Source: Bacteroidota bacterium
GTDB lineage: Bacteria > Bacteroidota > Bacteroidia > Chitinophagales > Saprospiraceae
Length of the DNA stretch: 64,000 nucleotides
NCBI GenBank assembly: GCA_020160935.1
Contig: JAIUPL010000013.1
Location: 47,710 to 111,709, forward strand
Direction of reading: 5' to 3'
Notes under the pieces: model-generated
The model's database searches: none
What the model was told of the DNA's origin: nothing
The model's input: only the letters and a program-made list of their open reading frames with translations
Shown here: one piece after another, positions 1 to 64,000 of the stretch
How positions within the stretch are numbered: the first letter of the stretch is position 1
Layout of the letters: each line of letters opens with the position of its first letter
Made by a program: the position numbers and the translations under genes

Positions 1-302
1 GCGCCTGCCAGAGCGGCCAGGGCGAACTGCAACAGGGAGAAGGCATTATCGGACTCACCCGCGCTTTTGCATTTGCAGGCGCTAAAAGCATTGTGCATTC
101 GATCTGGAGTATAGAAGACAACAAGACAATGATACTCATGACCGCTTTTTACCAAAACCTCAAAGCCGGTCAGGCCAAAGACACCGCCCTGGCCAACGCC
201 AAACGCAGTTTTATCCTCGATGGCGGCGATGGCCGCGAGCACCCTGTGTTCTGGGCAGGCTTTATCGGCGTGGGCGATATGCAAGCCATCGATCTCAAAT
301 AG
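1..302 (+). CDS. CHAT-domain (caspase-fold) protein, C-terminal fragment; 5' part lies outside the window
   Basis: The frame is open from nt 3. ACQSGQGELQQGEGIIGLTRAFAFAGAKSIVHSIWSIEDNKTMILMTAFYQNL...EHPVFWAGFIGVGD matches the conserved CHAT C-terminus (catalytic-Cys region, GL.RAF..AGA, W.V.D..T..LM..FY, P..WA.F). TAG stop at 300-302. Confidence 0.65.
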   Translation, partial: ACQSGQGELQQGEGIIGLTRAFAFAGAKSIVHSIWSIEDNKTMILMTAFYQNLKAGQAKDTALANAKRSFILDGGDGREHPVFWAGFIGVGDMQAIDLK

Positions 303-333
303 TAATTATCATCTTTTATCAAACCTTTTTAAC

Positions 334-756
334 ATGAAACAAGTAATGCTCAAATCATTCGCCCTGTTCTCCTTCGTTTTTTGCACCCAACTGCTCTCCG
401 CACAAACCAATGCCCGCTACACCCGCGAAAGCCCCGACGACCCGCGCTGCACCACCACGGTGACCAAAAAAACGACCACCACTGAACGCCCCATGTTTGA
501 AGGCGAAGTGCATGGGCATGTTACTGCGCCCAAAATCAAAACGCCGGTCGGGAAAGTAGGCGGCGGCGGCGGCGGGCGCGCATCCGGCAACTTCGGCAAG
601 GAAACCTACTCCACCACCACCATTACAGAAACAACTACCTGCTCCGGCGGAACCGTAACCGTCGGCGACCCTGTGTCGGCCAGCGGCAGCGGAGCAGCAG
701 CAGGCGGCGGCGCCATCGTCAAACCACAACCTTCTGTAACAGAAAAGAAGAATTGA
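334..756 (+). CDS. small secreted Thr/Gly-rich low-complexity protein, function unknown
   Basis: ATG 334 inside ORF 220..756 gives MKQVMLKSFALFSFVFCTQLLSAQ, which looks like a signal peptide. The rest is T/G/K-rich, including GGGGGG encoded by a (GGC)n run near 561-578. No recognisable domain. Confidence 0.45.
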   Translation: MKQVMLKSFALFSFVFCTQLLSAQTNARYTRESPDDPRCTTTVTKKTTTTERPMFEGEVHGHVTAPKIKTPVGKVGGGGGGRASGNFGKETYSTTTITETTTCSGGTVTVGDPVSASGSGAAAGGGAIVKPQPSVTEKKN

Positions 757-837
757 TTTTTTCCCGCTTCCCTTTTTCCAACTTCTTGCCCGATCTTGCA
801 GCGCCTGCCGGACCACCATACCCAGGCGCCGCTGATT

Positions 838-2301
838 ATGCTCCAACCCGAACTCAAATCTCAAATAGACCGCGTCTGGGAAGCCTTCTGGACCGGCGGA
901 CTGAGCAACCCCCTCACCGTTATCGAACAGATGACCTACCTGTTGTTCGTTCGCCGGCTCGATGAATTGCAAACCCTCAAGGAGCAAAAAGCCAACCTCC
1001 TGCACCAGCCCATTGAAGCGCCCATCTACCAGGACGCGGAATATCCCCTGCGCTGGAGCCGTTTCAAGGACAGCGACCCGGAAAATATGTTTCGCCTCTT
1101 CACCCGCGAAGGCGGCGTGTTCGATTTCCTGCGCAACAGCGGCCACCGCAGCGCTGCCTTCACTAAATACATGAAAGGCGCTACCTTCATGATTCCTACC
1201 CCGCGCCTGCTCTCGCAAGTGGTGGATATGCTGTCGAATATCGACATGGCCGACCGCGACACCAAAGGCGACGTGTACGAATACCTGCTCAGCAAAATAG
1301 CCACCGCAGGCCAGAACGGCCAGTTCCGCACGCCCCGCCACATCATCGGTATGATGGTGGATATGGTGCGGCCCACACCCGACGACATTATCTGCGACCC
1401 CAGCGCCGGCTCCTGCGGCTTCCTCATCGTGGCCGCCGAATACGTGCGCAGCCACTACGAAACGGAACTGTACGACGAAGCGCGCCGCGCCCATTTCCAC
1501 GACCGCATGTTCATGGGTATGGAATTCGACCCCACCATGATCCGTATCGGGGCCATGAACCTTCTCCTGCACGGCATCGAAAATCCGCAACTCCGCGACG
1601 TAGACGCCCTCAGCGAAGCCAATACCGATTTCACCCAAAAAGCATCGCTCATACTCGCCAACCCGCCCTTCAAAGGCAGCCTCGACCGCGAAGCCGTAGA
1701 TGGCAAAATACTGAGCGTGGTGGATGCCAAAAAGACCGAACTCCTGTTTCTGGGCCTTATCCTCAAAGGCTTGCAACTCGGCGGCCGCGCGGCCGTGATC
1801 GTGCCCGATGGCGTGCTGTTCGGCAGCAGCAAAGCCCACCTGCAAATACGCCGCGAACTCATAGAACGCCAAAAACTGCAAGCCGTCATCTCCATGCCCA
1901 GCGGCGTGTTCAAACCCTACGCCGGGGTGAGCACCGCCGTGCTGCTCTTTACCCGCACCGACAGCGGCGGCACCGACCAGGTGTGGTTCTACGACATGCA
2001 GGCCGACGGATACAGCCTCGACGACAAACGCCAGCCCATCGCAGCCAACGACATCCCCGATGTGGTGCATCGATACCTGCACCCCGACGCCGAACACGCC
2101 CGCAGCCGCACCGACCGCAGTTTTATGGTGCCCGTGCAAGACATCCGCGACAATAAATACGACCTCAGTATCAACCGATACAAGGAAGTGGTGTACGAAG
2201 AAAAAACCTACGCTTCTCCCGCCGATATCATCCGCGACATAGAAACCCTCGACGCCGAACGCGCCGCTTTGTTGAATGAATTAAAAAAGATGCTGGTATG
2301 A
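838..2301 (+). CDS. hsdM: type I restriction-modification system, DNA methyltransferase subunit M
   Basis: ATG 838 (an in-frame TTG at 796 is less likely). N-terminal HsdM-type helix LKSQIDRVWEAFWTGG...LLFVRRLDE, SAM motif DPSAGSCGF, catalytic motif ILANPPFKG, C-terminal YDLSINRYKE. The stop overlaps the hsdS start (ATGA 2298-2301). Confidence 0.93.
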   Translation: MLQPELKSQIDRVWEAFWTGGLSNPLTVIEQMTYLLFVRRLDELQTLKEQKANLLHQPIEAPIYQDAEYPLRWSRFKDSDPENMFRLFTREGGVFDFLRNSGHRSAAFTKYMKGATFMIPTPRLLSQVVDMLSNIDMADRDTKGDVYEYLLSKIATAGQNGQFRTPRHIIGMMVDMVRPTPDDIICDPSAGSCGFLIVAAEYVRSHYETELYDEARRAHFHDRMFMGMEFDPTMIRIGAMNLLLHGIENPQLRDVDALSEANTDFTQKASLILANPPFKGSLDREAVDGKILSVVDAKKTELLFLGLILKGLQLGGRAAVIVPDGVLFGSSKAHLQIRRELIERQKLQAVISMPSGVFKPYAGVSTAVLLFTRTDSGGTDQVWFYDMQADGYSLDDKRQPIAANDIPDVVHRYLHPDAEHARSRTDRSFMVPVQDIRDNKYDLSINRYKEVVYEEKTYASPADIIRDIETLDAERAALLNELKKMLV

Positions 2302-3494
2302 AATGGGAAATGGTGAAATTGGGGGAGGTAATAGAAAAGCCAATTTCTGGCGAATGGGGAGAAGGCGAAGGAGAAACATATGTACTTCGAACTACAAACT
2401 TTAGAAATGACGGGAGTCTAAATTTTGAAAATGTAGTTAGAAGGAATATTTCTGAAAAAAAAATTCGAGAAAAATCTCTAAAACCTGGTGATTGTATCAT
2501 CGAAAAATCTGGAGGTGGGCCAAGCCAACCGGTAGGGAGAGTTGTATATTTCGACAACCCGAATGGAATTTATCTGTGCAACAATTTTACTAGCATAGTA
2601 CGCCCTAAAGCAGATGTGTACCCCAAGTATTTATTCTGGTATCTCTTTAATAATCACCTGATTGGGAACACTTTATCATATCAAAATAAAACTACAGGGA
2701 TCATAAATTTACAACTGGAAAGATACGTTTCTGAATCCTACATCCCGCTCCCGCCCCTCGCCACCCAGCAGCGCATTGCCGACATCCTCGACAAAGCCGA
2801 CGCGCTGCGCCGAAAAGACCAGGCCCTGCTGCAGAAATATGATGAACTGGCGCAGGCGGTGTTTGTGGAGATGTTTGGGGATCCGGTGAAGAATGAGAAG
2901 GGGTGGGAGGTGAAATTTTTGAGAGATTGCTTTTCCTCAAAACCTAGAATTGGTACTATCAAGCCCGTGACTTCTGATGGTACGATTAAAGTTGTTAGAG
3001 TTAGTGAGATAGGAAAATTAAATATTAACTTAGAAAAATCAAAAAAGGTAATTATTGAAAAAAATGAGAAAGAAAGGTATTTACTCCAAGAAAACGACAT
3101 TGTACTAGCACGTGCAATTGGTAGTATTGACCATCTGGGGAAAGCATCTTTAGTTAAAAATTTAAAAGAAGATGTGGTTTTCGACTCACATGTTATGAGA
3201 TTGCAATTCAATCAAAAACTTCTTAATTCCTATTTTTTCTATACTTGGTTGCAATCACCGGGAGGCAGGAAAATATTTCTTGAAAATTCCAGTCAGACTG
3301 CTGTTCAGTTCAATATTAATGCAGAACAAATTTCGAGAATAAAAATTGCAGTACCACCAATCAATATCCAATGTAAGTTTGAAAAATCTATTTTAGATAT
3401 TTATCAACAAATCACATTTCTAAACCTCTCCCACTCCACCGCCCTCTTCCAATCCCTCCTCCAAAAAGCCTTTACGGGCGAACTGGTACCCTGA
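2298..3494 (+). CDS. hsdS: type I restriction-modification system, specificity subunit S
   Basis: Two variable halves, each followed by a conserved helical spacer: central PLPPLATQQRIADILDKADALRRKDQALLQKYDELAQAVFVEMFGDP and C-terminal STALFQSLLQKAFTGELV. Translationally coupled to hsdM. Confidence 0.9.
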   Translation: MKWEMVKLGEVIEKPISGEWGEGEGETYVLRTTNFRNDGSLNFENVVRRNISEKKIREKSLKPGDCIIEKSGGGPSQPVGRVVYFDNPNGIYLCNNFTSIVRPKADVYPKYLFWYLFNNHLIGNTLSYQNKTTGIINLQLERYVSESYIPLPPLATQQRIADILDKADALRRKDQALLQKYDELAQAVFVEMFGDPVKNEKGWEVKFLRDCFSSKPRIGTIKPVTSDGTIKVVRVSEIGKLNINLEKSKKVIIEKNEKERYLLQENDIVLARAIGSIDHLGKASLVKNLKEDVVFDSHVMRLQFNQKLLNSYFFYTWLQSPGGRKIFLENSSQTAVQFNINAEQISRIKIAVPPINIQCKFEKSILDIYQQITFLNLSHSTALFQSLLQKAFTGELVP

Positions 3495-3556
3495 GCCGGG
3501 CGGCGTGGATGCCAATGCCCAACACACACACCAGGAGGCATTGCAATTCCCTTTAG

Positions 3557-3690
3557 CAGCCTGCTGCCGCCATGCTGCGCTTGTCACCCTGGCGGGGCCC
3601 GTTCACCCTACGAGGGCAATTCGCTGATACGCGCCGTAGGGTGAACGGGCCCCGCCAGGGTGACAAGGGCGGCATGGCGGCAGCAGGCTG
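3557..3690. repeat. long near-perfect palindrome (56-nt arms, 22-nt loop)
   Basis: Arm 3557-3612 (cagcctgctgccgccatgctgcgcttgtcaccctggcggggcccgttcaccctacg) is the reverse complement of 3635-3690 with 2 mismatches by hand alignment. Confidence 0.9.
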
Positions 3691-3694
3691 CGAA

Positions 3695-3799
3695 TATGGC
3701 GTTTGAAGAGGATTGGATTGCGTTCGAACAGGATCAGATTGCGTTCGAACAGGGCTGGATTGCATACTAACAGGTTCAGATTGCGTTCGAACAGGGCAA
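3695..3799. repeat. 21-bp tandem repeat, 5 units (core GATTGCGTTCGAACAGG)
   Basis: Units start at 3695 (degenerate), 3716, 3737, 3758 (degenerate) and 3779, an exact 21-nt period. Each unit contains the TTCGAA palindrome. Confidence 0.85.
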
Positions 3800-3870
3800 A
3801 GAAGGACGGCAGGGGGAGTGTTCGGCAGTGTTTAGAAAAGTGTGTCACTTAGGCTTTTTGTGTTTTTTTG

Positions 3871-4047
3871 GCAGCCTATAGACGCCATGCCGCCTTGTCG
3901 TCCTGGCGGGACCCGTTCACTCTACGGCGCGTAGACAGCAAATTTCCCTCGTAGAGCGGACGGGCCCCGCCAGGGTGACAAGCGCGGCATGGCGGCAGCA
4001 GGCTGCGAATATGGCGTTCGAACAGGATTGGATGGCGTTCGAACACA
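3871..4047. repeat. second, more degenerate copy of the palindrome plus 21-bp-repeat composite
   Basis: Arms 3871-3926 and 3950-4006 resemble the 3557-3690 palindrome. They are followed by the same gcgaatatggcgtt junction and two 21-bp units starting at 4010 and 4031. Confidence 0.75.
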
Positions 4048-4055
4048 CTCATAGC

Positions 4056-4128
4056 CCGTCGGGACAGCGCCTTTCAAGGCGCGCACCACAAAATAATTCA
4101 TGCGCCTTGAAAGGCGCTGTCCCGACGG
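4056..4128. repeat. perfect 27-bp-stem hairpin (19-nt loop)
   Basis: ccgtcgggacagcgcctttcaaggcgc (4056-4082) is exactly complementary to gcgccttgaaaggcgctgtcccgacgg (4102-4128). Confidence 0.9.
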
Positions 4129-4212
4129 ACTAAAGTCCATGCTACCACCACGCACAAACTTTTGATTTGCAATAAAATAAGCCGTGTTTTTTCACGGGAA
4201 TCATTTCAAAAC

Positions 4213-4220
4213 TATATTTG
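4213..4220 (+). promoter_or_regulatory. candidate Bacteroidota -7 promoter box (TATATTTG) ahead of the ABC ATPase gene
   Basis: Exact match to the TAnnTTTG consensus, 40 nt upstream of ATG 4260. There is no clean -33 TTTG. Confidence 0.3.
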
Positions 4221-4259
4221 CTTTTTTCTAATGGGGTGTGCGGCGCCCGGCATCGGAAC

Positions 4260-5525
4260 ATGGACAAGCAGTTTTTCCTGGAATTTCAGCAAAAGATCAA
4301 ACAGTTTACGGATCATGGCAATCTGGAAGATGCCACGATTCAGTTGATGGATTTTACGCGGGAGTTTTCGGCGCAGGCGCTGCGGCAACGGGAAGCCTTG
4401 TCGATCCGGCAGGATTTTGTGGGCATTCCGCCGCAGGGCCGGGTGTTGGGGGGGCATGAAGCCTACAAGGCGGTGCGGGAACAACTGGTACTGCGGGTAT
4501 TCGACCTGCTGCGGGTGATAGAAGCCGATATGGAAGCGCCGCCGGAAGAAGAGGCGCAGCAGCAGCCAGGCGTCAGAAGTTTTGAGGAACACCTGTACCG
4601 GTCGCCGCAAGCAATGGAGGAAACGCCCAGGCCGATTGTCCGTGCGCACCACTTAGTGCAGCGTTTTGGGAAATTTACGCTGGAAGGCATCAACCTGACG
4701 TGTATGCCCGGCGAAATTCTGGCAGTGATCGGCGAAAACGGCTCGGGCAAAACGACCCTGCTCAATATGCTGGCCGGGGAGTGGGCGCCATCGGAAGGGC
4801 GGGTGGAATACGGTTTTACGGAGTCGGAAAACTGGTATGTGCGGAAACAGGGGATTGGGTATTTGAGCCAGGAGCCGCGTACTGCACCCAAAAAAACGCT
4901 GTTGGAGTACCTCAAATTTCTGGCAGCCATTCACGGACATCCGATAGAGTCAGCACAGCGTTTTATATATCGTTTTCGGCTCGAAGAATACAAGGATGCG
5001 ACAGTGGAAGAAATATCCGGCGGATACAAAACCCGGTTTGAACTGGCCTGTGTTTTGATCCGGGAGCCGCAATTGCTGGTCCTGGACGAGCCACTGGCGC
5101 ACCTCGACATCAACAGCCAGCAGATATTGCTAAAAGACCTGCGCGATTTTGCCCGTTCGCAGAAACGCCCGATCAGTATTGTGGTCAGTTCGCAGCACGT
5201 ACACGAAATTGAAAGCCTGGCAGACAAGATACTGTTTCTGGAGCAAGGGAAAGTGGTGTATTACGGCCCAAAAGTGAGTATCAATACAGACAGAACGTTC
5301 CATACATTTGAAGTGGAATGCGGCTGTGATATTGTAACTTCGATACAATTGATGAAGGTTTTACATCCCGGGATCGATGTGACACAATGGGGAACTTACA
5401 TGGTCATCCGTACACCCGTGGAAGTCGGCTTCATGGACGTACTGAATGTCTTTTATTTGAATAATATTTCGGTGATGTATTTCAGGAATGTATCGAGTTC
5501 CACCAGAATGCATTTTTACAGGTAA
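4260..5525 (+). CDS. ABC-type ATPase with a ~140-aa helical N-terminal extension
   Basis: Walker A GENGSGKTT, Q-loop YLSQEP, signature ISGGYKTR, Walker B LLVLDEPLAHLD, H-loop region SSQHVHE. The C-terminal ~100 aa resemble the tail of ABC-2-type exporter ATPases. ATG 4260 is preferred over TTG 4218, which overlaps the -7 box. Confidence 0.85.
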   Translation: MDKQFFLEFQQKIKQFTDHGNLEDATIQLMDFTREFSAQALRQREALSIRQDFVGIPPQGRVLGGHEAYKAVREQLVLRVFDLLRVIEADMEAPPEEEAQQQPGVRSFEEHLYRSPQAMEETPRPIVRAHHLVQRFGKFTLEGINLTCMPGEILAVIGENGSGKTTLLNMLAGEWAPSEGRVEYGFTESENWYVRKQGIGYLSQEPRTAPKKTLLEYLKFLAAIHGHPIESAQRFIYRFRLEEYKDATVEEISGGYKTRFELACVLIREPQLLVLDEPLAHLDINSQQILLKDLRDFARSQKRPISIVVSSQHVHEIESLADKILFLEQGKVVYYGPKVSINTDRTFHTFEVECGCDIVTSIQLMKVLHPGIDVTQWGTYMVIRTPVEVGFMDVLNVFYLNNISVMYFRNVSSSTRMHFYR

Positions 5526-5527
5526 AT

Positions 5528-6670
5528 ATGAATAAGAGAAACGGTAAGATAGACATATGGCTTGAGCGGCTCAACAAACCATTATTGAGCAAATCTCCAT
5601 TTTTGTGGGTGCAGAATTATCCGCGCATCATATATGTATGGACATTACTTGTATTTATTGTTGTTTTGATGCTTCCGCTCCCCACCGAACAGCCCGGAAC
5701 GAATGCATTTTACTTTCAGGTGCTGGTACCATTTCTTCCATTGATAGTCATCTGGTGGGATATTGCGCGGGAGTATTCAAAAACAGACATAGTTGACTAC
5801 TATCAAAACAAGGGGTTATTCGACCTGAGAGAAGAGAAAAAGGTATTACATATCAATCTGGCACTTGTTTCCATTCCGCTATTGCTGTGTTTAATTAACC
5901 TTGATCATCGTTATCACGGCAAACAGTTCCCTACAAGCAGCGAGTATAACCAGCAGAGGCTTTACGATTATGTAAAAGGGGAATATTACTTTTTACAGCA
6001 ACAGGGCATAGGGCCGGAAAAGAGTATGGCTATTTTCAGGGATTCTGTTTATCCTTTCTTGTATTACCGTGATTTTCCGTCGTTTGATTCGGCGGCATTG
6101 GGGCGCTGTTTCAAAGATGTTGCAGCAACAGATGCAAGCCTTTTGCTAACGAATTATTACTGTGCCCTGAATGATCCATTTATCAGGTTTGATGGCGCCT
6201 TAAATGCCAAGAGATACTCCTATGCCCAGGCCGTGGAATATTTGAATGATCATATTGTACCAGAGCATCTTGTGGGAGTATTCCACTTTTGGTTTTTTGT
6301 AGCCATTCACATTTGGTATTATGCGATTTGCAACCTGTATTTTAAAACCCTGCTTAAATGGTATAGGAAACATCCATTTCATAAAAACACGCAAATTTTA
6401 CTTAAAGCGATTGTTTTTATCATGCTGTTTTTCGGTTTGGCCGCAGTCATTTTAGACGAATTTTTTAAAGACTACAAGTATTTAATTGAAAGAGCAGGAG
6501 ACATAACTGGTCCTGTAATCTACACTTTTATAAAAATCTTCAATGTCATTTCCATACCCGTGTTTCTTTATTTCTACCTGAATAAATTTACTACCATAAA
6601 ACTGGAACTGCTCGATCAAGTGTCCAGGCCGAAAGAACCTGTTGCAGCAAAAACACAATCCAACCCTTAA
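5528..6670 (+). CDS. multi-pass (about 6 TM) membrane protein, function unknown; coupled to the ABC ATPase
   Basis: ATG lies 2 nt after the ATPase stop. Hydrophobic helices: IIYVWTLLVFIVVLMLPL, FYFQVLVPFLPLIVIWW, LHINLALVSIPLLLCLINL, VGVFHFWFFVAIHIWYYAI, ILLKAIVFIMLFFGLAAVIL, VIYTFIKIFNVISIPVFLYFYL. A ~125-aa soluble insert separates TM3 and TM4. AT-rich. Confidence 0.75.
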   Translation: MNKRNGKIDIWLERLNKPLLSKSPFLWVQNYPRIIYVWTLLVFIVVLMLPLPTEQPGTNAFYFQVLVPFLPLIVIWWDIAREYSKTDIVDYYQNKGLFDLREEKKVLHINLALVSIPLLLCLINLDHRYHGKQFPTSSEYNQQRLYDYVKGEYYFLQQQGIGPEKSMAIFRDSVYPFLYYRDFPSFDSAALGRCFKDVAATDASLLLTNYYCALNDPFIRFDGALNAKRYSYAQAVEYLNDHIVPEHLVGVFHFWFFVAIHIWYYAICNLYFKTLLKWYRKHPFHKNTQILLKAIVFIMLFFGLAAVILDEFFKDYKYLIERAGDITGPVIYTFIKIFNVISIPVFLYFYLNKFTTIKLELLDQVSRPKEPVAAKTQSNP

Positions 6671-6675
6671 CTTTG
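6668..6675 (+). promoter_or_regulatory. candidate -7 box (TAACTTTG) ahead of hsdR, overlapping the stop codon of the membrane-protein gene
   Basis: Matches TAnnTTTG, 39 nt upstream of ATG 6714. A TTG lies at 6642-6644. Confidence 0.25.
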
Positions 6676-6713
6676 TCCAGACTCCCCTACCCTGCACGCT
6701 ACCCAATCCAGCA

Positions 6714-9700
6714 ATGACGACCAATTTCTCCTATCTTCCCGAAGCATGGCAAGCGCTGGCCCGCACGGCCATCGAAGCCGAGCAACAGGTATATGCTGCG
6801 CCTATGTATGCGGCCATGCTGTGCCGCAAAAGCCTGGAGGAATGGATACGCTGGATATACGAACACGACGACGCGCTGGAAATGCCGCAAGACACCTCGC
6901 TCAATTCACTCCTGCACCAACAGGCTTTCAAGGAACTGGTAGCGCCAAGCCAGTTCGGCCAGATCAACCTCATCCGCAAAATCGGCAACAATGCGGTGCA
7001 TTCCAGTGTGCGCATCAAATCCGACGAAGCCCTGTATGCCGTCAAACTGCTGTACAACTTCACGGGCTGGGTAGTGCGGCTCTACGACGAGGCCGACCTC
7101 GTGGCGCCGCCCTTCAATACGGCCCTGGTGCCGCAGCCCGTTGCTGCCGACAAAAGCAAGGAAGAACTGCAAAAACTGGAAGCCGCCTACCTGCAATCGC
7201 AGGAAGCCTTGCAGCGCGTGCAGGCCGAACTCGATGCCATCAAAGCCGTCAAAGCCCGAAACCAGGCGTATGTGCCGCCGCCGCACGACCCCAATGAGGC
7301 CCTTACCCGACAATACTACATCGACGCGCTGCTGCGCGAAGCCGGTTGGGAGCCGGATGCGCCGCGTGTGCGGGAGTTCCCGGTGCAGGGCATGCCGACG
7401 GCACAGGGCGCCGACGGCACAGGCAGGGCCGATTACGTGCTCTGGGGCGACGACGGGCTGCCGCTCGCAGTGGTGGAAGCCAAACGCAGCCAGCACGACC
7501 CGCGCGTGGGCGCACACCAGGCCAAATTGTATGCCGATTGCCTGGAACGGGAATTCGGCCAGCGGCCCGTTGTTTTTTATTCCAATGGGTACGATACCTG
7601 GGTTTGGGACGACACCAGGTATCCGCCCCGCGCGGTGCAGGGGTTTTACACCCGCGACGAACTTCAGTCGCTCGTCCACCGCCGCTTCAGTCGACAGCCG
7701 CTGTCGACCGCGCCCATCAACGAGGCCATCACCGACCGATACTACCAGCAGGAAGCCATTCGGGCCGTCGGGGAAGCGCTGGAACAAAACCGCCGGGAAG
7801 TCCTGCTCGTCATGGCTACCGGAACCGGCAAAACGCGCGTAGCAGCCTCTATCATCGACGTGCTGAGCAAGGCAGGCTGGATAAAACGCGTGTTGTTTCT
7901 GGCCGACCGCAACGCGCTGATCCATCAGGCGAAAGTCAACCTGAACGAGTACCTCCCGCATTTACCCGCCATAGACCTGACAAAAGAAAAAGAAGACGAA
8001 AGCAGCCGCATCGTTTTTTCCACCTACCAGACCATCATCCACATGATCGATGGCGAATCGGAAGGTGGGCAGCGGAGTTACGGACCGGGGCATTTCGATC
8101 TGATTATTTTTGATGAAATACACCGAAGTGTGTACAACAAATACAAGTACATTTTCAGGTATTTCGACGGGATACGGCTGGGCCTTACCGCCACGCCCAG
8201 GGCCGAAGGCGACCGCGATACGTACGACCTGTTCGGCCTGGAGCCGCACAACCCGACCTATGCCTACGAACTGGAACAGGCTGTGAACGATGGCTTTCTG
8301 ACGCCGCCGACTGCCATTTCAGTGCCGGTGAAATTTCATCGACAGGGCATTCGTTACGCCGATCTGTCGGCAGAAGAGAAAAGGGCGTATGAAGAGCAGT
8401 TTGCCGACCCGATAACCGGGCAGTTTCCGGACGAGATAGATGCTGCGGCCCTCAACAAATGGCTGTTCAACGAAGATACCGTCGACAAGGTAATCGGCTA
8501 CCTTATGGAGCATGGCATCAAAGTGGAAGGCGGCGACAAATTAGGAAAAACCATCATTTTCGCCCGTTCGCACGAGCATGCCAAATTTATAGAAGGGCGT
8601 TTCAACAAGCAATATCCACAGTACGGCGGCCATTTTCTGAAAGTGATCGACTACCAGGAAGAATATAAGTACGACCTGCTGAATCAGTTTAAAAGCAGGG
8701 AAAAATTGCCGCAAATTGCCGTTTCAGTGGATATGCTCGATACGGGCATCGACGTGCCTGAAGTGGTCAATCTGTTGTTTTACAAGCCCGTACGCAGCAG
8801 CGCGAAGTACTGGCAGATGATCGGGCGGGGCACGCGCCTGTGCCCGGACCTGTTTGGCCCCGGCGACCACAAAAAGCGCTTTGTGATCTTTGATTTTTGT
8901 GAAAACTTCGAGTTTTTCGGCCAGCATCCGCAGGGTTTCAGCGGCAGCACCGGCAAATCATTGAGTCAGCGGATTTTCGAAACCCGCCTGAGGCTGGCGC
9001 AGGTATTGCAGGCAGAAACAGCGCCTGCTTTGCAGGAATACGCACAGCAACTGCTCGATCTGTTGATTGCTCAGACGCAGGCGCTCAACCGCGATAGTTT
9101 TATCGTGCGGCAGCACCTGCGCGTGGTAGAAAAATACAGTGATCCGCACCGTTGGAATGCGCTGGACGATCAGGATATGCGCGATATTTTTCGGGAAATC
9201 GCCCCCCTGGTGTCAGAAACCGGGCAGCATGAAATGGCCAAACGCTTTGATGCCATGATGTTCGACCTGCAATTGTTTTCACACGTAGGCGACAAGCGGC
9301 AGGCAGGCATTGTGAGGCAGGTGGCTGATATAGCAGGCCAACTGACCAAAAAAGGCTCCATCCCGGCCGTTGCGGAAAAGATGGATATGCTGCGCGGTGT
9401 TCATTCACAAGGCTGGGCTGCCGGGGCCGATGTTGTGGCTCTGGAGCGCATTCGACTCGACATGCGCGATCTGTTGCGATTTCTGGAGCCTTCGAGTCAG
9501 CCGCTGGTATATTCCACTTATTTAGATGCTTTTGAAAGCACTGCACAGGAACACACTTTATTGTACAAGGTGAACAACCTGGATGCGTACCGGCGCAAGG
9601 TGCAACAGTACATCCTCCAGCACGAACAGCACCTGGTGATTCATAAAATCAAAACGAACGTACCGATCACCCGCGCCGAACTGGCCGAACTGGAGCGGAT

Positions 9701-10049
9701 GTTGTTCGAACAGGGCGCCATCGGGACGCGGGAGGAGTTTGTACAGGCTTATGGAGATCAGCCGTTGGGTAAATTCATCAGAAGCATCATTGGTCTGGAT
9801 GCCAACGCGGCCAAAACGGCTTTTGCGGCGCTACTGCAAACGGGTCAGTTCAACAGTCGGCAAATCCGGTTTATCGACACGATCATCAATTCTTTTATTT
9901 CTCAGGGTATTGTGGAGCCGTCACGTTTGTTTGAGTCGCCGTTTACCGACCTGCATGCCCATGGATTGTCCGGTGTGTTTGATGCCTACACTTCCAGCAG
10001 GATTATTGAACTGGTAGAAAGCGTGAACAGGAATGCGGAGGTGGCGTAG
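6714..10049 (+). CDS. hsdR: type I restriction enzyme, endonuclease/helicase subunit R
   Basis: Nuclease-type motif ADYVLWGDDGLPLAVVEAKRS. SF2 helicase motifs LLVMATGTGKTR (I), DLIIFDEIHR (II), LGLTATP (III), QMIGRGTRL (VI). The helical N-terminus is DUF4145-like and the C-terminal region is typical of EcoEI-type R subunits. Confidence 0.93.
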   Translation: MTTNFSYLPEAWQALARTAIEAEQQVYAAPMYAAMLCRKSLEEWIRWIYEHDDALEMPQDTSLNSLLHQQAFKELVAPSQFGQINLIRKIGNNAVHSSVRIKSDEALYAVKLLYNFTGWVVRLYDEADLVAPPFNTALVPQPVAADKSKEELQKLEAAYLQSQEALQRVQAELDAIKAVKARNQAYVPPPHDPNEALTRQYYIDALLREAGWEPDAPRVREFPVQGMPTAQGADGTGRADYVLWGDDGLPLAVVEAKRSQHDPRVGAHQAKLYADCLEREFGQRPVVFYSNGYDTWVWDDTRYPPRAVQGFYTRDELQSLVHRRFSRQPLSTAPINEAITDRYYQQEAIRAVGEALEQNRREVLLVMATGTGKTRVAASIIDVLSKAGWIKRVLFLADRNALIHQAKVNLNEYLPHLPAIDLTKEKEDESSRIVFSTYQTIIHMIDGESEGGQRSYGPGHFDLIIFDEIHRSVYNKYKYIFRYFDGIRLGLTATPRAEGDRDTYDLFGLEPHNPTYAYELEQAVNDGFLTPPTAISVPVKFHRQGIRYADLSAEEKRAYEEQFADPITGQFPDEIDAAALNKWLFNEDTVDKVIGYLMEHGIKVEGGDKLGKTIIFARSHEHAKFIEGRFNKQYPQYGGHFLKVIDYQEEYKYDLLNQFKSREKLPQIAVSVDMLDTGIDVPEVVNLLFYKPVRSSAKYWQMIGRGTRLCPDLFGPGDHKKRFVIFDFCENFEFFGQHPQGFSGSTGKSLSQRIFETRLRLAQVLQAETAPALQEYAQQLLDLLIAQTQALNRDSFIVRQHLRVVEKYSDPHRWNALDDQDMRDIFREIAPLVSETGQHEMAKRFDAMMFDLQLFSHVGDKRQAGIVRQVADIAGQLTKKGSIPAVAEKMDMLRGVHSQGWAAGADVVALERIRLDMRDLLRFLEPSSQPLVYSTYLDAFESTAQEHTLLYKVNNLDAYRRKVQQYILQHEQHLVIHKIKTNVPITRAELAELERMLFEQGAIGTREEFVQAYGDQPLGKFIRSIIGLDANAAKTAFAALLQTGQFNSRQIRFIDTIINSFISQGIVEPSRLFESPFTDLHAHGLSGVFDAYTSSRIIELVESVNRNAEVA

Positions 10050-10061
10050 AGCATTTTCAAC

Positions 10062-10075
10062 GACAACATGTTGTC
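10062..10075. terminator. 14-bp perfect palindrome between convergent hsdR and the caspase gene
   Basis: gacaacatgttgtc is self-complementary. There is no U-tract, so terminator function is speculative. Confidence 0.2.
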
Positions 10076-10084
10076 TGCTCATGG

Positions 10085-11983
10085 CTATCTTGTACTGTCT
10101 TTCGTTTCCAGGCTAAGCCTTATGGTATAGGCTGTCCAATCAGTCTGTTCCAGGTGTTGGCGTTTTGCATCGCTCCGTAAGTAAGGAAAATGAGCAGACA
10201 GACCTTTTTGAACAAAGGGTTCTGTATTTAATTCTCCTGTACAAATTACTACTTTTATATATTCATCCACGGCAGAAAGGTCTGGCAGATCGATACGCAG
10301 TGGGATGGTTCGGTACTGGTAATTTTCAAAAACATCGGTAGCCCAAACTTCTTGCCCTGGTTGCAATTCCTGTTTTGGAAGTAATGCATTACTAATCGCA
10401 AAATTACTGTCGAGGTATAACACCCCGATCCAGTATGGTTGTTGTCCCGTATTGCGAATTTTAAGTTGAAAGCCAGGTCTGGAGCCTCCCGGTGTGTAAC
10501 GGAAAAGGGCAATATCAGTCTGCCAGTCCACCAATTCGACAGGAGCATTGTCTGATTCGTTTCCCGGTTCGGTCACACGATACAATTCAATGGTAATGTC
10601 CGACTCCGGTATTCGGGTGTTGTGGTTTGACAGATTGAGCGTGTGCAGCCAGTTGGCTACTACTTCCAGTTTTTGAAGAAAAAATATGGCTGTTGTTGTA
10701 CCATACCCTTGTATGGGTTCAAAAAATGGCAGATCATGATGTGTTCTGCTCAAAAAGTATGTACCGTTTTTCGCGTGCACGAGACATTCTGCTTGCATAA
10801 CCATGCTACATAATTGAAACAGGTCAGAGCCACGGTTTTCTATTGCTGCTGTCAAAAAGGAAACCCCTTCGGAGTCGCTGCCGGAAGCAAATGCGATGTT
10901 GAGTTTGGGTTTGGCTCTCAGCCGGATTACGGCACCATAAGATCGTTTTGTATCATAGCCCTCCATGCCGCTTACGGCTGAATGATCTGCAAAAACGGTT
11001 TCAACGGTTACCAGGTGCTCGTCTTCCTGCAGTTGCAGCACTGTGGGGTTTCCCGGTTCGGAGGGCGGAATGCCATGCATTGCTCCTGCATGGAGTACCC
11101 AGCCAGCAGAGTGATCCCAGGATACCAGAAATGACGGGTGTTCGGACTCGATCTTACTAAACAAGAAACCCAGGTTTCGATCTTCCTGAAAAGTTGCATC
11201 CAGTTGTGGAGACTGTTGTCGGACTATATTCCGAATTCGTTGGCGAATGCGCTCCAACAGGTTATGATAGGAAATCGACGCGCCGGTATTTTCAAGCGCT
11301 TCTACGAGGCAATAAGTGAAAATCCCGCCCGGCTTGTCTACAATAGTTATTTCTTTGGCCAGTTCGGTATCACGTGCTGCTGCCAGGTGAACCCTACGTC
11401 CCATCGGCGGGCGCAAGGCGCCGTCTTTCATTTTTTTAAAATGGTCGATGCCCAATAATTCAGATGCCGGAACGGCCGGCCCAAACTCACGGATTAAACG
11501 AACCCCGGAGGCTGCATCATCGGCATGACGCATCCTACCCGAATGGCAACAATCCATGGTCGTAACAAAAGGCACATCAATATGCTTGGAAACGCTCCAG
11601 ATGAGGTAGGATAATTCTTTGTCCATAAGGTCATACCCATCGGGCTGCCGGCTGTCCCAGCAAACGATAGATTCCTGATAATGATCTGGTTCGAATTCCC
11701 AGAAGGCTTCCGGAGCAGCACACCGGGAGCCATGGCCGGAGAAATGAAACAAACACGCATCTCCAGCCTGTGCTTGCTGGAAATGATCGAAACCCTCGAT
11801 GATCGCCTGACGCCCGGCCGCCTCATTGGTCAATACGAGCGGATAAAAAACTACTCCCATACGAGTGCAGTACGTGTCCAGAAATTGATACATGCGCTCA
11901 ACATCATTTACACAACCGTTGAGGGCGTGTGCAGGATTGGGATACTGGTCGATGCCAACCAGCAGGGCATATAATGTAGGCAT
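10085..11983 (-). CDS. caspase-fold (peptidase C14-like) protein with a ~370-aa beta-rich C-terminal region
   Basis: N-terminus YALLVGIDQYPNPAHALNGCVNDV, catalytic His in FHFSGHGS, catalytic Cys in TMDCCHSGRM. The C-terminal part (QLKIRNTGQQPYWIGVLYLDSNFAIS) recalls the DUF4384-type domain often attached to caspases; this is recognition from memory. Confidence 0.85.
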   Translation of the reverse strand: MPTLYALLVGIDQYPNPAHALNGCVNDVERMYQFLDTYCTRMGVVFYPLVLTNEAAGRQAIIEGFDHFQQAQAGDACLFHFSGHGSRCAAPEAFWEFEPDHYQESIVCWDSRQPDGYDLMDKELSYLIWSVSKHIDVPFVTTMDCCHSGRMRHADDAASGVRLIREFGPAVPASELLGIDHFKKMKDGALRPPMGRRVHLAAARDTELAKEITIVDKPGGIFTYCLVEALENTGASISYHNLLERIRQRIRNIVRQQSPQLDATFQEDRNLGFLFSKIESEHPSFLVSWDHSAGWVLHAGAMHGIPPSEPGNPTVLQLQEDEHLVTVETVFADHSAVSGMEGYDTKRSYGAVIRLRAKPKLNIAFASGSDSEGVSFLTAAIENRGSDLFQLCSMVMQAECLVHAKNGTYFLSRTHHDLPFFEPIQGYGTTTAIFFLQKLEVVANWLHTLNLSNHNTRIPESDITIELYRVTEPGNESDNAPVELVDWQTDIALFRYTPGGSRPGFQLKIRNTGQQPYWIGVLYLDSNFAISNALLPKQELQPGQEVWATDVFENYQYRTIPLRIDLPDLSAVDEYIKVVICTGELNTEPFVQKGLSAHFPYLRSDAKRQHLEQTDWTAYTIRLSLETKDSTR

Positions 11984-12054
11984 TAATACATATTGTAATT
12001 TTTTGAAAAATATTCTGCAATTTAGCGCTGTGCAAAGTAAGATTGGAATAAAAG

Positions 12055-12129
12055 TATAGGTAGTACTGATTTTTTGGTAGGATGGATACGGGTTTTCAGG
12101 TAGTCAAAATGCGTCTTTTTAGGTAGTTT
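12055..12129. promoter_or_regulatory. four (A)GGTAG(T) direct repeats in the divergent intergenic region
   Basis: GGTAG at 12059, 12076, 12099 and 12122 (spacings 17, 23, 23 nt). Three share the context T-rich + AGGTAGT. The array lies between the caspase gene (-) and the metzincin gene (+). Confidence 0.35.
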
Positions 12130-12179
12130 ATTCACAGACACTGTATATGACTTTTGTCTGTAAAATAATAATAGTAGTT

Positions 12180-12965
12180 ATGAAAAAGAATAAACAAGGA
12201 ACGCCCCCACATGACCCCAAAAATATAGTATCACCTGGCCTGCTTATGGCTGGTGCTGAGAAATCTATTTCAATAACAAGGAGGGAATTTTCGGTAATGA
12301 CACTGGGGGCAATGAGTAGTCTCGCATTGCCAAGTTTATTAAGGAGTCAAATCACGTCGGGGACGGCACAGGCTTCGGGAACCAATAATATCATTCATTA
12401 TTATTTCCATGATTTCGGGAATTTGTCTGTTCTGATACTGGAAAGGGCAGTGAAGATTATGCTTGATAATATTTTTTCACCTTTCATTCTTGAAGAAGCA
12501 TACCGGATTGCCTCCCGTTGGTGTATGCAGGATGGGTATTGGAAAGCCTGTAAAATGAATTTGCAATCGCACTATACCCCCTGGGATCTTTTATCCTATC
12601 AGATCAAAACGCTGTCTGTGCAATCAGTACTACCTGATCTGCATTTTTATGGCATGAATAAAAAAAGTGATATAATGGGGCAAGGAGAACTGGGATGTGT
12701 AAAAATTATTTGGGTAGATCCCAATTGGGTAAGAATCAAAGGTCATTTTAAAGTACAAATTAACCGAAGGCAGTTCATGTATTCGACGGATCCTTTGGAG
12801 TGGGCTGCCGTCATCGTTCATGAAATGCTGCATAATTTAGGACACGCTCATCCGGACAATGATTATAGACTCGATTTTCAAATAATGGCTTTCGAGCAGG
12901 CGATGTATTACAGCGCAGATACTTCGATATACGGCCCGCTTCCTTCCGCCTGGGGTGGGTATTAG
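12180..12965 (+). CDS. Tat-signal metzincin-like zinc metalloprotease
   Basis: Twin-arginine motif ITRREFSVMTLGAMSSLALPSLL and zinc site HEMLHNLGHAHPD (HExxHxxGxxH). ATG 12180 is preferred within ORF 12147..12965. Confidence 0.7.
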   Translation: MKKNKQGTPPHDPKNIVSPGLLMAGAEKSISITRREFSVMTLGAMSSLALPSLLRSQITSGTAQASGTNNIIHYYFHDFGNLSVLILERAVKIMLDNIFSPFILEEAYRIASRWCMQDGYWKACKMNLQSHYTPWDLLSYQIKTLSVQSVLPDLHFYGMNKKSDIMGQGELGCVKIIWVDPNWVRIKGHFKVQINRRQFMYSTDPLEWAAVIVHEMLHNLGHAHPDNDYRLDFQIMAFEQAMYYSADTSIYGPLPSAWGGY

Positions 12966-13127
12966 AAACTGTTTTAAACCCCCTCACCGGCTGCAAAGAC
13001 TTGTCTTTTAAGGCTATATTTCATCCATTGATAAAGGAATAGGCCCCGCTATGCCACCAAAAATGAATCTCATCTATCCTTAAAATTCAAGCCTTTTCGC
13101 CTCGGCAGGGGTTTTAAAACAGTTTCT
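12964..13127. repeat. 164-bp element bounded by ~20-bp inverted repeats (MITE-like or long hairpin)
   Basis: agaaactgttttaaaccccc (12964-12983) pairs with ggggttttaaaacagtttct (13108-13127), complementary except for a 1-nt indel. It starts inside the TAG stop of the metzincin gene and ends 13 nt before ATG 13141. Confidence 0.7.
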
Positions 13128-13140
13128 TAACCTTTTCATC

Positions 13141-15975
13141 ATGGCAAAGTCAATTCGTAATCAACTAACTGCACACTTTCCTGCTAGCCATGCCTTCCTC
13201 GTTGGGGTACAGGATTATAGGTATGTTGCGCCCTTACAGACACCAGTCAATGACATAAAAAGCCTGGCGGAAGTACTTCAAATAGAGGCGCATGGTTTCC
13301 ACGTGCATGAACTGTTGATCAACCCGGAAAAGGAGGCGCTTGAAACTTATTTCGAAACAACCATCCCTGGCATTGTCAAGGAAAACGATCGGGTACTGAT
13401 CTATTTTGCCGGCCACGGAATTGCCATAGACGAAGCGGGGCAAACAGAACCGAAAGGGTTTCTATTACCCGTCGATGCACGCAGGAGCGACGAACATTCC
13501 TTCACTTCCATGGCATTTCTCAATATGTGCCTGCAAAAACTCCCCTGCCGGCATTTACTCCTTTTGCTGGATTGTTGCTTTGCAGGTTCCTTTCAGTGGG
13601 CAGTGGATCAAACAAGAGGTTATGGAAGAGATTCATTCTTCAAGACTATTTATCGGCAACGCTATGAATATTTTCTTCAGGAACCCGCATGGCAGGCAAT
13701 TGCATCATCAGCGTATCATCAACGCGCTTTGGATGTTGCCATCGATTATGCACTCGGGCAACGAGAAAAGGTGGGAGGGGCTCTCAACTCTCCTTTTGCA
13801 GAAACCCTTGTCGTGGCACTCAGAGATGGCGCAGGTGACCGCAGTCCCTCAGACGGTTTGATGACGGTATCCGAAATTTTTGCTTACCTACAGGATCAAT
13901 TGGTTCAGTTTAGTCATCTTCATATTCAAAAGCCGGTATTCTTTCCATTGCGGAATCACAGGCAAGGGGAATTTATTTTTCTCAACCCAAAAGTAAAATT
14001 ACACCTGGCAGATTATTCAGACGACTACAATCCCTACAGGGGTTTAGAGTCTTATGAACACCATCATCGCAATCTTTTCTACGGTAGAGACCGAGTGATT
14101 GAAGATTTAATGGAAGTATTAAACTACAATTCCCTGCTGATTGTCAGCGGTGATTCAGGCGCAGGCAAATCCTCTCTGGTCAGAGCCGGATTGATGCCAG
14201 AATTGGAACTGAGGGGATATCGCTTGCTCCATCCGATTCGCCCTGGTATGCATCCACTTGAGTCACTTGAAACTGCTGTGAAGGAGGCATCGGATAAACC
14301 CAGCGATCTTCCTTCTATTTTACTGGTCGATCAATTAGAAGAACTTGCGTCATCTTATGTTCAGGGTACAGAACGCACAGCATTTTTATCTTTTTTATCT
14401 TCTGAACTGGAACAACAAAGGTTTTTTCAAAAAATCATATTAACGGTTCGTTCCGACTTCGAGACTTTTTTCGAACAGTCGCCACTATCCCCCTACTGGA
14501 ACCGGACAGCCCGTTATCCCATACCCGGCTTTGAGTATGCTGAGTTGGAAGACATCGTATTATGCCCCATGCAAGAGCGATGTATCACATATGAAAAAGA
14601 CCTGACAGCACAGTTGATTCGGGAGGTTCAGAACAAGATCGGTGGATTGCCCTTGCTGTCATTTGCATTATTCGAATTATATGAGTGTTTTAAAGGGAGA
14701 AGGTTGAATGATGAGCACTTTCGTACCATTACGTGGAAAGATTATCAATCCACAGGTGGCGTAGTAGGTGCCCTGGAAAAACGCGCTGACCACATTTACG
14801 AACGTTTCGATGATATACACCGATCCGTTTTCAGGAAAGTCATACTCCGATTGGTGTCCAACGAGAACAGGGAATCTGGAAGACGAGTCCTGGCAGATGA
14901 AATAACCTATCGAAACTCTGAGGAAAATCAATGTGTTTCGCTTATTCTGGAAAGCCTCATTGATGCCCGCCTGCTGGTTACCGGCACCGACTACAGAGGC
15001 GATCGATTTATAGAACCCGCACATGATGCGCTGATACGTAGCTGGAACAGGTTGCGGTTGTGGATTGATGAGTTCAAGGATTACCTTCCATTACGGGATC
15101 AATTGATCGCCAAACTTACGGATTACCGGCAAAGCGGAGGGAAAGAAACCCTCCTGATGCACAACGATCCCAGGCTGGCGCAATTGGAAGACGTTCGAAA
15201 TAGACCGCAATGTTGGTACAATGCCCAAGAGGACGAATATGTACTTCAGAGTATTGCATGGAGGGAGAAGAAAAAGCGGGAGAACCGCAGAATTAGAGCC
15301 TATGTCTTCAGCGGGTTATCTTTTCTGTTATTACTGGCTTGTCTGTTTGGAATACAAAGTTTTATTGCCAATCAGGATTTGAAGGTTAAACAGATTTCTT
15401 TACAGCATGCCAACACTACCATTTTGAATCAACGCGACAGTCTGATACGGCGCGAATATGAAAACAACATCGCCAAAGGCCTGGAAGCGCAAAGCCAAAA
15501 GCGTTTTGTCGATGCGCTCAGTTCATTTCAGGAAGCAATCCAAAGGTGCCAAAACGACTCACTACTACTCGATAGTTTGCCCATAGCCCTTTCCTGTAGA
15601 AGCAGATGTCAGAAGTTGGCAGCAGACGACACCCGCTTTCAGGAATTATCGACCCAGGCAGAATCTTTGATAGCAAAAAACGATGATCGGGATCTGGGAA
15701 CTATTATCGAAATATACCGACAAAGCCTGCAGAAAGAAGTGGATGCCAGTTCAAAGGCAGTAATTGTAGAAAAAATCAGACAACTGGAAACCAGAAGGGA
15801 CCAGGCGTTCACCAAGACGATGGATATCGCTGCCGGAAGGGTACGAATCAACGAACCTTGCAGCGCTTTTTTCCTCTATCAGAAAGCGAATCAGATCAAA
15901 CCCGGGCAATCGGAAGCACTTCAAAAAATGCACGAATTAAAGAGTATGGCATTGAATTGCAAGGAACTTAAATAA
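13141..15975 (+). CDS. caspase-fold protease fused to a STAND P-loop NTPase, one TM helix and a helical/TPR-like tail
   Basis: Caspase dyad YFAGHGI / LLLLDCCFAGSF. STAND preamble NPYRGLESYEHHHRNLFYGRDR, Walker A SGDSGAGKSSLVRAGL, Walker B ILLVDQLEEL (nSTAND1-like pattern). TM AYVFSGLSFLLLLACLFGIQSFI near nt 15296-15366, then ~200 helical aa. Confidence 0.88.
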   Translation: MAKSIRNQLTAHFPASHAFLVGVQDYRYVAPLQTPVNDIKSLAEVLQIEAHGFHVHELLINPEKEALETYFETTIPGIVKENDRVLIYFAGHGIAIDEAGQTEPKGFLLPVDARRSDEHSFTSMAFLNMCLQKLPCRHLLLLLDCCFAGSFQWAVDQTRGYGRDSFFKTIYRQRYEYFLQEPAWQAIASSAYHQRALDVAIDYALGQREKVGGALNSPFAETLVVALRDGAGDRSPSDGLMTVSEIFAYLQDQLVQFSHLHIQKPVFFPLRNHRQGEFIFLNPKVKLHLADYSDDYNPYRGLESYEHHHRNLFYGRDRVIEDLMEVLNYNSLLIVSGDSGAGKSSLVRAGLMPELELRGYRLLHPIRPGMHPLESLETAVKEASDKPSDLPSILLVDQLEELASSYVQGTERTAFLSFLSSELEQQRFFQKIILTVRSDFETFFEQSPLSPYWNRTARYPIPGFEYAELEDIVLCPMQERCITYEKDLTAQLIREVQNKIGGLPLLSFALFELYECFKGRRLNDEHFRTITWKDYQSTGGVVGALEKRADHIYERFDDIHRSVFRKVILRLVSNENRESGRRVLADEITYRNSEENQCVSLILESLIDARLLVTGTDYRGDRFIEPAHDALIRSWNRLRLWIDEFKDYLPLRDQLIAKLTDYRQSGGKETLLMHNDPRLAQLEDVRNRPQCWYNAQEDEYVLQSIAWREKKKRENRRIRAYVFSGLSFLLLLACLFGIQSFIANQDLKVKQISLQHANTTILNQRDSLIRREYENNIAKGLEAQSQKRFVDALSSFQEAIQRCQNDSLLLDSLPIALSCRSRCQKLAADDTRFQELSTQAESLIAKNDDRDLGTIIEIYRQSLQKEVDASSKAVIVEKIRQLETRRDQAFTKTMDIAAGRVRINEPCSAFFLYQKANQIKPGQSEALQKMHELKSMALNCKELK

Positions 15976-15989
15976 CCCATTTATCTGAC

Positions 15990-18900
15990 ATGAAAACAAT
16001 TTGTATTGCCCTTTGCCTCCTGTCCGTAATGTCCGGCGGAAACGTATTGCACGCCCAATGTGCAGAACCCCAGAATAATAACGATGTCTGTTTCAGCCTG
16101 TGTGGCCCCGATAACGAGCCATGCATGTGCCGGTGCATTATGAAACGGGCTTACACACTTCTGGCAAAAGATTCGGTATACGTTGCTTTCAGCCTGTTTG
16201 CTCATGTAGCCGCAGCATGTAATGACCTCAGGGCAGCCGCTGTCATGGACAGCATGGTTCAAAACGTACGAGCCTGGAAATATAACGGCAATAGATATGC
16301 TATTTCAACAATTGAAGGGCGCGAAATCACCCCTTACATCTATACCAATCCAGCCAAGTTTATGTATGGCTATGCAATTGTTGAAGAAGACGGTCGATAT
16401 TATATTGTAGATAAAAACGGGAAAAAAATAAATGCTTCGGAGGCATATAAGAGCATTTTACCTATGGAACATGGCGCTTACTGGCTTACACCTCTGAACA
16501 ACGACGCAAACAGGGAAACGGACAAAATTGCACCGGCCAAGAATCCTTCGAAGATTATTTATAGCCCGAGTCTGGATCAGGCATTTGCAGGTCCGGAAGA
16601 AATGGCGGTATTTACGGACATGATTGCCGACAGTAAGTATGATACCATTTTCGGGCCGTACAATGGTACTGTGATCACCCGATATAAAGGCAAATACGGT
16701 ATTATCGATAAAAAAGGAAAGGAAATTAGCCCACCCAGATACGATGCGGTCGGTGGAGTATTTGATAACAGGCGATCGTGCATGGAAGGAAAAAAATTCG
16801 GGTTTCTGAAAGGAAATGGTTTGCCAGCCATAAAAATGTCATATGATACCGTATTGAATTTCAGCAATGCCCTGGCAGCAGTGCGTAAAGACGGGCTTTG
16901 GACTTACATCGACACCTCCGGAAGGCAAAAAATCACGGAAGTATTTGAAGCAGCGGATTATTTTATATATGGTTTTGCTTGGGTAAAGAAAAACGGCAAA
17001 TGGGGTATGATCAATACAGATGGCGTTTTTGTCGTACCGGCGAAATATGACAATTATCAGCCATGGTTTTATGGCCATTTGGGAGGGAGCATTTCCGACA
17101 GAGCCACTGTAAAAGACTCCACATTCAGCCTTTTCAGGTGGAGAGACAAAGTTGTAACTGTGGAAGGAAATGAAGTTTTTGAATTCCGGGATGGAATTGC
17201 TCTGGTGGCTACGGTAATTGGGTCTTTTTATGAAAATGGCAATCAATATTATTTTATCGATACAACCGGAAAAAGGCTTTTCGGAAAAGTATTCGACGAG
17301 GCGGTTAGTTTCAGTGAAGGCAAGGCTGCCGTATTTATCAACAACGAATGGATGTATATCAATACCAAAGGCGAACCTCTTTTTAAATTAAAACTTGATA
17401 AAAATGGTATTGAACTTGCTATTGCGGGTGAGTTTCATGATAATCGGGTACAAATAAAGCATCATTTACAGTCTACCTTTTTAGACGAGAACGGGGAAAC
17501 AATTATCCCATGGGTCTATTACCAAAACGATATTCGGCAGGGAGATCAAATTTGGATAAAAGAATCTACCCTTGATACTCCCTTCTGGCGATTGTACGAT
17601 TTAAATAGTGGCAAACTGATAATCGATGAAAAATATCAGGAAATAATGCGTGAAAGTGAAGGCTTGACCTGGGTAAAAAGGGACAACAAATGGGGCATCC
17701 TAAATCGACAGGGAGTAGAAGTACTGGAACCAACGTATGACATGCCATTCTATGGTAATTATGACAATTATGACTATTCATTCAAAGGTAGCCTGGCGCT
17801 TGCGCAGGCAGGAAGCGAATGGTGGTTTATTGACCCAGAGGGGAATTCCGTGCTCTCGCAATTATTTAAAATCAACATTGATTCGCCAAGGAACGATAGT
17901 GTAATCCCTTACAATGAAAACGGACTTTACGGATTTAAAAATGGTTACGGGAAGTGGTTGATAAAGCCATCCTTCCACTACCTCGATTTTACTCGCTTCA
18001 ACGATCGGGAACTCGGCATTACGGTTGTTGTAGATAGATTGGGAAAAGTTGGCATCGTTGATTCGCGAGGGCAACTCATCGTAGAACCCAGTTTCAAACA
18101 AATCGGCGATTTCAGGGAGGGTATTGCCATTGTCATCAGCCCGGAAGGGAAGCATGGATACATCCGTTTAGACGGCTCTGTTTTGGTAAACCCGCAATAT
18201 GCATCTGCCACCGATTTCAGCAATGGAGTGGCCTGGGTTTCAGATTTCAACAACAGATGGGCCTTGATAGAAAGTGCTTCAGGAAAAAGAATAACAGAGT
18301 GGAATGAGTATGAATTTGCTCTTGCTTTTAGCGACAGTGTTTCCATCATCCGCGTAAAATACAACTGGAGAATAACGGACCGTAAAGGGAAGATTATGCC
18401 AACCTTACCACTTGACTACGATCAAATACAAGCGTTCAGTGATGGTTATGCAGCAGTCTTGAAAAACGGTCGATGGGGATACATCAACAAACAGGGCGAA
18501 CTGGTTATACCGTGGCAATTTGATGATGCATCTGATTTCAAGGAAGGTATTGCAGTAGTTAAAACATCCTCAAGTCAATTCCGCTTCCTCTGCAAAAACG
18601 GAAAATTTCTTACACAGGTGTCTTATTCTTATGCTACGCCCTTTTTTAAGGGCTATGCAGTCGCTGCTATTACAGAGGCGAATTACGATAAGAAGTTCGG
18701 TATGATTGACCGAAACGGCAAGACTGTCTTTGATTTCATTTATGACAAGATAGAGTTTGTGGGTGATTACATTCTGACTACTGCCGGCTCTAAATGGTCC
18801 ATTTACGATTGTAATCTAAAGGAACTTATTTTACCCGTCATCGACCATTTCATGCCGATTGGGAAAGACATGGTACTCTTAGGATCAAAAGGTAAAATGG

Positions 18901-19148
18901 GAGTGCTCTATGTCAACGAACACAAGATTATCGCTCCCCGCTACGATGACCTTGCGCAAATCAGCGATGCCTATGTAATGGTGCGTCAAAACGGAAAATG
19001 GGGCTGGGTAGACCACAATGATTCAGAAATAATTCCGTGCCGATTTGATGCTGCCACACCTTTCCGCAATCATAAGGCACTGGTATATGTATTCGGCATG
19101 CGCATACAAATCAATGAAAAAGGCGAGATGGCATTTCCTCGCTTCTGA
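15990..19148 (+). CDS. secreted WG-repeat (KWG-type) protein, 1052 aa
   Basis: Signal peptide MKTICIALCLLSVMSGGNVLHAQ. Many ~35-40-aa repeats carry the motifs KWGMINTDG, KWGILNRQG, RWGYINKQG, KWGWVDHND, KYGIIDKKG, KFGMIDRNG and F.EG.A.V. Confidence 0.85.
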   Translation: MKTICIALCLLSVMSGGNVLHAQCAEPQNNNDVCFSLCGPDNEPCMCRCIMKRAYTLLAKDSVYVAFSLFAHVAAACNDLRAAAVMDSMVQNVRAWKYNGNRYAISTIEGREITPYIYTNPAKFMYGYAIVEEDGRYYIVDKNGKKINASEAYKSILPMEHGAYWLTPLNNDANRETDKIAPAKNPSKIIYSPSLDQAFAGPEEMAVFTDMIADSKYDTIFGPYNGTVITRYKGKYGIIDKKGKEISPPRYDAVGGVFDNRRSCMEGKKFGFLKGNGLPAIKMSYDTVLNFSNALAAVRKDGLWTYIDTSGRQKITEVFEAADYFIYGFAWVKKNGKWGMINTDGVFVVPAKYDNYQPWFYGHLGGSISDRATVKDSTFSLFRWRDKVVTVEGNEVFEFRDGIALVATVIGSFYENGNQYYFIDTTGKRLFGKVFDEAVSFSEGKAAVFINNEWMYINTKGEPLFKLKLDKNGIELAIAGEFHDNRVQIKHHLQSTFLDENGETIIPWVYYQNDIRQGDQIWIKESTLDTPFWRLYDLNSGKLIIDEKYQEIMRESEGLTWVKRDNKWGILNRQGVEVLEPTYDMPFYGNYDNYDYSFKGSLALAQAGSEWWFIDPEGNSVLSQLFKINIDSPRNDSVIPYNENGLYGFKNGYGKWLIKPSFHYLDFTRFNDRELGITVVVDRLGKVGIVDSRGQLIVEPSFKQIGDFREGIAIVISPEGKHGYIRLDGSVLVNPQYASATDFSNGVAWVSDFNNRWALIESASGKRITEWNEYEFALAFSDSVSIIRVKYNWRITDRKGKIMPTLPLDYDQIQAFSDGYAAVLKNGRWGYINKQGELVIPWQFDDASDFKEGIAVVKTSSSQFRFLCKNGKFLTQVSYSYATPFFKGYAVAAITEANYDKKFGMIDRNGKTVFDFIYDKIEFVGDYILTTAGSKWSIYDCNLKELILPVIDHFMPIGKDMVLLGSKGKMGVLYVNEHKIIAPRYDDLAQISDAYVMVRQNGKWGWVDHNDSEIIPCRFDAATPFRNHKALVYVFGMRIQINEKGEMAFPRF

Positions 19149-19171
19149 CATAATTATTTATCCCTTTTCGT

Positions 19172-20044
19172 ATGAAGAAGCACCTGATCTCTTTTATACC
19201 GGCCGTACTATGCCCTATATGGGTTGTTTTTGTATGTTTTACTGGCGGGCGCACTATATTCTCCTACCCCAAAAATGCAGCGGATCCTTGCGCATTTAAC
19301 GTTACTAACAACGAGTGGCGCTTAAAACGTGTTTATAAGAATGAGTTGGTATCCGCTGGAGAAAAGGTCAAATCGAATGTTTTTCAGGAACGTTATCCTT
19401 ATTACAAATTTATCAGAATCCTGCTCAACAGAAATGATGTTCCGTGGGAACTCGAATTATACAACAACCTGGAAGGAACAAGCAATCCATCCAGTGCGGT
19501 CGAAATAGATACAAATGCGGAGGAATGGGTTTCTAAAATAGGTTTTGACACCATTAAAAAAGGAGCAAATACTTCCGTCTACGGGAAAAGAAGTGGCTGG
19601 ATTGGTTTTGAATTTTACTTTCCGCTGGATTACTTTTCTCAAATTCTGGATAATCCCAAACATGTGCTGGAATTCAGGAACCTGAGAGACATGTCTGCCC
19701 CGTACAACAAATTCAGATGGAATTCAGCCAGTTTAAGGTTTGAACTCACTGGCCGCGATACAATGTATATAAAAATCGACAAGCAAACCAAAGCATTTCC
19801 GGTATATGTAATCCAGCAAACCTTGCGGGGTAATGGCTCCGAAGAAAACTCCTCATGTAAACAAGTTGTTGAGATCGATCGTACTTACCGGGTATTGGAT
19901 TGCCGGGATGCGCCTTTTATTCTTCAGGCAGAAGAATATTCTGATCAATATTGCGACAACTCTTCTCCTCATACTATATGCCGGTGCCCAAGAGGAAGTA
20001 CAGACTATCGCGCCTCCAAAATCACAGAAATTTTCCCAAGGTAG
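19172..20044 (+). CDS. hypothetical protein with N-terminal signal/anchor
   Basis: ATG lies 23 nt after the WG-repeat stop. Hydrophobic N-terminus LISFIPAVLCPIWVVFVCF. Cys-rich C-terminus. No recognisable domain. Confidence 0.55.
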   Translation: MKKHLISFIPAVLCPIWVVFVCFTGGRTIFSYPKNAADPCAFNVTNNEWRLKRVYKNELVSAGEKVKSNVFQERYPYYKFIRILLNRNDVPWELELYNNLEGTSNPSSAVEIDTNAEEWVSKIGFDTIKKGANTSVYGKRSGWIGFEFYFPLDYFSQILDNPKHVLEFRNLRDMSAPYNKFRWNSASLRFELTGRDTMYIKIDKQTKAFPVYVIQQTLRGNGSEENSSCKQVVEIDRTYRVLDCRDAPFILQAEEYSDQYCDNSSPHTICRCPRGSTDYRASKITEIFPR

Positions 20045-20184
20045 CACTTTCATCTACCAGATTCCCGGTATATCAATTGCTGGTATTTAAGGATTTCCTG
20101 CACGTATGCCTCCCACGAACTTTGCACCAGGGTTCAGCACCCTTGGGAGCCCCAGTCTCCTTTCACTTGTAAAAACTTAATACC

Positions 20185-21321
20185 ATGAGAAAACACTGCA
20201 ACCCTGGCATGATGCCGTTAAAAGCCCTTTTCCTGTCTATATGTTTAGTTCATTGCGATATCGGCGACAAACTCGACCAGGGTATTGACCAGTTTCGCAT
20301 TTTTCGCGAACAATCTATTTTCGAGATCAACAGCGCGTCCAACCGGATATCCAGCGGTATCGGCGACCTGAATTCGACACTGGAAGATCTGGGGCAAAAA
20401 CTGCCACCTGAAATTCACAAAACCCTCAGTTTTGATGTGCCTTTTATCATCGATGCCGTAGCCGGAGAAGGCATCAGTGCCGGCCTTTGCTTCACCGATG
20501 CCGCTACCAGCAAGGCATTGTACCTGCTGGATCTGATGAAGTCAGAGATTATTACAGGCGAGCCGGTGCCTTTGCCCGCTCCTTTTATCTGCCATACGTC
20601 GGTATCGGCCATCAACCTGAACCAGGACAGGAACCAGCGCGATATCCTCGAATTTACAGGTTACAACCTGTTCCTGAATCGTGGTTTTACCGCTTCGCTG
20701 TTCAATGCCGCAGGCGACAGTTTGCCTATCCCTGTAGGTCGACCAACCAATTATCGGGTAGCCGCCAATATCAGCGATCTGGACGACAATACCCTTTCGC
20801 AGTATAAAGAACTCTCGCTTTTCTTTGAAGGCACACCTATTTCTTCCCTGTTTGTTGTGAAAAAACACGAGGTGCCGCCGGTCGTCAAATTTCAGAACCC
20901 GCGCGTGGTTCCAGGTATGATCGCCGCCTATCCATTCAGTTTTTCCGATGACCGCAACTTCAGAGAAGACTGTTTGGTATCCGTATCTATTTCTTTCGGC
21001 AATACCCGGAAAAAAGCCTGGGTCGATATGAACGTTATCGTCGAAGAACTGACAGGTGATGGTAAAACGTATGCTGTCGGTCAATCCGACCGTAACTACT
21101 ACTACACCGCCCCTCCAGGCTGGCATATCAAAAAACTTGACGGCCAGCGCGCTTATGATTATCATTCCTATAAGGATATTACAAACGAGGACGATGTGCG
21201 GTATCCTTTGTTTGGCCAAATCACCATTAAAGCCAAAAACTCCATTGCAGGCGCTACGACGAGTGCGCTCATGAGTTTTGGCCCTAATGTTCCTGATATC
21301 GTACTTGAATCCGGCGACTAA
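20185..21321 (+). CDS. hypothetical lipoprotein-like protein
   Basis: N-terminus MMPLKALFLSICLVHC has a lipobox-like end. The alternative start is ATG 20209. No recognisable domain. Confidence 0.55.
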   Translation: MRKHCNPGMMPLKALFLSICLVHCDIGDKLDQGIDQFRIFREQSIFEINSASNRISSGIGDLNSTLEDLGQKLPPEIHKTLSFDVPFIIDAVAGEGISAGLCFTDAATSKALYLLDLMKSEIITGEPVPLPAPFICHTSVSAINLNQDRNQRDILEFTGYNLFLNRGFTASLFNAAGDSLPIPVGRPTNYRVAANISDLDDNTLSQYKELSLFFEGTPISSLFVVKKHEVPPVVKFQNPRVVPGMIAAYPFSFSDDRNFREDCLVSVSISFGNTRKKAWVDMNVIVEELTGDGKTYAVGQSDRNYYYTAPPGWHIKKLDGQRAYDYHSYKDITNEDDVRYPLFGQITIKAKNSIAGATTSALMSFGPNVPDIVLESGD

Positions 21322-21349
21322 TAAACCTCATCACCAAAAAGCATTGATA

Positions 21350-22249
21350 ATGAGATACTTAGCATTAATCATATTCCTGCTCACGTTCGCAGGAAGCGGG
21401 CTTTCAGCCCAAAAGCGGGATGCAAAACCTGCCTCTCCACAACCTTACAATCAATGGAACCGATTGTACACATTCTCTGTTGCGCCGGGTTCTTTTCTGA
21501 TCAGTACCCTCGATGCAGGCATTGAAAGGCGCATGACAGATCGCGTATCCCTTCTTGTGCAAGGGCGTATCGGCTTCAGAAAAATACAGTTATGGGAATC
21601 GTTGGGAGGAAAATATTTTAATTATGGCGGGAGACTGGAGTACCGCAATTACGCAGGTAGGAGTACAAAACATTCCGGTGGGGGCCTGCAGGGGCCTTAT
21701 TTTGCTTTTGTCATAAAAGCCGGACAGGCATTGGTAAAAGCAACTCTTCAAGAGAAAGACTATACCATGGTATCTTCAAAAAACACAACGCCCGGCATTG
21801 CATTGGGCTGGAAATTTCCAGTGATTCGACGCTTCCCACAGGTCAATCTGGATATCGCCATTGGGGGAGGTTATAAATTCGGCAAGGTAAATGGTCGGTA
21901 TGCAGAAAAGAGCCGTTCCGTCTTTTTTAAGAATCGTGGGGTTGTTCCTTCCTTTGAATTTCGGGTTGGCTACATGCCCGGAAATGCCTTCTGGAATAAC
22001 TCGAAACCAGGTCTGCATACTACCGCAACAGAAATGGCTATTGCTTACCATGATCGTTATTCCCGTAAAAAAAGAAAATCGATCGAAAAAGCACTGCTAC
22101 AACAACACCTTGATCCAGGAAAAGTAGATGGCAAATTCGATGCAGAAACCATCCAGGCTATTCGTACATTTCAAAACAGACATGGAATGGCCGCCGATGG
22201 GAAAGCGGGAAAAGAGACGCTGAAGAAGTTGAAAGTTGCGGCTGATTAG
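21350..22249 (+). CDS. envelope protein: beta-barrel-like N-domain plus C-terminal peptidoglycan-binding domain
   Basis: Signal peptide MRYLALIIFLLTFAGSGLSAQ. C-terminus LDPGKVDGKFDAETIQAIRTFQNRHGMAADGKAGKETLKKL matches the PG_binding_1 pattern. Confidence 0.7.
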   Translation: MRYLALIIFLLTFAGSGLSAQKRDAKPASPQPYNQWNRLYTFSVAPGSFLISTLDAGIERRMTDRVSLLVQGRIGFRKIQLWESLGGKYFNYGGRLEYRNYAGRSTKHSGGGLQGPYFAFVIKAGQALVKATLQEKDYTMVSSKNTTPGIALGWKFPVIRRFPQVNLDIAIGGGYKFGKVNGRYAEKSRSVFFKNRGVVPSFEFRVGYMPGNAFWNNSKPGLHTTATEMAIAYHDRYSRKKRKSIEKALLQQHLDPGKVDGKFDAETIQAIRTFQNRHGMAADGKAGKETLKKLKVAAD

Positions 22250-22303
22250 AAACTCCTCAATGGCTACGTTTCAATGCACATTACTTTTTTGTTCAACTCC
22301 CAT

Positions 22304-22463
22304 AAGTACCAAGACCTAATTAATTGATAAAATTATCGAAGGCGTTTTGAGGCAGGATGAGGCATTTTTTGAAGTAATAGCAGCGCTCTTGTTGAAAAAA
22401 ATAACGTGATCATGCCTCAAAAGACCGAGAAGAATTTTATCAATTAATTAGGTCTTGGTACTT
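22304..22463. mobile_element. 160-bp MITE-like element with perfect 31-bp terminal inverted repeats
   Basis: aagtaccaagacctaattaattgataaaatt (22304-22334) is the exact reverse complement of 22433-22463. A nested inverted repeat ttttgaggca / tgcctcaaaa lies inside. No coding capacity. Confidence 0.65.
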
Positions 22464-22481
22464 AACTACACTTATTTCAAC

Positions 22482-23054
22482 ATGAAAACGGTTTTATTAA
22501 TCACCTTTTTTTTCTTTTTTACTGCCCATATGTGCTTCGCACAAAAAAGGATAGGGCTTTATGCCGGTTCCAATTATTCTTCCATGCGTTTGGATCCGGA
22601 AGAGCCTGTGGTTAAGAAAAAGAGGTTTCTCATCGGTGGCTTCACATCGAAGCAAATAGGAAATGGAATTAATTCGGTTTTTGGCTTAAAGTACATTGAA
22701 AAAGGAGGTAACTTTGACAACATCGACGCAAAACTGAGTTATCTGGAAATGGATTTTGGTATTCAGGTCGGCGCAACTAAAGAAAAAGGTGGCCTGTATT
22801 TAACGGGAGGCTTTACACTGGGGGGGCTTGCAAGTGCAAGGGGAAGAATACCATCCAGTAGTAATCCTATAAAAAAAATATTCCAGGGAGGAGAACTTGG
22901 ATACCGCGGCGGAGCAGGAATACGGATGAAGAATTTCTTCGTCGAAGGGAATTATGCCGCCAGTCTGCTTTCCATTGTACGGGAAGATTTTCCCCTGGAA
23001 GCATTTCATAATGGGTTCCAACTGACAGGTGGATTATCTTTTGCACTGTGGTAA
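22482..23054 (+). CDS. small outer-membrane beta-barrel (porin-family-like) protein
   Basis: Signal peptide MKTVLLITFFFFFTAHMCFAQ, alternating hydrophobic strands, and an aromatic C-terminus GGLSFALW. Confidence 0.65.
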   Translation: MKTVLLITFFFFFTAHMCFAQKRIGLYAGSNYSSMRLDPEEPVVKKKRFLIGGFTSKQIGNGINSVFGLKYIEKGGNFDNIDAKLSYLEMDFGIQVGATKEKGGLYLTGGFTLGGLASARGRIPSSSNPIKKIFQGGELGYRGGAGIRMKNFFVEGNYAASLLSIVREDFPLEAFHNGFQLTGGLSFALW

Positions 23055-23141
23055 ACGAACATTTTGCATATCTCGCAACGGTTACTTGTTTCCATTATTC
23101 GTAAAATACATCTATTCAATTTCCATATAAAAACTTATTCC

Positions 23142-23588
23142 ATGAAATTCTTTCACCCACAAATTCAACTTGTTCGGGAATTAGTACTGGATTCTCCCAG
23201 TATATACTACCTTCATATCGTTACTTTTTGTCCGCGCACCTGCTTCGTAGCAGATGGTTATGAAACGCCCGGTTTCGGCCCCGACAACGAAACGCTGGCA
23301 GAAGGACTATATCAGGTTATCATCCACCTTCGGGAAGATTCGGAATTGCCCGATTTTGACTATATCACGCCCATTGTTCATACGATCAACCTGGGTGGTA
23401 TTGTGTTCCCCGACGACGAAGGCTTCATAGAAGTTCAGGTAAAAGGAGTTGTCACAGAGCCGGATAACAGTGCAGCCAGGACTACAAAACCGCCGAAAAC
23501 GACGACAAAAACCGGCGGAAAAGGAACCGTGAGCACTACCATTGCAGAGGATAAATCGCGCCCGATGGACACAGAAAGTCTTCGATAA
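23142..23588 (+). CDS. hypothetical protein (148 aa) with a Thr/Lys-rich tail
   Basis: ATG 23142 inside ORF 23064..23588. No recognisable domain. Tail is TTKPPKTTTKTGGKGTVSTT. Confidence 0.45.
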   Translation: MKFFHPQIQLVRELVLDSPSIYYLHIVTFCPRTCFVADGYETPGFGPDNETLAEGLYQVIIHLREDSELPDFDYITPIVHTINLGGIVFPDDEGFIEVQVKGVVTEPDNSAARTTKPPKTTTKTGGKGTVSTTIAEDKSRPMDTESLR

Positions 23589-23599
23589 TTTTCCAACCA

Positions 23600-25753
23600 A
23601 TGAAACGTTCTGCCTTTTTTATCTTTTTAGCCTTTTGTTTGTATTCTGGTCCTTTATCGGCGCAGTTAGATAGTTTATCGGCTGCTGAACGTGGAAAATT
23701 GGCCTTGCTTCCCTTCGATACCATGCGGGTAGATTCACTTAATGAATGGGCTTATCATTCGCCATCCGATCAAGCCGAATTATATGCACAAACAGCGCTG
23801 GCTATCGCACAAAAAATAGGCTATCGAGAGGGCATAAGCGACAGTTATGTTCAATTGGGCATAGTTGCTGCCGATGCCGGCAATTATGAAAGTGCGACAC
23901 AATTCTATCGAAGTGCCCTGCATGAGCGGATTGCGTTGAAACGCATAGCAAAAGCAGCCGGTTGCTACAACCAACTCGGGCACCTGCAGCGGCGTCAGGG
24001 CCACTACGAAGAAGCCATAGTGTTGTATCGGCAAGGGCTGGCGCTCATGAAAAACCAGGCGCCCCATATCAATACAGGTTATTTGTATAATAGCCTCGGG
24101 TCGGCATGCCGATTGGCAGGGCAATATGACAACGCAGATACGGCTTTTATGGCTGGGCTCCGCCTGTATACAACCTTGATTGCCAGTATGTTGGGCGAAA
24201 AAAACCTGAATGAATACAAGGAAGGCCTGGCAACGCTGCAATTGAATTCAGGTGCATTTTTGCAGGAAAACCGCTTCGAATACCAACAATCAAAGGAGTT
24301 ATTGCTGAAAAGCCTGGCAGAATTCAGAGCACTGGGCAACCCCCGAAAAGCAGGCAAGTGTTTGCTGTTATTAGGCAACAATGCTTACTATACCGGAAAT
24401 TACGAGGAAGCCGAAACGTATTATGATCAAAGCCTTTCATTGCAGTCATCCATTGAGAAAAAGGACTATTATTCCCTGCTCAAAAACAGGGCACGGGTCT
24501 GGCTCGATCAGCACAAATATGATCGGGCCCGATCTGACTTTCAAGCCGCTCTGGAAGGGTTTTCATCCTTGCATGATACAGCTCAAATGGCCGCTACCCG
24601 ATTTGAACTCGGTAACTTCTATTACGAGCAATCGAGCCTGGATTCGGCAGTATGGCACTATCAACAGGCGCTGAACCTTCAGCCTGAAGACCTCCTGCTA
24701 CAGGGGCGTGTACTATATTTTTTATCGGACGTACTGGATCAGTTGGGGCGCGAACAAGAAGCCGAGGTATATACAAAAACATACCTGCAATTACTAAACA
24801 CACTGAATGATGACCAAACAAGGGGCGCCTTTGAAGAATTGAACCGGTATCAAAAGGAAAAGAACCGAATTCAAATTCGTTTGCTAAAACAAGAAAATGA
24901 TACCACCCGTTTGTATGCAGGGGTAGTTGCTTCTGCTCTGATTATTATAGCGCTTTTCTTTTTTTTCCGAGCCCAACTCAATGCGCAAAAGCGGCGAACG
25001 GCGGAGCAAAAAGCAGAAGTAGCCAGGCAACGGGAAGAACTGGCGAGCAAAGAGCGGGAAATTGCCGTTCAGGAAAAATTTGAACTACTCAATAATAAAA
25101 CACTGGATACGCATTATGCCCGCCTGGAAGGACAGGAGCACATGCAAAAACAAATTGGAAAAGAATTGCACGATGGCCTGGGTACCGTATTGGCCACCGT
25201 AAAAATCAACCTCGCGCCTGTAGATGAAGTCCTCGGGCAACTCACGGATCAACACCGACGACAATTTATGACTGCCAATCGGCTACTGGATCAGGCCTGT
25301 GCAGATGTTCGTCGTATGGCGCACGACCTGGAGTCGGCCGTTCTAATGAAGTTTGGGTTGGAGGCTCAACTCGAAGCACTAAGACAAGCAATTGAAAGCC
25401 CGGGTAAACTTCAAGTCGAATTGTCTTTGTATAAACTCCAGGATCGCCTTCCTTACCACCTTGAATTTAACATTTACCGCATTATTCAGGAATTGGTGAA
25501 GAACGTCATCACGCATGCCCATGCCAGCCATATTACTATCCAGGTAAATCGTTTGGACAATTTGATCAATATACTGGTAGAAGACGATGGCCGAGGTTTC
25601 GACCTGGAAAAAGTTCGTCAGCAACCGGGTGTCGGCATGATCAACCTGGAAGCCCGTGTACATTCGCTGAATGGTAAAACATTTATTGATACCCAGCCCG
25701 GCCGAGGCACAACAGTTTCCATCGACATCCCTGTTTTTCCGGAACCTGCCTGA
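23600..25753 (+). CDS. TPR-repeat sensor histidine kinase (HisKA_3 / NarL-partner class)
   Basis: Signal-like N-terminus, ~350 aa of TPR-like repeats, TM VVASALIIIALFFFF, H-box ELHDGLGTVLATV, ATPase motifs IIQELVKNVITHA, EDDGRGF, GVGMINLEARV. Confidence 0.88.
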   Translation: MKRSAFFIFLAFCLYSGPLSAQLDSLSAAERGKLALLPFDTMRVDSLNEWAYHSPSDQAELYAQTALAIAQKIGYREGISDSYVQLGIVAADAGNYESATQFYRSALHERIALKRIAKAAGCYNQLGHLQRRQGHYEEAIVLYRQGLALMKNQAPHINTGYLYNSLGSACRLAGQYDNADTAFMAGLRLYTTLIASMLGEKNLNEYKEGLATLQLNSGAFLQENRFEYQQSKELLLKSLAEFRALGNPRKAGKCLLLLGNNAYYTGNYEEAETYYDQSLSLQSSIEKKDYYSLLKNRARVWLDQHKYDRARSDFQAALEGFSSLHDTAQMAATRFELGNFYYEQSSLDSAVWHYQQALNLQPEDLLLQGRVLYFLSDVLDQLGREQEAEVYTKTYLQLLNTLNDDQTRGAFEELNRYQKEKNRIQIRLLKQENDTTRLYAGVVASALIIIALFFFFRAQLNAQKRRTAEQKAEVARQREELASKEREIAVQEKFELLNNKTLDTHYARLEGQEHMQKQIGKELHDGLGTVLATVKINLAPVDEVLGQLTDQHRRQFMTANRLLDQACADVRRMAHDLESAVLMKFGLEAQLEALRQAIESPGKLQVELSLYKLQDRLPYHLEFNIYRIIQELVKNVITHAHASHITIQVNRLDNLINILVEDDGRGFDLEKVRQQPGVGMINLEARVHSLNGKTFIDTQPGRGTTVSIDIPVFPEPA

Positions 25754-25787
25754 ATCACATATACATAACTCACGTCATCCCCCTTCC

Positions 25788-26444
25788 ATGAAAAAGATTA
25801 AACTATTACTCGTAGACGATCATCAGATCATCCTGGATGGCATTTCCTCTTTTCTGGAAAAAGAAAACGACTTTGAAATCATGGGATTTGCACTTGATGG
25901 TGAAGGTGCGCTCGATTTTTTAGCCCATCATATGGTGGATGTGGTAGTAATGGATATTAGTATGCCCCACAAAGACGGTATCGAAACAGCCAGAGTAGTA
26001 AGGAAAGAGTTTCCGAATATCAAGATTATTCTACTGACCATGCAGGGCGATGGACAATACATTCTGAATGCGATGAAACTGGGAGTACACGGTTATGTGC
26101 TAAAGGAAAAAAGTAAAGAAATCCTTGTGAGGGCCATCCACTGTGTCCACACTGGTTCTACTTACTGGTCTCCGGATTTGATACCACGCATCGCCAATGC
26201 ACAGTTGATTCACTACGAAGGCCACAACGACGACATCCACCTGACACTTCGTGAAAAGGAGATTATCTGCCTGTTGGTCAAAGAACCTTCACTCACGGCC
26301 AAACAGATGGCCGACAGACTAAATATTGCGGCACTCACTGTAGAAACCCACCTCCGAAATGCCCGGCAGAAACTAAAAATAAGCACAAGCAGAGAACTGA
26401 TGCAATATGCACAGACTAACAACCTGTGCAGCAAACACGTGTAG
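25788..26444 (+). CDS. LuxR/NarL-family response regulator
   Basis: Receiver domain LLLVDDHQIILDG...VVVMDISMPHKDG. C-terminal HTH LTLREKEIICLLVKEPSLTAKQMADRLNIAALTVETHLRNARQKL. Confidence 0.9.
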   Translation: MKKIKLLLVDDHQIILDGISSFLEKENDFEIMGFALDGEGALDFLAHHMVDVVVMDISMPHKDGIETARVVRKEFPNIKIILLTMQGDGQYILNAMKLGVHGYVLKEKSKEILVRAIHCVHTGSTYWSPDLIPRIANAQLIHYEGHNDDIHLTLREKEIICLLVKEPSLTAKQMADRLNIAALTVETHLRNARQKLKISTSRELMQYAQTNNLCSKHV

Positions 26445-26506
26445 AGATTCCACAGGCATTTCTTGCGCTGGGAGTGGATAAAGAATTTTAGTTTACAGAG
26501 CACACA

Positions 26507-28867
26507 TCAATACCTCGGTGTATTCAGAAAAATCTGCTGTTGTTCATTTACGCCCATTACAGTTCCATCATTGCCCACTGTGATGTGGCTAAGTTTGCCT
26601 TCTGCAGGTAACCATCTGCCGGGACGAAGGCGAAATATTTCATTTTTGCCATTGATTCCCCAAACAACATTCGGAAGGCCGACTGAGATTTTGTTCAGGA
26701 GGCCATTTGCAAAACGCTCGAATTTTCCATGGTGCCAATAGAAAATGCCTTCATTGCCGGCTGCACCGATTGCCCATACATCGCCATTGGCATTGGCACT
26801 TACATGGGCAATGCCATCAGCCACTTTTACAAAAGCAAGGCCTTCCCATCGGAAAAGTTCGTTGCCGGCGTTGACGCCCCATACCCGGGTGGCAGCCCCT
26901 GCAGAAATCTGTTTCAACTGTCCAGTCACTTGTTTAAAGGCGGATCCATCAAAATAAAAAATGTTGTTGTCTGGATTAATGCCCCATACAGCGCCATCAG
27001 AAGCAGCAGAAATCTGATTTAGTACACCTGGAATATTTTGCCATGCACTACCTGTCCAACGAAATATCTGCCCCGCAGCATTTACGCCCCAGATATGTGC
27101 GGCGCTGCCTGTGGCAACCTGTCGCAACAGCCCTGGCAGTTTTTTCCATTCAGAACCTGTCCATTCAAATATCTCGTCTGCTGTATTGACGCCATGAATA
27201 ATCCCGTCTTCGCTTACATCCAGTGCAGCAAGTTTTCCATTCATTTTTTCCCAGCCTTCATAGCCAAAGTAATGGCGATATACGTCTCCGGCGTCGTTGA
27301 TGCCCCAAATATTCAAAACATTGGCCACCGACACCTGTTTCAATTGGGCGCTTTCCTGTTTTTCAAAATAGCGTCCATTCCACCAGTATACTTCGCCATC
27401 GGGATTGACGCCACAGGTTACACCATCCTTTCCTACTGAAACCTGTTTCAAACTACCAGGTATTTGCTCAAACTGGCTGGAAGCCGTCGACCAACGAAAA
27501 ACAGCGTTCGCGGCATTGACACCCCATATATGCTGTTTGGCTCCGGCCGAAACCTGTCGTAATAAACCCGGGGCTTGTAAGAAAACAGTGCCATCGCGTC
27601 GATATACCTTGTTTTGTTCATTGACACCCCACACGGAGCCATCGGCTGCCGCCGAAATTTGTTGTAAACTCCCGATTTGTCTCTTCCAGGTATTCTCTGT
27701 CCAGCAATAAATTTCATTGCCGGTGTTGACGCCCCAGATGTTATCTCTGGATCCGGCAGAAATTTGTTTGAGTGCGCCCGGCATTCGTTTCCACCGATTA
27801 AAATCTGGTATAAAAGATTGATTATCAACGGTTAAACTTGCGAGCCCCAGGCTTTTATCAAATGGTCCAAATCGAAATACTACTCCTGCGTCCGTGTACT
27901 GTTCGCCTGTTCGCCATATCCAGCGATTAGAAGCAGGTTTGAGCACATAACTGGTGTTTCTTACAACTTTATGTATCACGATACCAGTCTCAGGCAACCC
28001 GAAATCCCAGCCTTCATTCAGGCGAAACTCGAAGGAGAGATATGAAGCACCTGTTTTGTCATCATCCAGATCAAAATAAAGCATTCGATATCCGTAATTA
28101 TCCGCTGGCCGCAACGTATGCAAGGCACGCAATTGGATACCCATTGAGGATGTACTGCGGTTCGCATACAACACCCTGCGTGCATCCGGCACTGGAAACA
28201 GATAATATGGCTGGTAAGTAATATCCAGCCACCCTGCATCAAGCAAGTTGGGGGCATTTAGCCCGGGGCCAGCGCTCCCCCACATATTATTTATATGTTG
28301 AAAACCAAACACATTCATAGCGCTCATCAAGTCAGTTCTATTGCCGTAGCAGCCGTCGGCGCCCAAAGTCGGTACCACAAACGAATGCTCATACCCCAGG
28401 CCGTGGCCCATTTCGTGTAGTACAAAAGTCATGTCCATAGCGCCGGGAGCGCTGGCATTGGCTGAAAGGTTTACCAGTCCATACGATTTGGTTTGGCCAT
28501 TGAGCGTCAGCTCCTGAACACCGACGGAACCTCCGTCACCATTTGAATTAAACACGATAATAATACCTGAATAGGATCGTAGATCATATTTTTTGGCGGC
28601 CTCTTGCGCGGCGGCTACAATCCGCTGCCCGCGGTCGCGGTCAAAGTCAAATTTGGCGTTGTAGGGCAACGGTACCCAGTCGAAAAGTTTGGATCCTTCC
28701 ATACTCAGGTTGCCGAAGGATATTTCTTTCCAGTAGTCAAATACGTTTTGCTTGCCTGGCGTGAGAAAAAAATCGGTGAGGAAGGATTTGCTCCAAGGTT
28801 CGCCAGGTTGATCCATATGTTTGCATGGAATAATAGCCCATGGGTAATTGCCGGTGGTTGTTTTCAT
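26507..28867 (-). CDS. zinc metalloprotease fused to a 12-repeat tectonin/tachylectin-type beta-propeller region
   Basis: HEMGHGLGYEHS zinc site in an InhA/M6-like N-domain (FDYWKEISFGNLSMEGSKLFDWVPLP). It is followed by 12 copies of L(K/R)Q(I/V)SAG....(I/V)WG(V/I)N....(I/V)(F/Y).W. The start MKTTTGNYPWAIIPCKH has no signal peptide. Confidence 0.85.
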   Translation of the reverse strand: MKTTTGNYPWAIIPCKHMDQPGEPWSKSFLTDFFLTPGKQNVFDYWKEISFGNLSMEGSKLFDWVPLPYNAKFDFDRDRGQRIVAAAQEAAKKYDLRSYSGIIIVFNSNGDGGSVGVQELTLNGQTKSYGLVNLSANASAPGAMDMTFVLHEMGHGLGYEHSFVVPTLGADGCYGNRTDLMSAMNVFGFQHINNMWGSAGPGLNAPNLLDAGWLDITYQPYYLFPVPDARRVLYANRSTSSMGIQLRALHTLRPADNYGYRMLYFDLDDDKTGASYLSFEFRLNEGWDFGLPETGIVIHKVVRNTSYVLKPASNRWIWRTGEQYTDAGVVFRFGPFDKSLGLASLTVDNQSFIPDFNRWKRMPGALKQISAGSRDNIWGVNTGNEIYCWTENTWKRQIGSLQQISAAADGSVWGVNEQNKVYRRDGTVFLQAPGLLRQVSAGAKQHIWGVNAANAVFRWSTASSQFEQIPGSLKQVSVGKDGVTCGVNPDGEVYWWNGRYFEKQESAQLKQVSVANVLNIWGINDAGDVYRHYFGYEGWEKMNGKLAALDVSEDGIIHGVNTADEIFEWTGSEWKKLPGLLRQVATGSAAHIWGVNAAGQIFRWTGSAWQNIPGVLNQISAASDGAVWGINPDNNIFYFDGSAFKQVTGQLKQISAGAATRVWGVNAGNELFRWEGLAFVKVADGIAHVSANANGDVWAIGAAGNEGIFYWHHGKFERFANGLLNKISVGLPNVVWGINGKNEIFRLRPGRWLPAEGKLSHITVGNDGTVMGVNEQQQIFLNTPRY

Positions 28868-28892
28868 GGTATTGCTATCTTAGTATAATCCC

Positions 28893-28900
28893 CAAATATA
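28893..28900 (-). promoter_or_regulatory. candidate -7 box (TATATTTG on minus strand) for the protease-tectonin gene
   Basis: caaatata on the plus strand matches TAnnTTTG on the minus strand, 26 nt upstream of ATG 28867. Confidence 0.3.
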
Positions 28901-29022
28901 TAGACTTCAAGATTTTTTTAAACATCCGAAGTTATTCCAGGCTACAGCCTTACCTCACGCCGGCTGCTACAACTGTAGCCACCCCCGACGTCCAAAAAAC
29001 GAAGCGTTCAACATTAATGCGT

Positions 29023-29033
29023 CCCCCCCCCCC
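29023..29033. repeat. C11 homopolymer in a divergent intergenic region
   Basis: gcgt-ccccccccccc-ggtg, counted by hand from lines 28981-29040. Confidence 0.9.
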
Positions 29034-29090
29034 GGTGAAGAACACGCCTGCACAGAAATAACACCCGAAACTTGGGGTATCCGCCTCGAA

Positions 29091-29136
29091 TTGCATTTAT
29101 TTGCAACCGATTTGCAATGCCGCACAGGCATTTGCA
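29091..29136 (+). promoter_or_regulatory. phased ATTTGCA direct repeats upstream of the TerB-like gene
   Basis: TTGCA at 29091; ATTTGCA at 29099, 29110 and 29130 (spacings 11 and 20 nt, about 1 and 2 helical turns). Located 18-60 nt upstream of ATG 29154. Confidence 0.3.
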
Positions 29137-29153
29137 CAACGCTCTTTTGTATC

Positions 29154-29594
29154 ATGGACTTTTTCCATTCCACCACTTCTGCCAGCACTACCCCACTCCA
29201 CATCGCAGATGAAGCCGAGGCTTGTGCGGCGGTACTCATTGCCTGTCTGCGCGCCAACGAACTCGACAGCGACGAAGACAATGCTGCTTTTTATACCACT
29301 ATAAAAAGCAGGAACATCTTCCTCGGCCATGATCCGGAAAAATTGGTGGCTACCGCGGCCCAACATTTTGAACAGGCAGGGAGCCCCTCGGCGCTTATCG
29401 ATGCAGCCATCGGCGCCATTCGCGAACAAACGCGCCTCCCTCTTTTTTATCACTGCCTCGATGTCATTCTGGCCGACGGTGTGGTGACGCCCCGTGAAAA
29501 CGACGTGTTCCACTATCTGAAACGCAAATTTAGGGTGGAAGAAGAAGTAGCCTGGAAAGCGCTGGAAGTGCTGCTGGCGAAGAATAAACTTTAA
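29154..29594 (+). CDS. TerB-like (tellurite-resistance TerB family-like) small helical protein
   Basis: The plus-strand product (LFYHCLDVILADGVVTPRENDVFHYLKRKFRVEEEVAWKALEVLL) reads like the TerB ADG....E helical pattern. The opposite-strand ORF 29097..29699 is compositionally implausible. Assignment is from memory only. Confidence 0.45.
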   Translation: MDFFHSTTSASTTPLHIADEAEACAAVLIACLRANELDSDEDNAAFYTTIKSRNIFLGHDPEKLVATAAQHFEQAGSPSALIDAAIGAIREQTRLPLFYHCLDVILADGVVTPRENDVFHYLKRKFRVEEEVAWKALEVLLAKNKL

Positions 29595-29760
29595 GAGCGT
29601 GTTCGGGATTTTTTCGCCGGGCCTGAAAAGCGGCTTTTTTGCACGTTTTTCACCTTTTTTCGTTTCCATAATCACTACTATGCGCACGAAAAAACGCATA
29701 AAACGTACAAAAAATCCATCTTTCCAGCCTCCGGCAAAAAATCCCGAACACGCTCTAAGA
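29590..29760. repeat. ~170-bp element bounded by ~30-bp inverted repeats (MITE-like or long hairpin)
   Basis: The core agagcgtgttcgggatttttt (29594-29614) is exactly complementary to 29737-29757, and the flanks extend pairing with 1-nt bulges. It starts at the TAA stop of the TerB-like gene. Confidence 0.7.
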
Positions 29761-29837
29761 GTTATGAGTGTTTAACACGTTTCTTTTGGCTACACTTTTG
29801 AAGAAACCCAAAGCAACATGTTAAACACTCATAACTC
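29759..29837. repeat. 19-bp perfect-stem hairpin (41-nt loop) just downstream of the minus-strand T9SS gene
   Basis: gagttatgagtgtttaaca (29759-29777) pairs with tgttaaacactcataactc (29819-29837). This may be a terminator or REP-like element. Confidence 0.6.
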
Positions 29838-29842
29838 ATAAC

Positions 29843-32800
29843 TCACCTAAAAACCCTCGTCCTCACCCCGCCATTCGCCCCATACATCAACTGCACTTCA
29901 TATACACCCTGCGCCCACGACCGTACGTCTACCGGGAGCGAAGTATCGTAGGAAACGTTTATTTTTTCTGAAAAAACAGTCTGCCCCAAAGCATTTCTGA
30001 TGATAATCGAAGCGCCACTGTCAGGGATTTGTTGCCATTGCAGCCACACCCGCTCTGTGGCAGGATTTGGAAATGCAGTCAATGAAGGCAGCGCGGCTAC
30101 CGGACTAGTTCCGGCGTCGACCACCACGCCCAGGGTAGCAGCATCGGTACAGATGCTGCAGCCCGTTGAAGGAAGTTGAACACAACAACGCACTGAGAGA
30201 CCGTCCAGCGTGGTATTGCCCTGAGGCTGAACCACCAGGGTCGGGCCCTGTGCATATTGAAAAACAAGACCGTTTAGTACATTTTCCCAACCGTTTCCGT
30301 AGTTCACCTGCCATTGATACACGGCGTCTGCATTCTGTGCGGCCGCACTGAAAGAGGCTGTCTGGTTGCTCTGAATCGTGATGGATTGTGGCTGCAACAC
30401 GATGTCTGGTGCTGACAGCAGTACAGGTCGTACTACCTGGGTGGTGTCGGTATTACCGGCCAGATCGGTCAGTACACACCTGTAGGCTTCACTGTCCAGC
30501 CCCGGCGCGGCAGCGGCGTTCAAACGTAGTTTGGAAGTGTTTACCCCTTGATAGGCAGCACTTTCTGTCAAATCTCCCCAAACAGTACCCGTTTCTTGCT
30601 GCCATTGAAAGGCAATCCCGTTGCCGATCGCGCTGACCACAAACTGCGGGGAGGTACCCGCGCAAAACGGAGCATCGGAGGGTTGACCGGCAATGGTTAG
30701 AGGTACAGCAGGGCACAAACCGGCAGGATCGAAGACGGTCAGGCGAATCTCTGCGGTATCGCCCTGCAAAAAATTCCCGCCTTGCGAATAAAACGCCGAC
30801 AGTTTGCCATCGGCTGTGGCGGCAAGCCAGTTGCCATGATCGTACCCTGTGGTGGCAAGATCAATTACGTTCAGTATGTCGCCATCGGGCGACCAGTGTA
30901 CCAGCGCGAGGTCGAGTTGCCCGAGGCCCGTCTTTCCGAATTTTTGACCTGAAAGGGTATTCAAACCCAGCACATGGCCATAATTCACCATTCCAACAAC
31001 ACTGCCGTCGGGTTGTGGCGCCAGGTGGGAAAAATGGGCATTGCCGTTGCGCAACGACCACCACAACTGGCCATCAGGGTCGTATTTTAGTAAAAAATGG
31101 CACCTGTCGCCAAATGCCGGAACAGTATCGTTCAGGTAAATGAGCGCTTCGGGTATCGGAATGCTGCCGGGCGGTGTCCAGGCGTATTCATCGGTACCGA
31201 GGCTCACCGACTGATAAATATTGCCCGCATCGTCTGTTGCGAAAGGCAGGTTGATCAGTTGGTTGGTAAAGCCGGTTCCGTCCTGGTATGTATCGTCGGC
31301 GCTGAAGGTGGTGAATGCCTTTTTTACTCCGAAATCGTTGTCGAGCCGCAACACGAACGCGTTCAGGTTGCTGGCCCGTACGGGTTCCATAACAATCGTG
31401 TCCCACTGAATTTTTCCCCGAAAAAATGCCGACAGCACCCAGTCGCCATTGGGTTGTTGTTGCATGCGCGGGGCCACGCGCGTAATGCGCGAGGTCAGCC
31501 ACTGGCCAGGGTCGGGGTTGTAGTCGGCATACACGTCCGAATTGAACAGCAAGGGTTTTCCCAGCGGTACGTGTTGCAGGATGGTTCCGGTCGAATCGAA
31601 GCGCATGGCATACAGGAGTATGGGGCTGTTCGGGTCAGATGCAATGGTTTGGGAAGCGGTTTGTACATTCAAAAAACGGCCGCTGATGAGCGCTGTGAGC
31701 CGGTTCTCGTTTTCGAGTACCAGTTCGGTAGGCGCTACGATGGAGGTTCCGCCCGGGCCAAAATACCTGGCCGACCAAAGCAGTGTGCCGGCTGGATTCA
31801 GTTTCAGGATAAAGGCGTTTTCAGCGCCGGGAAAGGCATCGGTGAATACCGGTACGCCGCCGACTTGCATGTTTTTTCCTGCAAAGGAGCCGCCGATGTA
31901 CACATTTCCTTCATTGTCGGCCGCAATAGATGTACCAATGCACTGATAGTAGTAATCGAACGGGCTGTTGCCGTGGGAATAAGCCGACCAGTAGCGCGCC
32001 CAGACGAGGTGCCCTGCGGGGTCGTATTTATTGTAAAAAAGGTTGTAGGACGACCACCACGAAAACGGCTCGTATTTGTAACCCGTCACATAGGTATTTC
32101 CAGAAGCATCGGTATAAGTGTCTAATATTCTTTCAATTAAATAGTGGTTTATAAACTGCATTTCCGTGGGTTCGGAAGCACAAACAGCCGTATTATCTGT
32201 GGGCAAAAGGTTGTCGGGAAATACCTCGATGGTGGCATAACTCGTATCAAAACAACCAACAGTATTGGCCGCAATCAGCCGGATGGGATACAAGCCCGGC
32301 TCGGTATATTGCACCACGGGCGACAGGGCAGTTGAGGTGGGCGGTTGAGCGGCCGCACCCAGATCCCATTGAAATGCAGCGCCGGTAGAATAATTGGTAA
32401 TGGCAATGGGGTTGCCGGTAGTTTCCGTGTAAAGGCGGGCATTTTGAACAGAATGTACCAAATCGGCCGTTACGGTGGCTGCATTTTGAAAATAACGATA
32501 ACATCCGCCATTGATCACCGTAAAACTAAAAACGGCATTGTATCCCACAGCACCCGTGGGGATGCTCAGGGTGCCGCCGGTGCCGGTTGCCTGTCCGCCG
32601 GTGCCGCCCTGCCATTGGTAGGTAGCCCCCGCAGTGGAGTTGGGAATCAGGATGACGGTAGAATCGCCTTCGCAAACCAGCGGATGCTCCGGAATGGCCG
32701 CAAATTCGCTGTACAAAGGCAGCGGCGTCACCTGAATCGTCACCTGCGCTTCGCTTTCCACGGTGCCGCATACATCGGACAGGCTGGCATGCAGGCGGTA

Positions 32801-34207
32801 AGTGGTTGTTTCCAGCGGCGTTACCCAGCGCTCGAAATATCCGTAGAGGTTGGAGTCTATTTTCATGCCATTGGCGCTCAGTTCCCAAATCCCGAAGCCT
32901 TCGAGGTAATTGGTGGTACTCAGTCTGGTATTGTTTCCGCGGCAAATTTCCGGCTGGCTAACGGTAAAAACGGGCGTTGCCAAGGTCGGTGGTGCATTTA
33001 TTTGAACGTCCCAGGTGGCCGTATCGCGCCCTGCGCCACGCGCTGCCACGAGCATAACGGTATAGGAAGTACCCGGCTGCGGGAATGTTACCTGTGGATT
33101 GCGTTCGGTAGAAAACAGGTTGCCATTGAGAAACCACTCGTAGGTGTAGGCAGGCACATCGGCCGTCAGGTTTACGAGTGTTTGTGGCAGGTTGGCACAG
33201 GGCACAAAATTGGGGCCGGGTGCAATGCCCGCAATCGGCGCCCAGTCGCTGCCGCCGCCGTTATCGGTTTTCAGACAAAGCCCTTTGTCGCCCACAATCA
33301 TGCCGTGGTTCTGGCCGAGCCAGGCGAAGCCGTTGTATTGCACGTTGGTGGCCGTGCCTCCGGTGTATTTTTCCCATACCTGACCGCCGTCGGTGGTGCG
33401 GTAAACGGCATCGTAATTGAGTAAATAGCCGTTTAGTTCGTCGGCAAACCAGATATCTTCCACTCCTGCGCCGTCGGGCGGCATGGACACATCCGTCCAG
33501 GTTTGCCCGCCATCGGTCGTTTTTTTCAATGAATTATAACCACTGATGAAGCCCGTCTGCGCATTCAGAAACTGGATGGCTGTTACTGCTTCCTGTATGG
33601 CGGTCGACGTCCAGGTGGTACCGCCATTCGTCGTACGCAGCAGTCCGCCTGTACCGCCGATAAAGCCGTTTTGAGCAGTGGAAAACCCGATGCTGTACAG
33701 TTCCCAGGCCACGCCGGGCAGGCTGAGCAGCGACCAGGTAGCGCCGCTGTTCTGGGTGTGCAGGAGGTGACCGTTGGCGCCCACGGCCCAGCCTTCGATA
33801 TTATCCTGAAAAAAAAGGTCGTTGCAATAACGCGGATACGGGCCAGAATCGCCTTCAAAAGCAATGGTCCAGTTTTGTGCGCCATTGGCGGTACGCAACA
33901 CCCATTCATCATTGCCAAGTGAAAAAAAACCAGTAGCGACGCCGGAATTGGCCGAGAAAAAATGTAGTTCGGTTACAATACTACCCAACAAAGGAATGCC
34001 ATCGGCGGTGAGTGGGAAAATGCTCCAGGTGGCGCCGGCATTGGTACTGCGCATCGTAACGTCGCTTCCGCCAATAAACCAGGTGTTCTGGTCGACTGCA
34101 AAGGCGCTTTCCAGGAATGCATTGCTGCCGGTTTGTACCGGCGTCCATTGGGCTGGCAAGGTGAAGGGCAGCAGCAGCAGGAGAAGTAGTTGTACGTGTT
34201 TGTTCAT
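29843..34207 (-). CDS. large T9SS-secreted protein: BNR/Asp-box propeller repeats, PKD/Ig-like domains, C-terminal sorting domain
   Basis: Signal peptide MNKHVQLLLLLLLPFTLPAQ. Asp-box-like repeats STNAGATWS, TQNSGATWS, TTNGGTTWT, TTDGGQTWT, TTDGGQVWE. PKD-like YEWFLNG...VMLVA, Ig-like PDIVLQPQSITIQSNQTASFS. C-terminal LTAFPNPATERVWLQW...GVYEVQLMY...RVFR is a T9SS CTD pattern. Confidence 0.85.
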   Translation of the reverse strand: MNKHVQLLLLLLLPFTLPAQWTPVQTGSNAFLESAFAVDQNTWFIGGSDVTMRSTNAGATWSIFPLTADGIPLLGSIVTELHFFSANSGVATGFFSLGNDEWVLRTANGAQNWTIAFEGDSGPYPRYCNDLFFQDNIEGWAVGANGHLLHTQNSGATWSLLSLPGVAWELYSIGFSTAQNGFIGGTGGLLRTTNGGTTWTSTAIQEAVTAIQFLNAQTGFISGYNSLKKTTDGGQTWTDVSMPPDGAGVEDIWFADELNGYLLNYDAVYRTTDGGQVWEKYTGGTATNVQYNGFAWLGQNHGMIVGDKGLCLKTDNGGGSDWAPIAGIAPGPNFVPCANLPQTLVNLTADVPAYTYEWFLNGNLFSTERNPQVTFPQPGTSYTVMLVAARGAGRDTATWDVQINAPPTLATPVFTVSQPEICRGNNTRLSTTNYLEGFGIWELSANGMKIDSNLYGYFERWVTPLETTTYRLHASLSDVCGTVESEAQVTIQVTPLPLYSEFAAIPEHPLVCEGDSTVILIPNSTAGATYQWQGGTGGQATGTGGTLSIPTGAVGYNAVFSFTVINGGCYRYFQNAATVTADLVHSVQNARLYTETTGNPIAITNYSTGAAFQWDLGAAAQPPTSTALSPVVQYTEPGLYPIRLIAANTVGCFDTSYATIEVFPDNLLPTDNTAVCASEPTEMQFINHYLIERILDTYTDASGNTYVTGYKYEPFSWWSSYNLFYNKYDPAGHLVWARYWSAYSHGNSPFDYYYQCIGTSIAADNEGNVYIGGSFAGKNMQVGGVPVFTDAFPGAENAFILKLNPAGTLLWSARYFGPGGTSIVAPTELVLENENRLTALISGRFLNVQTASQTIASDPNSPILLYAMRFDSTGTILQHVPLGKPLLFNSDVYADYNPDPGQWLTSRITRVAPRMQQQPNGDWVLSAFFRGKIQWDTIVMEPVRASNLNAFVLRLDNDFGVKKAFTTFSADDTYQDGTGFTNQLINLPFATDDAGNIYQSVSLGTDEYAWTPPGSIPIPEALIYLNDTVPAFGDRCHFLLKYDPDGQLWWSLRNGNAHFSHLAPQPDGSVVGMVNYGHVLGLNTLSGQKFGKTGLGQLDLALVHWSPDGDILNVIDLATTGYDHGNWLAATADGKLSAFYSQGGNFLQGDTAEIRLTVFDPAGLCPAVPLTIAGQPSDAPFCAGTSPQFVVSAIGNGIAFQWQQETGTVWGDLTESAAYQGVNTSKLRLNAAAAPGLDSEAYRCVLTDLAGNTDTTQVVRPVLLSAPDIVLQPQSITIQSNQTASFSAAAQNADAVYQWQVNYGNGWENVLNGLVFQYAQGPTLVVQPQGNTTLDGLSVRCCVQLPSTGCSICTDAATLGVVVDAGTSPVAALPSLTAFPNPATERVWLQWQQIPDSGASIIIRNALGQTVFSEKINVSYDTSLPVDVRSWAQGVYEVQLMYGANGGVRTRVFR

Positions 34208-34243
34208 GAGGTAGTGATTGTAAAGAGGCTATTTTATTTTTTC

Positions 34244-34251
34244 CAAAAATA
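34244..34251 (-). promoter_or_regulatory. candidate -7 box (TATTTTTG on minus strand) for the 1454-aa T9SS gene
   Basis: caaaaata on the plus strand matches TAnnTTTG on the minus strand, 37 nt upstream of ATG 34207. Confidence 0.3.
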
Positions 34252-34310
34252 AGGCATTCCTTTCATTATAAACAACTCTGTATCCTTTACGCACCTTCCT
34301 ATGCCGATCA

Positions 34311-34341
34311 TTTGAATTGGCTCGAATTCAGTGTAGTTTTG
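34311..34341 (+). promoter_or_regulatory. candidate Bacteroidota promoter for pepD (-33 TTTG, -7 TAGTTTTG)
   Basis: TTTG 34311-34314, a 19-nt spacer, then TAGTTTTG 34334-34341, 27 nt upstream of ATG 34368. Confidence 0.4.
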
Positions 34342-34367
34342 CCGCCACATTCTATACCATTTACACC

Positions 34368-35810
34368 ATGTCCACCAATATACGCCAACTCGAACCCACC
34401 GCACCCTGGAACGCCTTTGCCGACCTCAACGCGGTGCCCCGCGCTTCCAAACGCGAAGAACGCATCTCTAAATGGGTACAAGATTTCGGCCGCAAACACG
34501 GCCTCGAAGTACTCACCGATGATTTTGGAAATGTCATTATCAAAAAACCGGCTTCTCCAGGCCATGAAAAAAGCCCCGTGACCATCCTGCAAGGCCACCT
34601 CGATATGGTGCACTCCAAAAATGCAGGCGTCGATTTCAACTTCGATACCCAGGGCATCGATATGTATGTAGACGGCGACTGGGTACGCGCCCGGGGCACT
34701 ACGCTCGGGGCCGACAACGGACTGGGTGTAGCGGCTATTCTGGCGGTGCTGGCATCCAAAGACATTGCGCATCCGCCCCTGGAAGCGCTGTTTACCCTCG
34801 ACGAAGAACAAGGACTTGGCGGCGCCAAAAACCTGGGCAAAGGCCTGCTCAAAGGCAAACTCCTGCTCAACCTCGATACCGAAGAAGACCACGTGCTCAC
34901 CATCGGCTGCGCCGGCGGCGTGGATACGCTGATCGACTGGAACTACAAGGAAGAAGCCGCACCCGCTTCCATGAAAACCTTTCTGGTGCAGGTACGCAAC
35001 CTGCAAGGCGGCCACAGCGGCATGGATATTCACCGTGGCCGTGGCAATGCCAACAAAATCCTGACCCGTGTACTCATGGCCTGCACACCGGCGGGACTTC
35101 GCATTTCTGCTTTCGACGGCGGCAATTTGCGCAATGAAATTCCGCGCGAAGCCAAAGCGTGGGTAGCCGTGAAAAACGAGAAGCGTTTTCAAAAACTGCT
35201 CAAAGCCGCTGCCAAAGAACTCGGCACGGAATTTAAAACCGTAGAACCGCTGCTCGATATCAGCGCCACAGAAGCGCCACTGCCCGGCAAACTAATGCGG
35301 AAAAACGATCAGGCCAAATTCCTGCATGCCGTCCGCGCCGTTCACAACGGCGTTTTCCGCATGAGCCCCGACATTCCCGGACTCGTGGAAGCATCCAGCA
35401 ACCTGGCCAAAATCAGCCTGCGCGACGGGCATCTAAAAATCGGCTCGCTGCAACGCAGTTCCGTCGAATCCAGCAAAGCAGATGTGGCCGCTGCCTTCCG
35501 CGCACCGTTCGACCTGATCGGGGCGGAAGTGGAATTGGCCAATGCCTATCCTGGCTGGCAGCCCAACCCGAAATCCAAACTCGTGCAAAAGATGTCGGGT
35601 ATCTATCAGAAAATGTTCGGCGATGCGCCCGTCATCGAAGCCTGCCATGCCGGCCTGGAATGTGGTATCATCGGCGAATCGTATCCGGGCCTCGACATGG
35701 TGTCGTTCGGGCCGCTGATCGAAGGCGCCCACAGCCCCGACGAGCGGGCGTCGGTGGAGAGTTTCCGGAAATTCTGGGGATTTTATTTGGCGGTGCTGGG
35801 GGAGATTTGA
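34368..35810 (+). CDS. pepD: aminoacyl-histidine (Xaa-His) dipeptidase, peptidase M20C
   Basis: Collinear with remembered E. coli PepD: LEPTAPWNAFADLNAVPR, ILQGHLDMVHSKN, VRARGTTLGADNGLGVAA, LFTLDEEQGLGGA, GCAGG, HAGLECG, GAHSPDERA. Confidence 0.92.
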   Translation: MSTNIRQLEPTAPWNAFADLNAVPRASKREERISKWVQDFGRKHGLEVLTDDFGNVIIKKPASPGHEKSPVTILQGHLDMVHSKNAGVDFNFDTQGIDMYVDGDWVRARGTTLGADNGLGVAAILAVLASKDIAHPPLEALFTLDEEQGLGGAKNLGKGLLKGKLLLNLDTEEDHVLTIGCAGGVDTLIDWNYKEEAAPASMKTFLVQVRNLQGGHSGMDIHRGRGNANKILTRVLMACTPAGLRISAFDGGNLRNEIPREAKAWVAVKNEKRFQKLLKAAAKELGTEFKTVEPLLDISATEAPLPGKLMRKNDQAKFLHAVRAVHNGVFRMSPDIPGLVEASSNLAKISLRDGHLKIGSLQRSSVESSKADVAAAFRAPFDLIGAEVELANAYPGWQPNPKSKLVQKMSGIYQKMFGDAPVIEACHAGLECGIIGESYPGLDMVSFGPLIEGAHSPDERASVESFRKFWGFYLAVLGEI

Positions 35811-35986
35811 GTTGAGGGGTTGAGGGGTTGAGGGGTTGAGGGGTTGAGAGGTTGAGGGGTTGAGATTCAACAACTCAGCAGCAGGAGAGATATTTTGCAT
35901 CACACGAGTGGCTGAATCTCAACTCCTCAACCCCCTCAACTACTCAACTCCTCAACCCCTCAACTCCTCAACCCACCTCATCAACC
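35811..35986. repeat. inverted pair of 8-bp tandem arrays: 7 x GTTGAGGG, ~50-nt spacer, 7 x (N)CCTCAAC
   Basis: The left array 35811-35866 has an exact 8-nt period and starts at the first nt after the pepD TGA. On the right, CTCAAC occurs at 35918, 26, 35, 43, 51, 59 and 67. The left array contains four consecutive GGGG runs spaced by TTGA. Confidence 0.9.
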
Positions 35987-36161
35987 CCAAAAAACATGAG
36001 CCATCCCGAACACACGGAATGACTCATATTCGTAGAACCGTAATTACTACGCCCCCTTTGTATTATCTTCTTCCTTTAAGCGCCCCCTTCCATTGAAGAG
36101 GACGCCATTCACTGGATGTAAAGTTGCAGGAAACAGGAAGCAAAAGAGGTTTGCTGGTGTT

Positions 36162-36191
36162 GCAAAATGGTTCGATGGTGTTGCATTTTGC
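36162..36191 (-). terminator. 8-bp-stem hairpin just downstream of the hybrid kinase gene
   Basis: gcaaaatg (36162-36169) pairs with cattttgc (36184-36191), with a 14-nt loop. There is no clear U-tract. Confidence 0.2.
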
Positions 36192-36193
36192 TT

Positions 36194-39100
36194 TTACACC
36201 TCGCTGGGTGACATGCCAAAACGTTCTTTAAAAGCGGTAGAAAAGTATTTGGAATTGCCAAAGCCTACTTTCCAGGCTATTTCGCCGACGTTGCCGGCTT
36301 GTGCCTGCAGCATTTCCATGGCGCGGTCGAGGCGGTAGTTGCGCAGGAATATTCCGGCCGACTGCCCGGTGAGTGCCGACATTTTGCGGTGCAATTGTGA
36401 GCGGCTCATCGTCATTTTTCGCGCCAGGTCTTCTACACTCAGGTTTTCGTTGTCGATTTCCTGTTCTACTGCCGCCCGGAGTCTTTCAATAAATCGCTGG
36501 TCGATCGCCGAGAATTCCGCTGCCGGGGCCGGCGCATCCGATTCCAGTGTGGGTGCAGCATCGGCCCCGCCCTGTGTGTCTACTTTGCCGGAATATTTTT
36601 CCTGAAGCCGGCGCCGACCCTCCAGCAGGTTATCGATCCATGCCAGCAATTCTTCGGTTTGAAAGGGTTTGCCGAGATAAGCATCTGCACCGTGTTGCAA
36701 GCCCTCGATCCTGTTTTGCAGGGCGGTCCGGGAAGTCAGCAGCAGTACTGGAATATGACTGGTAATTTCACCTTGCTTGATCATGTCAAGCAGTTGAATG
36801 CCATCTGTATGCGGCATAAAAATGTCGGACACTACAATATCCGGAACCCTTTGGCGCGCCAGTTCGATGGCTTGCCGACCATCGGGTGCTTCCAGCACTT
36901 CGTACGATTCGGACAGGGTGCGGACTAAAAATGCGCGCAATTCTTCATTGTCTTCTGCCAGCAAAAGCAGGGGCCGCTCGCTCGGTTCGGCAGGGAGATT
37001 TGTATCGCTTTTTTCAATGGATACATATGGTACCGGTACTTGTTGCGAAACCGCCGGGAGGGGCGAGCGCTCCACCCAATCGGGTTGGGTACGCAACGGC
37101 AATACAACCCCAAACACAGCGCCATACCCCGCTTTGCTCTCCACATGGATGCGCCCTCCCATGAGCGTAGTCAGTTCGCGGCACAAAGCAAGCCCGATAC
37201 CCGTACCTGCCTGTGTATATTCCGTTGATTCCTGTGCCTGATAAAACCGGTCGAAAATACGGGGCAAATCTGCTGCTGCGATGCCCGGGCCATTGTCGAT
37301 TACAAGAATCGTGATTTCATCCGCCGCCTCATCGTGTTCGTCGTGCATGCACTGAGCCACTACGCGCACGGCTCCTCCAGAAGGCGTAAATTTCAAGGCA
37401 TTGGAAACAAGGTTGAAACAGATTTTCTCCACTTTATCAGCATCAAAATTTCCCCTTATATCGGTTGGCAGGTCGAGCGACAGGTCGATCTGTTTGTTTA
37501 GGGCGGCCCCGACGAAGGAATCGACTACCGGCCGAAGGATATCACTTATCCATCCCGGTTTATATTCGGGTTGCATGGCGCCGCTTTCTATTTTGGCCAG
37601 GTCGAGCAGTTCATTGACCAATTGAAGCAGTTTCTGGCTATTTCTTTCTGCCAGCCCGATATTGGAAAGCCATTCCGACTGCTGAGGCATTTTCAGTGCC
37701 TGTCGGAGTGGTTCGATGATCAGGGTGAGCGGCGTTCTGAATTCGTGGGCAACATTGGCAAAAAAGTTGGTTTTCATTTGTTCCAGTGCCCGGATGCGTT
37801 CGCTTTCCCGTTGTTCGAAGGCCACCTGTGCTTTTAATCGAATGGAACGTATGTGTTCGCGGTACACCAGCCAGACGATCGCGCAGGCCGTAATGATGTA
37901 CATCAGCCAGGCCCAGCGGGTTCGCCACCACGGTGGCAACACGACCACTTTTATTTCCACGGCCTCGTTGTTCCAGGCGCCGTCGCTATTGCTTCCCTGT
38001 ACCCGAAAAGTGTAGGTTCCCGGCGCCAGGTGCGTATAATGAGCAAAATGTTTTTCGCGGGCCTCCACCCATTCCTTTTCCAGTGGCAGCAGTTGGTAGC
38101 GGTAGTGGTTTTTAGCCGGATCGGTAAAGTCGAGCGCTGCAAATTCAAAGGAAATATTGTTTTGATCCGGTTGCAATTCGAGTTCACGAAGGTACTCCGA
38201 TGGCGCTGGCAACCCATTGGCATCAGGGGAAAACCTGGCCGCCTGGTGGTTGATTTCTATTCCAACGATCCGTACCTGGGGCGGCTGGTCATTTAATTCC
38301 AGCATTTCGGGGTAAAAACGGTTGAGGCCATCCACCCCGCCGAACAGCAATGCCCCGTCAGAGGATTTATAAAAAGCCTGCGTATTGAACTCATTCCCCT
38401 GCAAGCCATCGGCTCGGGTAAAAACTTTTACATCGGCCACCTGGTCATCTCGCATGGTCAGCCGGAATAGTCCCCGATTGGTGCTACCCCAAAAATGCCC
38501 CGCCCGGTCGGTCAATATGCCATAAACGACATTATTGGGCAGCCCCTGGTCGGTCGTGATATACTGTACCTTTCCGGTTTTTATATCAAAAATGTTGATT
38601 CCTCCTCCTTTCGTGCCTATCCATAAGCGTTGGTCAGGGGCAACGGGATCGGGCAAAATACAAGCAATAGAGTTGTTGTTTAAACCTTCCTTTTCCGAAC
38701 CCACTGCTTTAAACAATTGAAAATCAATTGAATTTGCCTTTACCACACCTTTTACCAAACCCAGTGACGTGCCTGCCCAAATATCTCCATTTCCATCTTC
38801 CACCAATGCAATGATTTGAACGGAAGTAGCCTGTTGGTCAAACAATTTTCCGAAATCATAGGCCTCTATGTTACCCGTGGCAGGGTCGCAACGCAGCAGA
38901 CGCCCCGAGGTGCCCGACACCCAGATTTGTCCTTTTGAAGTACGCATCAGGCGCGCATATGGGTAGCGGTCAATAGCGATCGGATAGACCGCTGCCAGGG
39001 CGCCATCGGCACGATAATGCCGCAATTCGCTTCGATTGACTACCCCTTCCCTCAATCCGCACAACAGCCAGTAATCGCCTGAAGGTTCGAACAGCAGGTC

Positions 39101-40333
39101 GTTTTGTTGTGGTAAAGCATCCGGAAAAGCCGATTGGGAAGAAAGTGTCTGCGTAGCCGGATTGAAATACACCATCTTGTTGAACAACTTGCACAAAATG
39201 CGCTGTTGCGGGTCCTGCCATACGCCCCAAATGCTTGTTCCTTTTACACTTGCATGGAACATGGATTTGCGCGGCACGATCTTCCGAAGCCCGTACCCCA
39301 GTGTGCCGATCCACAGATTGCCCTGTTTGTCTATTTCGAGGGTGTTGGCTGGTTTGTCGAGGCTGTACGCTGGTTTGGACAAATCGATCTCACCATGCGG
39401 GTCTATATGCCACAGTTTTTTTTCAAACAGCATCCATATTTTGCCCGCAGCATCCAGTTTCAGTACTGAAGTGGTACCAATTTCCTGATGAGGCCCAAAT
39501 TCATAAAATCTGTATTGTCCATTTTTTATACTGAAAATGCCATCGTGGTGCCCTCCCCATATATCCCCATTGCTTGTTTGCAACAAGGTATGTACCGACT
39601 TTTTCAGCCCATTTGTAAGTGTAAGCGACTTAGCGACAAATGAATTGAAGTCAATTTTATATGCACCTCTGGACGACCCTACCCAGATACTGCCGTCTGT
39701 TTGTTCGAACAAGTCAGCATATTCTTCCTGTAGCGCCTTCCCTGGTTCTTTGGAGGGCGGCGGGAATTGAATTGTTTGCAACTTGAACCAGTTGGTCAAA
39801 TCAGGGGTGTCAGGCAGACTGGATGGTGTATTTGCCGGGATGGTAATGCAAAACACCCCGGCGCCTCTGTTGGCGATCCAGATACGGCCAAGGCTATCCT
39901 CTATCATGTCGAGTACATCAAACAGAACTTGCTTTTCCTGTGCACCCTGTGCGGGCAATGCCAGGTGAAAAAACCGCTGCGTTTTCCGGTCAAACAGGTT
40001 GATCGTCTGGTTTTCGCCGCCTACCCAAATCCAGCCCCGGCTGTCTTCCAGCAGTCTTGTTACGGTGTTATCGGAAATACTGAAGGGATCATGGGGATTG
40101 TTGACCCATACTTTGAAATTGTAACCATCATATCTGTTGAGTCCGTCTTTGGTGCCGACCCACAAAAAACCGTCGCGTGTTTGCAGCACGTCATACACCA
40201 TCCCCTGCGAAAGTCCCTGCTCGATCGTCAGGGCTTCCGGCGCTTGCGTCTGGCTAATTATTTTACTTGGAAGCAAGGTGATGCATGCCCACAACAAGGC
40301 AATACGCCACCGGCGTCCTGAAAGAGGTTTCAT
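36194..40333 (-). CDS. hybrid two-component system sensor kinase/response regulator with AraC-type output (HTCS)
   Basis: Periplasmic two-component-regulator-propeller-type repeats (LWVGTKDGLNRYDG, IWIGTLGYGLRK, LWIGTKGGGINIFD), Y_Y_Y-like region, TM WAWLMYIITACAIVWLVY, H-box FFANVAHEFRTPL, ATPase DNGPGI / GTGIGLAL, receiver LLLAEDNEEL...VSDIFMPHTDG, AraC HTH at the C-terminus. ATG 40333 is preferred; a GTG lies at 40339. Confidence 0.92.
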   Translation of the reverse strand: MKPLSGRRWRIALLWACITLLPSKIISQTQAPEALTIEQGLSQGMVYDVLQTRDGFLWVGTKDGLNRYDGYNFKVWVNNPHDPFSISDNTVTRLLEDSRGWIWVGGENQTINLFDRKTQRFFHLALPAQGAQEKQVLFDVLDMIEDSLGRIWIANRGAGVFCITIPANTPSSLPDTPDLTNWFKLQTIQFPPPSKEPGKALQEEYADLFEQTDGSIWVGSSRGAYKIDFNSFVAKSLTLTNGLKKSVHTLLQTSNGDIWGGHHDGIFSIKNGQYRFYEFGPHQEIGTTSVLKLDAAGKIWMLFEKKLWHIDPHGEIDLSKPAYSLDKPANTLEIDKQGNLWIGTLGYGLRKIVPRKSMFHASVKGTSIWGVWQDPQQRILCKLFNKMVYFNPATQTLSSQSAFPDALPQQNDLLFEPSGDYWLLCGLREGVVNRSELRHYRADGALAAVYPIAIDRYPYARLMRTSKGQIWVSGTSGRLLRCDPATGNIEAYDFGKLFDQQATSVQIIALVEDGNGDIWAGTSLGLVKGVVKANSIDFQLFKAVGSEKEGLNNNSIACILPDPVAPDQRLWIGTKGGGINIFDIKTGKVQYITTDQGLPNNVVYGILTDRAGHFWGSTNRGLFRLTMRDDQVADVKVFTRADGLQGNEFNTQAFYKSSDGALLFGGVDGLNRFYPEMLELNDQPPQVRIVGIEINHQAARFSPDANGLPAPSEYLRELELQPDQNNISFEFAALDFTDPAKNHYRYQLLPLEKEWVEAREKHFAHYTHLAPGTYTFRVQGSNSDGAWNNEAVEIKVVVLPPWWRTRWAWLMYIITACAIVWLVYREHIRSIRLKAQVAFEQRESERIRALEQMKTNFFANVAHEFRTPLTLIIEPLRQALKMPQQSEWLSNIGLAERNSQKLLQLVNELLDLAKIESGAMQPEYKPGWISDILRPVVDSFVGAALNKQIDLSLDLPTDIRGNFDADKVEKICFNLVSNALKFTPSGGAVRVVAQCMHDEHDEAADEITILVIDNGPGIAAADLPRIFDRFYQAQESTEYTQAGTGIGLALCRELTTLMGGRIHVESKAGYGAVFGVVLPLRTQPDWVERSPLPAVSQQVPVPYVSIEKSDTNLPAEPSERPLLLLAEDNEELRAFLVRTLSESYEVLEAPDGRQAIELARQRVPDIVVSDIFMPHTDGIQLLDMIKQGEITSHIPVLLLTSRTALQNRIEGLQHGADAYLGKPFQTEELLAWIDNLLEGRRRLQEKYSGKVDTQGGADAAPTLESDAPAPAAEFSAIDQRFIERLRAAVEQEIDNENLSVEDLARKMTMSRSQLHRKMSALTGQSAGIFLRNYRLDRAMEMLQAQAGNVGEIAWKVGFGNSKYFSTAFKERFGMSPSEV

Positions 40334-40360
40334 CTGCACGTACAGTAATTTTTCAGCCTC

Positions 40361-43300
40361 TTATCTCGACTGTATCATTTTTCTGGTTGCACGGTCTGTT
40401 GAGGTTTCTACCGTGTAATACATCATGCCGGGGGAGGGCAATAGTTGACGGTCAACTGCAAATGTATTATAACCTTTTAAAAATGAACCACTACGCGTCC
40501 ATATCAGTCGCCCTGTTTCGTCGAAGACGTTCAATGTTGCCTCGCTTGCTTCCGGCAAATGGAAACCGATCATGGTTTTATTGACAAACGGATTGGGCTC
40601 GTTTTGATACAATTCGAAACCAACACCGACGGTTGTCATCCCCGAAGGGGAACTGAATCGAAGGGCAATATCCATACGCTCATTGGCAAGGCTGTAGGCT
40701 TCCGCTTTTGTAATGCTGCCGGAAACACCCAGCATTTCCGACAGTCGGCCGGCTTTGGCAGCACGGATGGTTATTGTAAATTCATTGTCAGGCCCATCTA
40801 CAGAGGTAGTAATCGCATGCTCGAATACGCCGAAATTAGTGGATTTAATAGCGCCGCTCCCCGAAATATCCAGCACTTCGAGGTCTGCCAGGTGGAGGGT
40901 AAACTGATAGCCCTGTACAGTTTCGCTGCCTTTAAATGCAACGGATACTACCTCGCCTGCTTCGAGGGTTCGGTCGTCTACATCGAACAACAGTGTACTC
41001 GACGCGCGCTCTTCTGCTGTAAAGAGGGAATTGGCGATGACGGTATTGTTTACGTCACCAATTTTTACACTCACAAAGTCATCAGCCAGGTGATCCCACA
41101 TTACATTTTGAGCCGAAATATTTTCCGGGAATGGCTCCTGGAAGGGGTTGGACGGATCGGTAAATGCAAAATCCTTGTCCACAAAACGCCAGGAGGTGTT
41201 GTTGGGCAAATGGGTATAGATACCGAGAATGAGTTTGCGGAACTCTACAATATCAAATGTAGTAATCGAGCCCGAACGATTGGCGTCCGATGCGATCATT
41301 TTGTAAGGGCTGCTCAAGGGCTCCAGTCCCAGAATGTGCTTGGAAATCAGCACCAGGTCGTAGGTCGTCACACCGTTCAGCGGGTTGTCGTCTTTGGTAG
41401 GGGTCAGGGTGTAATTTCCGGCCGGGGGTATGGCATCAGCAAACATAAATGATCCCGTATTGTCGGAATACTGGGTTTGCAGACTTTGCGGATTACTTGC
41501 GCTGCTGATGGCCAGTTCTACGGTTGCATCTTCTACACCTTCGAGGGTTTCCGTAGCCAGTTTACCCGCCACGCTGGCATTAGTGACTTCGCAGCCTACG
41601 ATATTGGCTTGTACATTCACGTATGCGATGCAGAAGTCTGCATTGCCTGCTGCATCCTGCAGCCATACTTGTACTGGTACCATGGTACCCTGGTCAGCGC
41701 AAGTTACTACGATAGACTGTGGCAGGTCGGTTGGGAACTGGTTGCCCGGGTTCTCGTCCGCGCGGATAACCGCCAGTTTCTGCTCCAGAATCGGGTCAGG
41801 TGTGCAGTTGTCATCTCCATACAGGAAGAAGTCACTTGCCCACAGCGTAGCCATGCCACCTATCATCAGGTTAATGTTCACGTTGGCACAGGCCACCACC
41901 GGTGGTTTGCAGTCGCGGATTTCAAATGTTTTTTCGCATACGGCTTCGTTGCCGCAACCGTCTTCTGCGATCCATTTGATTTTGTGGCGTCCGTGTGCCA
42001 GTTCAGGATCGATCACGCTGCCTGCTGCATTGCGCCAGATAACGCGTGCACCGTTGGCAGTTTGTTCGATGTCGAAACGATACGTCTGGTTTCCAGCCAC
42101 CGCATCGAGCAGTTGGAGGCTTCCGCCGTGGTAATTAGGCGCCAGGTAGTTGTTATACCTGATCTGTCCGAGTGGTCGGGTAAAAATATCGGCACTGGAT
42201 ACGACCGTTTCCATGATACCATCACCATCCAGGTCAAGGAACAGCAGGTAGCGGAAGCGCAGACCGCCTGTGGGCGACAGCGTATCGCAGAAGTCTTCGG
42301 CTGTTACAGCGATGTTCGTAGATTTCTCGCACAGGTCGTGCTGCATCGTGCTATTATCCCACCAGTTGTCACCATCATTCCAGTAACGTGGGTTGTTCGT
42401 CGAGTAGTCGCAAGTGTCGATTTCAGCGCAGGTTATCGTTGGGGGCGTCTGGTCGATTATTTTTACGACCTGCTTGTATGTCAGGCAGTTTTCCGTAGTG
42501 GAGTTGTATGTTTTTTCAGGAGCCAGGCCTGTATTCGGGTTTACCGGATTGCGGGTTACCGGCGTGCAGGCATTATCAGGAAGGTAGGTACACCAGTTGA
42601 TAATCGTCCAGGTCCGCTCGATTTTGTAGCAAGCATCCGGCACCACCGTGAAAATCACGTCATTGTACGAGGTACCGATCAGTTCGCAACCTTCGTCATT
42701 TGTGATCACCGGTTTGCCAAAGTCTGGCGTGGTCACGCAGTTCACTAATTTATCGGCAGGGAACTGCACTGTGTACGCCTGTTGATTGGTAACCGTTATT
42801 CGTTGTGTGCAGGAACTGGAGAAGCCCTGGCAGTCCCATGCGGTGAAGCGACGAATGATAACACCGCGGTTGCAGGTCGTATCAAAATTCGCGTTCAGGA
42901 AGTTGTTATAGTACACTTTTTGGGTGGCGCCACAAACGCCCGGGATAGCAGCGGTACCACTCGGGATGCCGGATTGCCCCTGTGGATCAACGCTCGTTGG
43001 CGGTGTGTTGTCCAGGCAGCAATTGTCAGAAACAGACGGATAGCCGTAGGCCCACAGGCTTGGTTCGAAGTTCTCGCAGTTGATCGTTACAGGGGCTGGC
43101 GCCTGGCAGGTCGGTTTGATTTTGTCCTGTACTTCCACATTGATCATGCATTCGTTGTAGATGTACTGGATCGCACCATCCGGATCTGTCAGCGGGCTGC
43201 CGTCAGGGTTGCGGTAGTAGTCGCGGTTGCCATTGATGTCCAGTTGGTACACACGCAGGATCACTGTCTGGGTGGTACCTACTTCGCAGCAGTAGAATTT

Positions 43301-46300
43301 GATCGAGTCATTTTCCGTGGTGGCAACATTGTATTCGTAGCCGTCGCACAGCGGCGACAGGCCGTCGATGCACTCGGAGTATGTGCCGTCTGCTTCCGGC
43401 ATGCGGCGCACTGTAATTTCAAAATTATTGCAGTTGTCATGCGAACCCTGGTCGAAGGCCGTAGCCGGTACCCAGGTTACACCTCCAAACTGGCAGTCTT
43501 CCGTTGGCTCGTAGCAGTCTGTTGGATCATCCACACCGATGGCAACCGTTGTGAACTGTGTGCAAGTGGCTACTGGAGCCACGTCGTCTACTACTGTCAG
43601 CCAGAACGAAATCTGGTTGGTGTTGCCGCACACGTCTTCTGCCATGTACATCACCTGGTGGTGACCGATTGGCAGACATGGTGTGATGCCGTAGCGACCC
43701 AGTGTGTCACAATCCCAGAAGTTGTTGCCCGGGAAGGTCGACAGCGTGTTGCCGTTGATGTTGTACGTGCCGATGATTTGATCTGGCAGGTATTGGTCGT
43801 ACACCACTACCATGGCGCTGATAGAAGCCGTTGCAGAGCAAGCATCTTCTACGATGACGTCCGGCAGGTTCACCGTTGCGCAGCACTGGCTTGGGTTGGT
43901 CGAAACCGTCATGTCGCCAGGGGTAGCGATGGCCGGGCCTTCGTTGTCCACCACTTTGATCAACTGGTCGTGTTCGATGAACGTGTTCGTGCACCAGTCC
44001 AGTACTGTCCAGTGGCGCAGGATTTTGAATGTGCCCGGGCATACCTGGATGCGCGTGTCTTCTTTCTGGGCACCCAGGTTGCACAGACCTTCAGACTGAA
44101 TCTGGCAGTTGCCATTGTAGGTGATGATTTCGTACACGCCGTCCGCGTCGTTGCCATCAACGGTCGGTACACCTGTCACGCATGGTGAGGTGCTCGCAGT
44201 TTGGCCGCAGCCAGCGCATTCGATCGTGATGTCTTCCGGGAAGTTCACTTCGTCCAGGTCGTAGGGCTCCAGGTAGAACACCTGTGTGCACTGTGCAGAG
44301 TTACCCCAGGAATCTTTCGCTGTCCAGGTGCGTTCGATGCGGCTCACACCACATGCGCCACCATCGATGAACACGTCTTTTTTGTACAGGTTCGCGCCTG
44401 GTGCTGCAGGGTTTGTCACGATTGTAGTGATCGGGCCTTCGCAGCCATCCACCGCTACCGGTGCAGGTGTCAGGATCGAGCCGTTCAGGATGCCGTCTTT
44501 GTCGGCGCAGGTGTATGTGCAGGCATCGTCCGTGTTAGATGTACATGGGCATTGCAGCACCGGCGGCAGCTTGTCTTCCACCAGAATCGTACCCCAGCAA
44601 GAGTTGCCGGAAGGAATATGTACAACGCGCACAGCGTACGTATGGTGTACATCCGAAGGGCCCAGGATGCCTGGCTGCCAGGGGCCGTTACCCAAAGGCA
44701 GTGTCCGGTCGAGTTGCACCATGTAATCATCATAGCAGAGGTAAGTGCCTTCCAGAATATCATCCGGGTTCAACTCCAGGCTGCATGACTCATCGAGTGT
44801 AATGTGCAAATTGTCGTTACAAACCAGGTTGGAAGGAGTATTTACAACCGTAAACACCCGGCTAACCGAAGCAATACAACCTACATTCGGAGGCGCCAGC
44901 AAGCCTGCCGGGTTGCCTGCATCAAACTGGAATACCAGGGTATAGTTTCCAGCACTCAAGGTGCTAAAGTCCAGCGTAGTAACCCAATTATTGCTGTTTA
45001 CAGGCGTCTCAACCGTTGGAATGGGGTTTCCATTGAGGAAGAACTGTCCTGTACCATCAATGTTCGCGCCGGCTGTTCCGGAGAATACGCCATCAGCAGA
45101 ATTTGCACAGAAAACGCCTTCCGGACCAGTAATAACCGGATCAGGATAGTAGCAGGTATTGGAAATGGTCAGCGGGCTGTTCGGGAAGTAAACACTGGTA
45201 GCCGTCAGGGAGTAACCTACGCCATCCAGGTGTACACCTGGCAATACATAGATCACCTGTCCGCCACCCACGTTCACTTGTGTAAACGCAGTACCTGGCG
45301 CATACGGAGCATTGGTATTCGGATTGATCAGGGTTGTGCTTTGTACCACCCAGAGTTGGCCAGGGTTGGTCGGGCCGATCACCACTTCTTCCGAGAAGCG
45401 GCCGTTACCAAGGCAAGTACATGGGTCTGCAATATCCGGTCCACCGGAGTTGCCTATGGCAGGAGGCGTGCAGGCTGCAGAAGCAATCACATTAACCGTA
45501 CTGGTGCAGGTGCTGGTAAGGTTGGCTGGGTCTGTAACCGTCAGTGTCACCGTTACCGGGCCTACATTGGCACAGGTAAAGGAGTTGGGTGCAACGCTCA
45601 AATTGACGATGCTACAGTTGTCGGAACTGCCATTATTGATATTGGCAGCCGTGACGGAGCCCGTACCGCCCGCGTTCAGATTCAGATTGAAACTTGGTAC
45701 GCACTGTGCGCTCGGTGGCTGGTTGTCGACCACCTGCACAAAGTAACTGCAGGAAGAAGCGCCCGAGCCATCCGTGATGCGCCATTCCACTTCATAACGG
45801 CCCACTGCAAGGTTGACGCTGTTGGAAGCGGCCGGTGCGAATGCATTGTATGGGCCAGTTGGCACATTGGAGGCATCTACCGAACGATAGCGGAATTCCA
45901 GGGTGCCGCTGCCACAAACGCTGCTGGTTATTGGCTGTGTCAGCGTTACCGTAGCGTTGCACACGCCAGCGGCAGCATTGGTTGTAATATTGCCGGGGCA
46001 GGTAATTACCGGCAGGGCATCGTCGTTGGTGATGGTACCTATACCATCGAGTTGTGCGCCACCACCGCTGAAGGTGACGTTGCGGCCATTAGCGGTCAGG
46101 CTACCCAAACGTACAATAAACGTTTCGTTAGGCTCGATCGCACAATCGCCAATAATTGGAACGGAAACCGTCTTGGATGTTTGTCCAGGCGTGAAGGTCT
46201 GCGAACCGTTGGTAAGCGTATAGTCGTTATTAGCCGTAGTGGCCGTACCATCTACAGTAAAATTATTCAGGTCTACGTTGGCATCTACAGGATTGTTCAT

Positions 46301-49300
46301 GTTAATCGTAAATGCCAGGTTGGTCGTACCGCCGTCGCCTTCTGTGATCGTCGGACTGCTGATGGTAATTATTGCAGCATCGTCATTCGTGATCGTACCA
46401 ATACCCAGGCCGTCGAGAATGCTTCCACCTACCGGCATGGACAGGCTCATTTCCACCGTTTCATTCAACTCGACCGTCAGGTCGCCATTAACGACTACCG
46501 TAACCGTCTGGCTCAGGGCGCCACCGGCAGTAAAGTTGATGGTACCTCCGGCAAAAGCCTGATAGTCAGAACCGGAGGTAGCCGTGCCGCCAGTGATGGC
46601 ATAATTCACCGAACTGGCGTTGGCATTTACCGTGCGGGAAATAGTGAAGGTCAGGTTGGTGGTACCGGCATTGCCTTCCATCACACTGACGTCGTTGATG
46701 CTAAATTGTGTATTAACGATTTCGATGGCGTAATCTTCCACTTCACCGGTCGTTTGCAGGCCCGTCGGTACTGCCGCAACAGCCCCCTGGGTGAAGCGGA
46801 AACGTGCAAAACTGTTGCCTACTGTAGCACCACTTGGTACCGGAATGGACAAATTGTTATTGCCTGCAACAACAGGAACCTGGTTGAATACCAGATCGCC
46901 TGCGTCGGAGAAATTACCATTGAGATTGAAGTCGACCCAACCATTCAGGAAACCATTGATGGAGGCATTGACCGTGATGTTGGCAGCGGTACCTGTGACC
47001 AAAACGCTTGGTAGCGTTACGCCGTCGTCGTCGTCACCTTCAGCGTCTGTATCGTCGCCATTGGCCAAAGCACCAGGCTGGCCGTCGGCATCGCCGTCAA
47101 CAGAAGCACCCAAGTGCACGGTAAGGGAGGTACTATGGCGTGCTCCATTGCTGGCCAGCAGGGTGCCGTAGGAGTCGGGCGCATCGCCCCAATCGACCTC
47201 GTCGTTGACAATGAGTCCACGTTGTGGGGAACCAGATACCGTTACACCGGCCGGAGCGCCGGTAATAGCACCCAATGTCACCACAAAGTCTTCATTTGCT
47301 TCCACGAAATTGTCGCCGTTCACAAGCACCGTAATGGTTTGTGGTTCGTTCATGGTACCGGCAAATGTCAGTATGGCGTCGTTATCGACATAGTCATTGT
47401 TGGCGGTTGTAGCAAGACCGTCGCTGGTCGTGTAGGGCAATGTAAAACCGCCTTGTACAGGGTTGTTCAACGTAGCAGTAAACACAAACGGGGTAGTACC
47501 TGTATTGCCCTCGTCTTGCATCAAAATAGAGGAAGGCGTGAGGGTTACCACTGCATTATCATCATTCAAGATGGTACCGGTACCGGCCGACAAGCCCAGA
47601 GCGACGTTGCGACCGCTCGCACTGAGGGAGCCAATGCTCACATTGTAAAATTCGTTGGCTTCAACCTTGTTGTCATCGTTAATCGTAACCGATACCGACT
47701 GCGAGGTGGTGGTTCCGGCAGGGAATGTTACCGTTTGCGAAGCAATCCCATTGTAGTCGTTGTCGGCAGTGCTCGCCGTATTGTTGGCCGTAGAGAATTG
47801 CACCGTTACAGGAACGTCTACGGGGTTGGAGAGCGTTACGGTAAATATTTGTGGAGTAAGTGCCTCCGCCTGGCTTACACTGCCTGCCAGTGCCACCACT
47901 GCTCCATCATCGTTTGTAATGGTGCCTGTTTGCGGAGAACCGGTAACAGTAATAGCCGCTATCTGTACTGCTGAAGTACCGCCTACCGTTGCTGCCAGCA
48001 TAGTGGTGAATGTCTCGTCCAATTCCACTTTATTATCCGGCGTAGAGTTGACCACAAATGTCTGCGTTTCATTGGCGGCTCCGCTAAATGTCAGCGTACC
48101 ATCATTATCAGTGTAATCATTATCAGCAAGGGTGGCGGTACCATCATTGGTATTGTAGGTTATTGTAAAGCCATCTTGCACTGCTTTATCAATATTTGCA
48201 GAGAAAGTGAAAGGAATGCCCCCTTCTGCATGTGAAGTTCCACCGGAAAAGGTGAGTGTTGCTACGTCATCATTGGTGATGGTACCCGTACCCGGGCTGG
48301 CGCCGATACCGCCGTTTACCGGGTTGCTCAGGGTCAGAAGAATCGTTTCATTGTTTTCCACTACAAGGTCGCCATTTACCGTTACAGAAACGGTTTGAGT
48401 CAGGGGGCCGCCGGCTGTAAAGTTGATCGTACCGGTAGGATTGGAAACATAGTCGGTACCCAGCGTGGCCGTACCTGCCGAAACAGTGTAATCCACCGAG
48501 GATGCAGTAGTGTTGGTGGTGCGGGTAATTGTAAAGGTCAGCGTCGTTGTGCCGGCGTTGCCCTCTATCACGGATGGATTGTCGACCGAGAACTGATTGC
48601 TGACGATGTTGGTGCGGTAATCCTCCACCTCGCCATCGGCAGCGGGACCGCTGTTCGACAGGCCGCCAGCAGAACTGAAGCGGAAACGCAGGAAGGAAGA
48701 GCCCACCACAGCCCCGGAGGGTACGTTGAACGTCAGCACATTGTTGCCTGCGACGAGGGATACATTATTGAAGATTTTCTCTCCGGCATCACTCAGTACG
48801 CGGTTCCAGTTGAAATCCATAAAGGCGTCCAGTTTACCTGGCTGGGAAGCATTTACCGTGATGGTAGCCGTTGTACCAGTTACAAAAACACCAGGCAGTG
48901 TTACACCGTCTTCATCGTCGCCGTCGGCATCCGTGTCATCGCCATTGGCCAGGTTGGAATGTGTACCACCTGTGCCCTGACCGTCAGGGTCGCCGTCGAC
49001 TGAGGCGCCGAGTTGGAAGCCCAGAACCGTATTGTGGCGTGCACCATTATTGAAAGCGATTGTTGGCAGGGAATCGGGACCGTCACCCCAGTCCACTTCG
49101 TCGTTTGTGATGGTACCTGTTTGCGGGGAGCCCGCAGCATTGATGAAAGCCCCCAGCGTGGTAGCACTGATACTACCCAGGGCCACTGTGAAGGTTTCGT
49201 TCGCTTCTACCTTGGAGTCGCCATTTACCAGTACGGTAATGGTTTTGGCTTCACCCGGAGTGCCGGCAAATGACAGGCTGGCATCATTGTCGAGATAATC

Positions 49301-51298
49301 ATTGTCGGCAGTAGTGGCAGTACCGTCATTGGTAGTATAGGCTACAGAAAAACCGCCCTGCACCGCATTGTTCAGCGTAGCAGTAAAGACGCGGGGAGTT
49401 GTTCCTGTATTGCCTTCGTTTGCAGCGCCGCCGCCAGTAAGCGTAACTGTGGCCGCATCGTCGTTGACGATCGTGGCCGTGGGTGTGCCCGCTGTTGTAA
49501 TAGCAGCCCCCACAAAAGCACCAGTTACTGCACCCAGGGCGACTGAAAAGGTTTCATCGGGTTCCACTTTGGTATCGCCGTTTACCAATACAGTAAAGGT
49601 TTTGGTTTCGCCCGCAGTACCCGTAAATGTCAGGCTGCCATCGTTGTCTGCATAATCATTGTCAGCAGTAGTGGCCGTACCGTCGTTGGTGGTGTATGCT
49701 ACTGTAAAACCACCCTGTACTGCATTGTTCAAAGTAGCAGTAAAGGTATAGGAGGTAGTACCTGCATTGCCTTCATTCTGGGCAATACCACCACTGAGCG
49801 TAACCGTAGCGTTGTCGTCGTTGGTGATGGTGCCGGTCTGTGGCGAACCAGCAGTAGTAATGGAGCCACCTAGGGTTGTACCCGATATGGCGCCCAACGC
49901 TACCGTAAAGTTTTCATCGGGTTCTACTTTGGTATCGCCATGCACCAGTACCGTGATAGTTTTGGTTTCGCTGGCAGTCCCTGTAAAAAACAATGAGGCA
50001 TCGTTGTCCACATAATCGTTATCAGCAGTAGTAGCCGTACCATTATTAGTAGTATAGTCAACATTGAATCCACCCTGCACGGGGTTGTTCAAGGTGGCTG
50101 TGAAAGTATAAACCGTATTACCAACATTGCCTTCATTCTGAGCAATGCCGCCGCTGAGGGTTACCGTGGCGTTGTCATCATTGTTAATGGTGCCTGTTCC
50201 TGAAGCATCCGTGATGACTACGCCACCCGGAGCGCCGCTCAGCACGACGGTAAAGGCTTCATTGGCTTCCACAGCAAGGTCGCCATTCACCAGCACTGTC
50301 ACGGTTTGTGTCAGCGAGCCGCCGGCTGTAAACGACACCGTTCCGCCGGAAATAGCCGTAAAGTCGGAAGGCGAAGTTGCCGTACCGTCTGCGGTGTTCA
50401 CTGTAAGGCTAAAGGCCTCCGTGTTGCTGCTGCGGGTTACTGTGAAATTAAAGTTAGTCGTACCTGCATTGCCTTCTGAGAGGGTAACGTCATCGATGGT
50501 AACCGTAGTAGGTGTCCTGAAACCGAAATCGACCGTCAGATTGGTATTATTGTTTCCATCGCCGTCGGTAGTGGGCTCTCCTCCGTAACTCAGGGTAACA
50601 GCAGCAGTGGCCACGCCGAAACCTGCCACCGGGTCACCATTGTCATCATTGTCAATATCTGTATCCGGGTCGGGAGCGCCGCCAAGGGGGCTGCTAATAA
50701 GTCCGGCCATCAGGGTATTGTCGTATAGTGCGCCGCCGGGCAGGAAATTTGAAGACGTAACTTCAAGGATGTAGTTACCCGGGCAAAGGCCTTGAAAATT
50801 ATAAAATCCCAGGGCCGCAGCCGGTGTGGTCAGCGTAATTGTGATCGCAAGTGGAGAACCGTCCGCTCCAGTAAGCACCCCGTCGCCATTGTCCGCGTAT
50901 ATTGCAACCGCTACATTTCCCACACCCACGTCGCCTGCGTCGAAGATGCCGTTCAGGTTGTTATCCTTAAACACGCGATCACCGATTGAGAGGGTACTGA
51001 ACGGGGTGAGCGTAGGGTTGGAAGCCCCGGCAATATCAGGATCATCCGTTTGTACGGTCGTAAAGTTGGACCCACTTACATTGCTCTGGTTGATAAGGTT
51101 CGTGTTTGAACTAAAGCCGCCATTCGGGCATGCATTGGCATTTACATCCACTTCATAGGTGATGCAAATGGTTTTGCCTGCCGGGAGGGTGAATCCGGGC
51201 GTTGGGAATGTTTGCGCCTGCAGCCCTGTGCAAAGGAAGGCAGAAAAAACGAAGAGGGCGGAAAACCGATTTTCAATTCTGTAAAGAATATTTTCCAT
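40361..51298 (-). CDS. giant (3645 aa) T9SS-secreted adhesin-like protein with multiple Calx-beta repeats, two GEVED-type modules, HYR-like and Cys-rich domains, a dockerin-like segment and a C-terminal sorting domain
   Basis: Signal peptide; SdrD-B-like GDRVFKDNNLNG; at least 12 Calx-beta-like units (DDNATVTL...NEGN.G...F.FT.TL...V...F.V.Y.T.DGTAT...DY...); GDDTDADGDDEDGVTLP...GEVEDY occurs twice; HYR-like PVITCPGNITTNAAAGVCNATV; dockerin-like SDANRSGSITTFDIVEFRKLILG; C-terminal TLNVFDETGRLIW...GMMYYTVET. Confidence 0.9.
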   Translation of the reverse strand: MENILYRIENRFSALFVFSAFLCTGLQAQTFPTPGFTLPAGKTICITYEVDVNANACPNGGFSSNTNLINQSNVSGSNFTTVQTDDPDIAGASNPTLTPFSTLSIGDRVFKDNNLNGIFDAGDVGVGNVAVAIYADNGDGVLTGADGSPLAITITLTTPAAALGFYNFQGLCPGNYILEVTSSNFLPGGALYDNTLMAGLISSPLGGAPDPDTDIDNDDNGDPVAGFGVATAAVTLSYGGEPTTDGDGNNNTNLTVDFGFRTPTTVTIDDVTLSEGNAGTTNFNFTVTRSSNTEAFSLTVNTADGTATSPSDFTAISGGTVSFTAGGSLTQTVTVLVNGDLAVEANEAFTVVLSGAPGGVVITDASGTGTINNDDNATVTLSGGIAQNEGNVGNTVYTFTATLNNPVQGGFNVDYTTNNGTATTADNDYVDNDASLFFTGTASETKTITVLVHGDTKVEPDENFTVALGAISGTTLGGSITTAGSPQTGTITNDDNATVTLSGGIAQNEGNAGTTSYTFTATLNNAVQGGFTVAYTTNDGTATTADNDYADNDGSLTFTGTAGETKTFTVLVNGDTKVEPDETFSVALGAVTGAFVGAAITTAGTPTATIVNDDAATVTLTGGGAANEGNTGTTPRVFTATLNNAVQGGFSVAYTTNDGTATTADNDYLDNDASLSFAGTPGEAKTITVLVNGDSKVEANETFTVALGSISATTLGAFINAAGSPQTGTITNDEVDWGDGPDSLPTIAFNNGARHNTVLGFQLGASVDGDPDGQGTGGTHSNLANGDDTDADGDDEDGVTLPGVFVTGTTATITVNASQPGKLDAFMDFNWNRVLSDAGEKIFNNVSLVAGNNVLTFNVPSGAVVGSSFLRFRFSSAGGLSNSGPAADGEVEDYRTNIVSNQFSVDNPSVIEGNAGTTTLTFTITRTTNTTASSVDYTVSAGTATLGTDYVSNPTGTINFTAGGPLTQTVSVTVNGDLVVENNETILLTLSNPVNGGIGASPGTGTITNDDVATLTFSGGTSHAEGGIPFTFSANIDKAVQDGFTITYNTNDGTATLADNDYTDNDGTLTFSGAANETQTFVVNSTPDNKVELDETFTTMLAATVGGTSAVQIAAITVTGSPQTGTITNDDGAVVALAGSVSQAEALTPQIFTVTLSNPVDVPVTVQFSTANNTASTADNDYNGIASQTVTFPAGTTTSQSVSVTINDDNKVEANEFYNVSIGSLSASGRNVALGLSAGTGTILNDDNAVVTLTPSSILMQDEGNTGTTPFVFTATLNNPVQGGFTLPYTTSDGLATTANNDYVDNDAILTFAGTMNEPQTITVLVNGDNFVEANEDFVVTLGAITGAPAGVTVSGSPQRGLIVNDEVDWGDAPDSYGTLLASNGARHSTSLTVHLGASVDGDADGQPGALANGDDTDAEGDDDDGVTLPSVLVTGTAANITVNASINGFLNGWVDFNLNGNFSDAGDLVFNQVPVVAGNNNLSIPVPSGATVGNSFARFRFTQGAVAAVPTGLQTTGEVEDYAIEIVNTQFSINDVSVMEGNAGTTNLTFTISRTVNANASSVNYAITGGTATSGSDYQAFAGGTINFTAGGALSQTVTVVVNGDLTVELNETVEMSLSMPVGGSILDGLGIGTITNDDAAIITISSPTITEGDGGTTNLAFTINMNNPVDANVDLNNFTVDGTATTANNDYTLTNGSQTFTPGQTSKTVSVPIIGDCAIEPNETFIVRLGSLTANGRNVTFSGGGAQLDGIGTITNDDALPVITCPGNITTNAAAGVCNATVTLTQPITSSVCGSGTLEFRYRSVDASNVPTGPYNAFAPAASNSVNLAVGRYEVEWRITDGSGASSCSYFVQVVDNQPPSAQCVPSFNLNLNAGGTGSVTAANINNGSSDNCSIVNLSVAPNSFTCANVGPVTVTLTVTDPANLTSTCTSTVNVIASAACTPPAIGNSGGPDIADPCTCLGNGRFSEEVVIGPTNPGQLWVVQSTTLINPNTNAPYAPGTAFTQVNVGGGQVIYVLPGVHLDGVGYSLTATSVYFPNSPLTISNTCYYPDPVITGPEGVFCANSADGVFSGTAGANIDGTGQFFLNGNPIPTVETPVNSNNWVTTLDFSTLSAGNYTLVFQFDAGNPAGLLAPPNVGCIASVSRVFTVVNTPSNLVCNDNLHITLDESCSLELNPDDILEGTYLCYDDYMVQLDRTLPLGNGPWQPGILGPSDVHHTYAVRVVHIPSGNSCWGTILVEDKLPPVLQCPCTSNTDDACTYTCADKDGILNGSILTPAPVAVDGCEGPITTIVTNPAAPGANLYKKDVFIDGGACGVSRIERTWTAKDSWGNSAQCTQVFYLEPYDLDEVNFPEDITIECAGCGQTASTSPCVTGVPTVDGNDADGVYEIITYNGNCQIQSEGLCNLGAQKEDTRIQVCPGTFKILRHWTVLDWCTNTFIEHDQLIKVVDNEGPAIATPGDMTVSTNPSQCCATVNLPDVIVEDACSATASISAMVVVYDQYLPDQIIGTYNINGNTLSTFPGNNFWDCDTLGRYGITPCLPIGHHQVMYMAEDVCGNTNQISFWLTVVDDVAPVATCTQFTTVAIGVDDPTDCYEPTEDCQFGGVTWVPATAFDQGSHDNCNNFEITVRRMPEADGTYSECIDGLSPLCDGYEYNVATTENDSIKFYCCEVGTTQTVILRVYQLDINGNRDYYRNPDGSPLTDPDGAIQYIYNECMINVEVQDKIKPTCQAPAPVTINCENFEPSLWAYGYPSVSDNCCLDNTPPTSVDPQGQSGIPSGTAAIPGVCGATQKVYYNNFLNANFDTTCNRGVIIRRFTAWDCQGFSSSCTQRITVTNQQAYTVQFPADKLVNCVTTPDFGKPVITNDEGCELIGTSYNDVIFTVVPDACYKIERTWTIINWCTYLPDNACTPVTRNPVNPNTGLAPEKTYNSTTENCLTYKQVVKIIDQTPPTITCAEIDTCDYSTNNPRYWNDGDNWWDNSTMQHDLCEKSTNIAVTAEDFCDTLSPTGGLRFRYLLFLDLDGDGIMETVVSSADIFTRPLGQIRYNNYLAPNYHGGSLQLLDAVAGNQTYRFDIEQTANGARVIWRNAAGSVIDPELAHGRHKIKWIAEDGCGNEAVCEKTFEIRDCKPPVVACANVNINLMIGGMATLWASDFFLYGDDNCTPDPILEQKLAVIRADENPGNQFPTDLPQSIVVTCADQGTMVPVQVWLQDAAGNADFCIAYVNVQANIVGCEVTNASVAGKLATETLEGVEDATVELAISSASNPQSLQTQYSDNTGSFMFADAIPPAGNYTLTPTKDDNPLNGVTTYDLVLISKHILGLEPLSSPYKMIASDANRSGSITTFDIVEFRKLILGIYTHLPNNTSWRFVDKDFAFTDPSNPFQEPFPENISAQNVMWDHLADDFVSVKIGDVNNTVIANSLFTAEERASSTLLFDVDDRTLEAGEVVSVAFKGSETVQGYQFTLHLADLEVLDISGSGAIKSTNFGVFEHAITTSVDGPDNEFTITIRAAKAGRLSEMLGVSGSITKAEAYSLANERMDIALRFSSPSGMTTVGVGFELYQNEPNPFVNKTMIGFHLPEASEATLNVFDETGRLIWTRSGSFLKGYNTFAVDRQLLPSPGMMYYTVETSTDRATRKMIQSR
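49109..50188 (-). repeat. three tandem ~360-bp (120-aa) Calx-beta repeat units within the giant gene
   Basis: Protein residues 371-490, 491-609 and 610-729 (hand-counted) are near-identical in pattern: I(N/T)NDDNATVTLSGGIAQNEGN...TTAGSPQTGT. Confidence 0.8.
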
Positions 51299-51385
51299 GA
51301 AGATTTTTTTTAAACTGTTCGATTCGTAATTCGGGATTAGATTAAAATGCTTGTGGATTCAAGGCATTCACAGAAAATAATACTT

Positions 51386-54300
51386 TTATTTTGAACCGGA
51401 TGTAGCGCCTTTTTGCGACAGGTATGCCCAGTCGTAGACATGCTCCGAGTGGATGTTTCGGAAAATACTGTTTCCAGGCAACACTGGGTTTACCATAGCC
51501 GTAGGATGGGTGATGGTTGTGCAGGCAGCCTGGTTAAAGTTGACCGCACCACCAGCCGCAGCACCAGAATTCAAACTTGGTGGCGACATAGCAGTGGTAG
51601 GCGGCATATTGCCTTTCATATCCCACATGGTGGCGAGGGTAGTGCCAGGGCCTTGCAGGTTGACGGTGGTTCCGGAAGCAGTAGACCGCGCACGGAAATG
51701 CGCAAAGAAGGTTTGTGGTCCCGTGCCGGAAATACTGACCGTGTTACTCACTACATTGGCACATACAGTGGCAGTCTCGCCTCCCCCCCCGCTGCCGGAG
51801 GTGATATCGATACAATACCAGGAGTCGCCTGCGATGGCGACGTTGTTGCTCAGAAGGTTTATATTCAGGTTGGCGGCATTCCGGGCATTGGCATATATAC
51901 CGCGACCGTTCACGTCGATTCCAGCAATCGTGTTATTGCTGACTTCCGCTTTACCCGAGGCGGAGTTAGTAGCCCACACCACGATGCCGTCGCCAAAGCA
52001 GTTGCAGCCAGGTGTTTCCGGGTCGCCGCCCATAATACAATCGCTGCATGAATTCGGGCCTGTGATCATGTTCAGGTTGATACGAGCCTGAAAAACACTG
52101 CTGTTATTGCCCTGTACCAGAATAGCGCTGCCGCCTGCCAGGGTCATGGTATTGCGGTTTACGTTGATGTCCATGGTGGAAGTACCAGCCGGTATAATTT
52201 CCACACCGGACATAAATTTTTTAGTGTCTTTGTTAAACTCTGTATCGGTTACATTTACATTGAAAGTACCCGCAGTGGCGCTGGCACGCACGCCCTGGGA
52301 TTTGAGACGGCGGAAAAAACAGTTATCGACGGTGAGTGAGTTGGTAGTTGTGTTGGAGGTGGTTACATGCAGGCCTTTTTCACCAAATGTTTTGTCGAAG
52401 TTGTCGGAAAAAGTGCAGTTTGTTACAGTCAGGTTAAGAGCACCATTGGTAACAGCATTGATAATTTCCACCGTTTCATCCGATGCAAAGGTAAAGGTGG
52501 AGTTATTGAACAAGCAGGTACCTGTCAATTCCCGTATTTTCATACAGCCTTCGAATTGTTCGTTGTTGCCACAGTTGGTAAAACTACAGCCTTCCACCGT
52601 TAGATTTGAAATGTTGTTTGCATTCAGTCCCTGCTCTGCAGTACCATTCACATCCACATTGTTCAATACAATCGTCGTAACCGTGCTAAAGTACAAGGCC
52701 CCATTACACGCAGTATTTGTGAGTGCATCACATGTGCCAGCGCCGCCTGCATCGACGGTATTGGCATTTGTAAATGTGATGTTTTTCAGGGTGATATTGC
52801 TAGCCGAAACAAAATTGACCCCTCTGTTCGCAATATTCTGGATGGTTCCACCCGATCCATTGGTTGTGCTCGTTCCGTTGATGGTAAAACTTCCGGTTGT
52901 ACTGGTTACATCTATACCATAGCCTGCGCCGTTGGCGGAAACGCTGGTAAGCACAATGCCAAGAACTGTATTGTTGATGTCTATGGCTACCTGGTTGCCG
53001 GAGTTGATGGTACCGTCGGTGATATTCAGGGTACCAGCACCATCGGCCAGTATGGCGGTGCCCCCGCCGCTACGGGCCACATCTACATCTCCGAGGTTTT
53101 TAGGGCTAGAACTGTTAATAATAGAAATTGCGGTCCCAGTTCCGCCGGTTACATCAACGAAGTCGAACGTGATAGCGCTCAAACCGGCGTTCACCATATT
53201 CATTTCGAAGGCAAGGCCATTGCCGGATTTAGTGATGTTGTTGCCAGTGCCGGTTACGTTTACCGTACCACTTCCTGTGGCGCTGAAACCTTTACCCGTG
53301 GTCGTGCTAATCACCAGTCCGCCGCCGCTGAAGGTGAGTGTGGCACCACCATTCGTCACCAGGTTTACGGCCGTGTTGGCGCCCGTACTTAATGACTTGG
53401 ATGCTCCGGAAAAAGTGATGGTACCGCCGCCGCAGTTTTGCACCTGGATGCCCATTCCTGTAGAGGTGATATTTCCGGAGAAGGTAATATTGTTGGAATC
53501 GTGGTTGTCGATATCTACTGCGAAGCCTGCATTGGTGGAAATGGCGCCGCTGGAACTAAACGTTACGGTGCCGTCTTTGATATACACACCTGCGGTGGTG
53601 GGGTTGGTGATGGTACCGCCGCTTACAGTGAAGGTACCGGTACAATTGTTCAGATCAATGCCGTATGTGCCGCCATTGGTAGAAACGCTTGGGAAAGTGA
53701 CCGTCAGGGCGCCGCCATTTGAGGCATCAAAACCACCACCTGTGGTGTTGTTGATGCTCACCTCGCTAATCGTAAGGGTGCCGACAGAGTTCATAGCCGT
53801 ATTGTTCATGGCAAAACCTGAGCAAGCACCTACATCGAAGCCGCGAAGGGTGTTGTTCATGGCCATCAATACGCCGTCGCCTGCAGCATTGGTAATCACA
53901 GGGCGGGTGCCGTTGATATTGGGCAAGGTTTTGCTGTTGGCAGCCAGTGCAAAAGGTAGTACGCCCGACAGGTTGGCTGCGCCGGTATGGCCTTCGCCAA
54001 AGAGGCGTTCGCCGTCCTGCAACACGATACCGCCAGTATAGTTGGTGCCCGTATTTTCGATGTAAATGACACTGCCTGCTGCTGCGGAACCTGCGTTAAA
54101 ATCTGCCAGCGTTTTGAACGGAGAAGTCAGTCGGCCGTCGCTGGTAGCAGCCACGGAGGAGTTATCAATAAACCAGATCAGGTTGCTCACCGTGAAGGTG
54201 ATCACCGATGCATCGGTGGTCGGACAGGGCGCCGCAAGGGGAGTGGCGTCGTTCAGCGTGTAGGTGTAGGTATCTGTACCTGTGAAACCCGGCGGCGGCG

Positions 54301-54772
54301 AATACATGAAACTGCCATCCGCACTAAGCATAATGGAGCCGCCCTGTGTAGTAGTGAAAGTACCAGCCGTTACAGTGGCCGCAGTAAGGTCATCGTCAAA
54401 ATCATTCGCTTTGACACCCAGTGCCGCCGAAATATTGATGCCGACATTGCCAGTGCAGGCGTATGCGTCGGGCACGGCCAACGGGCTTGATTTAAATGAG
54501 CCGGGTACGAACGTGGTGCGCGGATCGGGCACCACATTCAGTTGTGTGTTGTTGCCGGAAGCGCCCCCTGTATTTTGAATGGTTACATTATACCTGATCC
54601 GATCGCCTGGCTCGGCCTGGCCGGCAGTGCCATTGTCGATAATGATCACGTCCGTTTGAGTAGGAACGATCACCTGTGCCTGCATCAAAGGCGTTGCTAA
54701 TCCTCCGATGCAAATTAAAAGCATCAATCCAAGTCGAACAAGTATGGGAAATCGTGTATATGATTGTTTCAT
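51386..54772 (-). CDS. secreted 1128-aa protein: DUF11-like N-domain, cadherin/Ig-like segment and long parallel-beta-helix-like repeats
   Basis: Signal peptide ...GGLATPLMQAQ. GDRIRYNVTIQNTGG (DUF11-like). VKANDFDDD...DGSFMYSPPPGFTGTDTYTYTL. This is followed by ~800 aa of G/T/N-rich imperfect repeats (ITFSGNITSTG, TFTVSGGTITN, NITLKNITFTN). I see no T9SS CTD. Confidence 0.8.
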   Translation of the reverse strand: MKQSYTRFPILVRLGLMLLICIGGLATPLMQAQVIVPTQTDVIIIDNGTAGQAEPGDRIRYNVTIQNTGGASGNNTQLNVVPDPRTTFVPGSFKSSPLAVPDAYACTGNVGINISAALGVKANDFDDDLTAATVTAGTFTTTQGGSIMLSADGSFMYSPPPGFTGTDTYTYTLNDATPLAAPCPTTDASVITFTVSNLIWFIDNSSVAATSDGRLTSPFKTLADFNAGSAAAGSVIYIENTGTNYTGGIVLQDGERLFGEGHTGAANLSGVLPFALAANSKTLPNINGTRPVITNAAGDGVLMAMNNTLRGFDVGACSGFAMNNTAMNSVGTLTISEVSINNTTGGGFDASNGGALTVTFPSVSTNGGTYGIDLNNCTGTFTVSGGTITNPTTAGVYIKDGTVTFSSSGAISTNAGFAVDIDNHDSNNITFSGNITSTGMGIQVQNCGGGTITFSGASKSLSTGANTAVNLVTNGGATLTFSGGGLVISTTTGKGFSATGSGTVNVTGTGNNITKSGNGLAFEMNMVNAGLSAITFDFVDVTGGTGTAISIINSSSPKNLGDVDVARSGGGTAILADGAGTLNITDGTINSGNQVAIDINNTVLGIVLTSVSANGAGYGIDVTSTTGSFTINGTSTTNGSGGTIQNIANRGVNFVSASNITLKNITFTNANTVDAGGAGTCDALTNTACNGALYFSTVTTIVLNNVDVNGTAEQGLNANNISNLTVEGCSFTNCGNNEQFEGCMKIRELTGTCLFNNSTFTFASDETVEIINAVTNGALNLTVTNCTFSDNFDKTFGEKGLHVTTSNTTTNSLTVDNCFFRRLKSQGVRASATAGTFNVNVTDTEFNKDTKKFMSGVEIIPAGTSTMDINVNRNTMTLAGGSAILVQGNNSSVFQARINLNMITGPNSCSDCIMGGDPETPGCNCFGDGIVVWATNSASGKAEVSNNTIAGIDVNGRGIYANARNAANLNINLLSNNVAIAGDSWYCIDITSGSGGGGETATVCANVVSNTVSISGTGPQTFFAHFRARSTASGTTVNLQGPGTTLATMWDMKGNMPPTTAMSPPSLNSGAAAGGAVNFNQAACTTITHPTAMVNPVLPGNSIFRNIHSEHVYDWAYLSQKGATSGSK

Positions 54773-55257
54773 AAAATCAGTTGAGGAAATTACAAAAAAG
54801 AAGATGTTTTAAATCCGGGCTGGTCAACAGTGTAACAAAAAAAGTGCCGTCCTGTGCTCAACACAGACACTTCGTACTTCATTCGTCGAAAATCGCAGGA
54901 ATTGGAAAAGGAATTGGAAAAGGCCCCAAAAGGAGAAGATCGCCATTCAAACTGAAAGGCGTGAAGAAGAATATGGGCCCCCTTACCCACTGCTTGCAAA
55001 AAGCAGTCAGGTATGAAAAACTTTACCATGAGATTAAGGCGTAATTTTCAAATGAGGATTAGATGGGGAGGAAATTCAAATTTCCTGAGCCCAAAGGTAC
55101 CAAATCGCAGTGCTTTTACAAGCTTGCAAAACAAATTAACAGAAATATTTTTTGTTAATTCGACAAAATATTGCGTTTATTTATTGTTTTTCACTGGCAA
55201 AAGTCACTTGAAGTATTAATTATTCATATTTAAACTTTTGTTTGTTGTAGAGGGGAT

Positions 55258-55265
55258 TATATTTG
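55258..55265 (+). promoter_or_regulatory. candidate -7 box (TATATTTG) ahead of the 55351 operon
   Basis: Matches TAnnTTTG. TTTG at 55237-55240 gives a 17-nt spacer. Located 86 nt upstream of ATG 55351. Confidence 0.3.
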
Positions 55266-55350
55266 CAGCCACGCCCCTTCTGCGCCCCCCCGAATTCCTG
55301 CCTTCATTCCCCTTTGACTTTCTAGCACACCACTTTACACTACTAATATC

Positions 55351-56004
55351 ATGGAAAGAAGGACTTTTGTCCAGACCGGGGTAGCAGGTGCACTGGGTTT
55401 TGTATTTCAACCCAATGTTTCACCGTTATTAAGCCCCGTTAGAAACGACATTCACTTGTGGTTCAATCAGTTCTGCAAGTTAATTCAGGCCCGGCGATAC
55501 TGGTCGCCCAGGGTACTAACCTCCGATGATTTGCATGCTAAAGAAGCACTGGATGCCTACTTCTCCCAACGATTTTTTCAAAGGGAGAGCAATTCGATCT
55601 ATGTTCATTCCGGTGCAAAATCGTCCTACTTTTTCTATCCGGTTTACCTGCGCCATGCGCAAGTCGGTATCACCGATGTATTATTACCGGTTTTTATGCG
55701 TCAGCAAAATCAGTCCTGGCAACGCATCGGCACATTCACCGGTTTCCAGATTGAAGCGATGGCGCGGGCTGCTGTAGCCCTTCATGAGCAAGGATTGAAT
55801 GTAGCCGACTTGCTACTTCCCGTATCAGTTGGCAAACCTGATGGCGCTGCATTTCAATACGAAACCCGCATGGGCAGCGTTTCAATTTCTACCCTCGTGC
55901 AACAAAAAGCAAGTACCTCTATCCGCGTGCAACAAGATGCTGGAAAACCCGTTCTGGAGATGTCTTTCCAGTCCCAACATTGTTTGTACGCCGAGCTCAC
56001 GTAA
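55351..56004 (+). CDS. hypothetical protein with Tat-like signal
   Basis: MERRTFVQTGVAGALGFVF has a twin-arginine RRxF motif plus a hydrophobic stretch. No recognisable domain. Confidence 0.55.
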   Translation: MERRTFVQTGVAGALGFVFQPNVSPLLSPVRNDIHLWFNQFCKLIQARRYWSPRVLTSDDLHAKEALDAYFSQRFFQRESNSIYVHSGAKSSYFFYPVYLRHAQVGITDVLLPVFMRQQNQSWQRIGTFTGFQIEAMARAAVALHEQGLNVADLLLPVSVGKPDGAAFQYETRMGSVSISTLVQQKASTSIRVQQDAGKPVLEMSFQSQHCLYAELT

Positions 56005-56101
56005 AAGAATACCTCTTTTAAAGCCGCCGCCCCAACCAAACTAATCGTTTGTTTATCAATTCATTATTCATATTATTTTCTCACCAAACAAAGTGAAAAT
56101 C

Positions 56102-56608
56102 ATGGCGGAACCATTTTTGTCCGAAATTCGAATTTTCAGTTTCGGCTTTGCTCCACGAGGCTGGGCACTCTGCAACGGGCAGTTGTTGCCTATCAATCAA
56201 AACCAGGGCCTTTTCTCTCTATTAGGTACCACGTTTGGCGGCGACGGCCGCGTAAATTTCGGCTTGCCCAACCTGCAGGGGCGCACGCCGATGCATGTTG
56301 GAAGTGGACACACCCTGGGTGAACGCGGCGGCGAACAGGCGCACACGTTGTCTATCAGCGAGCTACCACAACACACGCACCTGGGCCGTGCCAGTACCAA
56401 TACGGCAACGCGCACATCCATTGGCATGAACAACTACCCATCCGACAGTTCTCCCAACAATGTGTACTCCCCTCCCGGCAACCTTGTAGCCATGCGAGCG
56501 GGCTCTGTTACCAACACCGGCGGCAGTCAGGCGCACCTGAACATGCAGCCGTTCCTGGTCCTGAATTTCTCGATTGCATTGCAGGGGATTTTCCCAAGCC
56601 AGAGTTAA
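56102..56608 (+). CDS. phage-tail-collar domain protein (MdpB/COG4675-like), paralogue 1
   Basis: PFLSEIRIFSFGFAPRGWALCNGQLLPINQNQGLFSLLGTTFGGDGRVNFGLPNLQGRTPMH. HxH motif QHTH. C-terminal GGSQAHLNMQPFLVLNFSIALQGIFPS. Confidence 0.88.
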   Translation: MAEPFLSEIRIFSFGFAPRGWALCNGQLLPINQNQGLFSLLGTTFGGDGRVNFGLPNLQGRTPMHVGSGHTLGERGGEQAHTLSISELPQHTHLGRASTNTATRTSIGMNNYPSDSSPNNVYSPPGNLVAMRAGSVTNTGGSQAHLNMQPFLVLNFSIALQGIFPSQS

Positions 56609-56685
56609 ACCGGGCGCCGGGCTTACACATTTCTTATCCTATTCATTTCATCAAAGTGCAAAACACTTTGTAAAACGCATACCAA

Positions 56686-57189
56686 ATGGCACAACCTTAT
56701 GTAGGCGAAATCCGTATGTTCGCCGGCAACTTCGCTCCTGCGGGATGGATGTTCTGCGAGGGGCAATTGCTTCCTATATCCGAATACGAAACCTTGTTCA
56801 ACCTGATCGGCACCACTTATGGCGGCGACGGCCAGAGTACTTTTGCCTTGCCTGATCTGCGCGGGCGACTACCGCTTCACTTTGGCAGCGGTTTCACGTT
56901 GGCAGAAACGGGCGGAGCAGAGGAAATCACCCTCACTGTCAATCAAATACCTGCACACTCCCACCCTATGCTGGCGAGTGCGAACTCAGCCGCCAATACG
57001 CCTGCTTCCAATAATTTGTACGCTGTTCTCAGCGGCGCCGATCTATATATAGACTCGGACAGCTCGAACAATTTTAATACAGCGATGGTGACCTCTACAG
57101 GCGGAAGCCAGCCACATACCAACTTCATGCCTTATCTGTGCGTCGATTTTATTATCTCGCTCTTTGGCATTTTCCCTTCGCAGACATAG
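56686..57189 (+). CDS. phage-tail-collar domain protein (MdpB-like), paralogue 2
   Basis: PYVGEIRMFAGNFAPAGWMFCEGQLLPISEYETLFNLIGTTYGGDGQSTFALPDLRGRLPLH. HxH motif AHSH. GGSQPHTNFMPYLCVDFIISLFGIFPS. Confidence 0.88.
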   Translation: MAQPYVGEIRMFAGNFAPAGWMFCEGQLLPISEYETLFNLIGTTYGGDGQSTFALPDLRGRLPLHFGSGFTLAETGGAEEITLTVNQIPAHSHPMLASANSAANTPASNNLYAVLSGADLYIDSDSSNNFNTAMVTSTGGSQPHTNFMPYLCVDFIISLFGIFPSQT

Positions 57190-57238
57190 TCGAAAACCTT
57201 TGATCAACCACATTGAAAAACATTCTAAAAAATAGATC

Positions 57239-57751
57239 ATGGATCCATTTGTTGCTGAAATAAGAATATTCCCCTTCAACTTTGCTCCTACTGGCTGGGC
57301 TTGGTGCGACGGACAATTGTTGCCGCTTTCCCAGAATACCGCTCTCTTTTCGCTGCTCGGAACCACCTATGGTGGAAACGGTAAAAGCAATTTCGCTTTG
57401 CCCGACCTGCAAGGCAGAGCGCCCATGCACCCCGGACAGGGGCCCGGCCTTTCGCTGCACGACCTGGGAGAAACCGGCGGCTCCGAAACCGTATCGCTGC
57501 TGGAAAGCGAAATACCCTCGCACAACCACCTGATACGAATCGACAATGCCAACCCGGCCGAATCCAACGATCCGACCGGAAAAATAGTGAGTCGCCCCTC
57601 GCGCCCGGTATTCAGTACCACGGCGGAAGTCCAAATGTCCGACCAAATGCTCGCTCCGGCTGGTGGCGACCAGCCGCACAACAACTTGCAGCCGTATCTG
57701 ACCTTGTATTTCTGTATTGCCATGCAAGGCGTATATCCACCGCGCACTTAA
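57239..57751 (+). CDS. phage-tail-collar domain protein (MdpB-like), paralogue 3
   Basis: PFVAEIRIFPFNFAPTGWAWCDGQLLPLSQNTALFSLLGTTYGGNGKSNFALPDLQGRAPMH. HxH motif SHNH. GGDQPHNNLQPYLTLYFCIAMQGVYP. Confidence 0.88.
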   Translation: MDPFVAEIRIFPFNFAPTGWAWCDGQLLPLSQNTALFSLLGTTYGGNGKSNFALPDLQGRAPMHPGQGPGLSLHDLGETGGSETVSLLESEIPSHNHLIRIDNANPAESNDPTGKIVSRPSRPVFSTTAEVQMSDQMLAPAGGDQPHNNLQPYLTLYFCIAMQGVYPPRT

Positions 57752-57761
57752 TCCGTGTACC

Positions 57762-58286
57762 ATGCAAGTGCTTGCATTTAACGATACCATTGCAGTTCGC
57801 ACAGCAGCGCCCGACGACCGGGCGCTGCTGCGCAACATTTATGGCAGCACCAGAATGTACGAACTGGAAAATACCGACTGGAACGATGCTCAAAAGGAGG
57901 CTTTTATCGATTATCAGTTTGAGGCGCAGGATACTTATTATAAACAGGTTTACCCGGATTCCGACTACGGCATCGTGCTGTATGATGGCCAGCCGGCGGG
58001 CCGCCTGTATGTGGAGCGTCATCTGATACCGGGTACTATCCGGGTCGTGGATATCGCCCTCCTGCCTGATTTCAGGAACCTGGGCATCGGAGGCTTGTTG
58101 ATCCGTCATTTGCAGGATGAAGCCTCCGCATCCGGCAAAACCTTAACCATCCATGTAGAACAATTCAATCCTGCCCTGCGGCTGTATGAACGCCTCGGCT
58201 TCCAAAAAATCAAGGAAACCCATGGGGTGTATTATTTGATGGAATGGAAGTCGCCTGCCATGGCCCACACAGCAGACGCATCCTGA
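57762..58286 (+). CDS. GNAT-family N-acetyltransferase
   Basis: ATG 57762 inside ORF 57717..58286. Acetyl-CoA motif region VVDIALLPDFRNLGIGGLLIRHL and NPALRLYERLGFQKI. Confidence 0.8.
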   Translation: MQVLAFNDTIAVRTAAPDDRALLRNIYGSTRMYELENTDWNDAQKEAFIDYQFEAQDTYYKQVYPDSDYGIVLYDGQPAGRLYVERHLIPGTIRVVDIALLPDFRNLGIGGLLIRHLQDEASASGKTLTIHVEQFNPALRLYERLGFQKIKETHGVYYLMEWKSPAMAHTADAS

Positions 58287-58385
58287 ATTGTAAGAAGTTG
58301 TTTGAGTTAATATTTGGGCCCGAAATTTTAACTCAAACAACTTTTCAAAAAAACATCCCTTGAAAACCTTTTAAATTCAGCATTC

Positions 58386-58682
58386 ATGATCGACCAACTA
58401 CAAGTTTCAGATTTTTCGCATCTGGACGGCCATACACTCCATATTCGTTTTAGCCCCGAAGTTACCCTCGAAGCACGCCTGATTGAAGTATCGACGGTAC
58501 ATGGAAATACGCCCCTCGAGCGCCATCCATTCCACCTGATACTCCAAACCCAACAAAAAGACGAATATTACCAACAGGCTATTTATACCCTCATCCATCC
58601 TGAAAAAGGAGACCTGCATTTATTTATGGTACCACTTGGAAACGACGGAAACGGCATGCGATACGAGATCGTATTTTCATGA
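58386..58682 (+). CDS. small hypothetical protein (98 aa)
   Basis: Clean ORF co-oriented in the tail-collar cluster. Ends ...LHLFMVPLGNDGNGMRYEIVFS. No family assigned with confidence. Confidence 0.5.
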   Translation: MIDQLQVSDFSHLDGHTLHIRFSPEVTLEARLIEVSTVHGNTPLERHPFHLILQTQQKDEYYQQAIYTLIHPEKGDLHLFMVPLGNDGNGMRYEIVFS

Positions 58683-58724
58683 AGCCGGGCCGGAACGCTC
58701 ATATTCGGTTCATATCAAATCAGT

Positions 58725-59711
58725 ATGCATGTAGATTACAGGCTGACACTGCGTCGGTTAACCGATGCTTTGTTGCAGCCCGATGCGCCCCCGGAGCAGT
58801 GGCGACAGACTTCCGAACAATTGTTTAATTTGCTGGCAGCCGCAGCGCAGTTGGAGCCAGACATGCCGGCCCATCGTGCCGACATCTTTTTGTCGAGTGG
58901 CAAAGCCCTTGCGCCTGTTTGGGCAGCCATGTGCATCAAGGATTTTTACCGCACCCGACAATTTATTTTGGGTCTCAAGGCGGCCATTGAAACGCTTTCG
59001 GCTACCATGCCCGGTACCCGACTTCACATCCTGTATGCCGGAACCGGGCCGTTTGCACCGCTTGCACTTCCGCTTACTATCCTGTTCACCCCCGAAACCA
59101 TACAGTTTACGCTACTGGAAATCAACCCTGACAGCGTTAATATGCTGAAACAGACCTGGGCTTCTTTTTTTGCCGATTCGTATATCCGGGAAATTCTCTG
59201 TACCGACGCTACTACTTACAAAGCCAGCCAACCTGTACACATCGTCGTGAGCGAAACCATGCAGCGGGCCTTGCAGGAAGAACCCCAGGTAGCCATTACC
59301 GCCAACCTGGTGCCACAAATCGCTCCGGGCGGCATTCTGATTCCTGAAAAAATCAGCATTTCTGCGGGATTGTACAATTTTCAAAATACATTGAAAGATC
59401 AACCAGAAAAGCAGGATGCGACTCAACAAACTCCTGTGATGGATCTTTCTATGGATCAATATGCCCTGGAGTATCCAGAGATCATCGTCGACATACCTGA
59501 AGAAGTGGAAAATGGCTATACACAATTTTGCCTTTTTACGGAAATCAGGGTTTTCGGACATATCGTGCTACAAACCGGTGATTCGGGGCTTACTCAACCC
59601 AAAATACTGTTAACTGCCGGCAACAATGGCAAATTTCACGCCCGGAAGATGCGGTTTCAGTATGTTTCAGGCAGGAACCCGGGGTTTCGAACCAGTATCG
59701 ACCTCGCATAA
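58725..59711 (+). CDS. putative class I SAM-dependent methyltransferase-like protein
   Basis: LHILYAGTGPFAPLALPL resembles the glycine-rich SAM motif I, and HIVVSETMQRAL resembles the acidic post-motif of PRMT-like enzymes. Weak, motif-level only. Confidence 0.4.
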   Translation: MHVDYRLTLRRLTDALLQPDAPPEQWRQTSEQLFNLLAAAAQLEPDMPAHRADIFLSSGKALAPVWAAMCIKDFYRTRQFILGLKAAIETLSATMPGTRLHILYAGTGPFAPLALPLTILFTPETIQFTLLEINPDSVNMLKQTWASFFADSYIREILCTDATTYKASQPVHIVVSETMQRALQEEPQVAITANLVPQIAPGGILIPEKISISAGLYNFQNTLKDQPEKQDATQQTPVMDLSMDQYALEYPEIIVDIPEEVENGYTQFCLFTEIRVFGHIVLQTGDSGLTQPKILLTAGNNGKFHARKMRFQYVSGRNPGFRTSIDLA

Positions 59712-59743
59712 TTTCACATCCGCCGGGGGTGTATCCGACTTGC

Positions 59744-61555
59744 TTAATTACTAAACATCTTCCCGATTGCCCCTTTGTGCTGTTCTGCCAGCCGTTCCCG
59801 CCGGAGTTTCAGCGTAGGCGTCAGCAATCCATTTTCCGCCGTCCAGGGCTCGAACAGCAGGTGAAAATGTCGGATTTTTTCAATCGTCCCGAGGCGGGTT
59901 TCATTGATGTGTTCTATTTCCTGCCGAAATAGTTTTTCCACCTTGGGGTTGAGCACCATAAACTGCGGAGCCGTCCAGTGTACTTTGTTCTCCCGGCACC
60001 AGTTTTCCAGCACCCCGAATTCCGGTACAATCAGCGCAGCCGCAAATGGCTGGTTGGCGCCTACTACCATGCACTGACTGATAAACGGAGAGCGCAGCAG
60101 TTGCTGCTCTACAAAGGCCGGAGCCACGAATTTGCCGGAAGTGGTTTTGAATACCTCACTCCTGCGGCCGGTCACTTTCAGGAAGCGCTTGTGCTCGAAA
60201 CGCCCCAGATCGCCGGTTTTGAACCAGCCGTCTTCCGTAAATCGCGCAGCCGTTTCTTCGGGCAAATGCAGGTAGCCGCTCGTCACATTTGGTCCGCGCA
60301 CTTCTATTTCTCCGTTGCCATCTTCGTCGAGCGGGCCTCCGATACGCACTTCCACTCCGGGTGCCGGAATACCCACGGTACCAAAATGCACCCCGCCAGG
60401 CTCGAATCGGTTGAATGCTACGACGGGGCTGGTTTCCGTCAGACCATATCCCTCGCGTACTTCTATGCCTGCCGCCGAAAACAGGCGACCGAGGCGGGGT
60501 TGCAGGGCGGCGGCGCCGACGGCGATATAGCGAATGCGGCCCCCCATGCGTTTGCGCCAATGCCTGAATACCAGCATATCGGCCAGCCAGCGTTTGAAGG
60601 CATATGCCGGCGGCAATACGCCCCCGCCCGAGTATGGGTAGCGTTCGGCCAGCCCAAGGGCCCAGTCGAGCACTTTGCGGCGCAATACGCCCGATCGGGT
60701 ACGCTCTTCCTGCAGGCGTTCGTACATGCGTTCGAGCACACGCGGTACGGCTGTCATGAAATGCGGGCGTATGTCGGGCAATATTTTCGGCAGATGTTCT
60801 ACGGCTTCCGCAAACCACAAAGGCGCACCGGCAGCCTGGTAAGCGTACGTGACCATGCGTTCAAAAATGTGGCTGAGCGGCAAAAAACTGATGACCGGCA
60901 CACCTGGGCCTACCGGCACGATGGCCAGTACCGATTTGATGTTGCTGACAATGTTGGCATGGGAGAGCATGACCCCTTTAGGAAGCCCCGTGGTACCGGA
61001 GGTGTACAAAATAGTGGCCAGTCGCTCGGGTTGAATGCCATCTCTCAGAAAGCGGATGCGGCCTTCAAGGTGTTCATCGGGGTCGCAGGCCAGTTCATCC
61101 CAGGGGATACACCGGGTATTTTCAGGTATCAGTTCCTTTTCAGGCAGGTTTTCGAAGAAAAAAAGGGAAGGGAAATGTACTTCTGCTACGATCAGTTTTT
61201 GCAGCATGGCATCATTGCTCACAAAGCAGGCCTTCAGTTCGGCATCTTTCGCAATGTGCTGAATCTCATCCATACGAGCCGTAGCGTGTATCGGTACTGG
61301 AACGAGCCCTATCTGAAGCAGTGCAGCGTCGGCCATGATCCATTGCGGGCTGCCACAATGTGCCAAAATGCCTACGCGCTCGCCTTCACGCAAACCGCAG
61401 TGCAGCAATCCGGCGCTGAGCCGGTCGCGTTCCGAAAGCAAGGCGGCGGTGGACCAATTGCGCCACTGGTGGGCTTGCCTGCCTGCTATCGACATTTGTT
61501 GCGGGTATCGATGTTGCTGGTATTCCAGCACTTCGAAAAGACGAGTAAAATCCAT
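59744..61555 (-). CDS. long-chain fatty-acid--CoA ligase (AMP-dependent synthetase)
   Basis: AMP-binding signature ILYTSGTTGLPKGVMLSH, GYGLTETS, FKTGDLGRF, and the C-terminal TPTLKLRR motif. ATG 61555 (MDFTRLFEVLEY) is preferred within ORF 59744..61603. Confidence 0.9.
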   Translation of the reverse strand: MDFTRLFEVLEYQQHRYPQQMSIAGRQAHQWRNWSTAALLSERDRLSAGLLHCGLREGERVGILAHCGSPQWIMADAALLQIGLVPVPIHATARMDEIQHIAKDAELKACFVSNDAMLQKLIVAEVHFPSLFFFENLPEKELIPENTRCIPWDELACDPDEHLEGRIRFLRDGIQPERLATILYTSGTTGLPKGVMLSHANIVSNIKSVLAIVPVGPGVPVISFLPLSHIFERMVTYAYQAAGAPLWFAEAVEHLPKILPDIRPHFMTAVPRVLERMYERLQEERTRSGVLRRKVLDWALGLAERYPYSGGGVLPPAYAFKRWLADMLVFRHWRKRMGGRIRYIAVGAAALQPRLGRLFSAAGIEVREGYGLTETSPVVAFNRFEPGGVHFGTVGIPAPGVEVRIGGPLDEDGNGEIEVRGPNVTSGYLHLPEETAARFTEDGWFKTGDLGRFEHKRFLKVTGRRSEVFKTTSGKFVAPAFVEQQLLRSPFISQCMVVGANQPFAAALIVPEFGVLENWCRENKVHWTAPQFMVLNPKVEKLFRQEIEHINETRLGTIEKIRHFHLLFEPWTAENGLLTPTLKLRRERLAEQHKGAIGKMFSN

Positions 61556-61721
61556 ATGCTTACTGAGCGGCGTATTTGCCCGAAAAATAGTCTTTTGAGC
61601 CAAATTCGATAGTAAAATCTTTCTTTTCCGGACTATGGAGGAAAGTTTTCGGCTTTACCTGCCACTTTATCGCAAACATATTTGTCATTTGTACAGTTAA
61701 AACGACGAACCAACGCTGCTC

Positions 61722-62150
61722 ATGACACGATTTTTTACACAACTGCACCTGATTGCGGTGCTGGCCATGCTGCTGTTTGCGTGGGGAAACTGCACCGGCA
61801 AGGTAACCTGCCACGAACTCTCCGGGCGCTGGACCACCCATGAAGGCCAGGATATACTTTTTCTGCAAGGCGGCAAAGCCTTGTGGCTTACGCGATTTGG
61901 AAGCCAGTACGATACGGTTCCTTTCGAATATGAATTGAATTGCAAGACCTCGCCAGCCAGCATCGATCTGGGGCATTTTTACAATGGCCCCTACACGGGA
62001 AAAACATTGTTCGGTATCCTGGAGTGGACTACGGATACTTCGTTTCGAATGCAATACGAGCCGGGAACAGATGCGGGGGTGCGGCCAGAAAAATTTAATA
62101 TGGAATCCGCAGTGAAGTTTTCGACGGCGCCGGCGCCTGAAAAGGAATAA
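61722..62150 (+). CDS. small hypothetical protein with N-terminal signal/anchor
   Basis: MTRFFTQLHLIAVLAMLLFAWGNC, then a lipocalin-like-sized soluble domain. No firm family. Confidence 0.5.
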   Translation: MTRFFTQLHLIAVLAMLLFAWGNCTGKVTCHELSGRWTTHEGQDILFLQGGKALWLTRFGSQYDTVPFEYELNCKTSPASIDLGHFYNGPYTGKTLFGILEWTTDTSFRMQYEPGTDAGVRPEKFNMESAVKFSTAPAPEKE

Positions 62151-62187
62151 CTGAAAATCTGTGAGGCGAAGCCGAACAGGCAATCCA

Positions 62188-62775
62188 TCACCCGATCCCG
62201 TTCCCGCCACCCTGCACTTCCAGTTTCCAGCCCGCGCCTTCGACCATAAAGCGGATCAGGTCGATCATTTTGGCAGCCTGTTCGCGGGCGGCAGGCAGGA
62301 GGTTGCTTTTTTCGGCCTGTTCACGGATCATGTCCTTGGCGCGCTGGTTGATACGGTTGTAGTCTTCGGGGGCAAATGTTTCAAAAATACCCTCTGAAAT
62401 ATCATAGTAATCGAGCGTATGGTCGATGCTGAGTATTTGCGGCTCGGGCAGGGCGCTCATGCGAATGGTTTTGGTGAGCGGGTCGGCTTCCAGGTGCAGT
62501 TGTTCGAGGTCGTAGCCGGCAGCCACTGTTGCTCGTACCCGTACCAGCACTTTTTTATCCCACAAAAAAGTAAAATAGCCCTGGTATTCGCTGTAGTTGT
62601 ACACTTCAGAAAAAGTACCCTCTACAGTAGTGAGTTTGGCCACTGCCTGTATTTTTTCCAGCAGCACGGAAGCGCTCTCGACCTTGTTTTGGCGCGGAAC
62701 AAAATACTGATAGGTAAGCCAGCCTCCGATGGCAAAAGCGACCAGCAGGGCCAGGATGGAAGGAGCGTTTTTCAT
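62188..62775 (-). CDS. DUF4230-like membrane-anchored protein
   Basis: N-terminal TM ILALLVAFAIGGWLTYQYF, followed by KLTTVEGTFSEVYNYS...VLVRVRATVAAGYDL, the pattern I associate with DUF4230. Confidence 0.55.
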   Translation of the reverse strand: MKNAPSILALLVAFAIGGWLTYQYFVPRQNKVESASVLLEKIQAVAKLTTVEGTFSEVYNYSEYQGYFTFLWDKKVLVRVRATVAAGYDLEQLHLEADPLTKTIRMSALPEPQILSIDHTLDYYDISEGIFETFAPEDYNRINQRAKDMIREQAEKSNLLPAAREQAAKMIDLIRFMVEGAGWKLEVQGGGNGIG

Positions 62776-62799
62776 GTTATGGAGCAGGTTTGTGAGCGG

Positions 62800-63321
62800 C
62801 TATGAAGGTATGCCATATTGGTCGCGCAATGCAGCCAGGTGGTGCAAATGATGCCCGATAATGATAAAGAAATAGGCCCTGACCGATACCTTCCAGTTGC
62901 TGGCAGTGCCCACAAAACGGGATTGTTCTTCCGTGCATTGACTCAGCAAAAACAACGTATTGTCGCGTACGGCTTTCCACTCCTTCATCAAGTCTTTCAT
63001 CGAACGGTGGCTCACATCTACCTGTTCCATCCAGATGTCCTGGTTAAAACCGGGCAAGGCAATGCGATCGCCCCGCATAAAAGACAGCAGCCGGAAGGAA
63101 AAAACGCGCTCGATATCGATCAAATGAACCACCATTTGTTTCACCGTCCATTTATCCGGCGCATAGGCGTAGTCGGCCTGTTCGGGTGTGAGCGACAGCA
63201 GCAGGTTTCGGGTATTTCGAAAAGTGGAATGGAGCAGGCTTTTGGCAGTACCGCGAGCAGGGACAAAGCGCAGGTAATATTCGTGGAAAGGAGCATACTC
63301 CCCTTTTTTGGGTCGTTTCAT
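62800..63321 (-). CDS. DinB-family (four-helix bundle) protein
   Basis: KWTVKQMVVHLIDIERVFSFRLL...IIIGHHLHHLAALRDQYG, with conserved His residues of the DinB_2 type. ATG 63321 is preferred; a GTG lies at 63327. Confidence 0.75.
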   Translation of the reverse strand: MKRPKKGEYAPFHEYYLRFVPARGTAKSLLHSTFRNTRNLLLSLTPEQADYAYAPDKWTVKQMVVHLIDIERVFSFRLLSFMRGDRIALPGFNQDIWMEQVDVSHRSMKDLMKEWKAVRDNTLFLLSQCTEEQSRFVGTASNWKVSVRAYFFIIIGHHLHHLAALRDQYGIPS

Positions 63322-63323
63322 AG

Positions 63324-63704
63324 TCACATTTTTGCCAACAGGGTCATAAACCAGACTTCAAAAACCGTGTACACCACGTAGCAACACAAAAATATGCCTA
63401 CAAACCAGTTGTCAGTGGGTTTGGCCATTTGCTGGTATAAAAACAAAAACAGCACCGACAAGGCCATTTTCCCGAATACAGACACTGTCACCAGGTTGTT
63501 GAAGGCGTATTTGCTGCTGCTCTGAACGGCACTCCGGCCGGCATAAAAAAGTCCGGTACAAATCAGCAAAAACAACAATACGGATGCGATGGAAAGTTTC
63601 CAGTATGCCTGCGTTTCCGGCAACAGCATATGCAGCAAAAACAACAGGAACGATATGGCTCCGGTAAGGCCGGCGAGATACAGGAAGAAGGTGCGGGAGG
63701 TCAT
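63324..63704 (-). CDS. 4-TM membrane protein, function unknown
   Basis: Four hydrophobic helices. Lies 3 nt downstream of the AtpZ-like gene. Confidence 0.55.
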   Translation of the reverse strand: MTSRTFFLYLAGLTGAISFLLFLLHMLLPETQAYWKLSIASVLLFLLICTGLFYAGRSAVQSSSKYAFNNLVTVSVFGKMALSVLFLFLYQQMAKPTDNWFVGIFLCCYVVYTVFEVWFMTLLAKM

Positions 63705-63707
63705 GTT

Positions 63708-63980
63708 CTACTCTTTGAGCAGTTGCCGGTAAAGAGAATAGAGCGAGGCAATCATAAACAGCACAGTCAGAAATACAGCCCAGAGTGGGCGTTCGAGGTG
63801 CATGCGCGCATCCAGCCAGCGACCGATAAACACGCCGGCCAGGCAGGCGCCCAGCAGTTGGAACGCCATGCCGCTGTATTTGGCGGTGGCCTTAATTGCC
63901 GACCTGCGCTTTTCCTCCGGCGACAACTTTGGTGGCGGCATCCTGTGCAGGTTTTCCTTCAAAGTTTTTGGCAGCGCCAT
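63708..63980 (-). CDS. AtpZ/AtpI-family small membrane protein
   Basis: KYSGMAFQLLGACLAGVFIGRWLD...PLWAVFLTVLFMIASLYSLYRQL, a two-TM pattern typical of AtpZ-like proteins. The start may be the internal Met at 63941. Confidence 0.6.
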   Translation of the reverse strand: MALPKTLKENLHRMPPPKLSPEEKRRSAIKATAKYSGMAFQLLGACLAGVFIGRWLDARMHLERPLWAVFLTVLFMIASLYSLYRQLLKE

Positions 63981-64000
63981 TGGAGGTTCCTATTTCCATC

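Follow-up and report, generated by a model that had tools for sequence, protein, structure and literature searches.

Three clan-CD (caspase/CHAT) proteases and a type I restriction-modification (R-M) system lie within the first 16 kb of the 64,000-nucleotide stretch of a Saprospiraceae genome analysed here (the window), raising the question of whether these genes form one defence machine or merely share a locus. The first-pass annotation treated them as a defence or conflict island, noting that caspase-fold proteases recur in predicted bacterial cell-death systems. Searches with Pfam, PADLOC and NCBIfam models recovered all of the genes that it had named, each in place and with intact catalytic motifs. 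The proximity of the proteases also exceeds chance for this genome (5.84 Mb, with 8 Peptidase_C14 and 9 CHAT genes): at least three clan-CD genes within 14 kb had a P of 0.011 in 20,000 random placements, and close clan-CD pairs were in overall surplus (P=0.0004). A single protease theme was not borne out, as the three enzymes are not closely related to one another, belong to separate modules and include one, the TPR-CHAT protease, with a signal peptide.

The variable block that contains these genes spans ~35 kb, starting directly 3' of two tandem tRNA-Ser genes that lie 5.6 kb before the window (G000:C31:41825-42127) and ending at ~29.1 kb of the window. We compared it between species of the genus, using DNA searches over 30 congeners. 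The flanks (prs, the tRNA-Ser pair and a gene at 29.15-29.59 kb) are kept at 68-97% DNA identity. The right edge is set by the first genus-conserved gene (29091..29699), of which positions 29150-29587 are 68-78% identical in 17 of the 30 genomes. The interior has no counterpart among the 30-40 congeners sampled. Between the flanks only dispersed repeats and hsdM/hsdR were matched, the latter at unrelated sites in two of the 30 genomes, and the last species-specific gene, which encodes a Tectonin-repeat protein (26507..28867, minus strand; Tectonin 8e-152), had no match in the DNA search of the congeners. Two congeners carry other cargo in the same slot: a PVC-like contractile injection system in G036, and, in G042, sugar-metabolism genes, with GH63, an enzyme of the glycogen-debranching type and an aquaporin. 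A search for the debranching enzyme in the studied genome found none. The GC content over 10-30 kb is 42-48%, compared to 50.3% for the genome, and several modules are edged by ~165-bp palindromic MITE-like repeats, with repeat searches placing copies between modules at 12962..13130 and 22303..22468. The genus is deep (core genes 65-80% identical at the DNA level), so loss of synteny is by itself weak evidence. Yet, with an interior that varies between species and flanks that are conserved, the block shows the accessory variability of a defence island and is not part of a conserved, syntenic core. The only complete system that PADLOC recognised in it is the type I R-M, alongside isolated caspase matches; about half of the block consists of envelope and signalling genes, to which PADLOC gave no match.

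The R-M operon begins with hsdM (796..2301, plus strand; likely start 838), whose product matches the PADLOC MTase_I model over its full length (1.2e-179) and carries N6_Mtase (3.5e-61) and HsdM_N (1e-13) domains. The specificity subunit HsdS (2298..3494, plus strand; Specificity_I 2e-81) has two target-recognition domains, matched as two stretches of Methylase_S. HsdR (6642..10049, plus strand; likely start 6714) is a restriction subunit of the EcoAI family, matched by REase_I over residues 27-1123 (6e-181), with HSDR_N, ResIII, Helicase_C and EcoEI_R_C domains and a DUF4145 N-domain. All three components thus carry the domains of a type I system, and the operon would, like others of the EcoAI family, methylate self DNA and cut unmodified DNA. 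The spacer downstream of hsdS (3553..4009) holds a ~145-bp palindromic MITE-like element twice, in inverted orientation; the genome has 5-12 copies of it. The gap between hsdS and hsdR differs in orthologous hsdMSR loci: it is empty in G008, where a Metallophos-nSTAND4 gene flanks the operon, and holds SH3, AAA_21 ATPase and DUF3226 in G007.

In the window, this gap is occupied by a gene pair encoding an ABC ATPase and a membrane protein. In the ATPase (ABC435; 4260..5525, plus strand; ABC_tran 2e-28), an EAD11-like four-helix N-domain precedes a nucleotide-binding domain of the transporter type, and a regulatory domain forms the C-terminus. Its AF2 model (pLDDT 87) shows the N-domain as four helices, and the best Foldseek matches are the nucleotide-binding domains of TM_1403, NosF, PmtC and ABCA, all transporter-type with regulatory domains. 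Aligned with EAD11 by hhalign, the N-domain of the ATPase family gave a probability of 94% (E 1.2e-7) and that of the closest subfamily 80%; the Pfam EAD11 model did not match ABC435 even at E<=1. The genome has no second copy of this divergent domain, the best match within it being a canonical EAD11 protein (5.9e-5). The genome encodes 23 EAD11 proteins, including fusions with caspase, trypsin, TIR, kinase and Roc GTPase domains. The partner (5528..6670, plus strand) has 5-6 transmembrane (TM) helices and a moderate AF2 model (pLDDT 66) that matched no known fold among PDB structures. Its family is rare and fast-evolving, with five homologues among 1.84e9 representative proteins, and it can be aligned with the partners at seven other loci.

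In all seven of these contexts the ABC gene is followed by a Pfam-less membrane protein gene, and in three of them the third gene encodes an EAD11-CHAT, an EAD11-TIR (with PIN) or an EAD11-only protein. The EAD is shared with the adjacent effector at L025, L030 and L034, and some homologues of the ATPase carry a fused TIR domain. From these sequences, the ABC/TM pair appears to be a constant core in other genomes and the third gene a variable EAD11-tagged CHAT, TIR or PIN-linked effector. The window locus has no adjacent EAD effector, and canonical EAD11 is absent from six of the nine other partner-bearing genomes of the order. We infer that the pair is a membrane-associated, ATP-driven sensor or switch, independent of R-M, whose output would run via the membrane partner and perhaps also via effectors recruited by EADs.

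Several known systems resemble parts of this arrangement. Type I R-M operons can embed defence genes (PMC11411939; bioRxiv 10.1101/2024.01.29.577857; PMC12707154), as in PrrC/EcoprrI, TgvAB of Vibrio cholerae VPI-2 and the HEC/PDC candidates of Payne et al. (2024). As in these precedents, the window carries a small ATPase-based module in the hsdS-hsdR gap, and in related R-M loci the insert is another one or is missing. In the precedents, however, the ABC ATPase is SMC/OLD-like and comes with a nuclease (Toprim, PIN, NERD or HEPN), whereas the window insert joins a transporter-type ABC domain and an EAD11-like adaptor to a multi-TM partner; its family usually lies outside R-M operons, and its matches to PADLOC candidates are confined to the P-loop or signature region. 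One such candidate was MADS: the PADLOC mad3 model matches the ATPase (1.4e-23), and mad2 and mad5 weakly match hsdM and hsdS. The mad3 match covers only residues 247-346, from the signature to Walker B, and classical transporter models score higher (1e-31). Further, MAD3 partners with the MAD4 nuclease in MADS (PMC13662399) and not with a membrane protein. The hsdM, hsdS and hsdR genes, for their part, fit type I models far better. The homologous loci do follow the principle of EAD-coupled NTP-dependent conflict systems (Kaur, Burroughs, Iyer and Aravind; eLife 2020, 2021), with EAD11 present on the NTPase core as well as on the CHAT or TIR effector encoded next to it. They differ from those systems in having an ABC ATPase and a membrane protein as the core, and the window EAD is divergent and lacks an adjacent effector. 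In its searchable text and supplements, the survey of Kaur et al. lists EAD11 with LRR-AP-GTPase-COR proteins and with no ABC ATPases.

Two of the clan-CD proteases lie in modules of their own. The window opens with the C-terminus (1..302, plus strand; CHAT 3.7e-53, TPR) of a 1086-aa TPR-CHAT protease whose coding sequence begins 2958 bp before the window (G000:C31:44751 = L003:7042). The protein has a predicted signal peptide, MKLHLFLLFIIAFCMQVQA, and an intact His/Cys dyad (LHGEA/SACQSG). It is accompanied by a divergently transcribed ECF sigma/anti-sigma pair (ECF sigma 1e-8) and two further exported proteins. Next in the window is a small exported Thr/Gly-rich protein with a signal peptide (334..756, plus strand), which had no match in family and paralogue searches. 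A comparison of the protease with solved structures gave matches at E<0.01 to TPR designs and TPR proteins and to nothing else. The TPR-CHAT protein of the Type III-E Craspase, Csx29, is cytoplasmic and encoded beside gRAMP/Cas7-11; we rejected this identity for the window protein, which has a signal peptide and no cas domains in neighbouring ORFs. This module is suggestive of envelope signalling or proteolysis and is not evidently one of immunity. The second protease (casp632; 10085..11983, minus strand) is a stand-alone metacaspase-like enzyme (Peptidase_C14 4e-19, PADLOC caspase 3e-32; PDB match to metacaspase MCA2, 7e-9) with the motifs FHFSGHGS and DCCHSG and a 360-aa C-terminal region without a family match. 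The similarity of casp632 to a caspase-STAND homologue on L038 is limited to the caspase domain (27% identity).

The third protease anchors a larger block. The caspase-nSTAND1 NTPase (13141..15975, plus strand; nSTAND1 9e-82, C14 3e-14) couples a caspase effector to an nSTAND1 NTPase, with P-loop (Walker A GDSGAGKSS) and catalytic dyad intact, and has no orthologue in 30 relatives. Most of its homologues are cyanobacterial caspase-nSTAND1-WD40 proteins (PF20703) of 1400-1600 aa, with which it shares the N-terminal caspase effector, the intact dyad and the fused nSTAND1 module. Unlike them, it has no C-terminal repeat sensor (WD40/TPR/FGS) in residues 670-944; this region instead provides one TM helix (residues 720-738) and a helical, predicted extracytoplasmic tail of 200 aa. 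A separate exported beta-propeller gene lies downstream and a conserved Tat-exported metzincin gene upstream. The metzincin-like protein (12180..12965, plus strand) has a TRREF twin-arginine motif and HEMLHNLGHAH, and on L039 its homologue (52% identity) immediately precedes the gene of a 58%-identical caspase-STAND. The beta-propeller gene (15990..19148, plus strand; WG_beta_rep 4e-93 in 13 stretches) encodes an exported WG-repeat protein that is a candidate detached sensor, with a 32%-identical homologue in the equivalent position on L038. Short-form proteins of this kind have a separate beta-propeller gene downstream, with WG repeats in the window and on L038 and WD40 repeats on L039 and L037. 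The membrane-anchored partner of the WG-repeat protein, orf290 (290 aa; 19172..20044, plus strand), also has a homologue (33% identity) immediately after the WG-repeat gene on L038. The envelope genes that come next (orf378 and an OmpA-like protein with DUF3575 and a peptidoglycan-binding domain; 20185..22249, plus strand) are absent from L038 and L039, had no PADLOC match and appear to have no conserved link to the caspase-STAND. Beyond them lie orf174, a TPR histidine kinase and a LuxR-type response regulator (23064..26444, plus strand). Homologues of orf174 (62%) and of the kinase (38%) are also found downstream of the caspase-STAND on L039, suggesting that they are co-inherited with the block. 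Taken together, these genes form a co-inherited block in which the caspase-nSTAND1, anchored in the membrane, stands between a Tat-exported metzincin and an exported beta-propeller cassette that can be swapped (here WG-repeat plus orf290), flanked by orf174 and the TPR-kinase two-component pair. They may constitute a STAND death or proteolysis switch with its sensing half outside the cytoplasmic membrane.

Our preferred reading, to which we give a probability of roughly 70%, is a ~35-kb species-specific plasticity region at the tRNA-Ser pair, assembled piecemeal from independent modules and not a single machine. The common location of the modules would reflect the build-up of accessory conflict genes at a tRNA-Ser hotspot, and their separate evolutionary neighbours (L023, L038 and L039) point to piecemeal assembly. 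It is also conceivable, if unlikely, that no island exists and that the block is a fast-diverging envelope and signalling stretch, with a chance R-M operon, in a genome with many caspase, CHAT and STAND paralogues, so that the co-location of the proteases is meaningless. The 17 clan-CD genes and the EAD11 proteins are indeed scattered genome-wide, exported or envelope proteins without a defence match fill about half of the block, synteny is poor everywhere in so divergent a genus, and mobility genes and att repeats were not found. Such a stretch does not account for clan-CD triples and pairs beyond chance, for flanking core genes that remain detectable when the interior does not, for a GC content 5-8 points under the genome mean or for three different cargoes in one tRNA-flanked slot. 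An integrative element (genomic island, ICE or prophage) that entered the tRNA-Ser locus and has since lost its integrase would explain the position directly 3' of the tRNA genes, the low GC and the species-specific content. We regard such a remnant as very improbable: the Pfam results for the block ORFs contain neither an integrase or transposase nor any gene for conjugation or phage structure, and a search of 43 kb for direct repeats (at least 14 bp) of the tRNA 3' end came up empty, so that neither hallmark of a tRNA-integrated mobile island was detected, and the modules have the separate neighbours noted above.

The position of the ABC/TM pair also invites comparison with R-M guardians of the PrrC/PARIS type, which would monitor HsdMSR and respond with membrane damage or effector recruitment once a phage anti-restriction protein disables the enzyme. 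The pair sits exactly where prrC does, between hsdS and hsdR (PMC12707154), no other kind of gene is embedded in defence operons as often as ABC ATPases, and a second, diverged locus (L023) retains the order ABC-TM-hsdR, with 79% identity for HsdR, 59% for the ATPase and 42% for the partner. However, hsdS is near the partner gene in none of the nine other partner-bearing genomes of the order, and R-M genes are absent from all six other informative metagenomic contexts (L031, too short, was left out). Related hsdMSR loci (G007 and G008) carry other cargo or none, the ATPase is transporter-type with a regulatory domain, unlike the SMC/OLD-like PrrC or AriA, and the partner is a multi-TM protein where a nuclease effector is expected. 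A guardian role is thus very unlikely, and we retain the reading of independent modules gathered at a hotspot.

As an island of defence or conflict genes, the locus holds up in part, since it contains a bona fide defence system, the type I R-M operon, and two modules predicted to serve in conflict; against this, about half of it is envelope and signalling genes, and the slot carries cargo other than phage defence in two congeners. The candidate roles that the first-pass annotation assigned by guilt-by-association fared unevenly. They gained independent support for 4260-6670, through homologues paired with EAD11-CHAT or EAD11-TIR/PIN effectors, and for 12180-12965 and 19172-20044, as conserved partners of the caspase-STAND block, but not for 334-756 and 20185-21321. 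The island itself is of a known kind; of interest are the variants that it carries, an ABC/TM module of the transporter type nested in the R-M operon and a caspase-STAND with a split sensor. Thus, with a restriction system that nests an ATPase/membrane pair and a caspase-type "death switch", the locus would be a defence island of a rather common sort that carries two unusual passengers.

Domain calls with Pfam, PADLOC and NCBIfam confirmed all of the genes that the first-pass annotation had named in the window. The CHAT C-terminus at its left edge (1-302) belongs to a TPR-CHAT protein of 1086 aa, whose gene begins 2958 bp upstream of the window; the protein has an intact dyad (LHGEA, SACQSG) and carries a Sec signal peptide. 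The type I restriction-modification (R-M) genes hsdM (796/838-2301; 1e-179), hsdS (2298-3494; 2e-81) and hsdR (6642/6714-10049; 6e-181) matched the type I models of PADLOC along their entire length, the EcoAI family being the closest to HsdR in NCBIfam. Between hsdS and hsdR lie a 0.7-kb spacer full of repeats, an ABC ATPase gene (4260-5525; ABC435) and a gene for a protein with 5-6 transmembrane (TM) segments (5528-6670; orf380). The two other clan-CD proteases are a metacaspase-like protein on the minus strand (10085-11983; motifs FHFSGHGS and DCCHSG) and a caspase-nSTAND1 NTPase (13141-15975), whose C-terminal 225 residues contain one TM helix (720-738) and a helical tail and no sensor repeats.

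The annotation had read this region as a defence or conflict island, and we compared it at the DNA level with 30 congeners. The comparison is between species, and the genus is deep, with 65-80% DNA identity in core genes. The searches recovered prs (73-80% identity), a tRNA-Ser pair with anticodons GGA and CGA (90-97%; C31:41825-42127 on the contig of the window, which spans C31:47710-111709) and, in 17 of the 30 congeners, the gene at 29150-29587 (68-78%). The ~35 kb from the tRNA-Ser pair to 29150 had no DNA match in the 30 congeners apart from dispersed ~165-bp palindromic repeats and hsdM/hsdR, which were found at 70-76% identity in only two of them and at unrelated sites. The caspase-STAND protein likewise had no orthologue in 30 relatives, the best hit being a partial match at 30-34%, and the GC content over 10-30 kb of the window is 42-48% versus 50.3% for the 5.84-Mb genome. 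Furthermore, the same tRNA-Ser pair leads into different cargo in other species. One of the closest congeners (G036) carries 3' of it a PVC-like contractile injection system (L020:5966-19982, from its contig C17) with genes for Pvc16, a sheath, two tube proteins, a VgrG-like hub and baseplate J. In another (G042), the pair is followed by a GH63 enzyme, a glycogen-debranching-type enzyme not found in the source genome and an aquaporin, and the conserved right-hand gene lies nearly as far away (34.5 kb versus 34.7 kb in the source genome). We considered whether these genes of G042 were orthologues of the TPR-CHAT protein, a TPR kinase and a response regulator and rejected the idea, because BLASTP found no similarity and the products are glycoside hydrolases and an aquaporin. 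The missing DNA matches, differing cargo and low GC content thus show a variable block rather than a core, syntenic one. As the block has no integrase and a search for att-like copies of the tRNA 3' ends found none, and as the comparison in this deep genus is between species only, the block is a plasticity hotspot and not a defined mobile element.

At the right boundary (29091-29699), open reading frames overlap on both strands (167 aa on the plus and 200 aa on the minus strand), neither with a family match. On its right side, the variable block closes with a species-specific 786-aa protein on the minus strand (26507-28867) that has eight Tectonin-domain stretches (8e-152). Palindromic MITE-like elements lie exactly at module borders (3553-3694, 3868-4009, 12962-13130, 22303-22468, 29590-29760 and, in the locus upstream of the window, L003:328-467); they belong to at least four unrelated families of ~150-170 bp, with 2-12 copies each in the source genome, and are present in congeners too.

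Clan-CD genes cluster in the source genome, which encodes 8 Peptidase_C14 and 9 CHAT proteins. Among 20,000 random placements, at least three such genes fell inside 14 kb with P=0.011 and the surplus of close pairs had P=0.0004; further clusters are found on contigs C35, C32 and C27, two of which adjoin EAD11 proteins. The three proteases of the window are neither near paralogues nor a single operon. The block is a mosaic of four modules, which, judging from their context, probably act independently of each other: an exported set at the left (module A), the R-M operon with its insert (B), the lone metacaspase-like gene (C) and the caspase-STAND block (D). Module A extends from upstream of the window to 756 and comprises an ECF-type sigma factor transcribed divergently (sigma70-ECF 1e-8, short of the cut-off for the family) with a TM anti-sigma-like protein, a CxxC-rich exported protein, the TPR-CHAT protein and the 334-756 product, the last two both predicted to be exported. 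The CxxC-rich protein, encoded directly upstream of the TPR-CHAT gene (L003:6472-7035, equivalent to C31:44181-44744), has 187 aa and DnaJ-like CxxC...CxxC clusters and yielded no family match and no paralogue. The source genome has no paralogous partner set of the module A genes elsewhere, and PADLOC recognized only the TPR in them. The module looks like one for envelope signalling or proteolysis, and the proposal that 334-756 is a defence gene by association with its neighbours gains no defence support. The genome also encodes type IX secretion cargo proteins (Por_Secre_tail).

Module D (12180 to ~26.4 kb) has recognizable counterparts elsewhere. On a metagenome contig (L039), a homologue of the Tat-metzincin at 12180-12965 (52% identical; motifs TRREF and HEMLHNLGHAH in the window) lies directly upstream of a caspase-nSTAND1 protein (58%), and orf174 and the TPR kinase, both encoded within 23064-26444 in the window, have homologues further downstream (62% and 38%, respectively). 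Between these flanks, two WD40 proteins (L039:3737-9120) replace the WG-repeat protein WG1052 (15990-19148) and four envelope genes, orf290 (19172-20044), orf378 (20185-21321), an OmpA-like gene and orf199, so that 15990-23054 looks like a swappable beta-propeller cassette between conserved flanks. In a second locus (L038), the genes after that of a caspase-nSTAND1 protein (36% identical) encode homologues of WG1052 (32% over the full length) and orf290 (33%); in a third, from a Saprospiraceae MAG (L037), a short-form caspase-nSTAND1 precedes a separate WD40 protein. These neighbourhoods support two of the genes proposed as candidates by association, 12180-12965 and 19172-20044, as conserved partners of the caspase-STAND, whereas 20185-21321 is not one. 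The sensor of the caspase-STAND appears to have been split off and exported, and its context suggests that the block could operate as a STAND switch that spans the membrane and has its sensing parts exported.

The cassette nested between hsdS and hsdR (4260-6670) may, with a probability that we put at roughly 40%, represent a membrane-associated system of immunity or conflict that has not been described before. Its constant core would combine a transporter-type ABC ATPase, equipped with an adaptor of the EAD11 family, with a dedicated multi-TM partner. ABC435 is an ATPase of the classical transporter type (Pfam ABC_tran 2e-28; NCBIfam DrrA- and CcmA-type models ~1e-31). In its AF2 model (pLDDT 87), a disordered linker connects a four-helix N-domain to the nucleotide-binding domain, after which comes a regulatory domain of alpha/beta type at the C-terminus, and its best Foldseek matches are the nucleotide-binding domains of TM_1403, NosF, PmtC and ABCA. 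Membership in MADS was rejected because the PADLOC mad3 match covers only residues 247-346 and the partner of MAD3, the MAD4 nuclease, is not there. Among the homologues, which are 30-59% identical along almost the whole protein, an N-terminal Pfam EAD11 domain is frequent, and some have a fused TIR domain. The N-domain of ABC435 itself has no Pfam EAD11 match, nor does the source genome hold a second copy of it, only weak matches to canonical EAD11 proteins. The N-domain of the family aligned with 23 EAD11 domains of this genome with an hhalign probability of 94% (E 1.2e-7), and that of the four closest sequences alone with 80%. The 23 canonical EAD11 (PF19964) proteins of the genome (e.g., C32:85120-86568, C14:272125-273384, C51:151722, C44:88528 and C37:4303) include fusions to caspase, trypsin-like, TIR, kinase, LRR-Roc GTPase-TIR and TM modules, an adaptor network unusually large for one genome.

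The gene after the ABC gene encodes a Pfam-less multi-TM protein (338-804 aa) in each of seven other contexts; six of these proteins, together with that of locus L023, made up the seven aligned with orf380. The third gene encodes EAD11-CHAT in Nostoc, EAD11-TIR (followed by a PIN gene) in another context and an EAD11-only protein in yet another, with nothing recognizable in the remaining ones. The partner family is rare: a word-indexed homologue search with orf380 returned only itself, a full HMMER search retrieved 5 relatives among 1.84e9 representative proteins, and within the order 10 of 301 genomes (9 of 130 genera) have a member of the family. Nor did the orf380 model match a PDB fold in Foldseek (E>0.4, TM<0.2). 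Neither the main text of Kaur et al. (2020) nor that of Kaur et al. (2021) mentions EAD11 or ABC ATPases, and the supplement of the latter places EAD11 alongside LRR-AP-GTPase-COR proteins of Haliscomenobacter (Kaur et al., 2021). Hence, the ABC/TM/EAD11 combination is undescribed in the searchable literature.

The position of the cassette resembles that of PrrC, TgvAB and the "guilt-by-embedding" systems, which occupy a known cargo slot within R-M operons, and a much less favored explanation is that the pair is a PrrC-like guardian of the R-M. In favor of a link to the R-M, L023 keeps the ABC-TM-hsdR order; identity there drops from 79% for HsdR to 59% for the ABC protein and 42% for the partner, indicating faster evolution of the passengers than of their host R-M operon. 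Against such a link, the hsdMSR orthologue of one other genome (G008; L021) has no insert and is flanked by Metallophos-nSTAND4 and ankyrin genes, and the hsdS-hsdR gap of the orthologous operon in another (G007; L022:10641-12807, from its contig C26) holds a different three-gene insert, encoding an SH3_3 protein, an AAA_21/AAA_15 ATPase and DUF3226. Moreover, none of the nine other partner-bearing genomes of the order has hsdS near the partner gene; canonical EAD11 is present in three of them and adjacent in one. We conclude that the two genes of the cassette form a module independent of the R-M, which happened to settle in an established cargo slot. Judging from its family, the R-M would methylate and restrict DNA, and the context of the ABC/TM core, captured in the hsdS-hsdR slot in this lineage, suggests that it may serve a conflict system as a membrane-associated switch powered by ATP. 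A change of conformation driven by ATP could either breach the membrane via the partner or bring in and activate EAD11-tagged CHAT, TIR or PIN effectors; such recruitment is hypothetical in the source genome.

The defence or conflict reading of the block thus stands in part. The variability of the block between congeners and the conserved neighbourhoods of its modules are shown; the protease trio is not one operon, and 334-756 and 20185-21321 gained no support. As an island, it is one more case of a known type, in which accessory conflict genes accumulate at a tRNA hotspot. To our knowledge, the host lineage, a filamentous-type, Saprospiraceae-like Bacteroidota (a Saprospiraceae MAG is the nearest named relative for one of its proteins), has hardly been touched by phage-defence work. 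The value of the island lies in two directly testable passengers, the ABC/TM module and the split-sensor caspase-STAND, both variants worth experiments. A caspase-STAND with a split, exported sensor would imply the sensing of events outside the cytoplasm, and the three different hsdS-hsdR gap fillings in orthologous R-M loci offer a clean natural experiment on how cassettes are exchanged within defence operons. Through the association of the ABC/TM pair with EAD11-tagged CHAT or TIR effectors elsewhere, the "death-domain-like adaptor" logic of bacterial immunity would come to include an ABC/membrane core.

Follow-up and report, generated by a model that had tools for sequence, protein, structure and literature searches.

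An established precedent for an immunity gene nested in a type I restriction-modification (R-M) locus is PrrC of EcoprrI, an anticodon nuclease. PrrC is soluble, carries its anticodon nuclease at the C-terminus, and has neither a membrane partner nor an effector-associated domain (EAD). ABC-fold ATPases are also found in other defence contexts, and those represented in PADLOC by AriA (PARIS), GajA, PtuA and MADS (mad3 and mad8) are likewise soluble. ABC-2/type V systems such as NosFY, PmtCD, ABCA1/3/4/7 and TM_1403 combine a characteristic nucleotide-binding domain (NBD) and C-terminal fold with a partner of six transmembrane (TM) helices. In EAD-coupled NTPase conflict systems, a small helical EAD forms one end of an NTPase core component, and the same domain is fused to neighbour-encoded TIR, caspase-like, trypsin or FHA proteins; the core is constant, the effectors vary, and cyanobacteria are well represented (Kaur, Burroughs, Iyer and Aravind, eLife 2020, PMC7159879; eLife 2021, PMC8195603). 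Ten EADs are described in these two papers, with EAD11 not among them, and 'ABC' occurs in them zero times.

Here we analyse a two-gene cassette that lies, as the gene for PrrC does, as cargo inside an hsd operon, in a 64-kb stretch of Bacteroidota DNA (the window). It is reasonably likely, in our judgement, that the interval 3495-6713 is cargo in an hsd slot bearing the constant two-gene core of an undescribed EAD11-coupled conflict system. What would be novel, compared with the EAD systems already described, is EAD coupling on a transporter-class ABC ATPase with a 6-TM partner, rather than on a MoxR-vWA-VMAP/iSTAND, GAP1 GTPase or STAND core. An earlier note on this DNA had not recognised the system as described. 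Consistent with this, PADLOC-DB 2.0 holds no specific HMM for either gene (gene 1 has generic P-loop/ABC matches only, gene 2 none), and we found no description in the literature searched.

Results

The hsdS-hsdR junction as a cargo slot

The host operon is a type I R-M operon in which hsdM, hsdS and hsdR are all complete by Pfam and PADLOC. Its genes and the contents of the hsdS-hsdR gap are as follows.

838-2301, + strand: hsdM, type I methyltransferase (Pfam N6_Mtase, 3.5e-61, and HsdM_N; PADLOC MTase_I, 1e-179)
2298-3494, + strand: hsdS, specificity subunit (Methylase_S in two stretches; PADLOC Specificity_I, 2e-81)
3495-4259, no strand assigned: repeat-filled spacer
4260-5525, + strand: gene 1, EAD11-ABC ATPase, 421 aa (Pfam, homologue alignment; AF2 pLDDT 89.6)
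5528-6670, + strand: gene 2, 6-TM membrane partner, 380 aa (GenBank hypothetical protein MCA0237177.1)
6714-10049, + strand: hsdR, restriction subunit (Pfam; PADLOC REase_I, 6e-181)

The 487-aa form of HsdM is identical to GenBank MCA0237172.1, with an alternative upstream start at TTG 796. We read hsdR from ATG 6714, the first in-frame start being TTG 6642; its product has an N-terminal DUF4145 followed by HSDR_N, ResIII, Helicase_C and EcoEI_R_C domains (Pfam). The arrangement described in the earlier note is correct throughout: hsdM and hsdS are coupled by a 4-nt overlap (ATGA, 2298-2301), hsdR is displaced by ~3.2 kb (its ATG is 3219 bp past the hsdS stop), and the gap holds the spacer and then two tightly coupled genes, the stop of gene 1 at 5523-5525 being followed by the ATG of gene 2 at 5528 (stop 6668-6670). 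Directly downstream of hsdR lie a caspase gene and a caspase-nSTAND1 gene, then a WG-repeat gene (Pfam).

DNA homology with related hsd loci breaks exactly at the hsdS stop, ending at ~3490 for L101, L102 and L103, and resumes at the hsdR ATG (from 6712); these two points are the left and right edges of a variable cargo interval. The junction is filled in 40 of 59 hsdR relatives with 0.6-3.7 kb of unrelated genes, whose products include GmrSD, AbiEii/DUF6088, YhcG nuclease, Schlafen, Fic, AIPR, Pycsar-type TIR, Mrr and HEPN proteins. In this HsdR family, the region between hsdS and hsdR is a hypervariable slot for cargo, taken up by defence and toxin-antitoxin genes; the breakpoints and the cargo both uphold the earlier view of the cassette as a self-contained module inserted into the operon. 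Because the slot holds many unrelated cargos, adjacency of the cassette to hsd genes is expected without functional coupling.

The spacer matches no Rfam family, and its repeats have no copies elsewhere in the 64-kb window. Its repeat elements, all within the spacer, and two promoter-like boxes are the following.

3553-3694 and 3868-4009: long hairpins, two copies of ~140 nt
3696-3797, with one further copy at 4011: 21-nt tandem repeats
4052-4132: third hairpin
4213-4220, + strand: TATATTTG, candidate Bacteroidota-type -7 box
6668-6675, + strand: TAACTTTG, candidate -7 element of an hsdR promoter; it overlaps the stop of gene 2 and precedes the hsdR ATG by 46 nt

The long hairpins have 60-nt arms that are 95% complementary (RNA fold -142 kcal/mol, z = -18). 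The two boxes had been proposed as TAnnTTTG elements, and their positions shortly before the two ATGs hold, but the window has no excess of the motif (35 found vs 41 expected), so that the box before gene 1 is called by position alone. The hsdR-proximal box is kept in the related locus L001, with the same TTAACTTTG at the same distance in otherwise unconserved sequence. The sharp fall in base composition that had been reported from ~5250 to 6670 is also seen, with GC content dropping from 0.60 at 4401-4800 to 0.34-0.41 at 5201-6600.

The ATPase and its N-terminal domain

GenBank gives gene 1 as MCA0237176.1, 'ABC transporter ATP-binding protein', a 435-aa call from TTG 4218. We corrected the start to ATG 4260, from which the homologues align; this places the TATATTTG box 47 nt upstream. 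The protein has three domains.

4272-4538, + strand: aa 5-93, N-terminal four-helix domain, a divergent EAD11 adaptor (local HMM, hhalign, AF2)
4638-5279, + strand: aa 127-340, ABC nucleotide-binding domain (PF00005, E 2e-28, 99.9 bits; complete catalytic motifs)
5298-5519, + strand: aa 347-420, C-terminal alpha/beta domain (family alignment; full-length Foldseek matches to NosF and TM_1403)

The canonical ABC core that had been read in gene 1 is present in every motif: GENGSGKTT, SQEP, SGGYKTR, LLVLDEPLAHLD and the SSQH H-loop, which together comprise the Walker A, Q-loop, signature, Walker B with catalytic Glu, D-loop and H-loop of an ABC ATPase (PF00005). Invariant NBD residues are K164, Q204, S253-G255 and D276-E277 (Walker B). 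From these motifs and the AF2 model, gene 1 is predicted to be catalytically competent. Its nearest relatives in sequence and fold are of the ABC-2/type V class. ABCA3/1/4 rank top in a PDB sequence search, the top Foldseek matches of the NBD are NosF, TM_1403, ABCA3/7/4/1 and PmtC (E about 2e-17), and the match to an ABC-2/type V NBD with its C-terminal domain reaches a TM score of up to 0.77 on target. The C-terminal domain, which is family-specific and ends in YFRNVSSSTRMHF, is by Foldseek the equivalent of the regulatory domain of ABC-2-type NBDs, with further support from a weak DrrA1-3_C match in a relative (P0016). Gene 1 is a complete ABC-2/type V transporter-class ATPase with a regulatory domain. 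Its best NCBIfam matches are DrrA, PQQ-ABC, RbbA, CcmA, NodI and GldA, all below their cut-offs, and no ATPase of the family reaches a curated NCBIfam transporter cut-off (~100 bits vs cut-offs of 130-1050).

A PrrC-like anticodon nuclease was considered and rejected. The location inside an R-M operon fits, and the earlier analogy to PrrC stands for the position between hsdS and hsdR; beyond position it fails, the C-terminus of gene 1 being the regulatory domain, with no nuclease family matched in Pfam. Unlike PrrC, gene 1 has a membrane partner and EAD11, and we saw no sequence relationship between the two beyond the P-loop. Gene 1 scores 13-23 bits against the PADLOC models of AriA, GajA and PtuA, mainly over the Walker A region, with a short Walker B-side stretch in some GajA models. 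An 82-bit match to mad3 is weaker than the generic transporter matches, and it is not specific, as the MADS HMMs derive from HHpred PDB alignments.

What gene 1 bears in addition to the ABC-2/type V architecture is the N-terminal domain and a linker. The extension claimed in the earlier note is real: AF2 models four helices across aa 3-92 (3-18, 22-36, 40-54 and 67-92; pLDDT 83-94), a disordered linker (93-125) and the NBD from 127. Searched against Pfam, aa 1-147 match 0 families at E <= 1 and thus fall short of the EAD11 gathering score (PF19964, 26 bits). Among the relatives, P0004 reaches 18.3 bits, and P0006, P0008, P0016 and P0021 pass at 28-48 bits. A local EAD11 HMM from the Pfam-positive ATPase N-termini matches the window protein full-length (E 7e-8) and also matches effector EAD11 domains outside its seed (2e-12 to 6e-9). 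In hhalign, the gene 1 N-terminus aligns with the Pfam-positive N-termini at 98.5% (E 3e-15) and with EAD11 domains borne only by effectors at 93% (E 3e-7); an HMM from the effector copies alone gives a marginal match to the window protein (E 0.05). Judged by these transitive HMM and profile-profile comparisons, the domain is a divergent EAD11 homologous to PF19964, and the earlier suspicion of an effector-associated domain was well placed.

An N-terminal EAD11-like domain occurs in 49 of 67 top homologues vs 0 of 54 generic ABC proteins, so that the family carries an EAD copy at a terminus of its constant core component, as EAD systems do. ATPase-borne and effector-borne EAD11 copies form two diverged subgroups. 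Adjacent ATPase and effector copies are no closer than non-cognate ones (5x5 matrix, 13-24%, no diagonal signal), a comparison of low power at such divergence.

The membrane partner

Gene 2 is fast-evolving and lies outside every described family, and an equivalent partner follows nearly all ATPases of the family. It has no match in Pfam, NCBIfam or PADLOC, and its relatives number only 5 among 1.84e9 representatives; all 6 members of this small family stand after an ABC ATPase gene. Its N-terminal motif is common to the large partner family (hhalign 93.6%). Globally, the link to that wider family is weak, at 36% in hhalign, and jackhmmer connects the two only in a small database.

The ~6 TM helices counted in the earlier note agree with the six TM segments of AF2, while hydropathy shows five peaks, and the soluble insert is present at ~118 aa instead of the ~125 claimed.

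5918-6271, + strand: aa 131-248, helical soluble insert between TM3 and TM4 (AF2 pLDDT 76-91)

The charged-loop distribution (positive-inside rule) predicts that the insert is probably extracytoplasmic, and the six TM segments with positive-inside loops are consistent with an N-in/C-in topology, on an AF2 model that is weak in the TM region (pLDDT 62.6). In agreement with the earlier reading, we detect no signature of an ABC-2 permease: neither gene 2 nor any of 10 larger partners has a Pfam or NCBIfam match, ABC2_membrane-type families included, and Foldseek with the weak gene 2 model finds nothing better than E 2.5. Gene 2 has six predicted TM helices, the number found in the partners of ABC-2/type V systems, but differs in having no permease match in sequence, no confident match in fold, and an insert between TM3 and TM4.

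Pairing and effectors in relatives

The tight pairing of the ATPase and membrane genes goes beyond chance: it recurs at 40 of 45 distinct family loci in our survey, a count that leaves out the duplicates L002 and L004, and at 41 of 46 with the window counted. In these 41 loci a membrane ORF of the same topology class starts within ~26 bp of the ATPase stop or overlaps it, with gaps of -50 to +26 bp in 37. No other gene is conserved from one family locus to the next. In six independent loci, the third gene directly after the membrane gene encodes EAD11 with a TIR, CHAT, trypsin or unknown domain, and other loci show related arrangements.

Nostoc L003 and L006: EAD11-CHAT third gene
L090: EAD11-TIR_2 third gene
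L097: EAD11-TIR third gene
JGI contig: EAD11-Trypsin_2 third gene
L099: third gene with EAD11 fused to an unknown domain
L095: EAD11-FHA ~4 kb downstream, plus a protein kinase
Dyadobacter L016: caspase gene overlapping the ATPase start
P0009 and P0063: ATPases that are TIR-EAD11-ABC fusions

The linked effector EAD11 domains are all above the PF19964 threshold. As in the EAD systems already described, an unchanging core goes with effectors that differ between loci, and cyanobacteria feature prominently. A second EAD11 protein, the criterion of Kaur et al. (2020), is encoded in L003, L006, L090, L095, L097, L099 and the JGI contig. The 64-kb window encodes none (next best ORF E 1.4), and in L001 the third gene is likewise hsdR, without an EAD11 effector. 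The window and L001 are 79% identical in hsdR, 59% in the ATPase and 42% in the membrane protein, and all ORFs are intact.

Neighbourhoods were surveyed, as the earlier note had suggested. Of ~60 family loci only the window and L001/L002 are hsd-linked, and the cassette occurs in 0 of 80 hsdR relatives (43-75% identity); the R-M association that had been proposed is not a trait of the family. The closer Bacteroidota loci have mixed neighbours. A distant Bacteroidota subfamily (30-35% identity) adjoins genes such as gltX, pgk, rpiB, alaS and mreC, and defence genes are not enriched around it. Because its pair sits among housekeeping genes, it would be unsafe to extend a defence role to every branch of the family.

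Discussion

The family is elsewhere accompanied by TIR, caspase-like or trypsin 'killer' proteins, and for this reason the gene 1-gene 2 pair probably serves immunity and not transport. The caspase and caspase-nSTAND1 genes just beyond hsdR also count in favour of a conflict system. The membrane effector envisaged in the earlier note is unlikely. Since the membrane protein is constant while the effectors vary among relatives (EAD11-fused TIR, CHAT or trypsin proteins, or caspase proteins), a role as sensor or partner is more likely for gene 2 than one as effector.

We propose that the cassette, with its own promoter-like box and two-gene core, was inserted in the hypervariable slot. Gene 1 would be an active ABC-2/type V-class ATPase displaying the EAD11 adaptor on a flexible N-terminal linker, and gene 2 its cognate 6-TM partner, with the helical domain probably facing the periplasm. 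If ABC transporters and mechanotransducers with NBDs of this class are a guide, a pair of ATPases and a pair of membrane subunits may assemble into an inner-membrane complex, and an envelope or membrane cue would act on its ATP-driven conformational cycle. EAD11, on the cytoplasmic side, could then recruit or release EAD11-tagged proteins by homotypic contact, supplied in relatives by an adjacent third gene, EAD11-TIR, EAD11-CHAT, EAD11-trypsin, caspase or EAD11-FHA. With no EAD11 partner encoded in the 64-kb window, either a partner gene in another part of the genome or the membrane complex itself would supply the output at this locus. For all members, the defence phenotype is a prediction from sequence and gene context. 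A more far-reaching version is possible and is offered tentatively: the ATPase and its partner may be the core of undescribed membrane-embedded immune or cell-death switches that sense the envelope and deploy TIR, caspase-like and trypsin effectors through EAD11, and in the window, where hsdR replaces the effector gene, the switch would be wired to the type I restriction enzyme or guard it.

It is unlikely that the pair is an ordinary ABC-2-type transporter or mechanotransducer, serving export or envelope maintenance and merely lying between hsd genes, with the N-terminal helices as a regulatory appendage of the NBD. The NBD is bona fide transporter-class by its NCBIfam, PDB sequence and fold matches, the predicted 6-TM, N-in/C-in partner would suit such a role, the distant subfamily lies among housekeeping genes, and GenBank and JGI label the family ATPases ABC-2 transport ATPases. 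However, every member scores below the curated transporter cut-offs, the partner matches no permease family, and the insertion site is a defence-cargo slot. Moreover, unlike in ABC-2/type V systems, neighbouring genes of the family encode effectors, with EAD11-TIR, CHAT or trypsin genes adjoining in the six independent loci, EAD11-FHA in one further locus, and some ATPases being direct TIR fusions.

We regard as quite unlikely a PrrC-like guard, in which the ATPase-membrane complex monitors or is restrained by HsdMSR and acts when restriction is blocked, or in which HsdR replaces the missing EAD11 effector. The PrrC precedent would favour it, as would the hsdS-hsdR position kept in two loci despite divergence of the cassette to 59% and 42% identity, the placement of hsdR in the exact slot of the EAD11 effector gene in L090, L097 and L099, and the location of the candidate hsdR promoter box, within the cassette's 3' end. 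Against this, the cassette is absent from all 80 hsdR relatives, family loci beyond the window and L001/L002 show no hsd linkage, gene 1 has no nuclease domain, and the slot takes cargo of many kinds. At its N-terminus HsdR has the DUF4145 that is standard for its REase_I family, with no similarity to EAD11 (E 4.8).

An orphaned remnant, left functionless or decaying when a three-gene system lost its effector on landing in the hsd slot, would account for the missing EAD11 partner, an EAD11 too divergent for Pfam, the atypically low GC and the fast divergence of the membrane gene, but is very unlikely, given that neither ORF is broken and every catalytic and family motif is present, that the effector-less arrangement persists in L001 without frameshifts, that effector-less pairs are common in Bacteroidota, and that the close relatives P0004/P0123 and L093 retain both genes.

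Organization of the host operon

The cassette interrupts a type I R-M system that is complete by Pfam and PADLOC, and its layout is as first noted: hsdM and hsdS overlap through ATGA, and a 765-bp spacer, two coupled genes and hsdR follow. The hsdR gene (ATG 6714) starts 3219 bp past the hsdS stop. The source is a Bacteroidota MAG, for which GenBank names gene 1 'ABC transporter ATP-binding protein' and gene 2 'hypothetical protein'.

Features of the operon and spacer
838/796-2301, + strand: hsdM (Pfam, PADLOC)
2298-3494, + strand: hsdS (Pfam, PADLOC)
3553-3694 and 3868-4009: near-perfect spacer hairpins of ~140 nt (RNA fold -142 kcal/mol, z = -18)
3696-3797 and 4011-4032: 21-nt tandem repeats, after each long hairpin
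4052-4132: third, separate spacer hairpin
4260-5525, + strand: gene 1, ABC ATPase
5528-6670, + strand: gene 2, membrane partner

The start of gene 1 is best placed at ATG 4260, giving 421 aa, because all homologues align from this methionine and because this choice leaves the TATATTTG box (4213-4220) upstream of the gene. The two TAnnTTTG boxes flagged in the earlier note retain their positional interest, since they sit 47 and 46 nt 5' of the ATGs of gene 1 and hsdR, respectively, and the hsdR-proximal one is kept in the related locus L001 amid sequence otherwise unrelated; the motif itself, however, is not enriched window-wide (35 observed vs 41 expected). The fall in base composition toward gene 2 was confirmed, with GC passing from ~0.60 to 0.34-0.41 over the 3' half of gene 1 and the whole of gene 2. 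The spacer is indeed filled with repeats, which two ~315-bp units make up. An Rfam search with its hairpins gave no match, and no further copy of the repeats occurs anywhere in the 64-kb window. Positions 1-190 of L001, 5' of the homologous ABC gene, hold 21-nt-period repeats, both direct and inverted (51-nt arms, 84% complementary); despite this common architecture, they do not resemble the spacer repeats of the window in sequence.

An ABC-2-class ATPase with an EAD11 adaptor

Gene 1 has the canonical ABC core initially recognized, a full cassette (PF00005, 99.9 bits) with all catalytic motifs. The AF2 model, built from a 29-sequence alignment, is confident (pLDDT 89.6, pTM 0.85) and falls into four parts.

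Domains of the gene 1 product (AF2)
aa 3-92: N-domain of four helices
aa 93-125: disordered linker
aa 127-340: nucleotide-binding domain (NBD)
aa 347-420: C-terminal alpha/beta domain

Its best structural and PDB sequence matches (Foldseek; PDB search) are NosF, TM_1403, PmtC and ABCA1/3/4/7, which are of the ABC-2/type V class, with NBDs that bear a regulatory domain. No SMC, Rad50 or OLD-type defence ATPase is close to gene 1 in Foldseek or PDB sequence searches, and the regions aligned with AriA, GajA and PtuA in PADLOC are mainly Walker A or, for some GajA models, a short segment on the Walker B side. A PADLOC match to mad3 (82 bits) is generic and scores below generic transporter profiles; this lead was dropped because it is weaker than the transporter matches and because the MADS profiles derive from HHpred/PDB alignments. 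The profiles nearest gene 1 are those of ABC-2-type NBDs (DrrA, PQQ-ABC, RbbA, CcmA, NodI, GldA), as would be expected were the cassette a plain ABC-2 transporter; we consider this reading unlikely, as gene 1 reaches the cut-off of no curated transporter family (NCBIfam) and EAD11-effector genes adjoin the pair in several relatives.

The earlier note had likened the N-terminal extension to 'effector-associated' adaptors, and this proved correct on transitive profile evidence, by which we assign the extension to effector-associated domain 11 (EAD11; PF19964). The N-terminus of gene 1 itself has no Pfam match. PF19964 scores above its gathering score in gene 1 homologues at 32-42% identity, and the homologue P0004, 42% identical to gene 1, has an EAD11 match below threshold (Pfam). 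An HMM of the Pfam-positive N-termini matches gene 1 across the full domain (E 7e-8 among 5636 ORFs), also retrieves effector-borne EAD11 from outside its seed (2e-12 to 6e-9), and matches 0/54 generic ABC proteins. In profile-profile comparisons, the N-terminus of the window clade (window, P0003, P0004, L093) aligned with the Pfam-positive set at 98.5% (E 3e-15) and with EAD11 from effector proteins only at 93% (E 3e-7, 81 columns). Adjacent EAD11 copies, on ATPase and effector, are no more alike than non-cognate copies. The 64-kb window holds no EAD11-like ORF other than gene 1; HsdR (E 4.8) and the caspase neighbouring hsdR (E 36) were tried and rejected.

At the DNA level, similarity to L001 is patchy: 80% at 4272-4370, none detectable across the linker (4371-4659) and 70% at 4660-5518, with almost none in gene 2; the GC shift from 0.60 to 0.41 lies inside gene 1. 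This pattern may reflect a mosaic or recombinant history, or else strong diversifying pressure.

A conserved membrane partner

Gene 2 is predicted to span the membrane six times, with K/R-rich loops consistent with an N-in/C-in topology and a helical insert of ~118 aa between TM3 and TM4 (AF2 pLDDT 76-91), in line with the ~6 helices and soluble insert first described. It matches no Pfam, NCBIfam or PADLOC family, which agrees with the initial failure to find an ABC-2 permease motif. The whole AF2 model is of low confidence (pLDDT 62.6), and Foldseek found no match to it below E 2.5. A word-indexed search returned gene 2 only, and a profile search two proteins. When 1.84e9 representatives were scanned in full with HMMER, only five relatives emerged, and 5/5 lie directly 3' of an ABC ATPase gene of the gene 1 family.

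Using a family-specific C-terminal alignment, we retrieved 43 genome loci, mostly from Bacteroidota, plus Nostoc and Hydrocarboniphaga. In nearly all of them a tightly coupled membrane protein lies 3' of the ATPase, and only this pair is conserved across family loci. Partners in the wider family have 2-3 TM helices, a 170-350-aa insert and then 4-5 TM helices, and likewise belong to no described family. With these, gene 2 has in common an N-terminal cytoplasmic motif (hhalign 93.6%, 32 columns) and an 'LxxLxxP' C-terminal end. We regard the kinship as no firmer than probable because confident alignment is limited to the N-terminal motif, global hhalign gives 36%, and the jackhmmer link to the larger partner family varies with database size. 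Gene 2 is probably a shortened, fast-evolving member of this class.

Defence enrichment, named as a check in the earlier note, was not found around the genome-derived loci. Closer Bacteroidota loci have mixed neighbours (HtrA-like protease, Omp85, GH9, bpMoxR). A distant subfamily at 30-35% identity (Chryseobacterium, Flavobacterium, Empedobacter, Ferruginibacter and others) adjoins gltX, pgk, rpiB, alaS, mreC and genes of that sort, and its neighbourhoods show no excess of defence genes; this pair appears widely conserved in Bacteroidota beside housekeeping genes, and neither of its proteins has a described family. In this subfamily (L017-L048, also Fluviicola), an ATPase of ~380 aa with a shorter N-terminal helical extension accompanies an 8-TM partner of 480-640 aa.

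Variable effectors around a constant pair

In the EAD11-positive clade, a third gene directly follows the membrane gene.

Third genes in homologous loci
L003 and L006 (Nostoc): EAD11-CHAT
L090: EAD11-TIR
L097: EAD11-TIR
JGI contig: EAD11-Trypsin_2
L099: EAD11 plus an unknown domain

In L095, whose membrane protein belongs to the small gene 2 family, the downstream stretch (3693-6540) encodes a Ser/Thr kinase-TPR protein together with an EAD11-FHA protein. This arrangement suggests a system variant whose output is phospho-signalling. In L016 (Dyadobacter sp. SG02), the effector lies upstream, not downstream: the gene of a Peptidase_C14 caspase (8142-9206), weakly EAD11-like over its C-terminal 80 aa (E 7e-4), runs into the 5' end of the family ATPase gene. 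The homologues P0009 and P0063 are TIR-EAD11-ABC fusions. The description of gene 2 as a membrane effector is therefore unlikely to hold, since in relatives the effectors vary and the membrane protein is the constant partner, probably a sensor or transducer.

On balance, we favour the view that the cassette provides the constant core of a conflict system coupled through EAD11. In this view, the ABC-2-class ATPase would assemble with its cognate 6-TM protein in the membrane, and the EAD11 adaptor would relay the ATP-driven switch of the resulting complex. At the window locus, output might come from a partner encoded elsewhere or from the complex itself, HsdR being a less likely candidate. A PrrC-like guard of the R-M enzyme would suit a pair nested between hsdS and hsdR, and is quite unlikely: hsd genes lie near 0/43 genome loci and the cassette is found at 0/80 hsdR relatives (metagenomic, 43-75% identity), so that 'R-M-associated' fails as a family trait. 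An orphaned remnant seems very improbable. The EAD11 effector is absent both from the window (64 kb) and from its close relative L001 (ATPase 59%, membrane protein 42% and hsdR 79% identical), with hsdR holding the third position in each. Within an EAD11-coupled system, the hsd-nested form without effector is a further variant.

Under the 'EAD principle' (Kaur et al. 2020, PMC7159879), a constant NTPase core and variable effectors are joined by a shared adaptor; homotypic EAD recruitment is a proposal from comparative genomics (PMC7159879; PMC8195603). Relatives of gene 1 follow the same constant-core/variable-effector principle, but their ABC-type core is not described there: neither paper contains the term 'ABC', and the ten EADs they discuss do not include EAD11. 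Our literature search found no relevant paper naming 'EAD11'. The suggestion that the module is of an undescribed kind thus holds in part: a core of ABC-transporter type that has a dedicated membrane partner is absent from PADLOC and the literature searched, an earlier mention in the ABC-ATPase classification of Krishnan et al. 2020 being possible, whereas the EAD11 domain (Pfam catalogue) and the adaptor principle (published) are already known. That literature yielded no experimental study of any family member.

The ABC ATPases of known defence systems (PARIS, Gabija, Septu, PrrC) are soluble proteins from clades acting on nucleic acids. If our reading is true, a conflict system that combines a genuine NBD of transporter type with a cognate membrane protein would be a different kind of system, and its core would point to surveillance of the cell envelope, the site at which phages adsorb and DNA enters and for which, to our knowledge, few bacterial immune sensors are known. 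Compact three-gene operons (ABC, membrane protein, EAD11-TIR/CHAT/trypsin) and effector-less pairs offer a ready experimental handle, allowing homotypic EAD recruitment to be tested directly.

The hsdS-hsdR junction as a cargo slot

The proposal of a module dropped into the operon is borne out by three hsdR relatives (L101, L102, L103), whose DNA homology with the window stops at the hsdS stop (~3490) and restarts at the hsdR ATG (6712). At this junction, 40/59 related loci hold 0.6-3.7 kb of unrelated, mostly co-directional genes. Given this break and the varied cargo, the interval 3495-6713 is exchangeable cargo as a whole. Cargo among L101-L180 includes GmrSD, AbiEii+DUF6088, YhcG/DUF1016 nucleases, Schlafen-AlbA_2+HATPase_c_4, Fic, AIPR, CAP12/Pycsar-type TIR, Mrr, HEPN_RiboL-PSP, DUF4411, Peptidase_M78/HTH and an IS200 transposase; genes sharing the slot are overwhelmingly of immunity and toxin-antitoxin type. 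For many of the >50 cargo clusters Pfam has no family, and new immunity genes could be hidden among them. The junction of this one HsdR family is a rich slot that could be mined for such genes.

Features after hsdR
10085-11983, - strand: stand-alone 632-aa caspase (Peptidase_C14)
13141-15975, + strand: caspase-nSTAND1 NTPase
15990-19148, + strand: WG-repeat protein, beside the caspase-nSTAND1 gene

This STAND/caspase cluster, itself without EAD11, shows the region to be a conflict island. L011 encodes, 9 kb away from its ABC pair, a homologue of the non-caspase part of the 632-aa protein. Further along the window are a 3645-aa ORF (40361-51298, - strand) and several large secreted-type proteins with Tectonin repeats, PKD/BNR with a T9SS sorting tail, and Big_9/beta-helix.

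What the first reader, a model, noticed from the sequence alone, without database searches (positions are those of the whole stretch)
13141..15975. Caspase-STAND NTPase whose sensor repeats are replaced by a TM helix and an extracytoplasmic helical tail
Seen: one 944-aa ORF joins four parts. First, a caspase fold with an intact His/Cys dyad (YFAGHGI, LLLLDCCFAGSF). Second, a STAND P-loop module with the preamble NPYRGLESYEHHHRNLFYGRDR, Walker A GDSGAGKSSLVRAGL and Walker B LLVDQLEEL. Third, a single hydrophobic helix (AYVFSGLSFLLLLACLFGIQSFI). Fourth, a ~200-aa helical/TPR-like tail. Established: this NTPase pattern (nSTAND1-like, from memory) is normally followed by cytoplasmic WD40/TPR sensor arrays. 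Caspase/CHAT-STAND fusions are computationally predicted NTP-dependent conflict or cell-death systems with almost no experimental characterisation. Inference: here the trigger would be sensed across the membrane, giving an outside-in activated death protease. I do not know this variant architecture as described.
Basis: partly seen in the sequence, partly recalled or inferred. Interest (0 to 1): 0.8.

Follow-up and report, generated by a model that had tools for sequence, protein, structure and literature searches.

The report
Membrane-spanning caspase-STAND receptor with split sensor
This gene encodes a death-protease/NTPase switch anchored in the inner membrane, which is normal for its family; what looks undescribed is that its large outside sensor seems to be made as a separate secreted repeat protein from the next gene.

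Summary
ORF 13141-15975 (+) encodes 944 aa: a caspase domain with an invariant His/Cys dyad, a full-length nSTAND1 NTPase, one strong hydrophobic helix (aa 720-742) and a 202-aa helical tail.

The helix does not replace the sensor repeats. About 85-90% of relatives carry a helix at the same offset after the NTPase, including forms with WD40, TPR, LRR or FGE-sulfatase domains. The positive-inside rule places those arrays outside the cytoplasm. A 2020 review already proposed this outside-in topology for cyanobacterial orthocaspases, and a 2025 preprint mentions "transmembrane STAND ATPases".

The part I could not find described is the gene layout. The gene 14 bp downstream encodes a 1052-aa signal-peptide WG-repeat protein. 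A locus only 32-36% identical keeps the same order. The best database homologue of the WG protein also follows an nSTAND1-TM-tail gene. In sister loci, secreted WD40 proteins in that position align collinearly with the ectodomains of fused relatives.

Best reading: a split, trans-envelope NLR-like receptor. The tail would dock a periplasmic co-receptor, and NTPase oligomerisation would then activate the caspase. A conserved second caspase (10085-11983, -) is a candidate substrate. The topology is well supported; the docking and the biological role are inferred.

The parts
13141..15975 (+). Whole gene: caspase-nSTAND1-TM-tail protein, 944 aa
   Evidence: ORF list. The identical protein is in NCBI as 'MAG: caspase family protein [Bacteroidetes bacterium]'.
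13189..13911 (+). Caspase (Peptidase_C14) domain, aa 17-257. The catalytic His92 is at 13414-13416 and Cys145/Cys146 at 13573-13578.
   Evidence: Pfam E 2.9e-14. H92 and C145/C146 are invariant in 114 sequences. Foldseek matches MALT1 paracaspase and metacaspases, E about 3e-9.
14032..15144 (+). nSTAND1 NTPase module, aa 298-668. Walker A is at 14149-14175 and Walker B at 14317-14343.
   Evidence: PF20703, 276 bits, full model length. Invariant GxGKS and R437/D439. Foldseek matches ORC/Cdc6-type AAA+ folds.
15145..15297 (+). Conserved helical juxtamembrane linker, ending in the polybasic stretch WREKKKRENRRIR
   Evidence: L672, W673, P677, L679, N694, E697, F700 and S704 are at least 90% conserved. 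There are 8 K/R in the 15 residues before the helix. AlphaFold runs a single helix from 695 onward, pLDDT above 90.
15298..15366 (+). Single transmembrane helix, aa 720-742
   Evidence: Kyte-Doolittle 2.23. The position is conserved in 95 of 105 homologues and 94 of 110 loci.
15367..15972 (+). Predicted periplasmic tail of 202 aa, helical and degenerate TPR-like, with 5 Cys. The C907...C940 pair is also present in the L096 orthologue.
   Evidence: AlphaFold helices. Weak TPR_1 hit. Only 16 weak relatives among 1.84 billion representatives. Cys positions and the L096 tail.
15990..19148 (+). Candidate split sensor: secreted 1052-aa protein with a signal peptide (cleavage ..LHA|Q), a six-Cys N-terminal module and 13 WG repeats. 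It starts 14 bp after the stop of the caspase-STAND gene.
   Evidence: Pfam WG_beta_rep E 4e-93. N-terminal sequence. L096 has an orthologue in the same position, 32% identical over residues 25-1049. The best database homologue, P0122, lies 8 bp downstream of an nSTAND1-TM-tail gene.
19172..20044 (+). Exported 290-aa protein of unknown function; third gene of the conserved block
   Evidence: 33% identical to the 270-aa gene in the same position in L096. Signal-peptide-like N-terminus and a conserved C-terminal Cys motif.
12147..12965 (+). Upstream exported protein with a metzincin-type zinc motif (HEMLHNLGH) and a Tat-like RREFS signal
   Evidence: 57% identical to the gene directly upstream of P0002 in L002. 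L096 has a non-homologous SP-HEMGH protein in the same position. There are no Pfam or PDB hits, so the peptidase assignment rests on the motif only.
10085..11983 (-). Partner caspase, 632 aa: a metacaspase-like domain plus three C-terminal beta and alpha/beta domains, with no signal peptide. Divergently oriented.
   Evidence: Pfam and the PADLOC 'caspase' model. Full-length homologues lie within 8 kb of the caspase-nSTAND1 gene in 26 of 70 genome loci, 20 of them upstream on the same strand. AlphaFold pLDDT 89.

Best explanation
The protein is a single-pass inner-membrane member of the caspase-nSTAND1 family, which is NLR-like. The caspase and the NTPase face the cytoplasm, and the C-terminal 202 residues face the periplasm. 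This topology is the family norm.

This gene belongs to a Saprospiria (Bacteroidota) subgroup in which the large extracytoplasmic repeat sensor is no longer fused. It is made instead as a separate Sec-exported protein from the next gene. Here that protein carries WG repeats; in sister loci it carries WD40 or LRR repeats.

Proposed mechanism, marked by level of support:
- The short, Cys-containing, TPR-like tail acts as a stalk or docking site for the ligand-bound co-receptor (inferred).
- Binding clusters the transmembrane helices, which are continuous with a conserved juxtamembrane helix (inferred).
- Clustering allows nucleotide-dependent oligomerisation of the STAND modules on the inner face of the membrane (established for STAND NTPases in general).
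- The N-terminal caspase is then activated by induced proximity (shown for the soluble caspase-STAND KrAvs12).
- The caspase cleaves cytoplasmic targets. The conserved neighbouring 632-aa caspase is a candidate downstream protease (inferred).

The biological role is probably conflict or regulated cell death, triggered by an envelope or extracellular cue.
For: Topology:
- Hydrophobicity 2.23 with 8 versus 2 flanking K/R.
- The helix sits at a fixed offset in 95 of 105 homologues, with no second hydrophobic segment in any, and is present in 94 of 110 loci across at least six phyla.
- A SPOR domain, a peptidoglycan-binding module of periplasmic proteins (established knowledge), and an SH3_3 domain lie after the helix in relatives.
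- AlphaFold models one continuous helix 695-804.
- A Cys pair in the tail is present in both the window protein and its L096 orthologue.

Catalytic competence: the dyad and Walker residues are invariant.

Split sensor:
- The gap to the SP-WG gene is 14 bp.
- The signal peptide ends ..A|Q, fitting the Bacteroidetes Q-rule (PMC5837995).
- L096/L097 keep the order metzincin-like, caspase-nSTAND1-TM-tail, WG, 270-aa gene at only 32-36% identity.
- P0122, the best WG homologue among 5.8 billion proteins, directly follows a 646-aa nSTAND1-TM-tail gene.
- In L001, L002, L003 and L005 (and in L004 and L006-L008, which repeat L003 and L005) and in L039 and L157, a signal-peptide repeat protein follows the short-tail gene.
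- Those WD40 proteins align collinearly with the post-helix region of fused homologues, for example L001ds2 63-802 against P0030 694-1459, 37% identical, E 1e-158.

Mechanistic precedent: the caspase-STAND KrAvs12 cleaves EACC1 on activation (PMC12642450).

Partner caspase: conserved neighbour in 26 of 70 loci.
Against: - No direct test of topology, and no dedicated TM predictor was available.
- No evidence that the tail binds the WG protein. Complex prediction could not be run.
- An HMM built from the Cys-bracketed hairpin at the N-terminus of the secreted WD40 proteins does not hit the tails or the window WG protein.
- Some short-tail relatives (L036, L047) have no downstream secreted gene.
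- A close fused relative (P0006, 48% identical) lacks the helix, so the repeats can apparently also work in the cytoplasm.
- Part of the synteny, among Saprospiraceae loci 47-57% identical, could reflect relatedness alone.
- PADLOC finds no known defence-system model beyond a generic caspase.
- NCBI annotates the WG gene from Met51, without the signal peptide. ENA, JGI and Logan call the long form, and homologues conserve the Cys-rich region upstream of Met51.
Confidence: 0.55

Rival explanations
1. The sensor repeats were lost and replaced, and the helical tail is itself the whole extracytoplasmic sensor of a stand-alone outside-in death protease. The neighbouring genes are unrelated.
For: The tail is a degenerate TPR-like domain, and TPR domains can bind ligands. 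Short-tail relatives without a downstream secreted gene exist (L036, L047).
Against: The helix is the family norm, not a replacement. Gene order with a secreted repeat protein is kept at 32-36% identity, and also around a caspase-less nSTAND1-TM-tail gene. Secreted WD40 neighbours are homologous to the fused ectodomains.
Confidence: 0.2
2. The helix is only a membrane tether. The protein senses a cytoplasmic or membrane-proximal cue through its STAND helical domains, the tail is structural, and nothing is transmitted across the membrane.
For: Characterised bacterial STANDs sense cytoplasmic phage proteins (PMC13581612; PMC12642450). P0006 is a close relative with no helix.
Against: Fused relatives place 400-1400 residues of classic ligand-binding repeats or lectin-like domains after the helix, which is hard to explain for a mere tether. 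The juxtamembrane helix is conserved and continuous with the TM helix.
Confidence: 0.15
3. Same molecular device, but the role is not anti-phage defence. It would mediate developmental or kin-related regulated cell death, or envelope-stress signalling, in filamentous Saprospiria, tied to the nearby two-component system.
For: The family is concentrated in multicellular or filamentous lineages such as cyanobacteria, Chloroflexota, Saprospiraceae and Myxococcota. A TPR-HisKA_3 kinase, a LuxR-type regulator and a PG_binding_1 outer-membrane protein are syntenic in Saprospiraceae loci. No known defence model matches.
Against: A type I restriction-modification system lies directly upstream, at 796-10049, which is typical defence-island context. 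The synteny with the two-component genes is seen only among fairly close relatives and is absent from L096.
Confidence: 0.25
4. The hydrophobic segment is a buried helix of a soluble protein, and the whole protein is cytoplasmic.
For: No dedicated predictor or experiment was available.
Against: Kyte-Doolittle 2.23 over 19 residues with a polybasic N-flank. AlphaFold places it in a 110-residue continuous helix, which cannot be buried. It is conserved as the only such segment after the NTPase. A SPOR domain lies beyond it in a relative.
Confidence: 0.03

Closest known systems
Transmembrane cyanobacterial orthocaspases (p20 - AAA_16/NACHT - TM - WD40; e.g. Ava_0039, Ava_3079) as discussed in J Exp Bot 2020, PMC7475262
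   Same: Same order of modules and the same predicted topology: cytoplasmic caspase and NTPase, one TM helix, extracytoplasmic C-terminus. The same outside-in activation idea is proposed there. Cyanobacterial relatives of the window protein, 33-37% identical, carry the helix.
   Different: Those proteins have large fused WD40 ectodomains. Here the ectodomain is a 202-aa TPR-like tail, and the repeats (WG, not WD40) are on a separate secreted protein. I did not check whether the named Anabaena proteins fall in Pfam nSTAND1.
nSTAND1 conflict systems (Kaur, Iyer, Burroughs, Aravind 2021, PMC8195603; Pfam PF20703)
   Same: Full-length nSTAND1 NTPase with an N-terminal caspase effector. The C-terminal region is variable and includes FGE-sulfatase in relatives.
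   Different: That description treats the C-terminal lectin or repeat domains as sensors of invader molecules and does not mention a membrane helix. There is no EAD adaptor and no DGR here.
KrAvs12-EACC1 (a caspase-like protease fused to a STAND ATPase, which cleaves a pore-forming effector), PMC12642450
   Same: A caspase-STAND fusion whose protease is switched on by sensor engagement. It provides the experimental precedent for the activation step. The same paper lists 'transmembrane STAND ATPases' among protease-linked sensors.
   Different: KrAvs12 is soluble and senses a phage tail connector in the cytoplasm. There is no EACC1 or Pepco gene next to the window gene.
Apaf-1/apoptosome and animal or plant NLRs
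   Same: STAND NTPase logic: ligand-driven oligomerisation activates a caspase by proximity (established knowledge).
   Different: This is a different STAND clade, with no NB-ARC or NACHT match above threshold. The caspase is fused rather than recruited. The sensor side is predicted to be outside the cytoplasm, a topology more like Toll-like receptors with their co-receptors.

Membership tests
Peptidase C14 (caspase/metacaspase/orthocaspase) | Caspase-hemoglobinase fold | tested here: met
   Pfam PF00656 E 2.9e-14 at aa 17-257. Foldseek top hits are MALT1 and metacaspases, E 3e-9 to 1e-7.
Peptidase C14 (caspase/metacaspase/orthocaspase) | Catalytic His-Cys dyad | tested here: met
   H92 and C145/C146 are present and invariant in 114 homologues.
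Peptidase C14 (caspase/metacaspase/orthocaspase) | Proteolytic activity and P1 specificity | not testable with these tools
   Needs enzyme assays.
nSTAND1 (Pfam PF20703) | Full-length match to the family model above the gathering score | tested here: met
   276.1 bits against a cut-off of 27.1, model positions 1-377 of 379. Other STAND models (nSTAND3, nSTAND6, AAA_16) fall below their cut-offs.
nSTAND1 (Pfam PF20703) | Walker A GxxGxGKS and Walker B hhhhDQxEE | tested here: met
   GDSGAGKSS at 337-345 and ILLVDQLEE at 393-401. These residues are invariant or at least 90% conserved.
nSTAND1 (Pfam PF20703) | NTP-dependent oligomerisation switch | not testable with these tools
   Inferred from the STAND superfamily.
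Transmembrane orthocaspase class (p20-NTPase-TM-extracellular domain) | One TM helix between the NTPase and the C-terminal region, N-in/C-out | tested here: met
   Kyte-Doolittle 2.23 with 8 versus 2 flanking K/R. Conserved position. AlphaFold helix 695-804. No dedicated TM predictor or experiment.
Transmembrane orthocaspase class (p20-NTPase-TM-extracellular domain) | Fused extracellular WD40 (or other large repeat) domain | tested here: not met
   The tail is 202 aa with only a weak TPR hit. The repeats are on the next gene product.
EACC1 two-gene system (Kaur 2020, System 4) | A 5' gene encoding EACC1 | tested here: not met
   No such ORF in 11950-13200. The upstream 272-aa product has no Pfam hit.
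Avs / known anti-phage STAND systems | Match to a curated defence-system model | tested here: not met
   PADLOC gives only a generic 'caspase' model (E 1e-14) and weak PDC-M26A and mad8 hits.
AP-ATPase/NB-ARC (Apaf-1-like) or NACHT | NB-ARC or NACHT NTPase signature | tested here: not met
   Neither family is reported at E up to 0.01 for the window protein.

The most novel reading that the evidence does not exclude
A two-protein, trans-envelope NLR-like receptor. A Sec-exported repeat protein (WG, WD40 or LRR) captures a periplasmic or extracellular ligand and docks onto the short TPR-like ectodomain of a membrane-spanning STAND NTPase. The NTPase then oligomerises and fires a cytoplasmic caspase, possibly starting a cascade through the conserved partner caspase. 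This would be a bacterial counterpart of receptor plus co-receptor immune signalling. It would also imply that a large branch of bacterial NLR-like proteins surveys the envelope rather than the cytoplasm.
Probability: 0.4. Interest if true: 0.75.

Novelty: new variant of a known kind. Interest (0 to 1): 0.5.

Why it matters
Bacterial STAND/NLR-like immune proteins are currently treated as sensors of molecules inside the cell. This locus, and the survey it prompted, show that in the caspase-nSTAND1 branch the ligand-binding repeats almost always lie beyond a membrane helix. They are therefore predicted to face the periplasm.

In one Bacteroidota subgroup those repeats have been detached into a separately secreted protein. 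If that holds, it gives a genetically tractable two-part system (receptor and co-receptor genes side by side) for asking two questions. How is a signal passed across the membrane to a STAND switch? What envelope-level cues (phage entry, wall damage, neighbour-derived signals) trigger caspase-type cell death in multicellular bacteria?

The finding also corrects an annotation: the start of the WG gene.

Tried and rejected
1. Shared docking hairpin. By eye the tail seemed to contain the same Cys-bracketed TPR-like hairpin (C-x29-C, 'CY..L...G......Y..AINKYLAALNC') that opens the secreted WD40 neighbours. An HMM of that hairpin recovered only the secreted proteins, a 63-aa mini-gene in L005/L006 and a 919-aa protein in L009. 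It did not recover any caspase-STAND tail or the window WG protein. The shared-module idea is dropped.

2. EACC1 or Pepco effector next to the gene: none found.

3. PDB sequence search with the whole protein: no hit. The upstream 272-aa protein gave only chance-level hits, so its metallopeptidase nature rests on the HExxHxxGxxH motif alone.

4. Foldseek on the 632-aa partner caspase returned only caspase-domain matches. Its three C-terminal domains remain unassigned.

5. The promoter and terminator scan was uninformative: promoter-like counts were at shuffle level, and the sigma-70 consensus does not suit Bacteroidota.

6. A metagenome scan with the single protein found nothing. The repeat scan with an alignment returned only relatives 30-44% identical, not the close short-tail clade.

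8. The hypothesis that the tail is a widespread domain is rejected. There are 16 weak hits in 1.84 billion representatives, and only one has the same architecture.
Full report
**1. What is there**

The window holds a 944-aa ORF at 13141-15975 on the + strand. Pfam finds a caspase domain at aa 17-257 (E 2.9e-14). It also finds a full-length nSTAND1 NTPase at aa 298-668 (276 bits, cut-off 27.1, model positions 1-377 of 379).

In an alignment of 114 homologues the caspase His (H92) and Cys (C145/C146) are invariant. So are the Walker A residues (G340, G342, K343, S344) and R437/D439. The Walker B residues D397/Q398/E400/E401 are at least 90% conserved. The identical protein is in public databases as a 'caspase family protein' from a Bacteroidetes MAG.

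The hydrophobic segment at aa 720-742 averages 2.23 on the Kyte-Doolittle scale over 19 residues. The next non-overlapping peak in the protein is 1.36. Eight K/R lie in the 15 residues before it and two after.

AlphaFold2, run with 58 homologues, gives pLDDT 83 and pTM 0.73. The caspase and STAND parts are confident. One uninterrupted helix runs from 695 to 804 and contains the segment. A helical tail follows at 826-943 with moderate to low confidence. Foldseek matches the model to paracaspase and metacaspase structures and to ORC/Cdc6-type AAA+ structures.

**2. The helix is the family norm, not a replacement**

The homologues say otherwise.

- Among the 120 best database hits, 105 have the conserved EPAHDAL motif and at least 140 residues after it. 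Of these, 95 show a hydrophobic peak of at least 1.6 at a nearly fixed offset (median 92 residues, 5-95% range 88-98).
- They average 6.7 K/R in the 15 residues before the peak and 2.4 after. None of 97 has a second such segment further on.
- The set includes forms whose post-helix region is WD40 (for example Lewinella cohaerens, P0022), TPR (P0020), LRR plus a WG-like repeat (P0055) or FGE-sulfatase (P0008).
- In 160 further loci from one-genome-per-species and metagenome collections, 94 of 110 evaluable genes have the helix. They come from Bacteroidota, Cyanobacteria, Chloroflexota, Acidobacteriota, Burkholderiales, Myxococcota and others.
- Of 83 complete helix-bearing genes, 63 have more than 320 residues after the helix, 12 have 121-320 and 8 have 120 or fewer.
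- One relative ends in a SPOR domain and another in a bacterial SH3 domain. SPOR is a peptidoglycan-binding module of periplasmic proteins (established knowledge). This independently places the post-helix region outside the cytoplasm.

This sample covers caspase-fused relatives of the window protein, not all nSTAND1 proteins. Doré et al. predict some nSTAND1 proteins to be cytoplasmic. One close relative, P0006, lacks the helix.

**3. The concept is already in the literature**

A 2020 review of cyanobacterial orthocaspases describes proteins with a p20 domain and AAA_16/NACHT on the cytoplasmic side, a TM helix and an extracellular WD40 domain. It proposes that an external death signal activates the cytosolic protease, possibly starting a cascade (PMC7475262).

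A 2025 preprint lists 'transmembrane STAND ATPases' among sensors fused to defence proteases. It also shows experimentally that a soluble caspase-STAND (KrAvs12) cleaves the pore-former EACC1 once its sensor is engaged (PMC12642450).

The paper that named nSTAND1 does not mention a membrane helix (PMC8195603). Outside-in activation is therefore neither a new idea nor a new architecture, and caspase-STAND fusions are no longer uncharacterised.

**4. What is special here: the sensor appears to be split off**

The next gene (15990-19148, 14 bp downstream) encodes a 1052-aa protein. It has a canonical signal peptide (MKTICIALCLLSVMSGGNVLHA|Q), a six-cysteine N-terminal module and 13 WG repeats. 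The Gln after the predicted cleavage site fits the Bacteroidetes Q-rule (PMC5837995).

NCBI annotates this gene from Met51, which removes the signal peptide. ENA, JGI and Logan call the long form. Homologues conserve the Cys-rich stretch upstream of Met51. The long start is therefore preferred.

Three independent lines link this gene to the caspase-STAND gene.

(a) Conserved order at low identity. The only protein in 1.84 billion representatives that shares both the architecture and an alignable tail is P0242. In its locus (L096/L097) the order is: SP-HEMGH protein, caspase-nSTAND1-TM-tail, WG protein after a 26-bp gap, then a 270-aa exported protein. The identities to the window proteins are 36%, 32% (over residues 25-1049) and 33%.

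(b) The best WG homologue has the same neighbour. P0122, only 23% identical, is the best homologue of the WG protein in the 5.8-billion-protein collection. It lies 8 bp downstream of a 646-aa stand-alone nSTAND1 protein, which has a polybasic stretch, a TM helix at 473-491 and a 154-aa helical tail. Two caspase genes lie next to it. A similar nSTAND1-TM-tail gene in L091 is followed by signal-peptide LRR proteins.

(c) Secreted neighbours match fused ectodomains. Relatives 35-55% identical with 97-225-residue tails occur in L001, L002, L003 and L005 (L004 and L006-L008 repeat the L003 and L005 loci) and in L039 and L157. In each, the next gene overlaps or follows within about 40 bp. It encodes a signal-peptide protein with WD40 propellers. 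These proteins align collinearly with the entire post-helix region of fused homologues: L001ds2 63-802 against P0030 694-1459 (37%, E 1e-158), and L002ds2 19-800 against P0030 652-1455.

The simplest reading is gene fission. The ectodomain became a separate exported protein, and the membrane protein kept a short helical stump.

Counter-examples exist. L036 and L047 have 101-residue tails and no downstream gene on the same strand. Forms with 250-300-residue tails carry small globular ectodomains instead.

**5. The tail**

The 202 residues after the helix have only 16 weak relatives. These are mostly multi-TPR proteins matched in several stretches. The tail gives a sub-threshold TPR_1 hit at residues 779-806. 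It contains five cysteines. The C-terminal pair, C907 and C940, is also present in the L096 orthologue.

I tested whether the tail shares the Cys-bracketed hairpin that opens the secreted WD40 proteins. An HMM of that hairpin finds only the secreted proteins, a 63-aa mini-gene and a 919-aa protein in L009. It finds none of the tails. A docking role for the tail is therefore an inference from position and TPR-like character, not a result.

**6. Other conserved neighbours**

Partner caspase. The 632-aa caspase on the opposite strand (10085-11983) has no signal peptide. Its confident AlphaFold model (pLDDT 89) shows a metacaspase-like domain plus three further domains. Full-length homologues lie within 8 kb of the caspase-nSTAND1 gene in 26 of 70 genome loci. 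Twenty are upstream on the same strand, several only tens to a few hundred bases from the caspase-nSTAND1 gene. They occur in cyanobacteria, Chloroflexota, Acidobacteriota and Bacteroidota. This makes it a candidate second-tier protease.

Metzincin-like proteins. The upstream 272-aa ORF carries HEMLHNLGH and a Tat-like signal and is 57% identical to the gene upstream of P0002. L096 has an unrelated signal-peptide HEMGH protein in the same place.

Saprospiraceae-only synteny. A 378-aa protein (80% identical), a PG_binding_1 outer-membrane protein (55%), a TPR-HisKA_3 kinase (44%) and a LuxR-type regulator (53%) are syntenic in the L005 loci (L005-L008). They are absent from L096, so I treat them as weak evidence.

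Defence context. A type I restriction-modification system lies directly upstream at 796-10049.

**7. Mechanism and confidence**

- Topology (cytoplasmic caspase and NTPase, periplasmic tail): about 0.85.
- The downstream WG protein is a functional partner or co-receptor: about 0.55.
- Activation by ligand-driven clustering of the TM helices, STAND oligomerisation and proximity activation of the caspase: inferred from STAND biology and the KrAvs12 precedent.
- Role in conflict or abortive infection rather than developmental cell death or envelope-stress signalling: undecided.

**8. Verdict**

The finding is real and ordinary in its headline feature. The TM caspase-STAND is the family's standard design, and the outside-in idea has been published. 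It appears to be new in one respect: the short TPR-like ectodomain paired with a separately secreted WG, WD40 or LRR protein. I found no description of this in the searchable literature. I classify it as a new variant of a known kind, of moderate interest.

Noticed in passing
window 15990-16139: NCBI's record starts the WG-repeat gene at Met51 (1002 aa), which removes a canonical signal peptide and a six-Cys module. That module is conserved in the L089 and L096 homologues. ENA, JGI and Logan gene calls use the 1052-aa form.
   Followed up: yes
L089 4742-7992; L091 16312-19598 (-); L003 1638-5311 (-): A caspase-less sister architecture. A 645-646-aa nSTAND1 protein has a polybasic stretch, a TM helix and a 150-170-aa helical tail. 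It is preceded by an overlapping gene (437-450 aa of unknown function, or a 578-aa CHAT protease). The three upstream proteins have similar-looking C-terminal regions (for example LSLSPLIIDQSVFT..TPEIYYY), judged by eye only. In L089 and L091 it is followed by signal-peptide WG or LRR proteins.
   Followed up: partly
L005 15691-15882 (also L006 7676-7867): A 63-aa gene encodes only a signal peptide plus the Cys-bracketed hairpin found at the N-terminus of the secreted WD40 proteins (hairpin HMM E 7e-19). It lies directly after the WD40 gene.
   Followed up: no
P0006 (1455 aa, JGI metagenome): This is the closest fused WD40 relative (48% identical over the caspase-STAND part). It lacks the transmembrane helix, so TM-bearing and TM-less forms coexist within a close clade.
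   Followed up: no
window 796-10049: A type I restriction-modification system: HsdM 796-2301, HsdS 2298-3494, HsdR 6642-10049. An ABC-type ATPase gene (4218-5525) and a 380-aa gene with no Pfam hit (5528-6670) are inserted between hsdS and hsdR.
   Followed up: partly
window 26507-28867 (-): A 786-aa protein with eight Tectonin repeats (E 8e-152) and a weak reprolysin-like metallopeptidase hit. It is another repeat-plus-metzincin protein close to the locus.
   Followed up: no
window about 12000-30000: G+C content is 43-48% across the caspase-STAND neighbourhood, against 52-57% on either side. This may mark an island or a compositionally distinct block.
   Followed up: no
window 29843-34207 (-), 40361-51298 (-), 36194-40339 (-): Two large proteins with type IX secretion C-terminal sorting domains, one of them 3645 aa with ten Calx-beta domains and GEVED domains. 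There is also a 1381-aa hybrid two-component regulator (Reg_prop/Y_Y_Y-HisKA-REC-AraC). The secretion-tail proteins are consistent with a Bacteroidota chromosome.
   Followed up: no
window 20542-21219 (-): A 225-aa antisense ORF gives BLAST hits in related loci only because it overlaps the conserved 378-aa gene on the + strand. It is very likely not a gene.
   Followed up: partly
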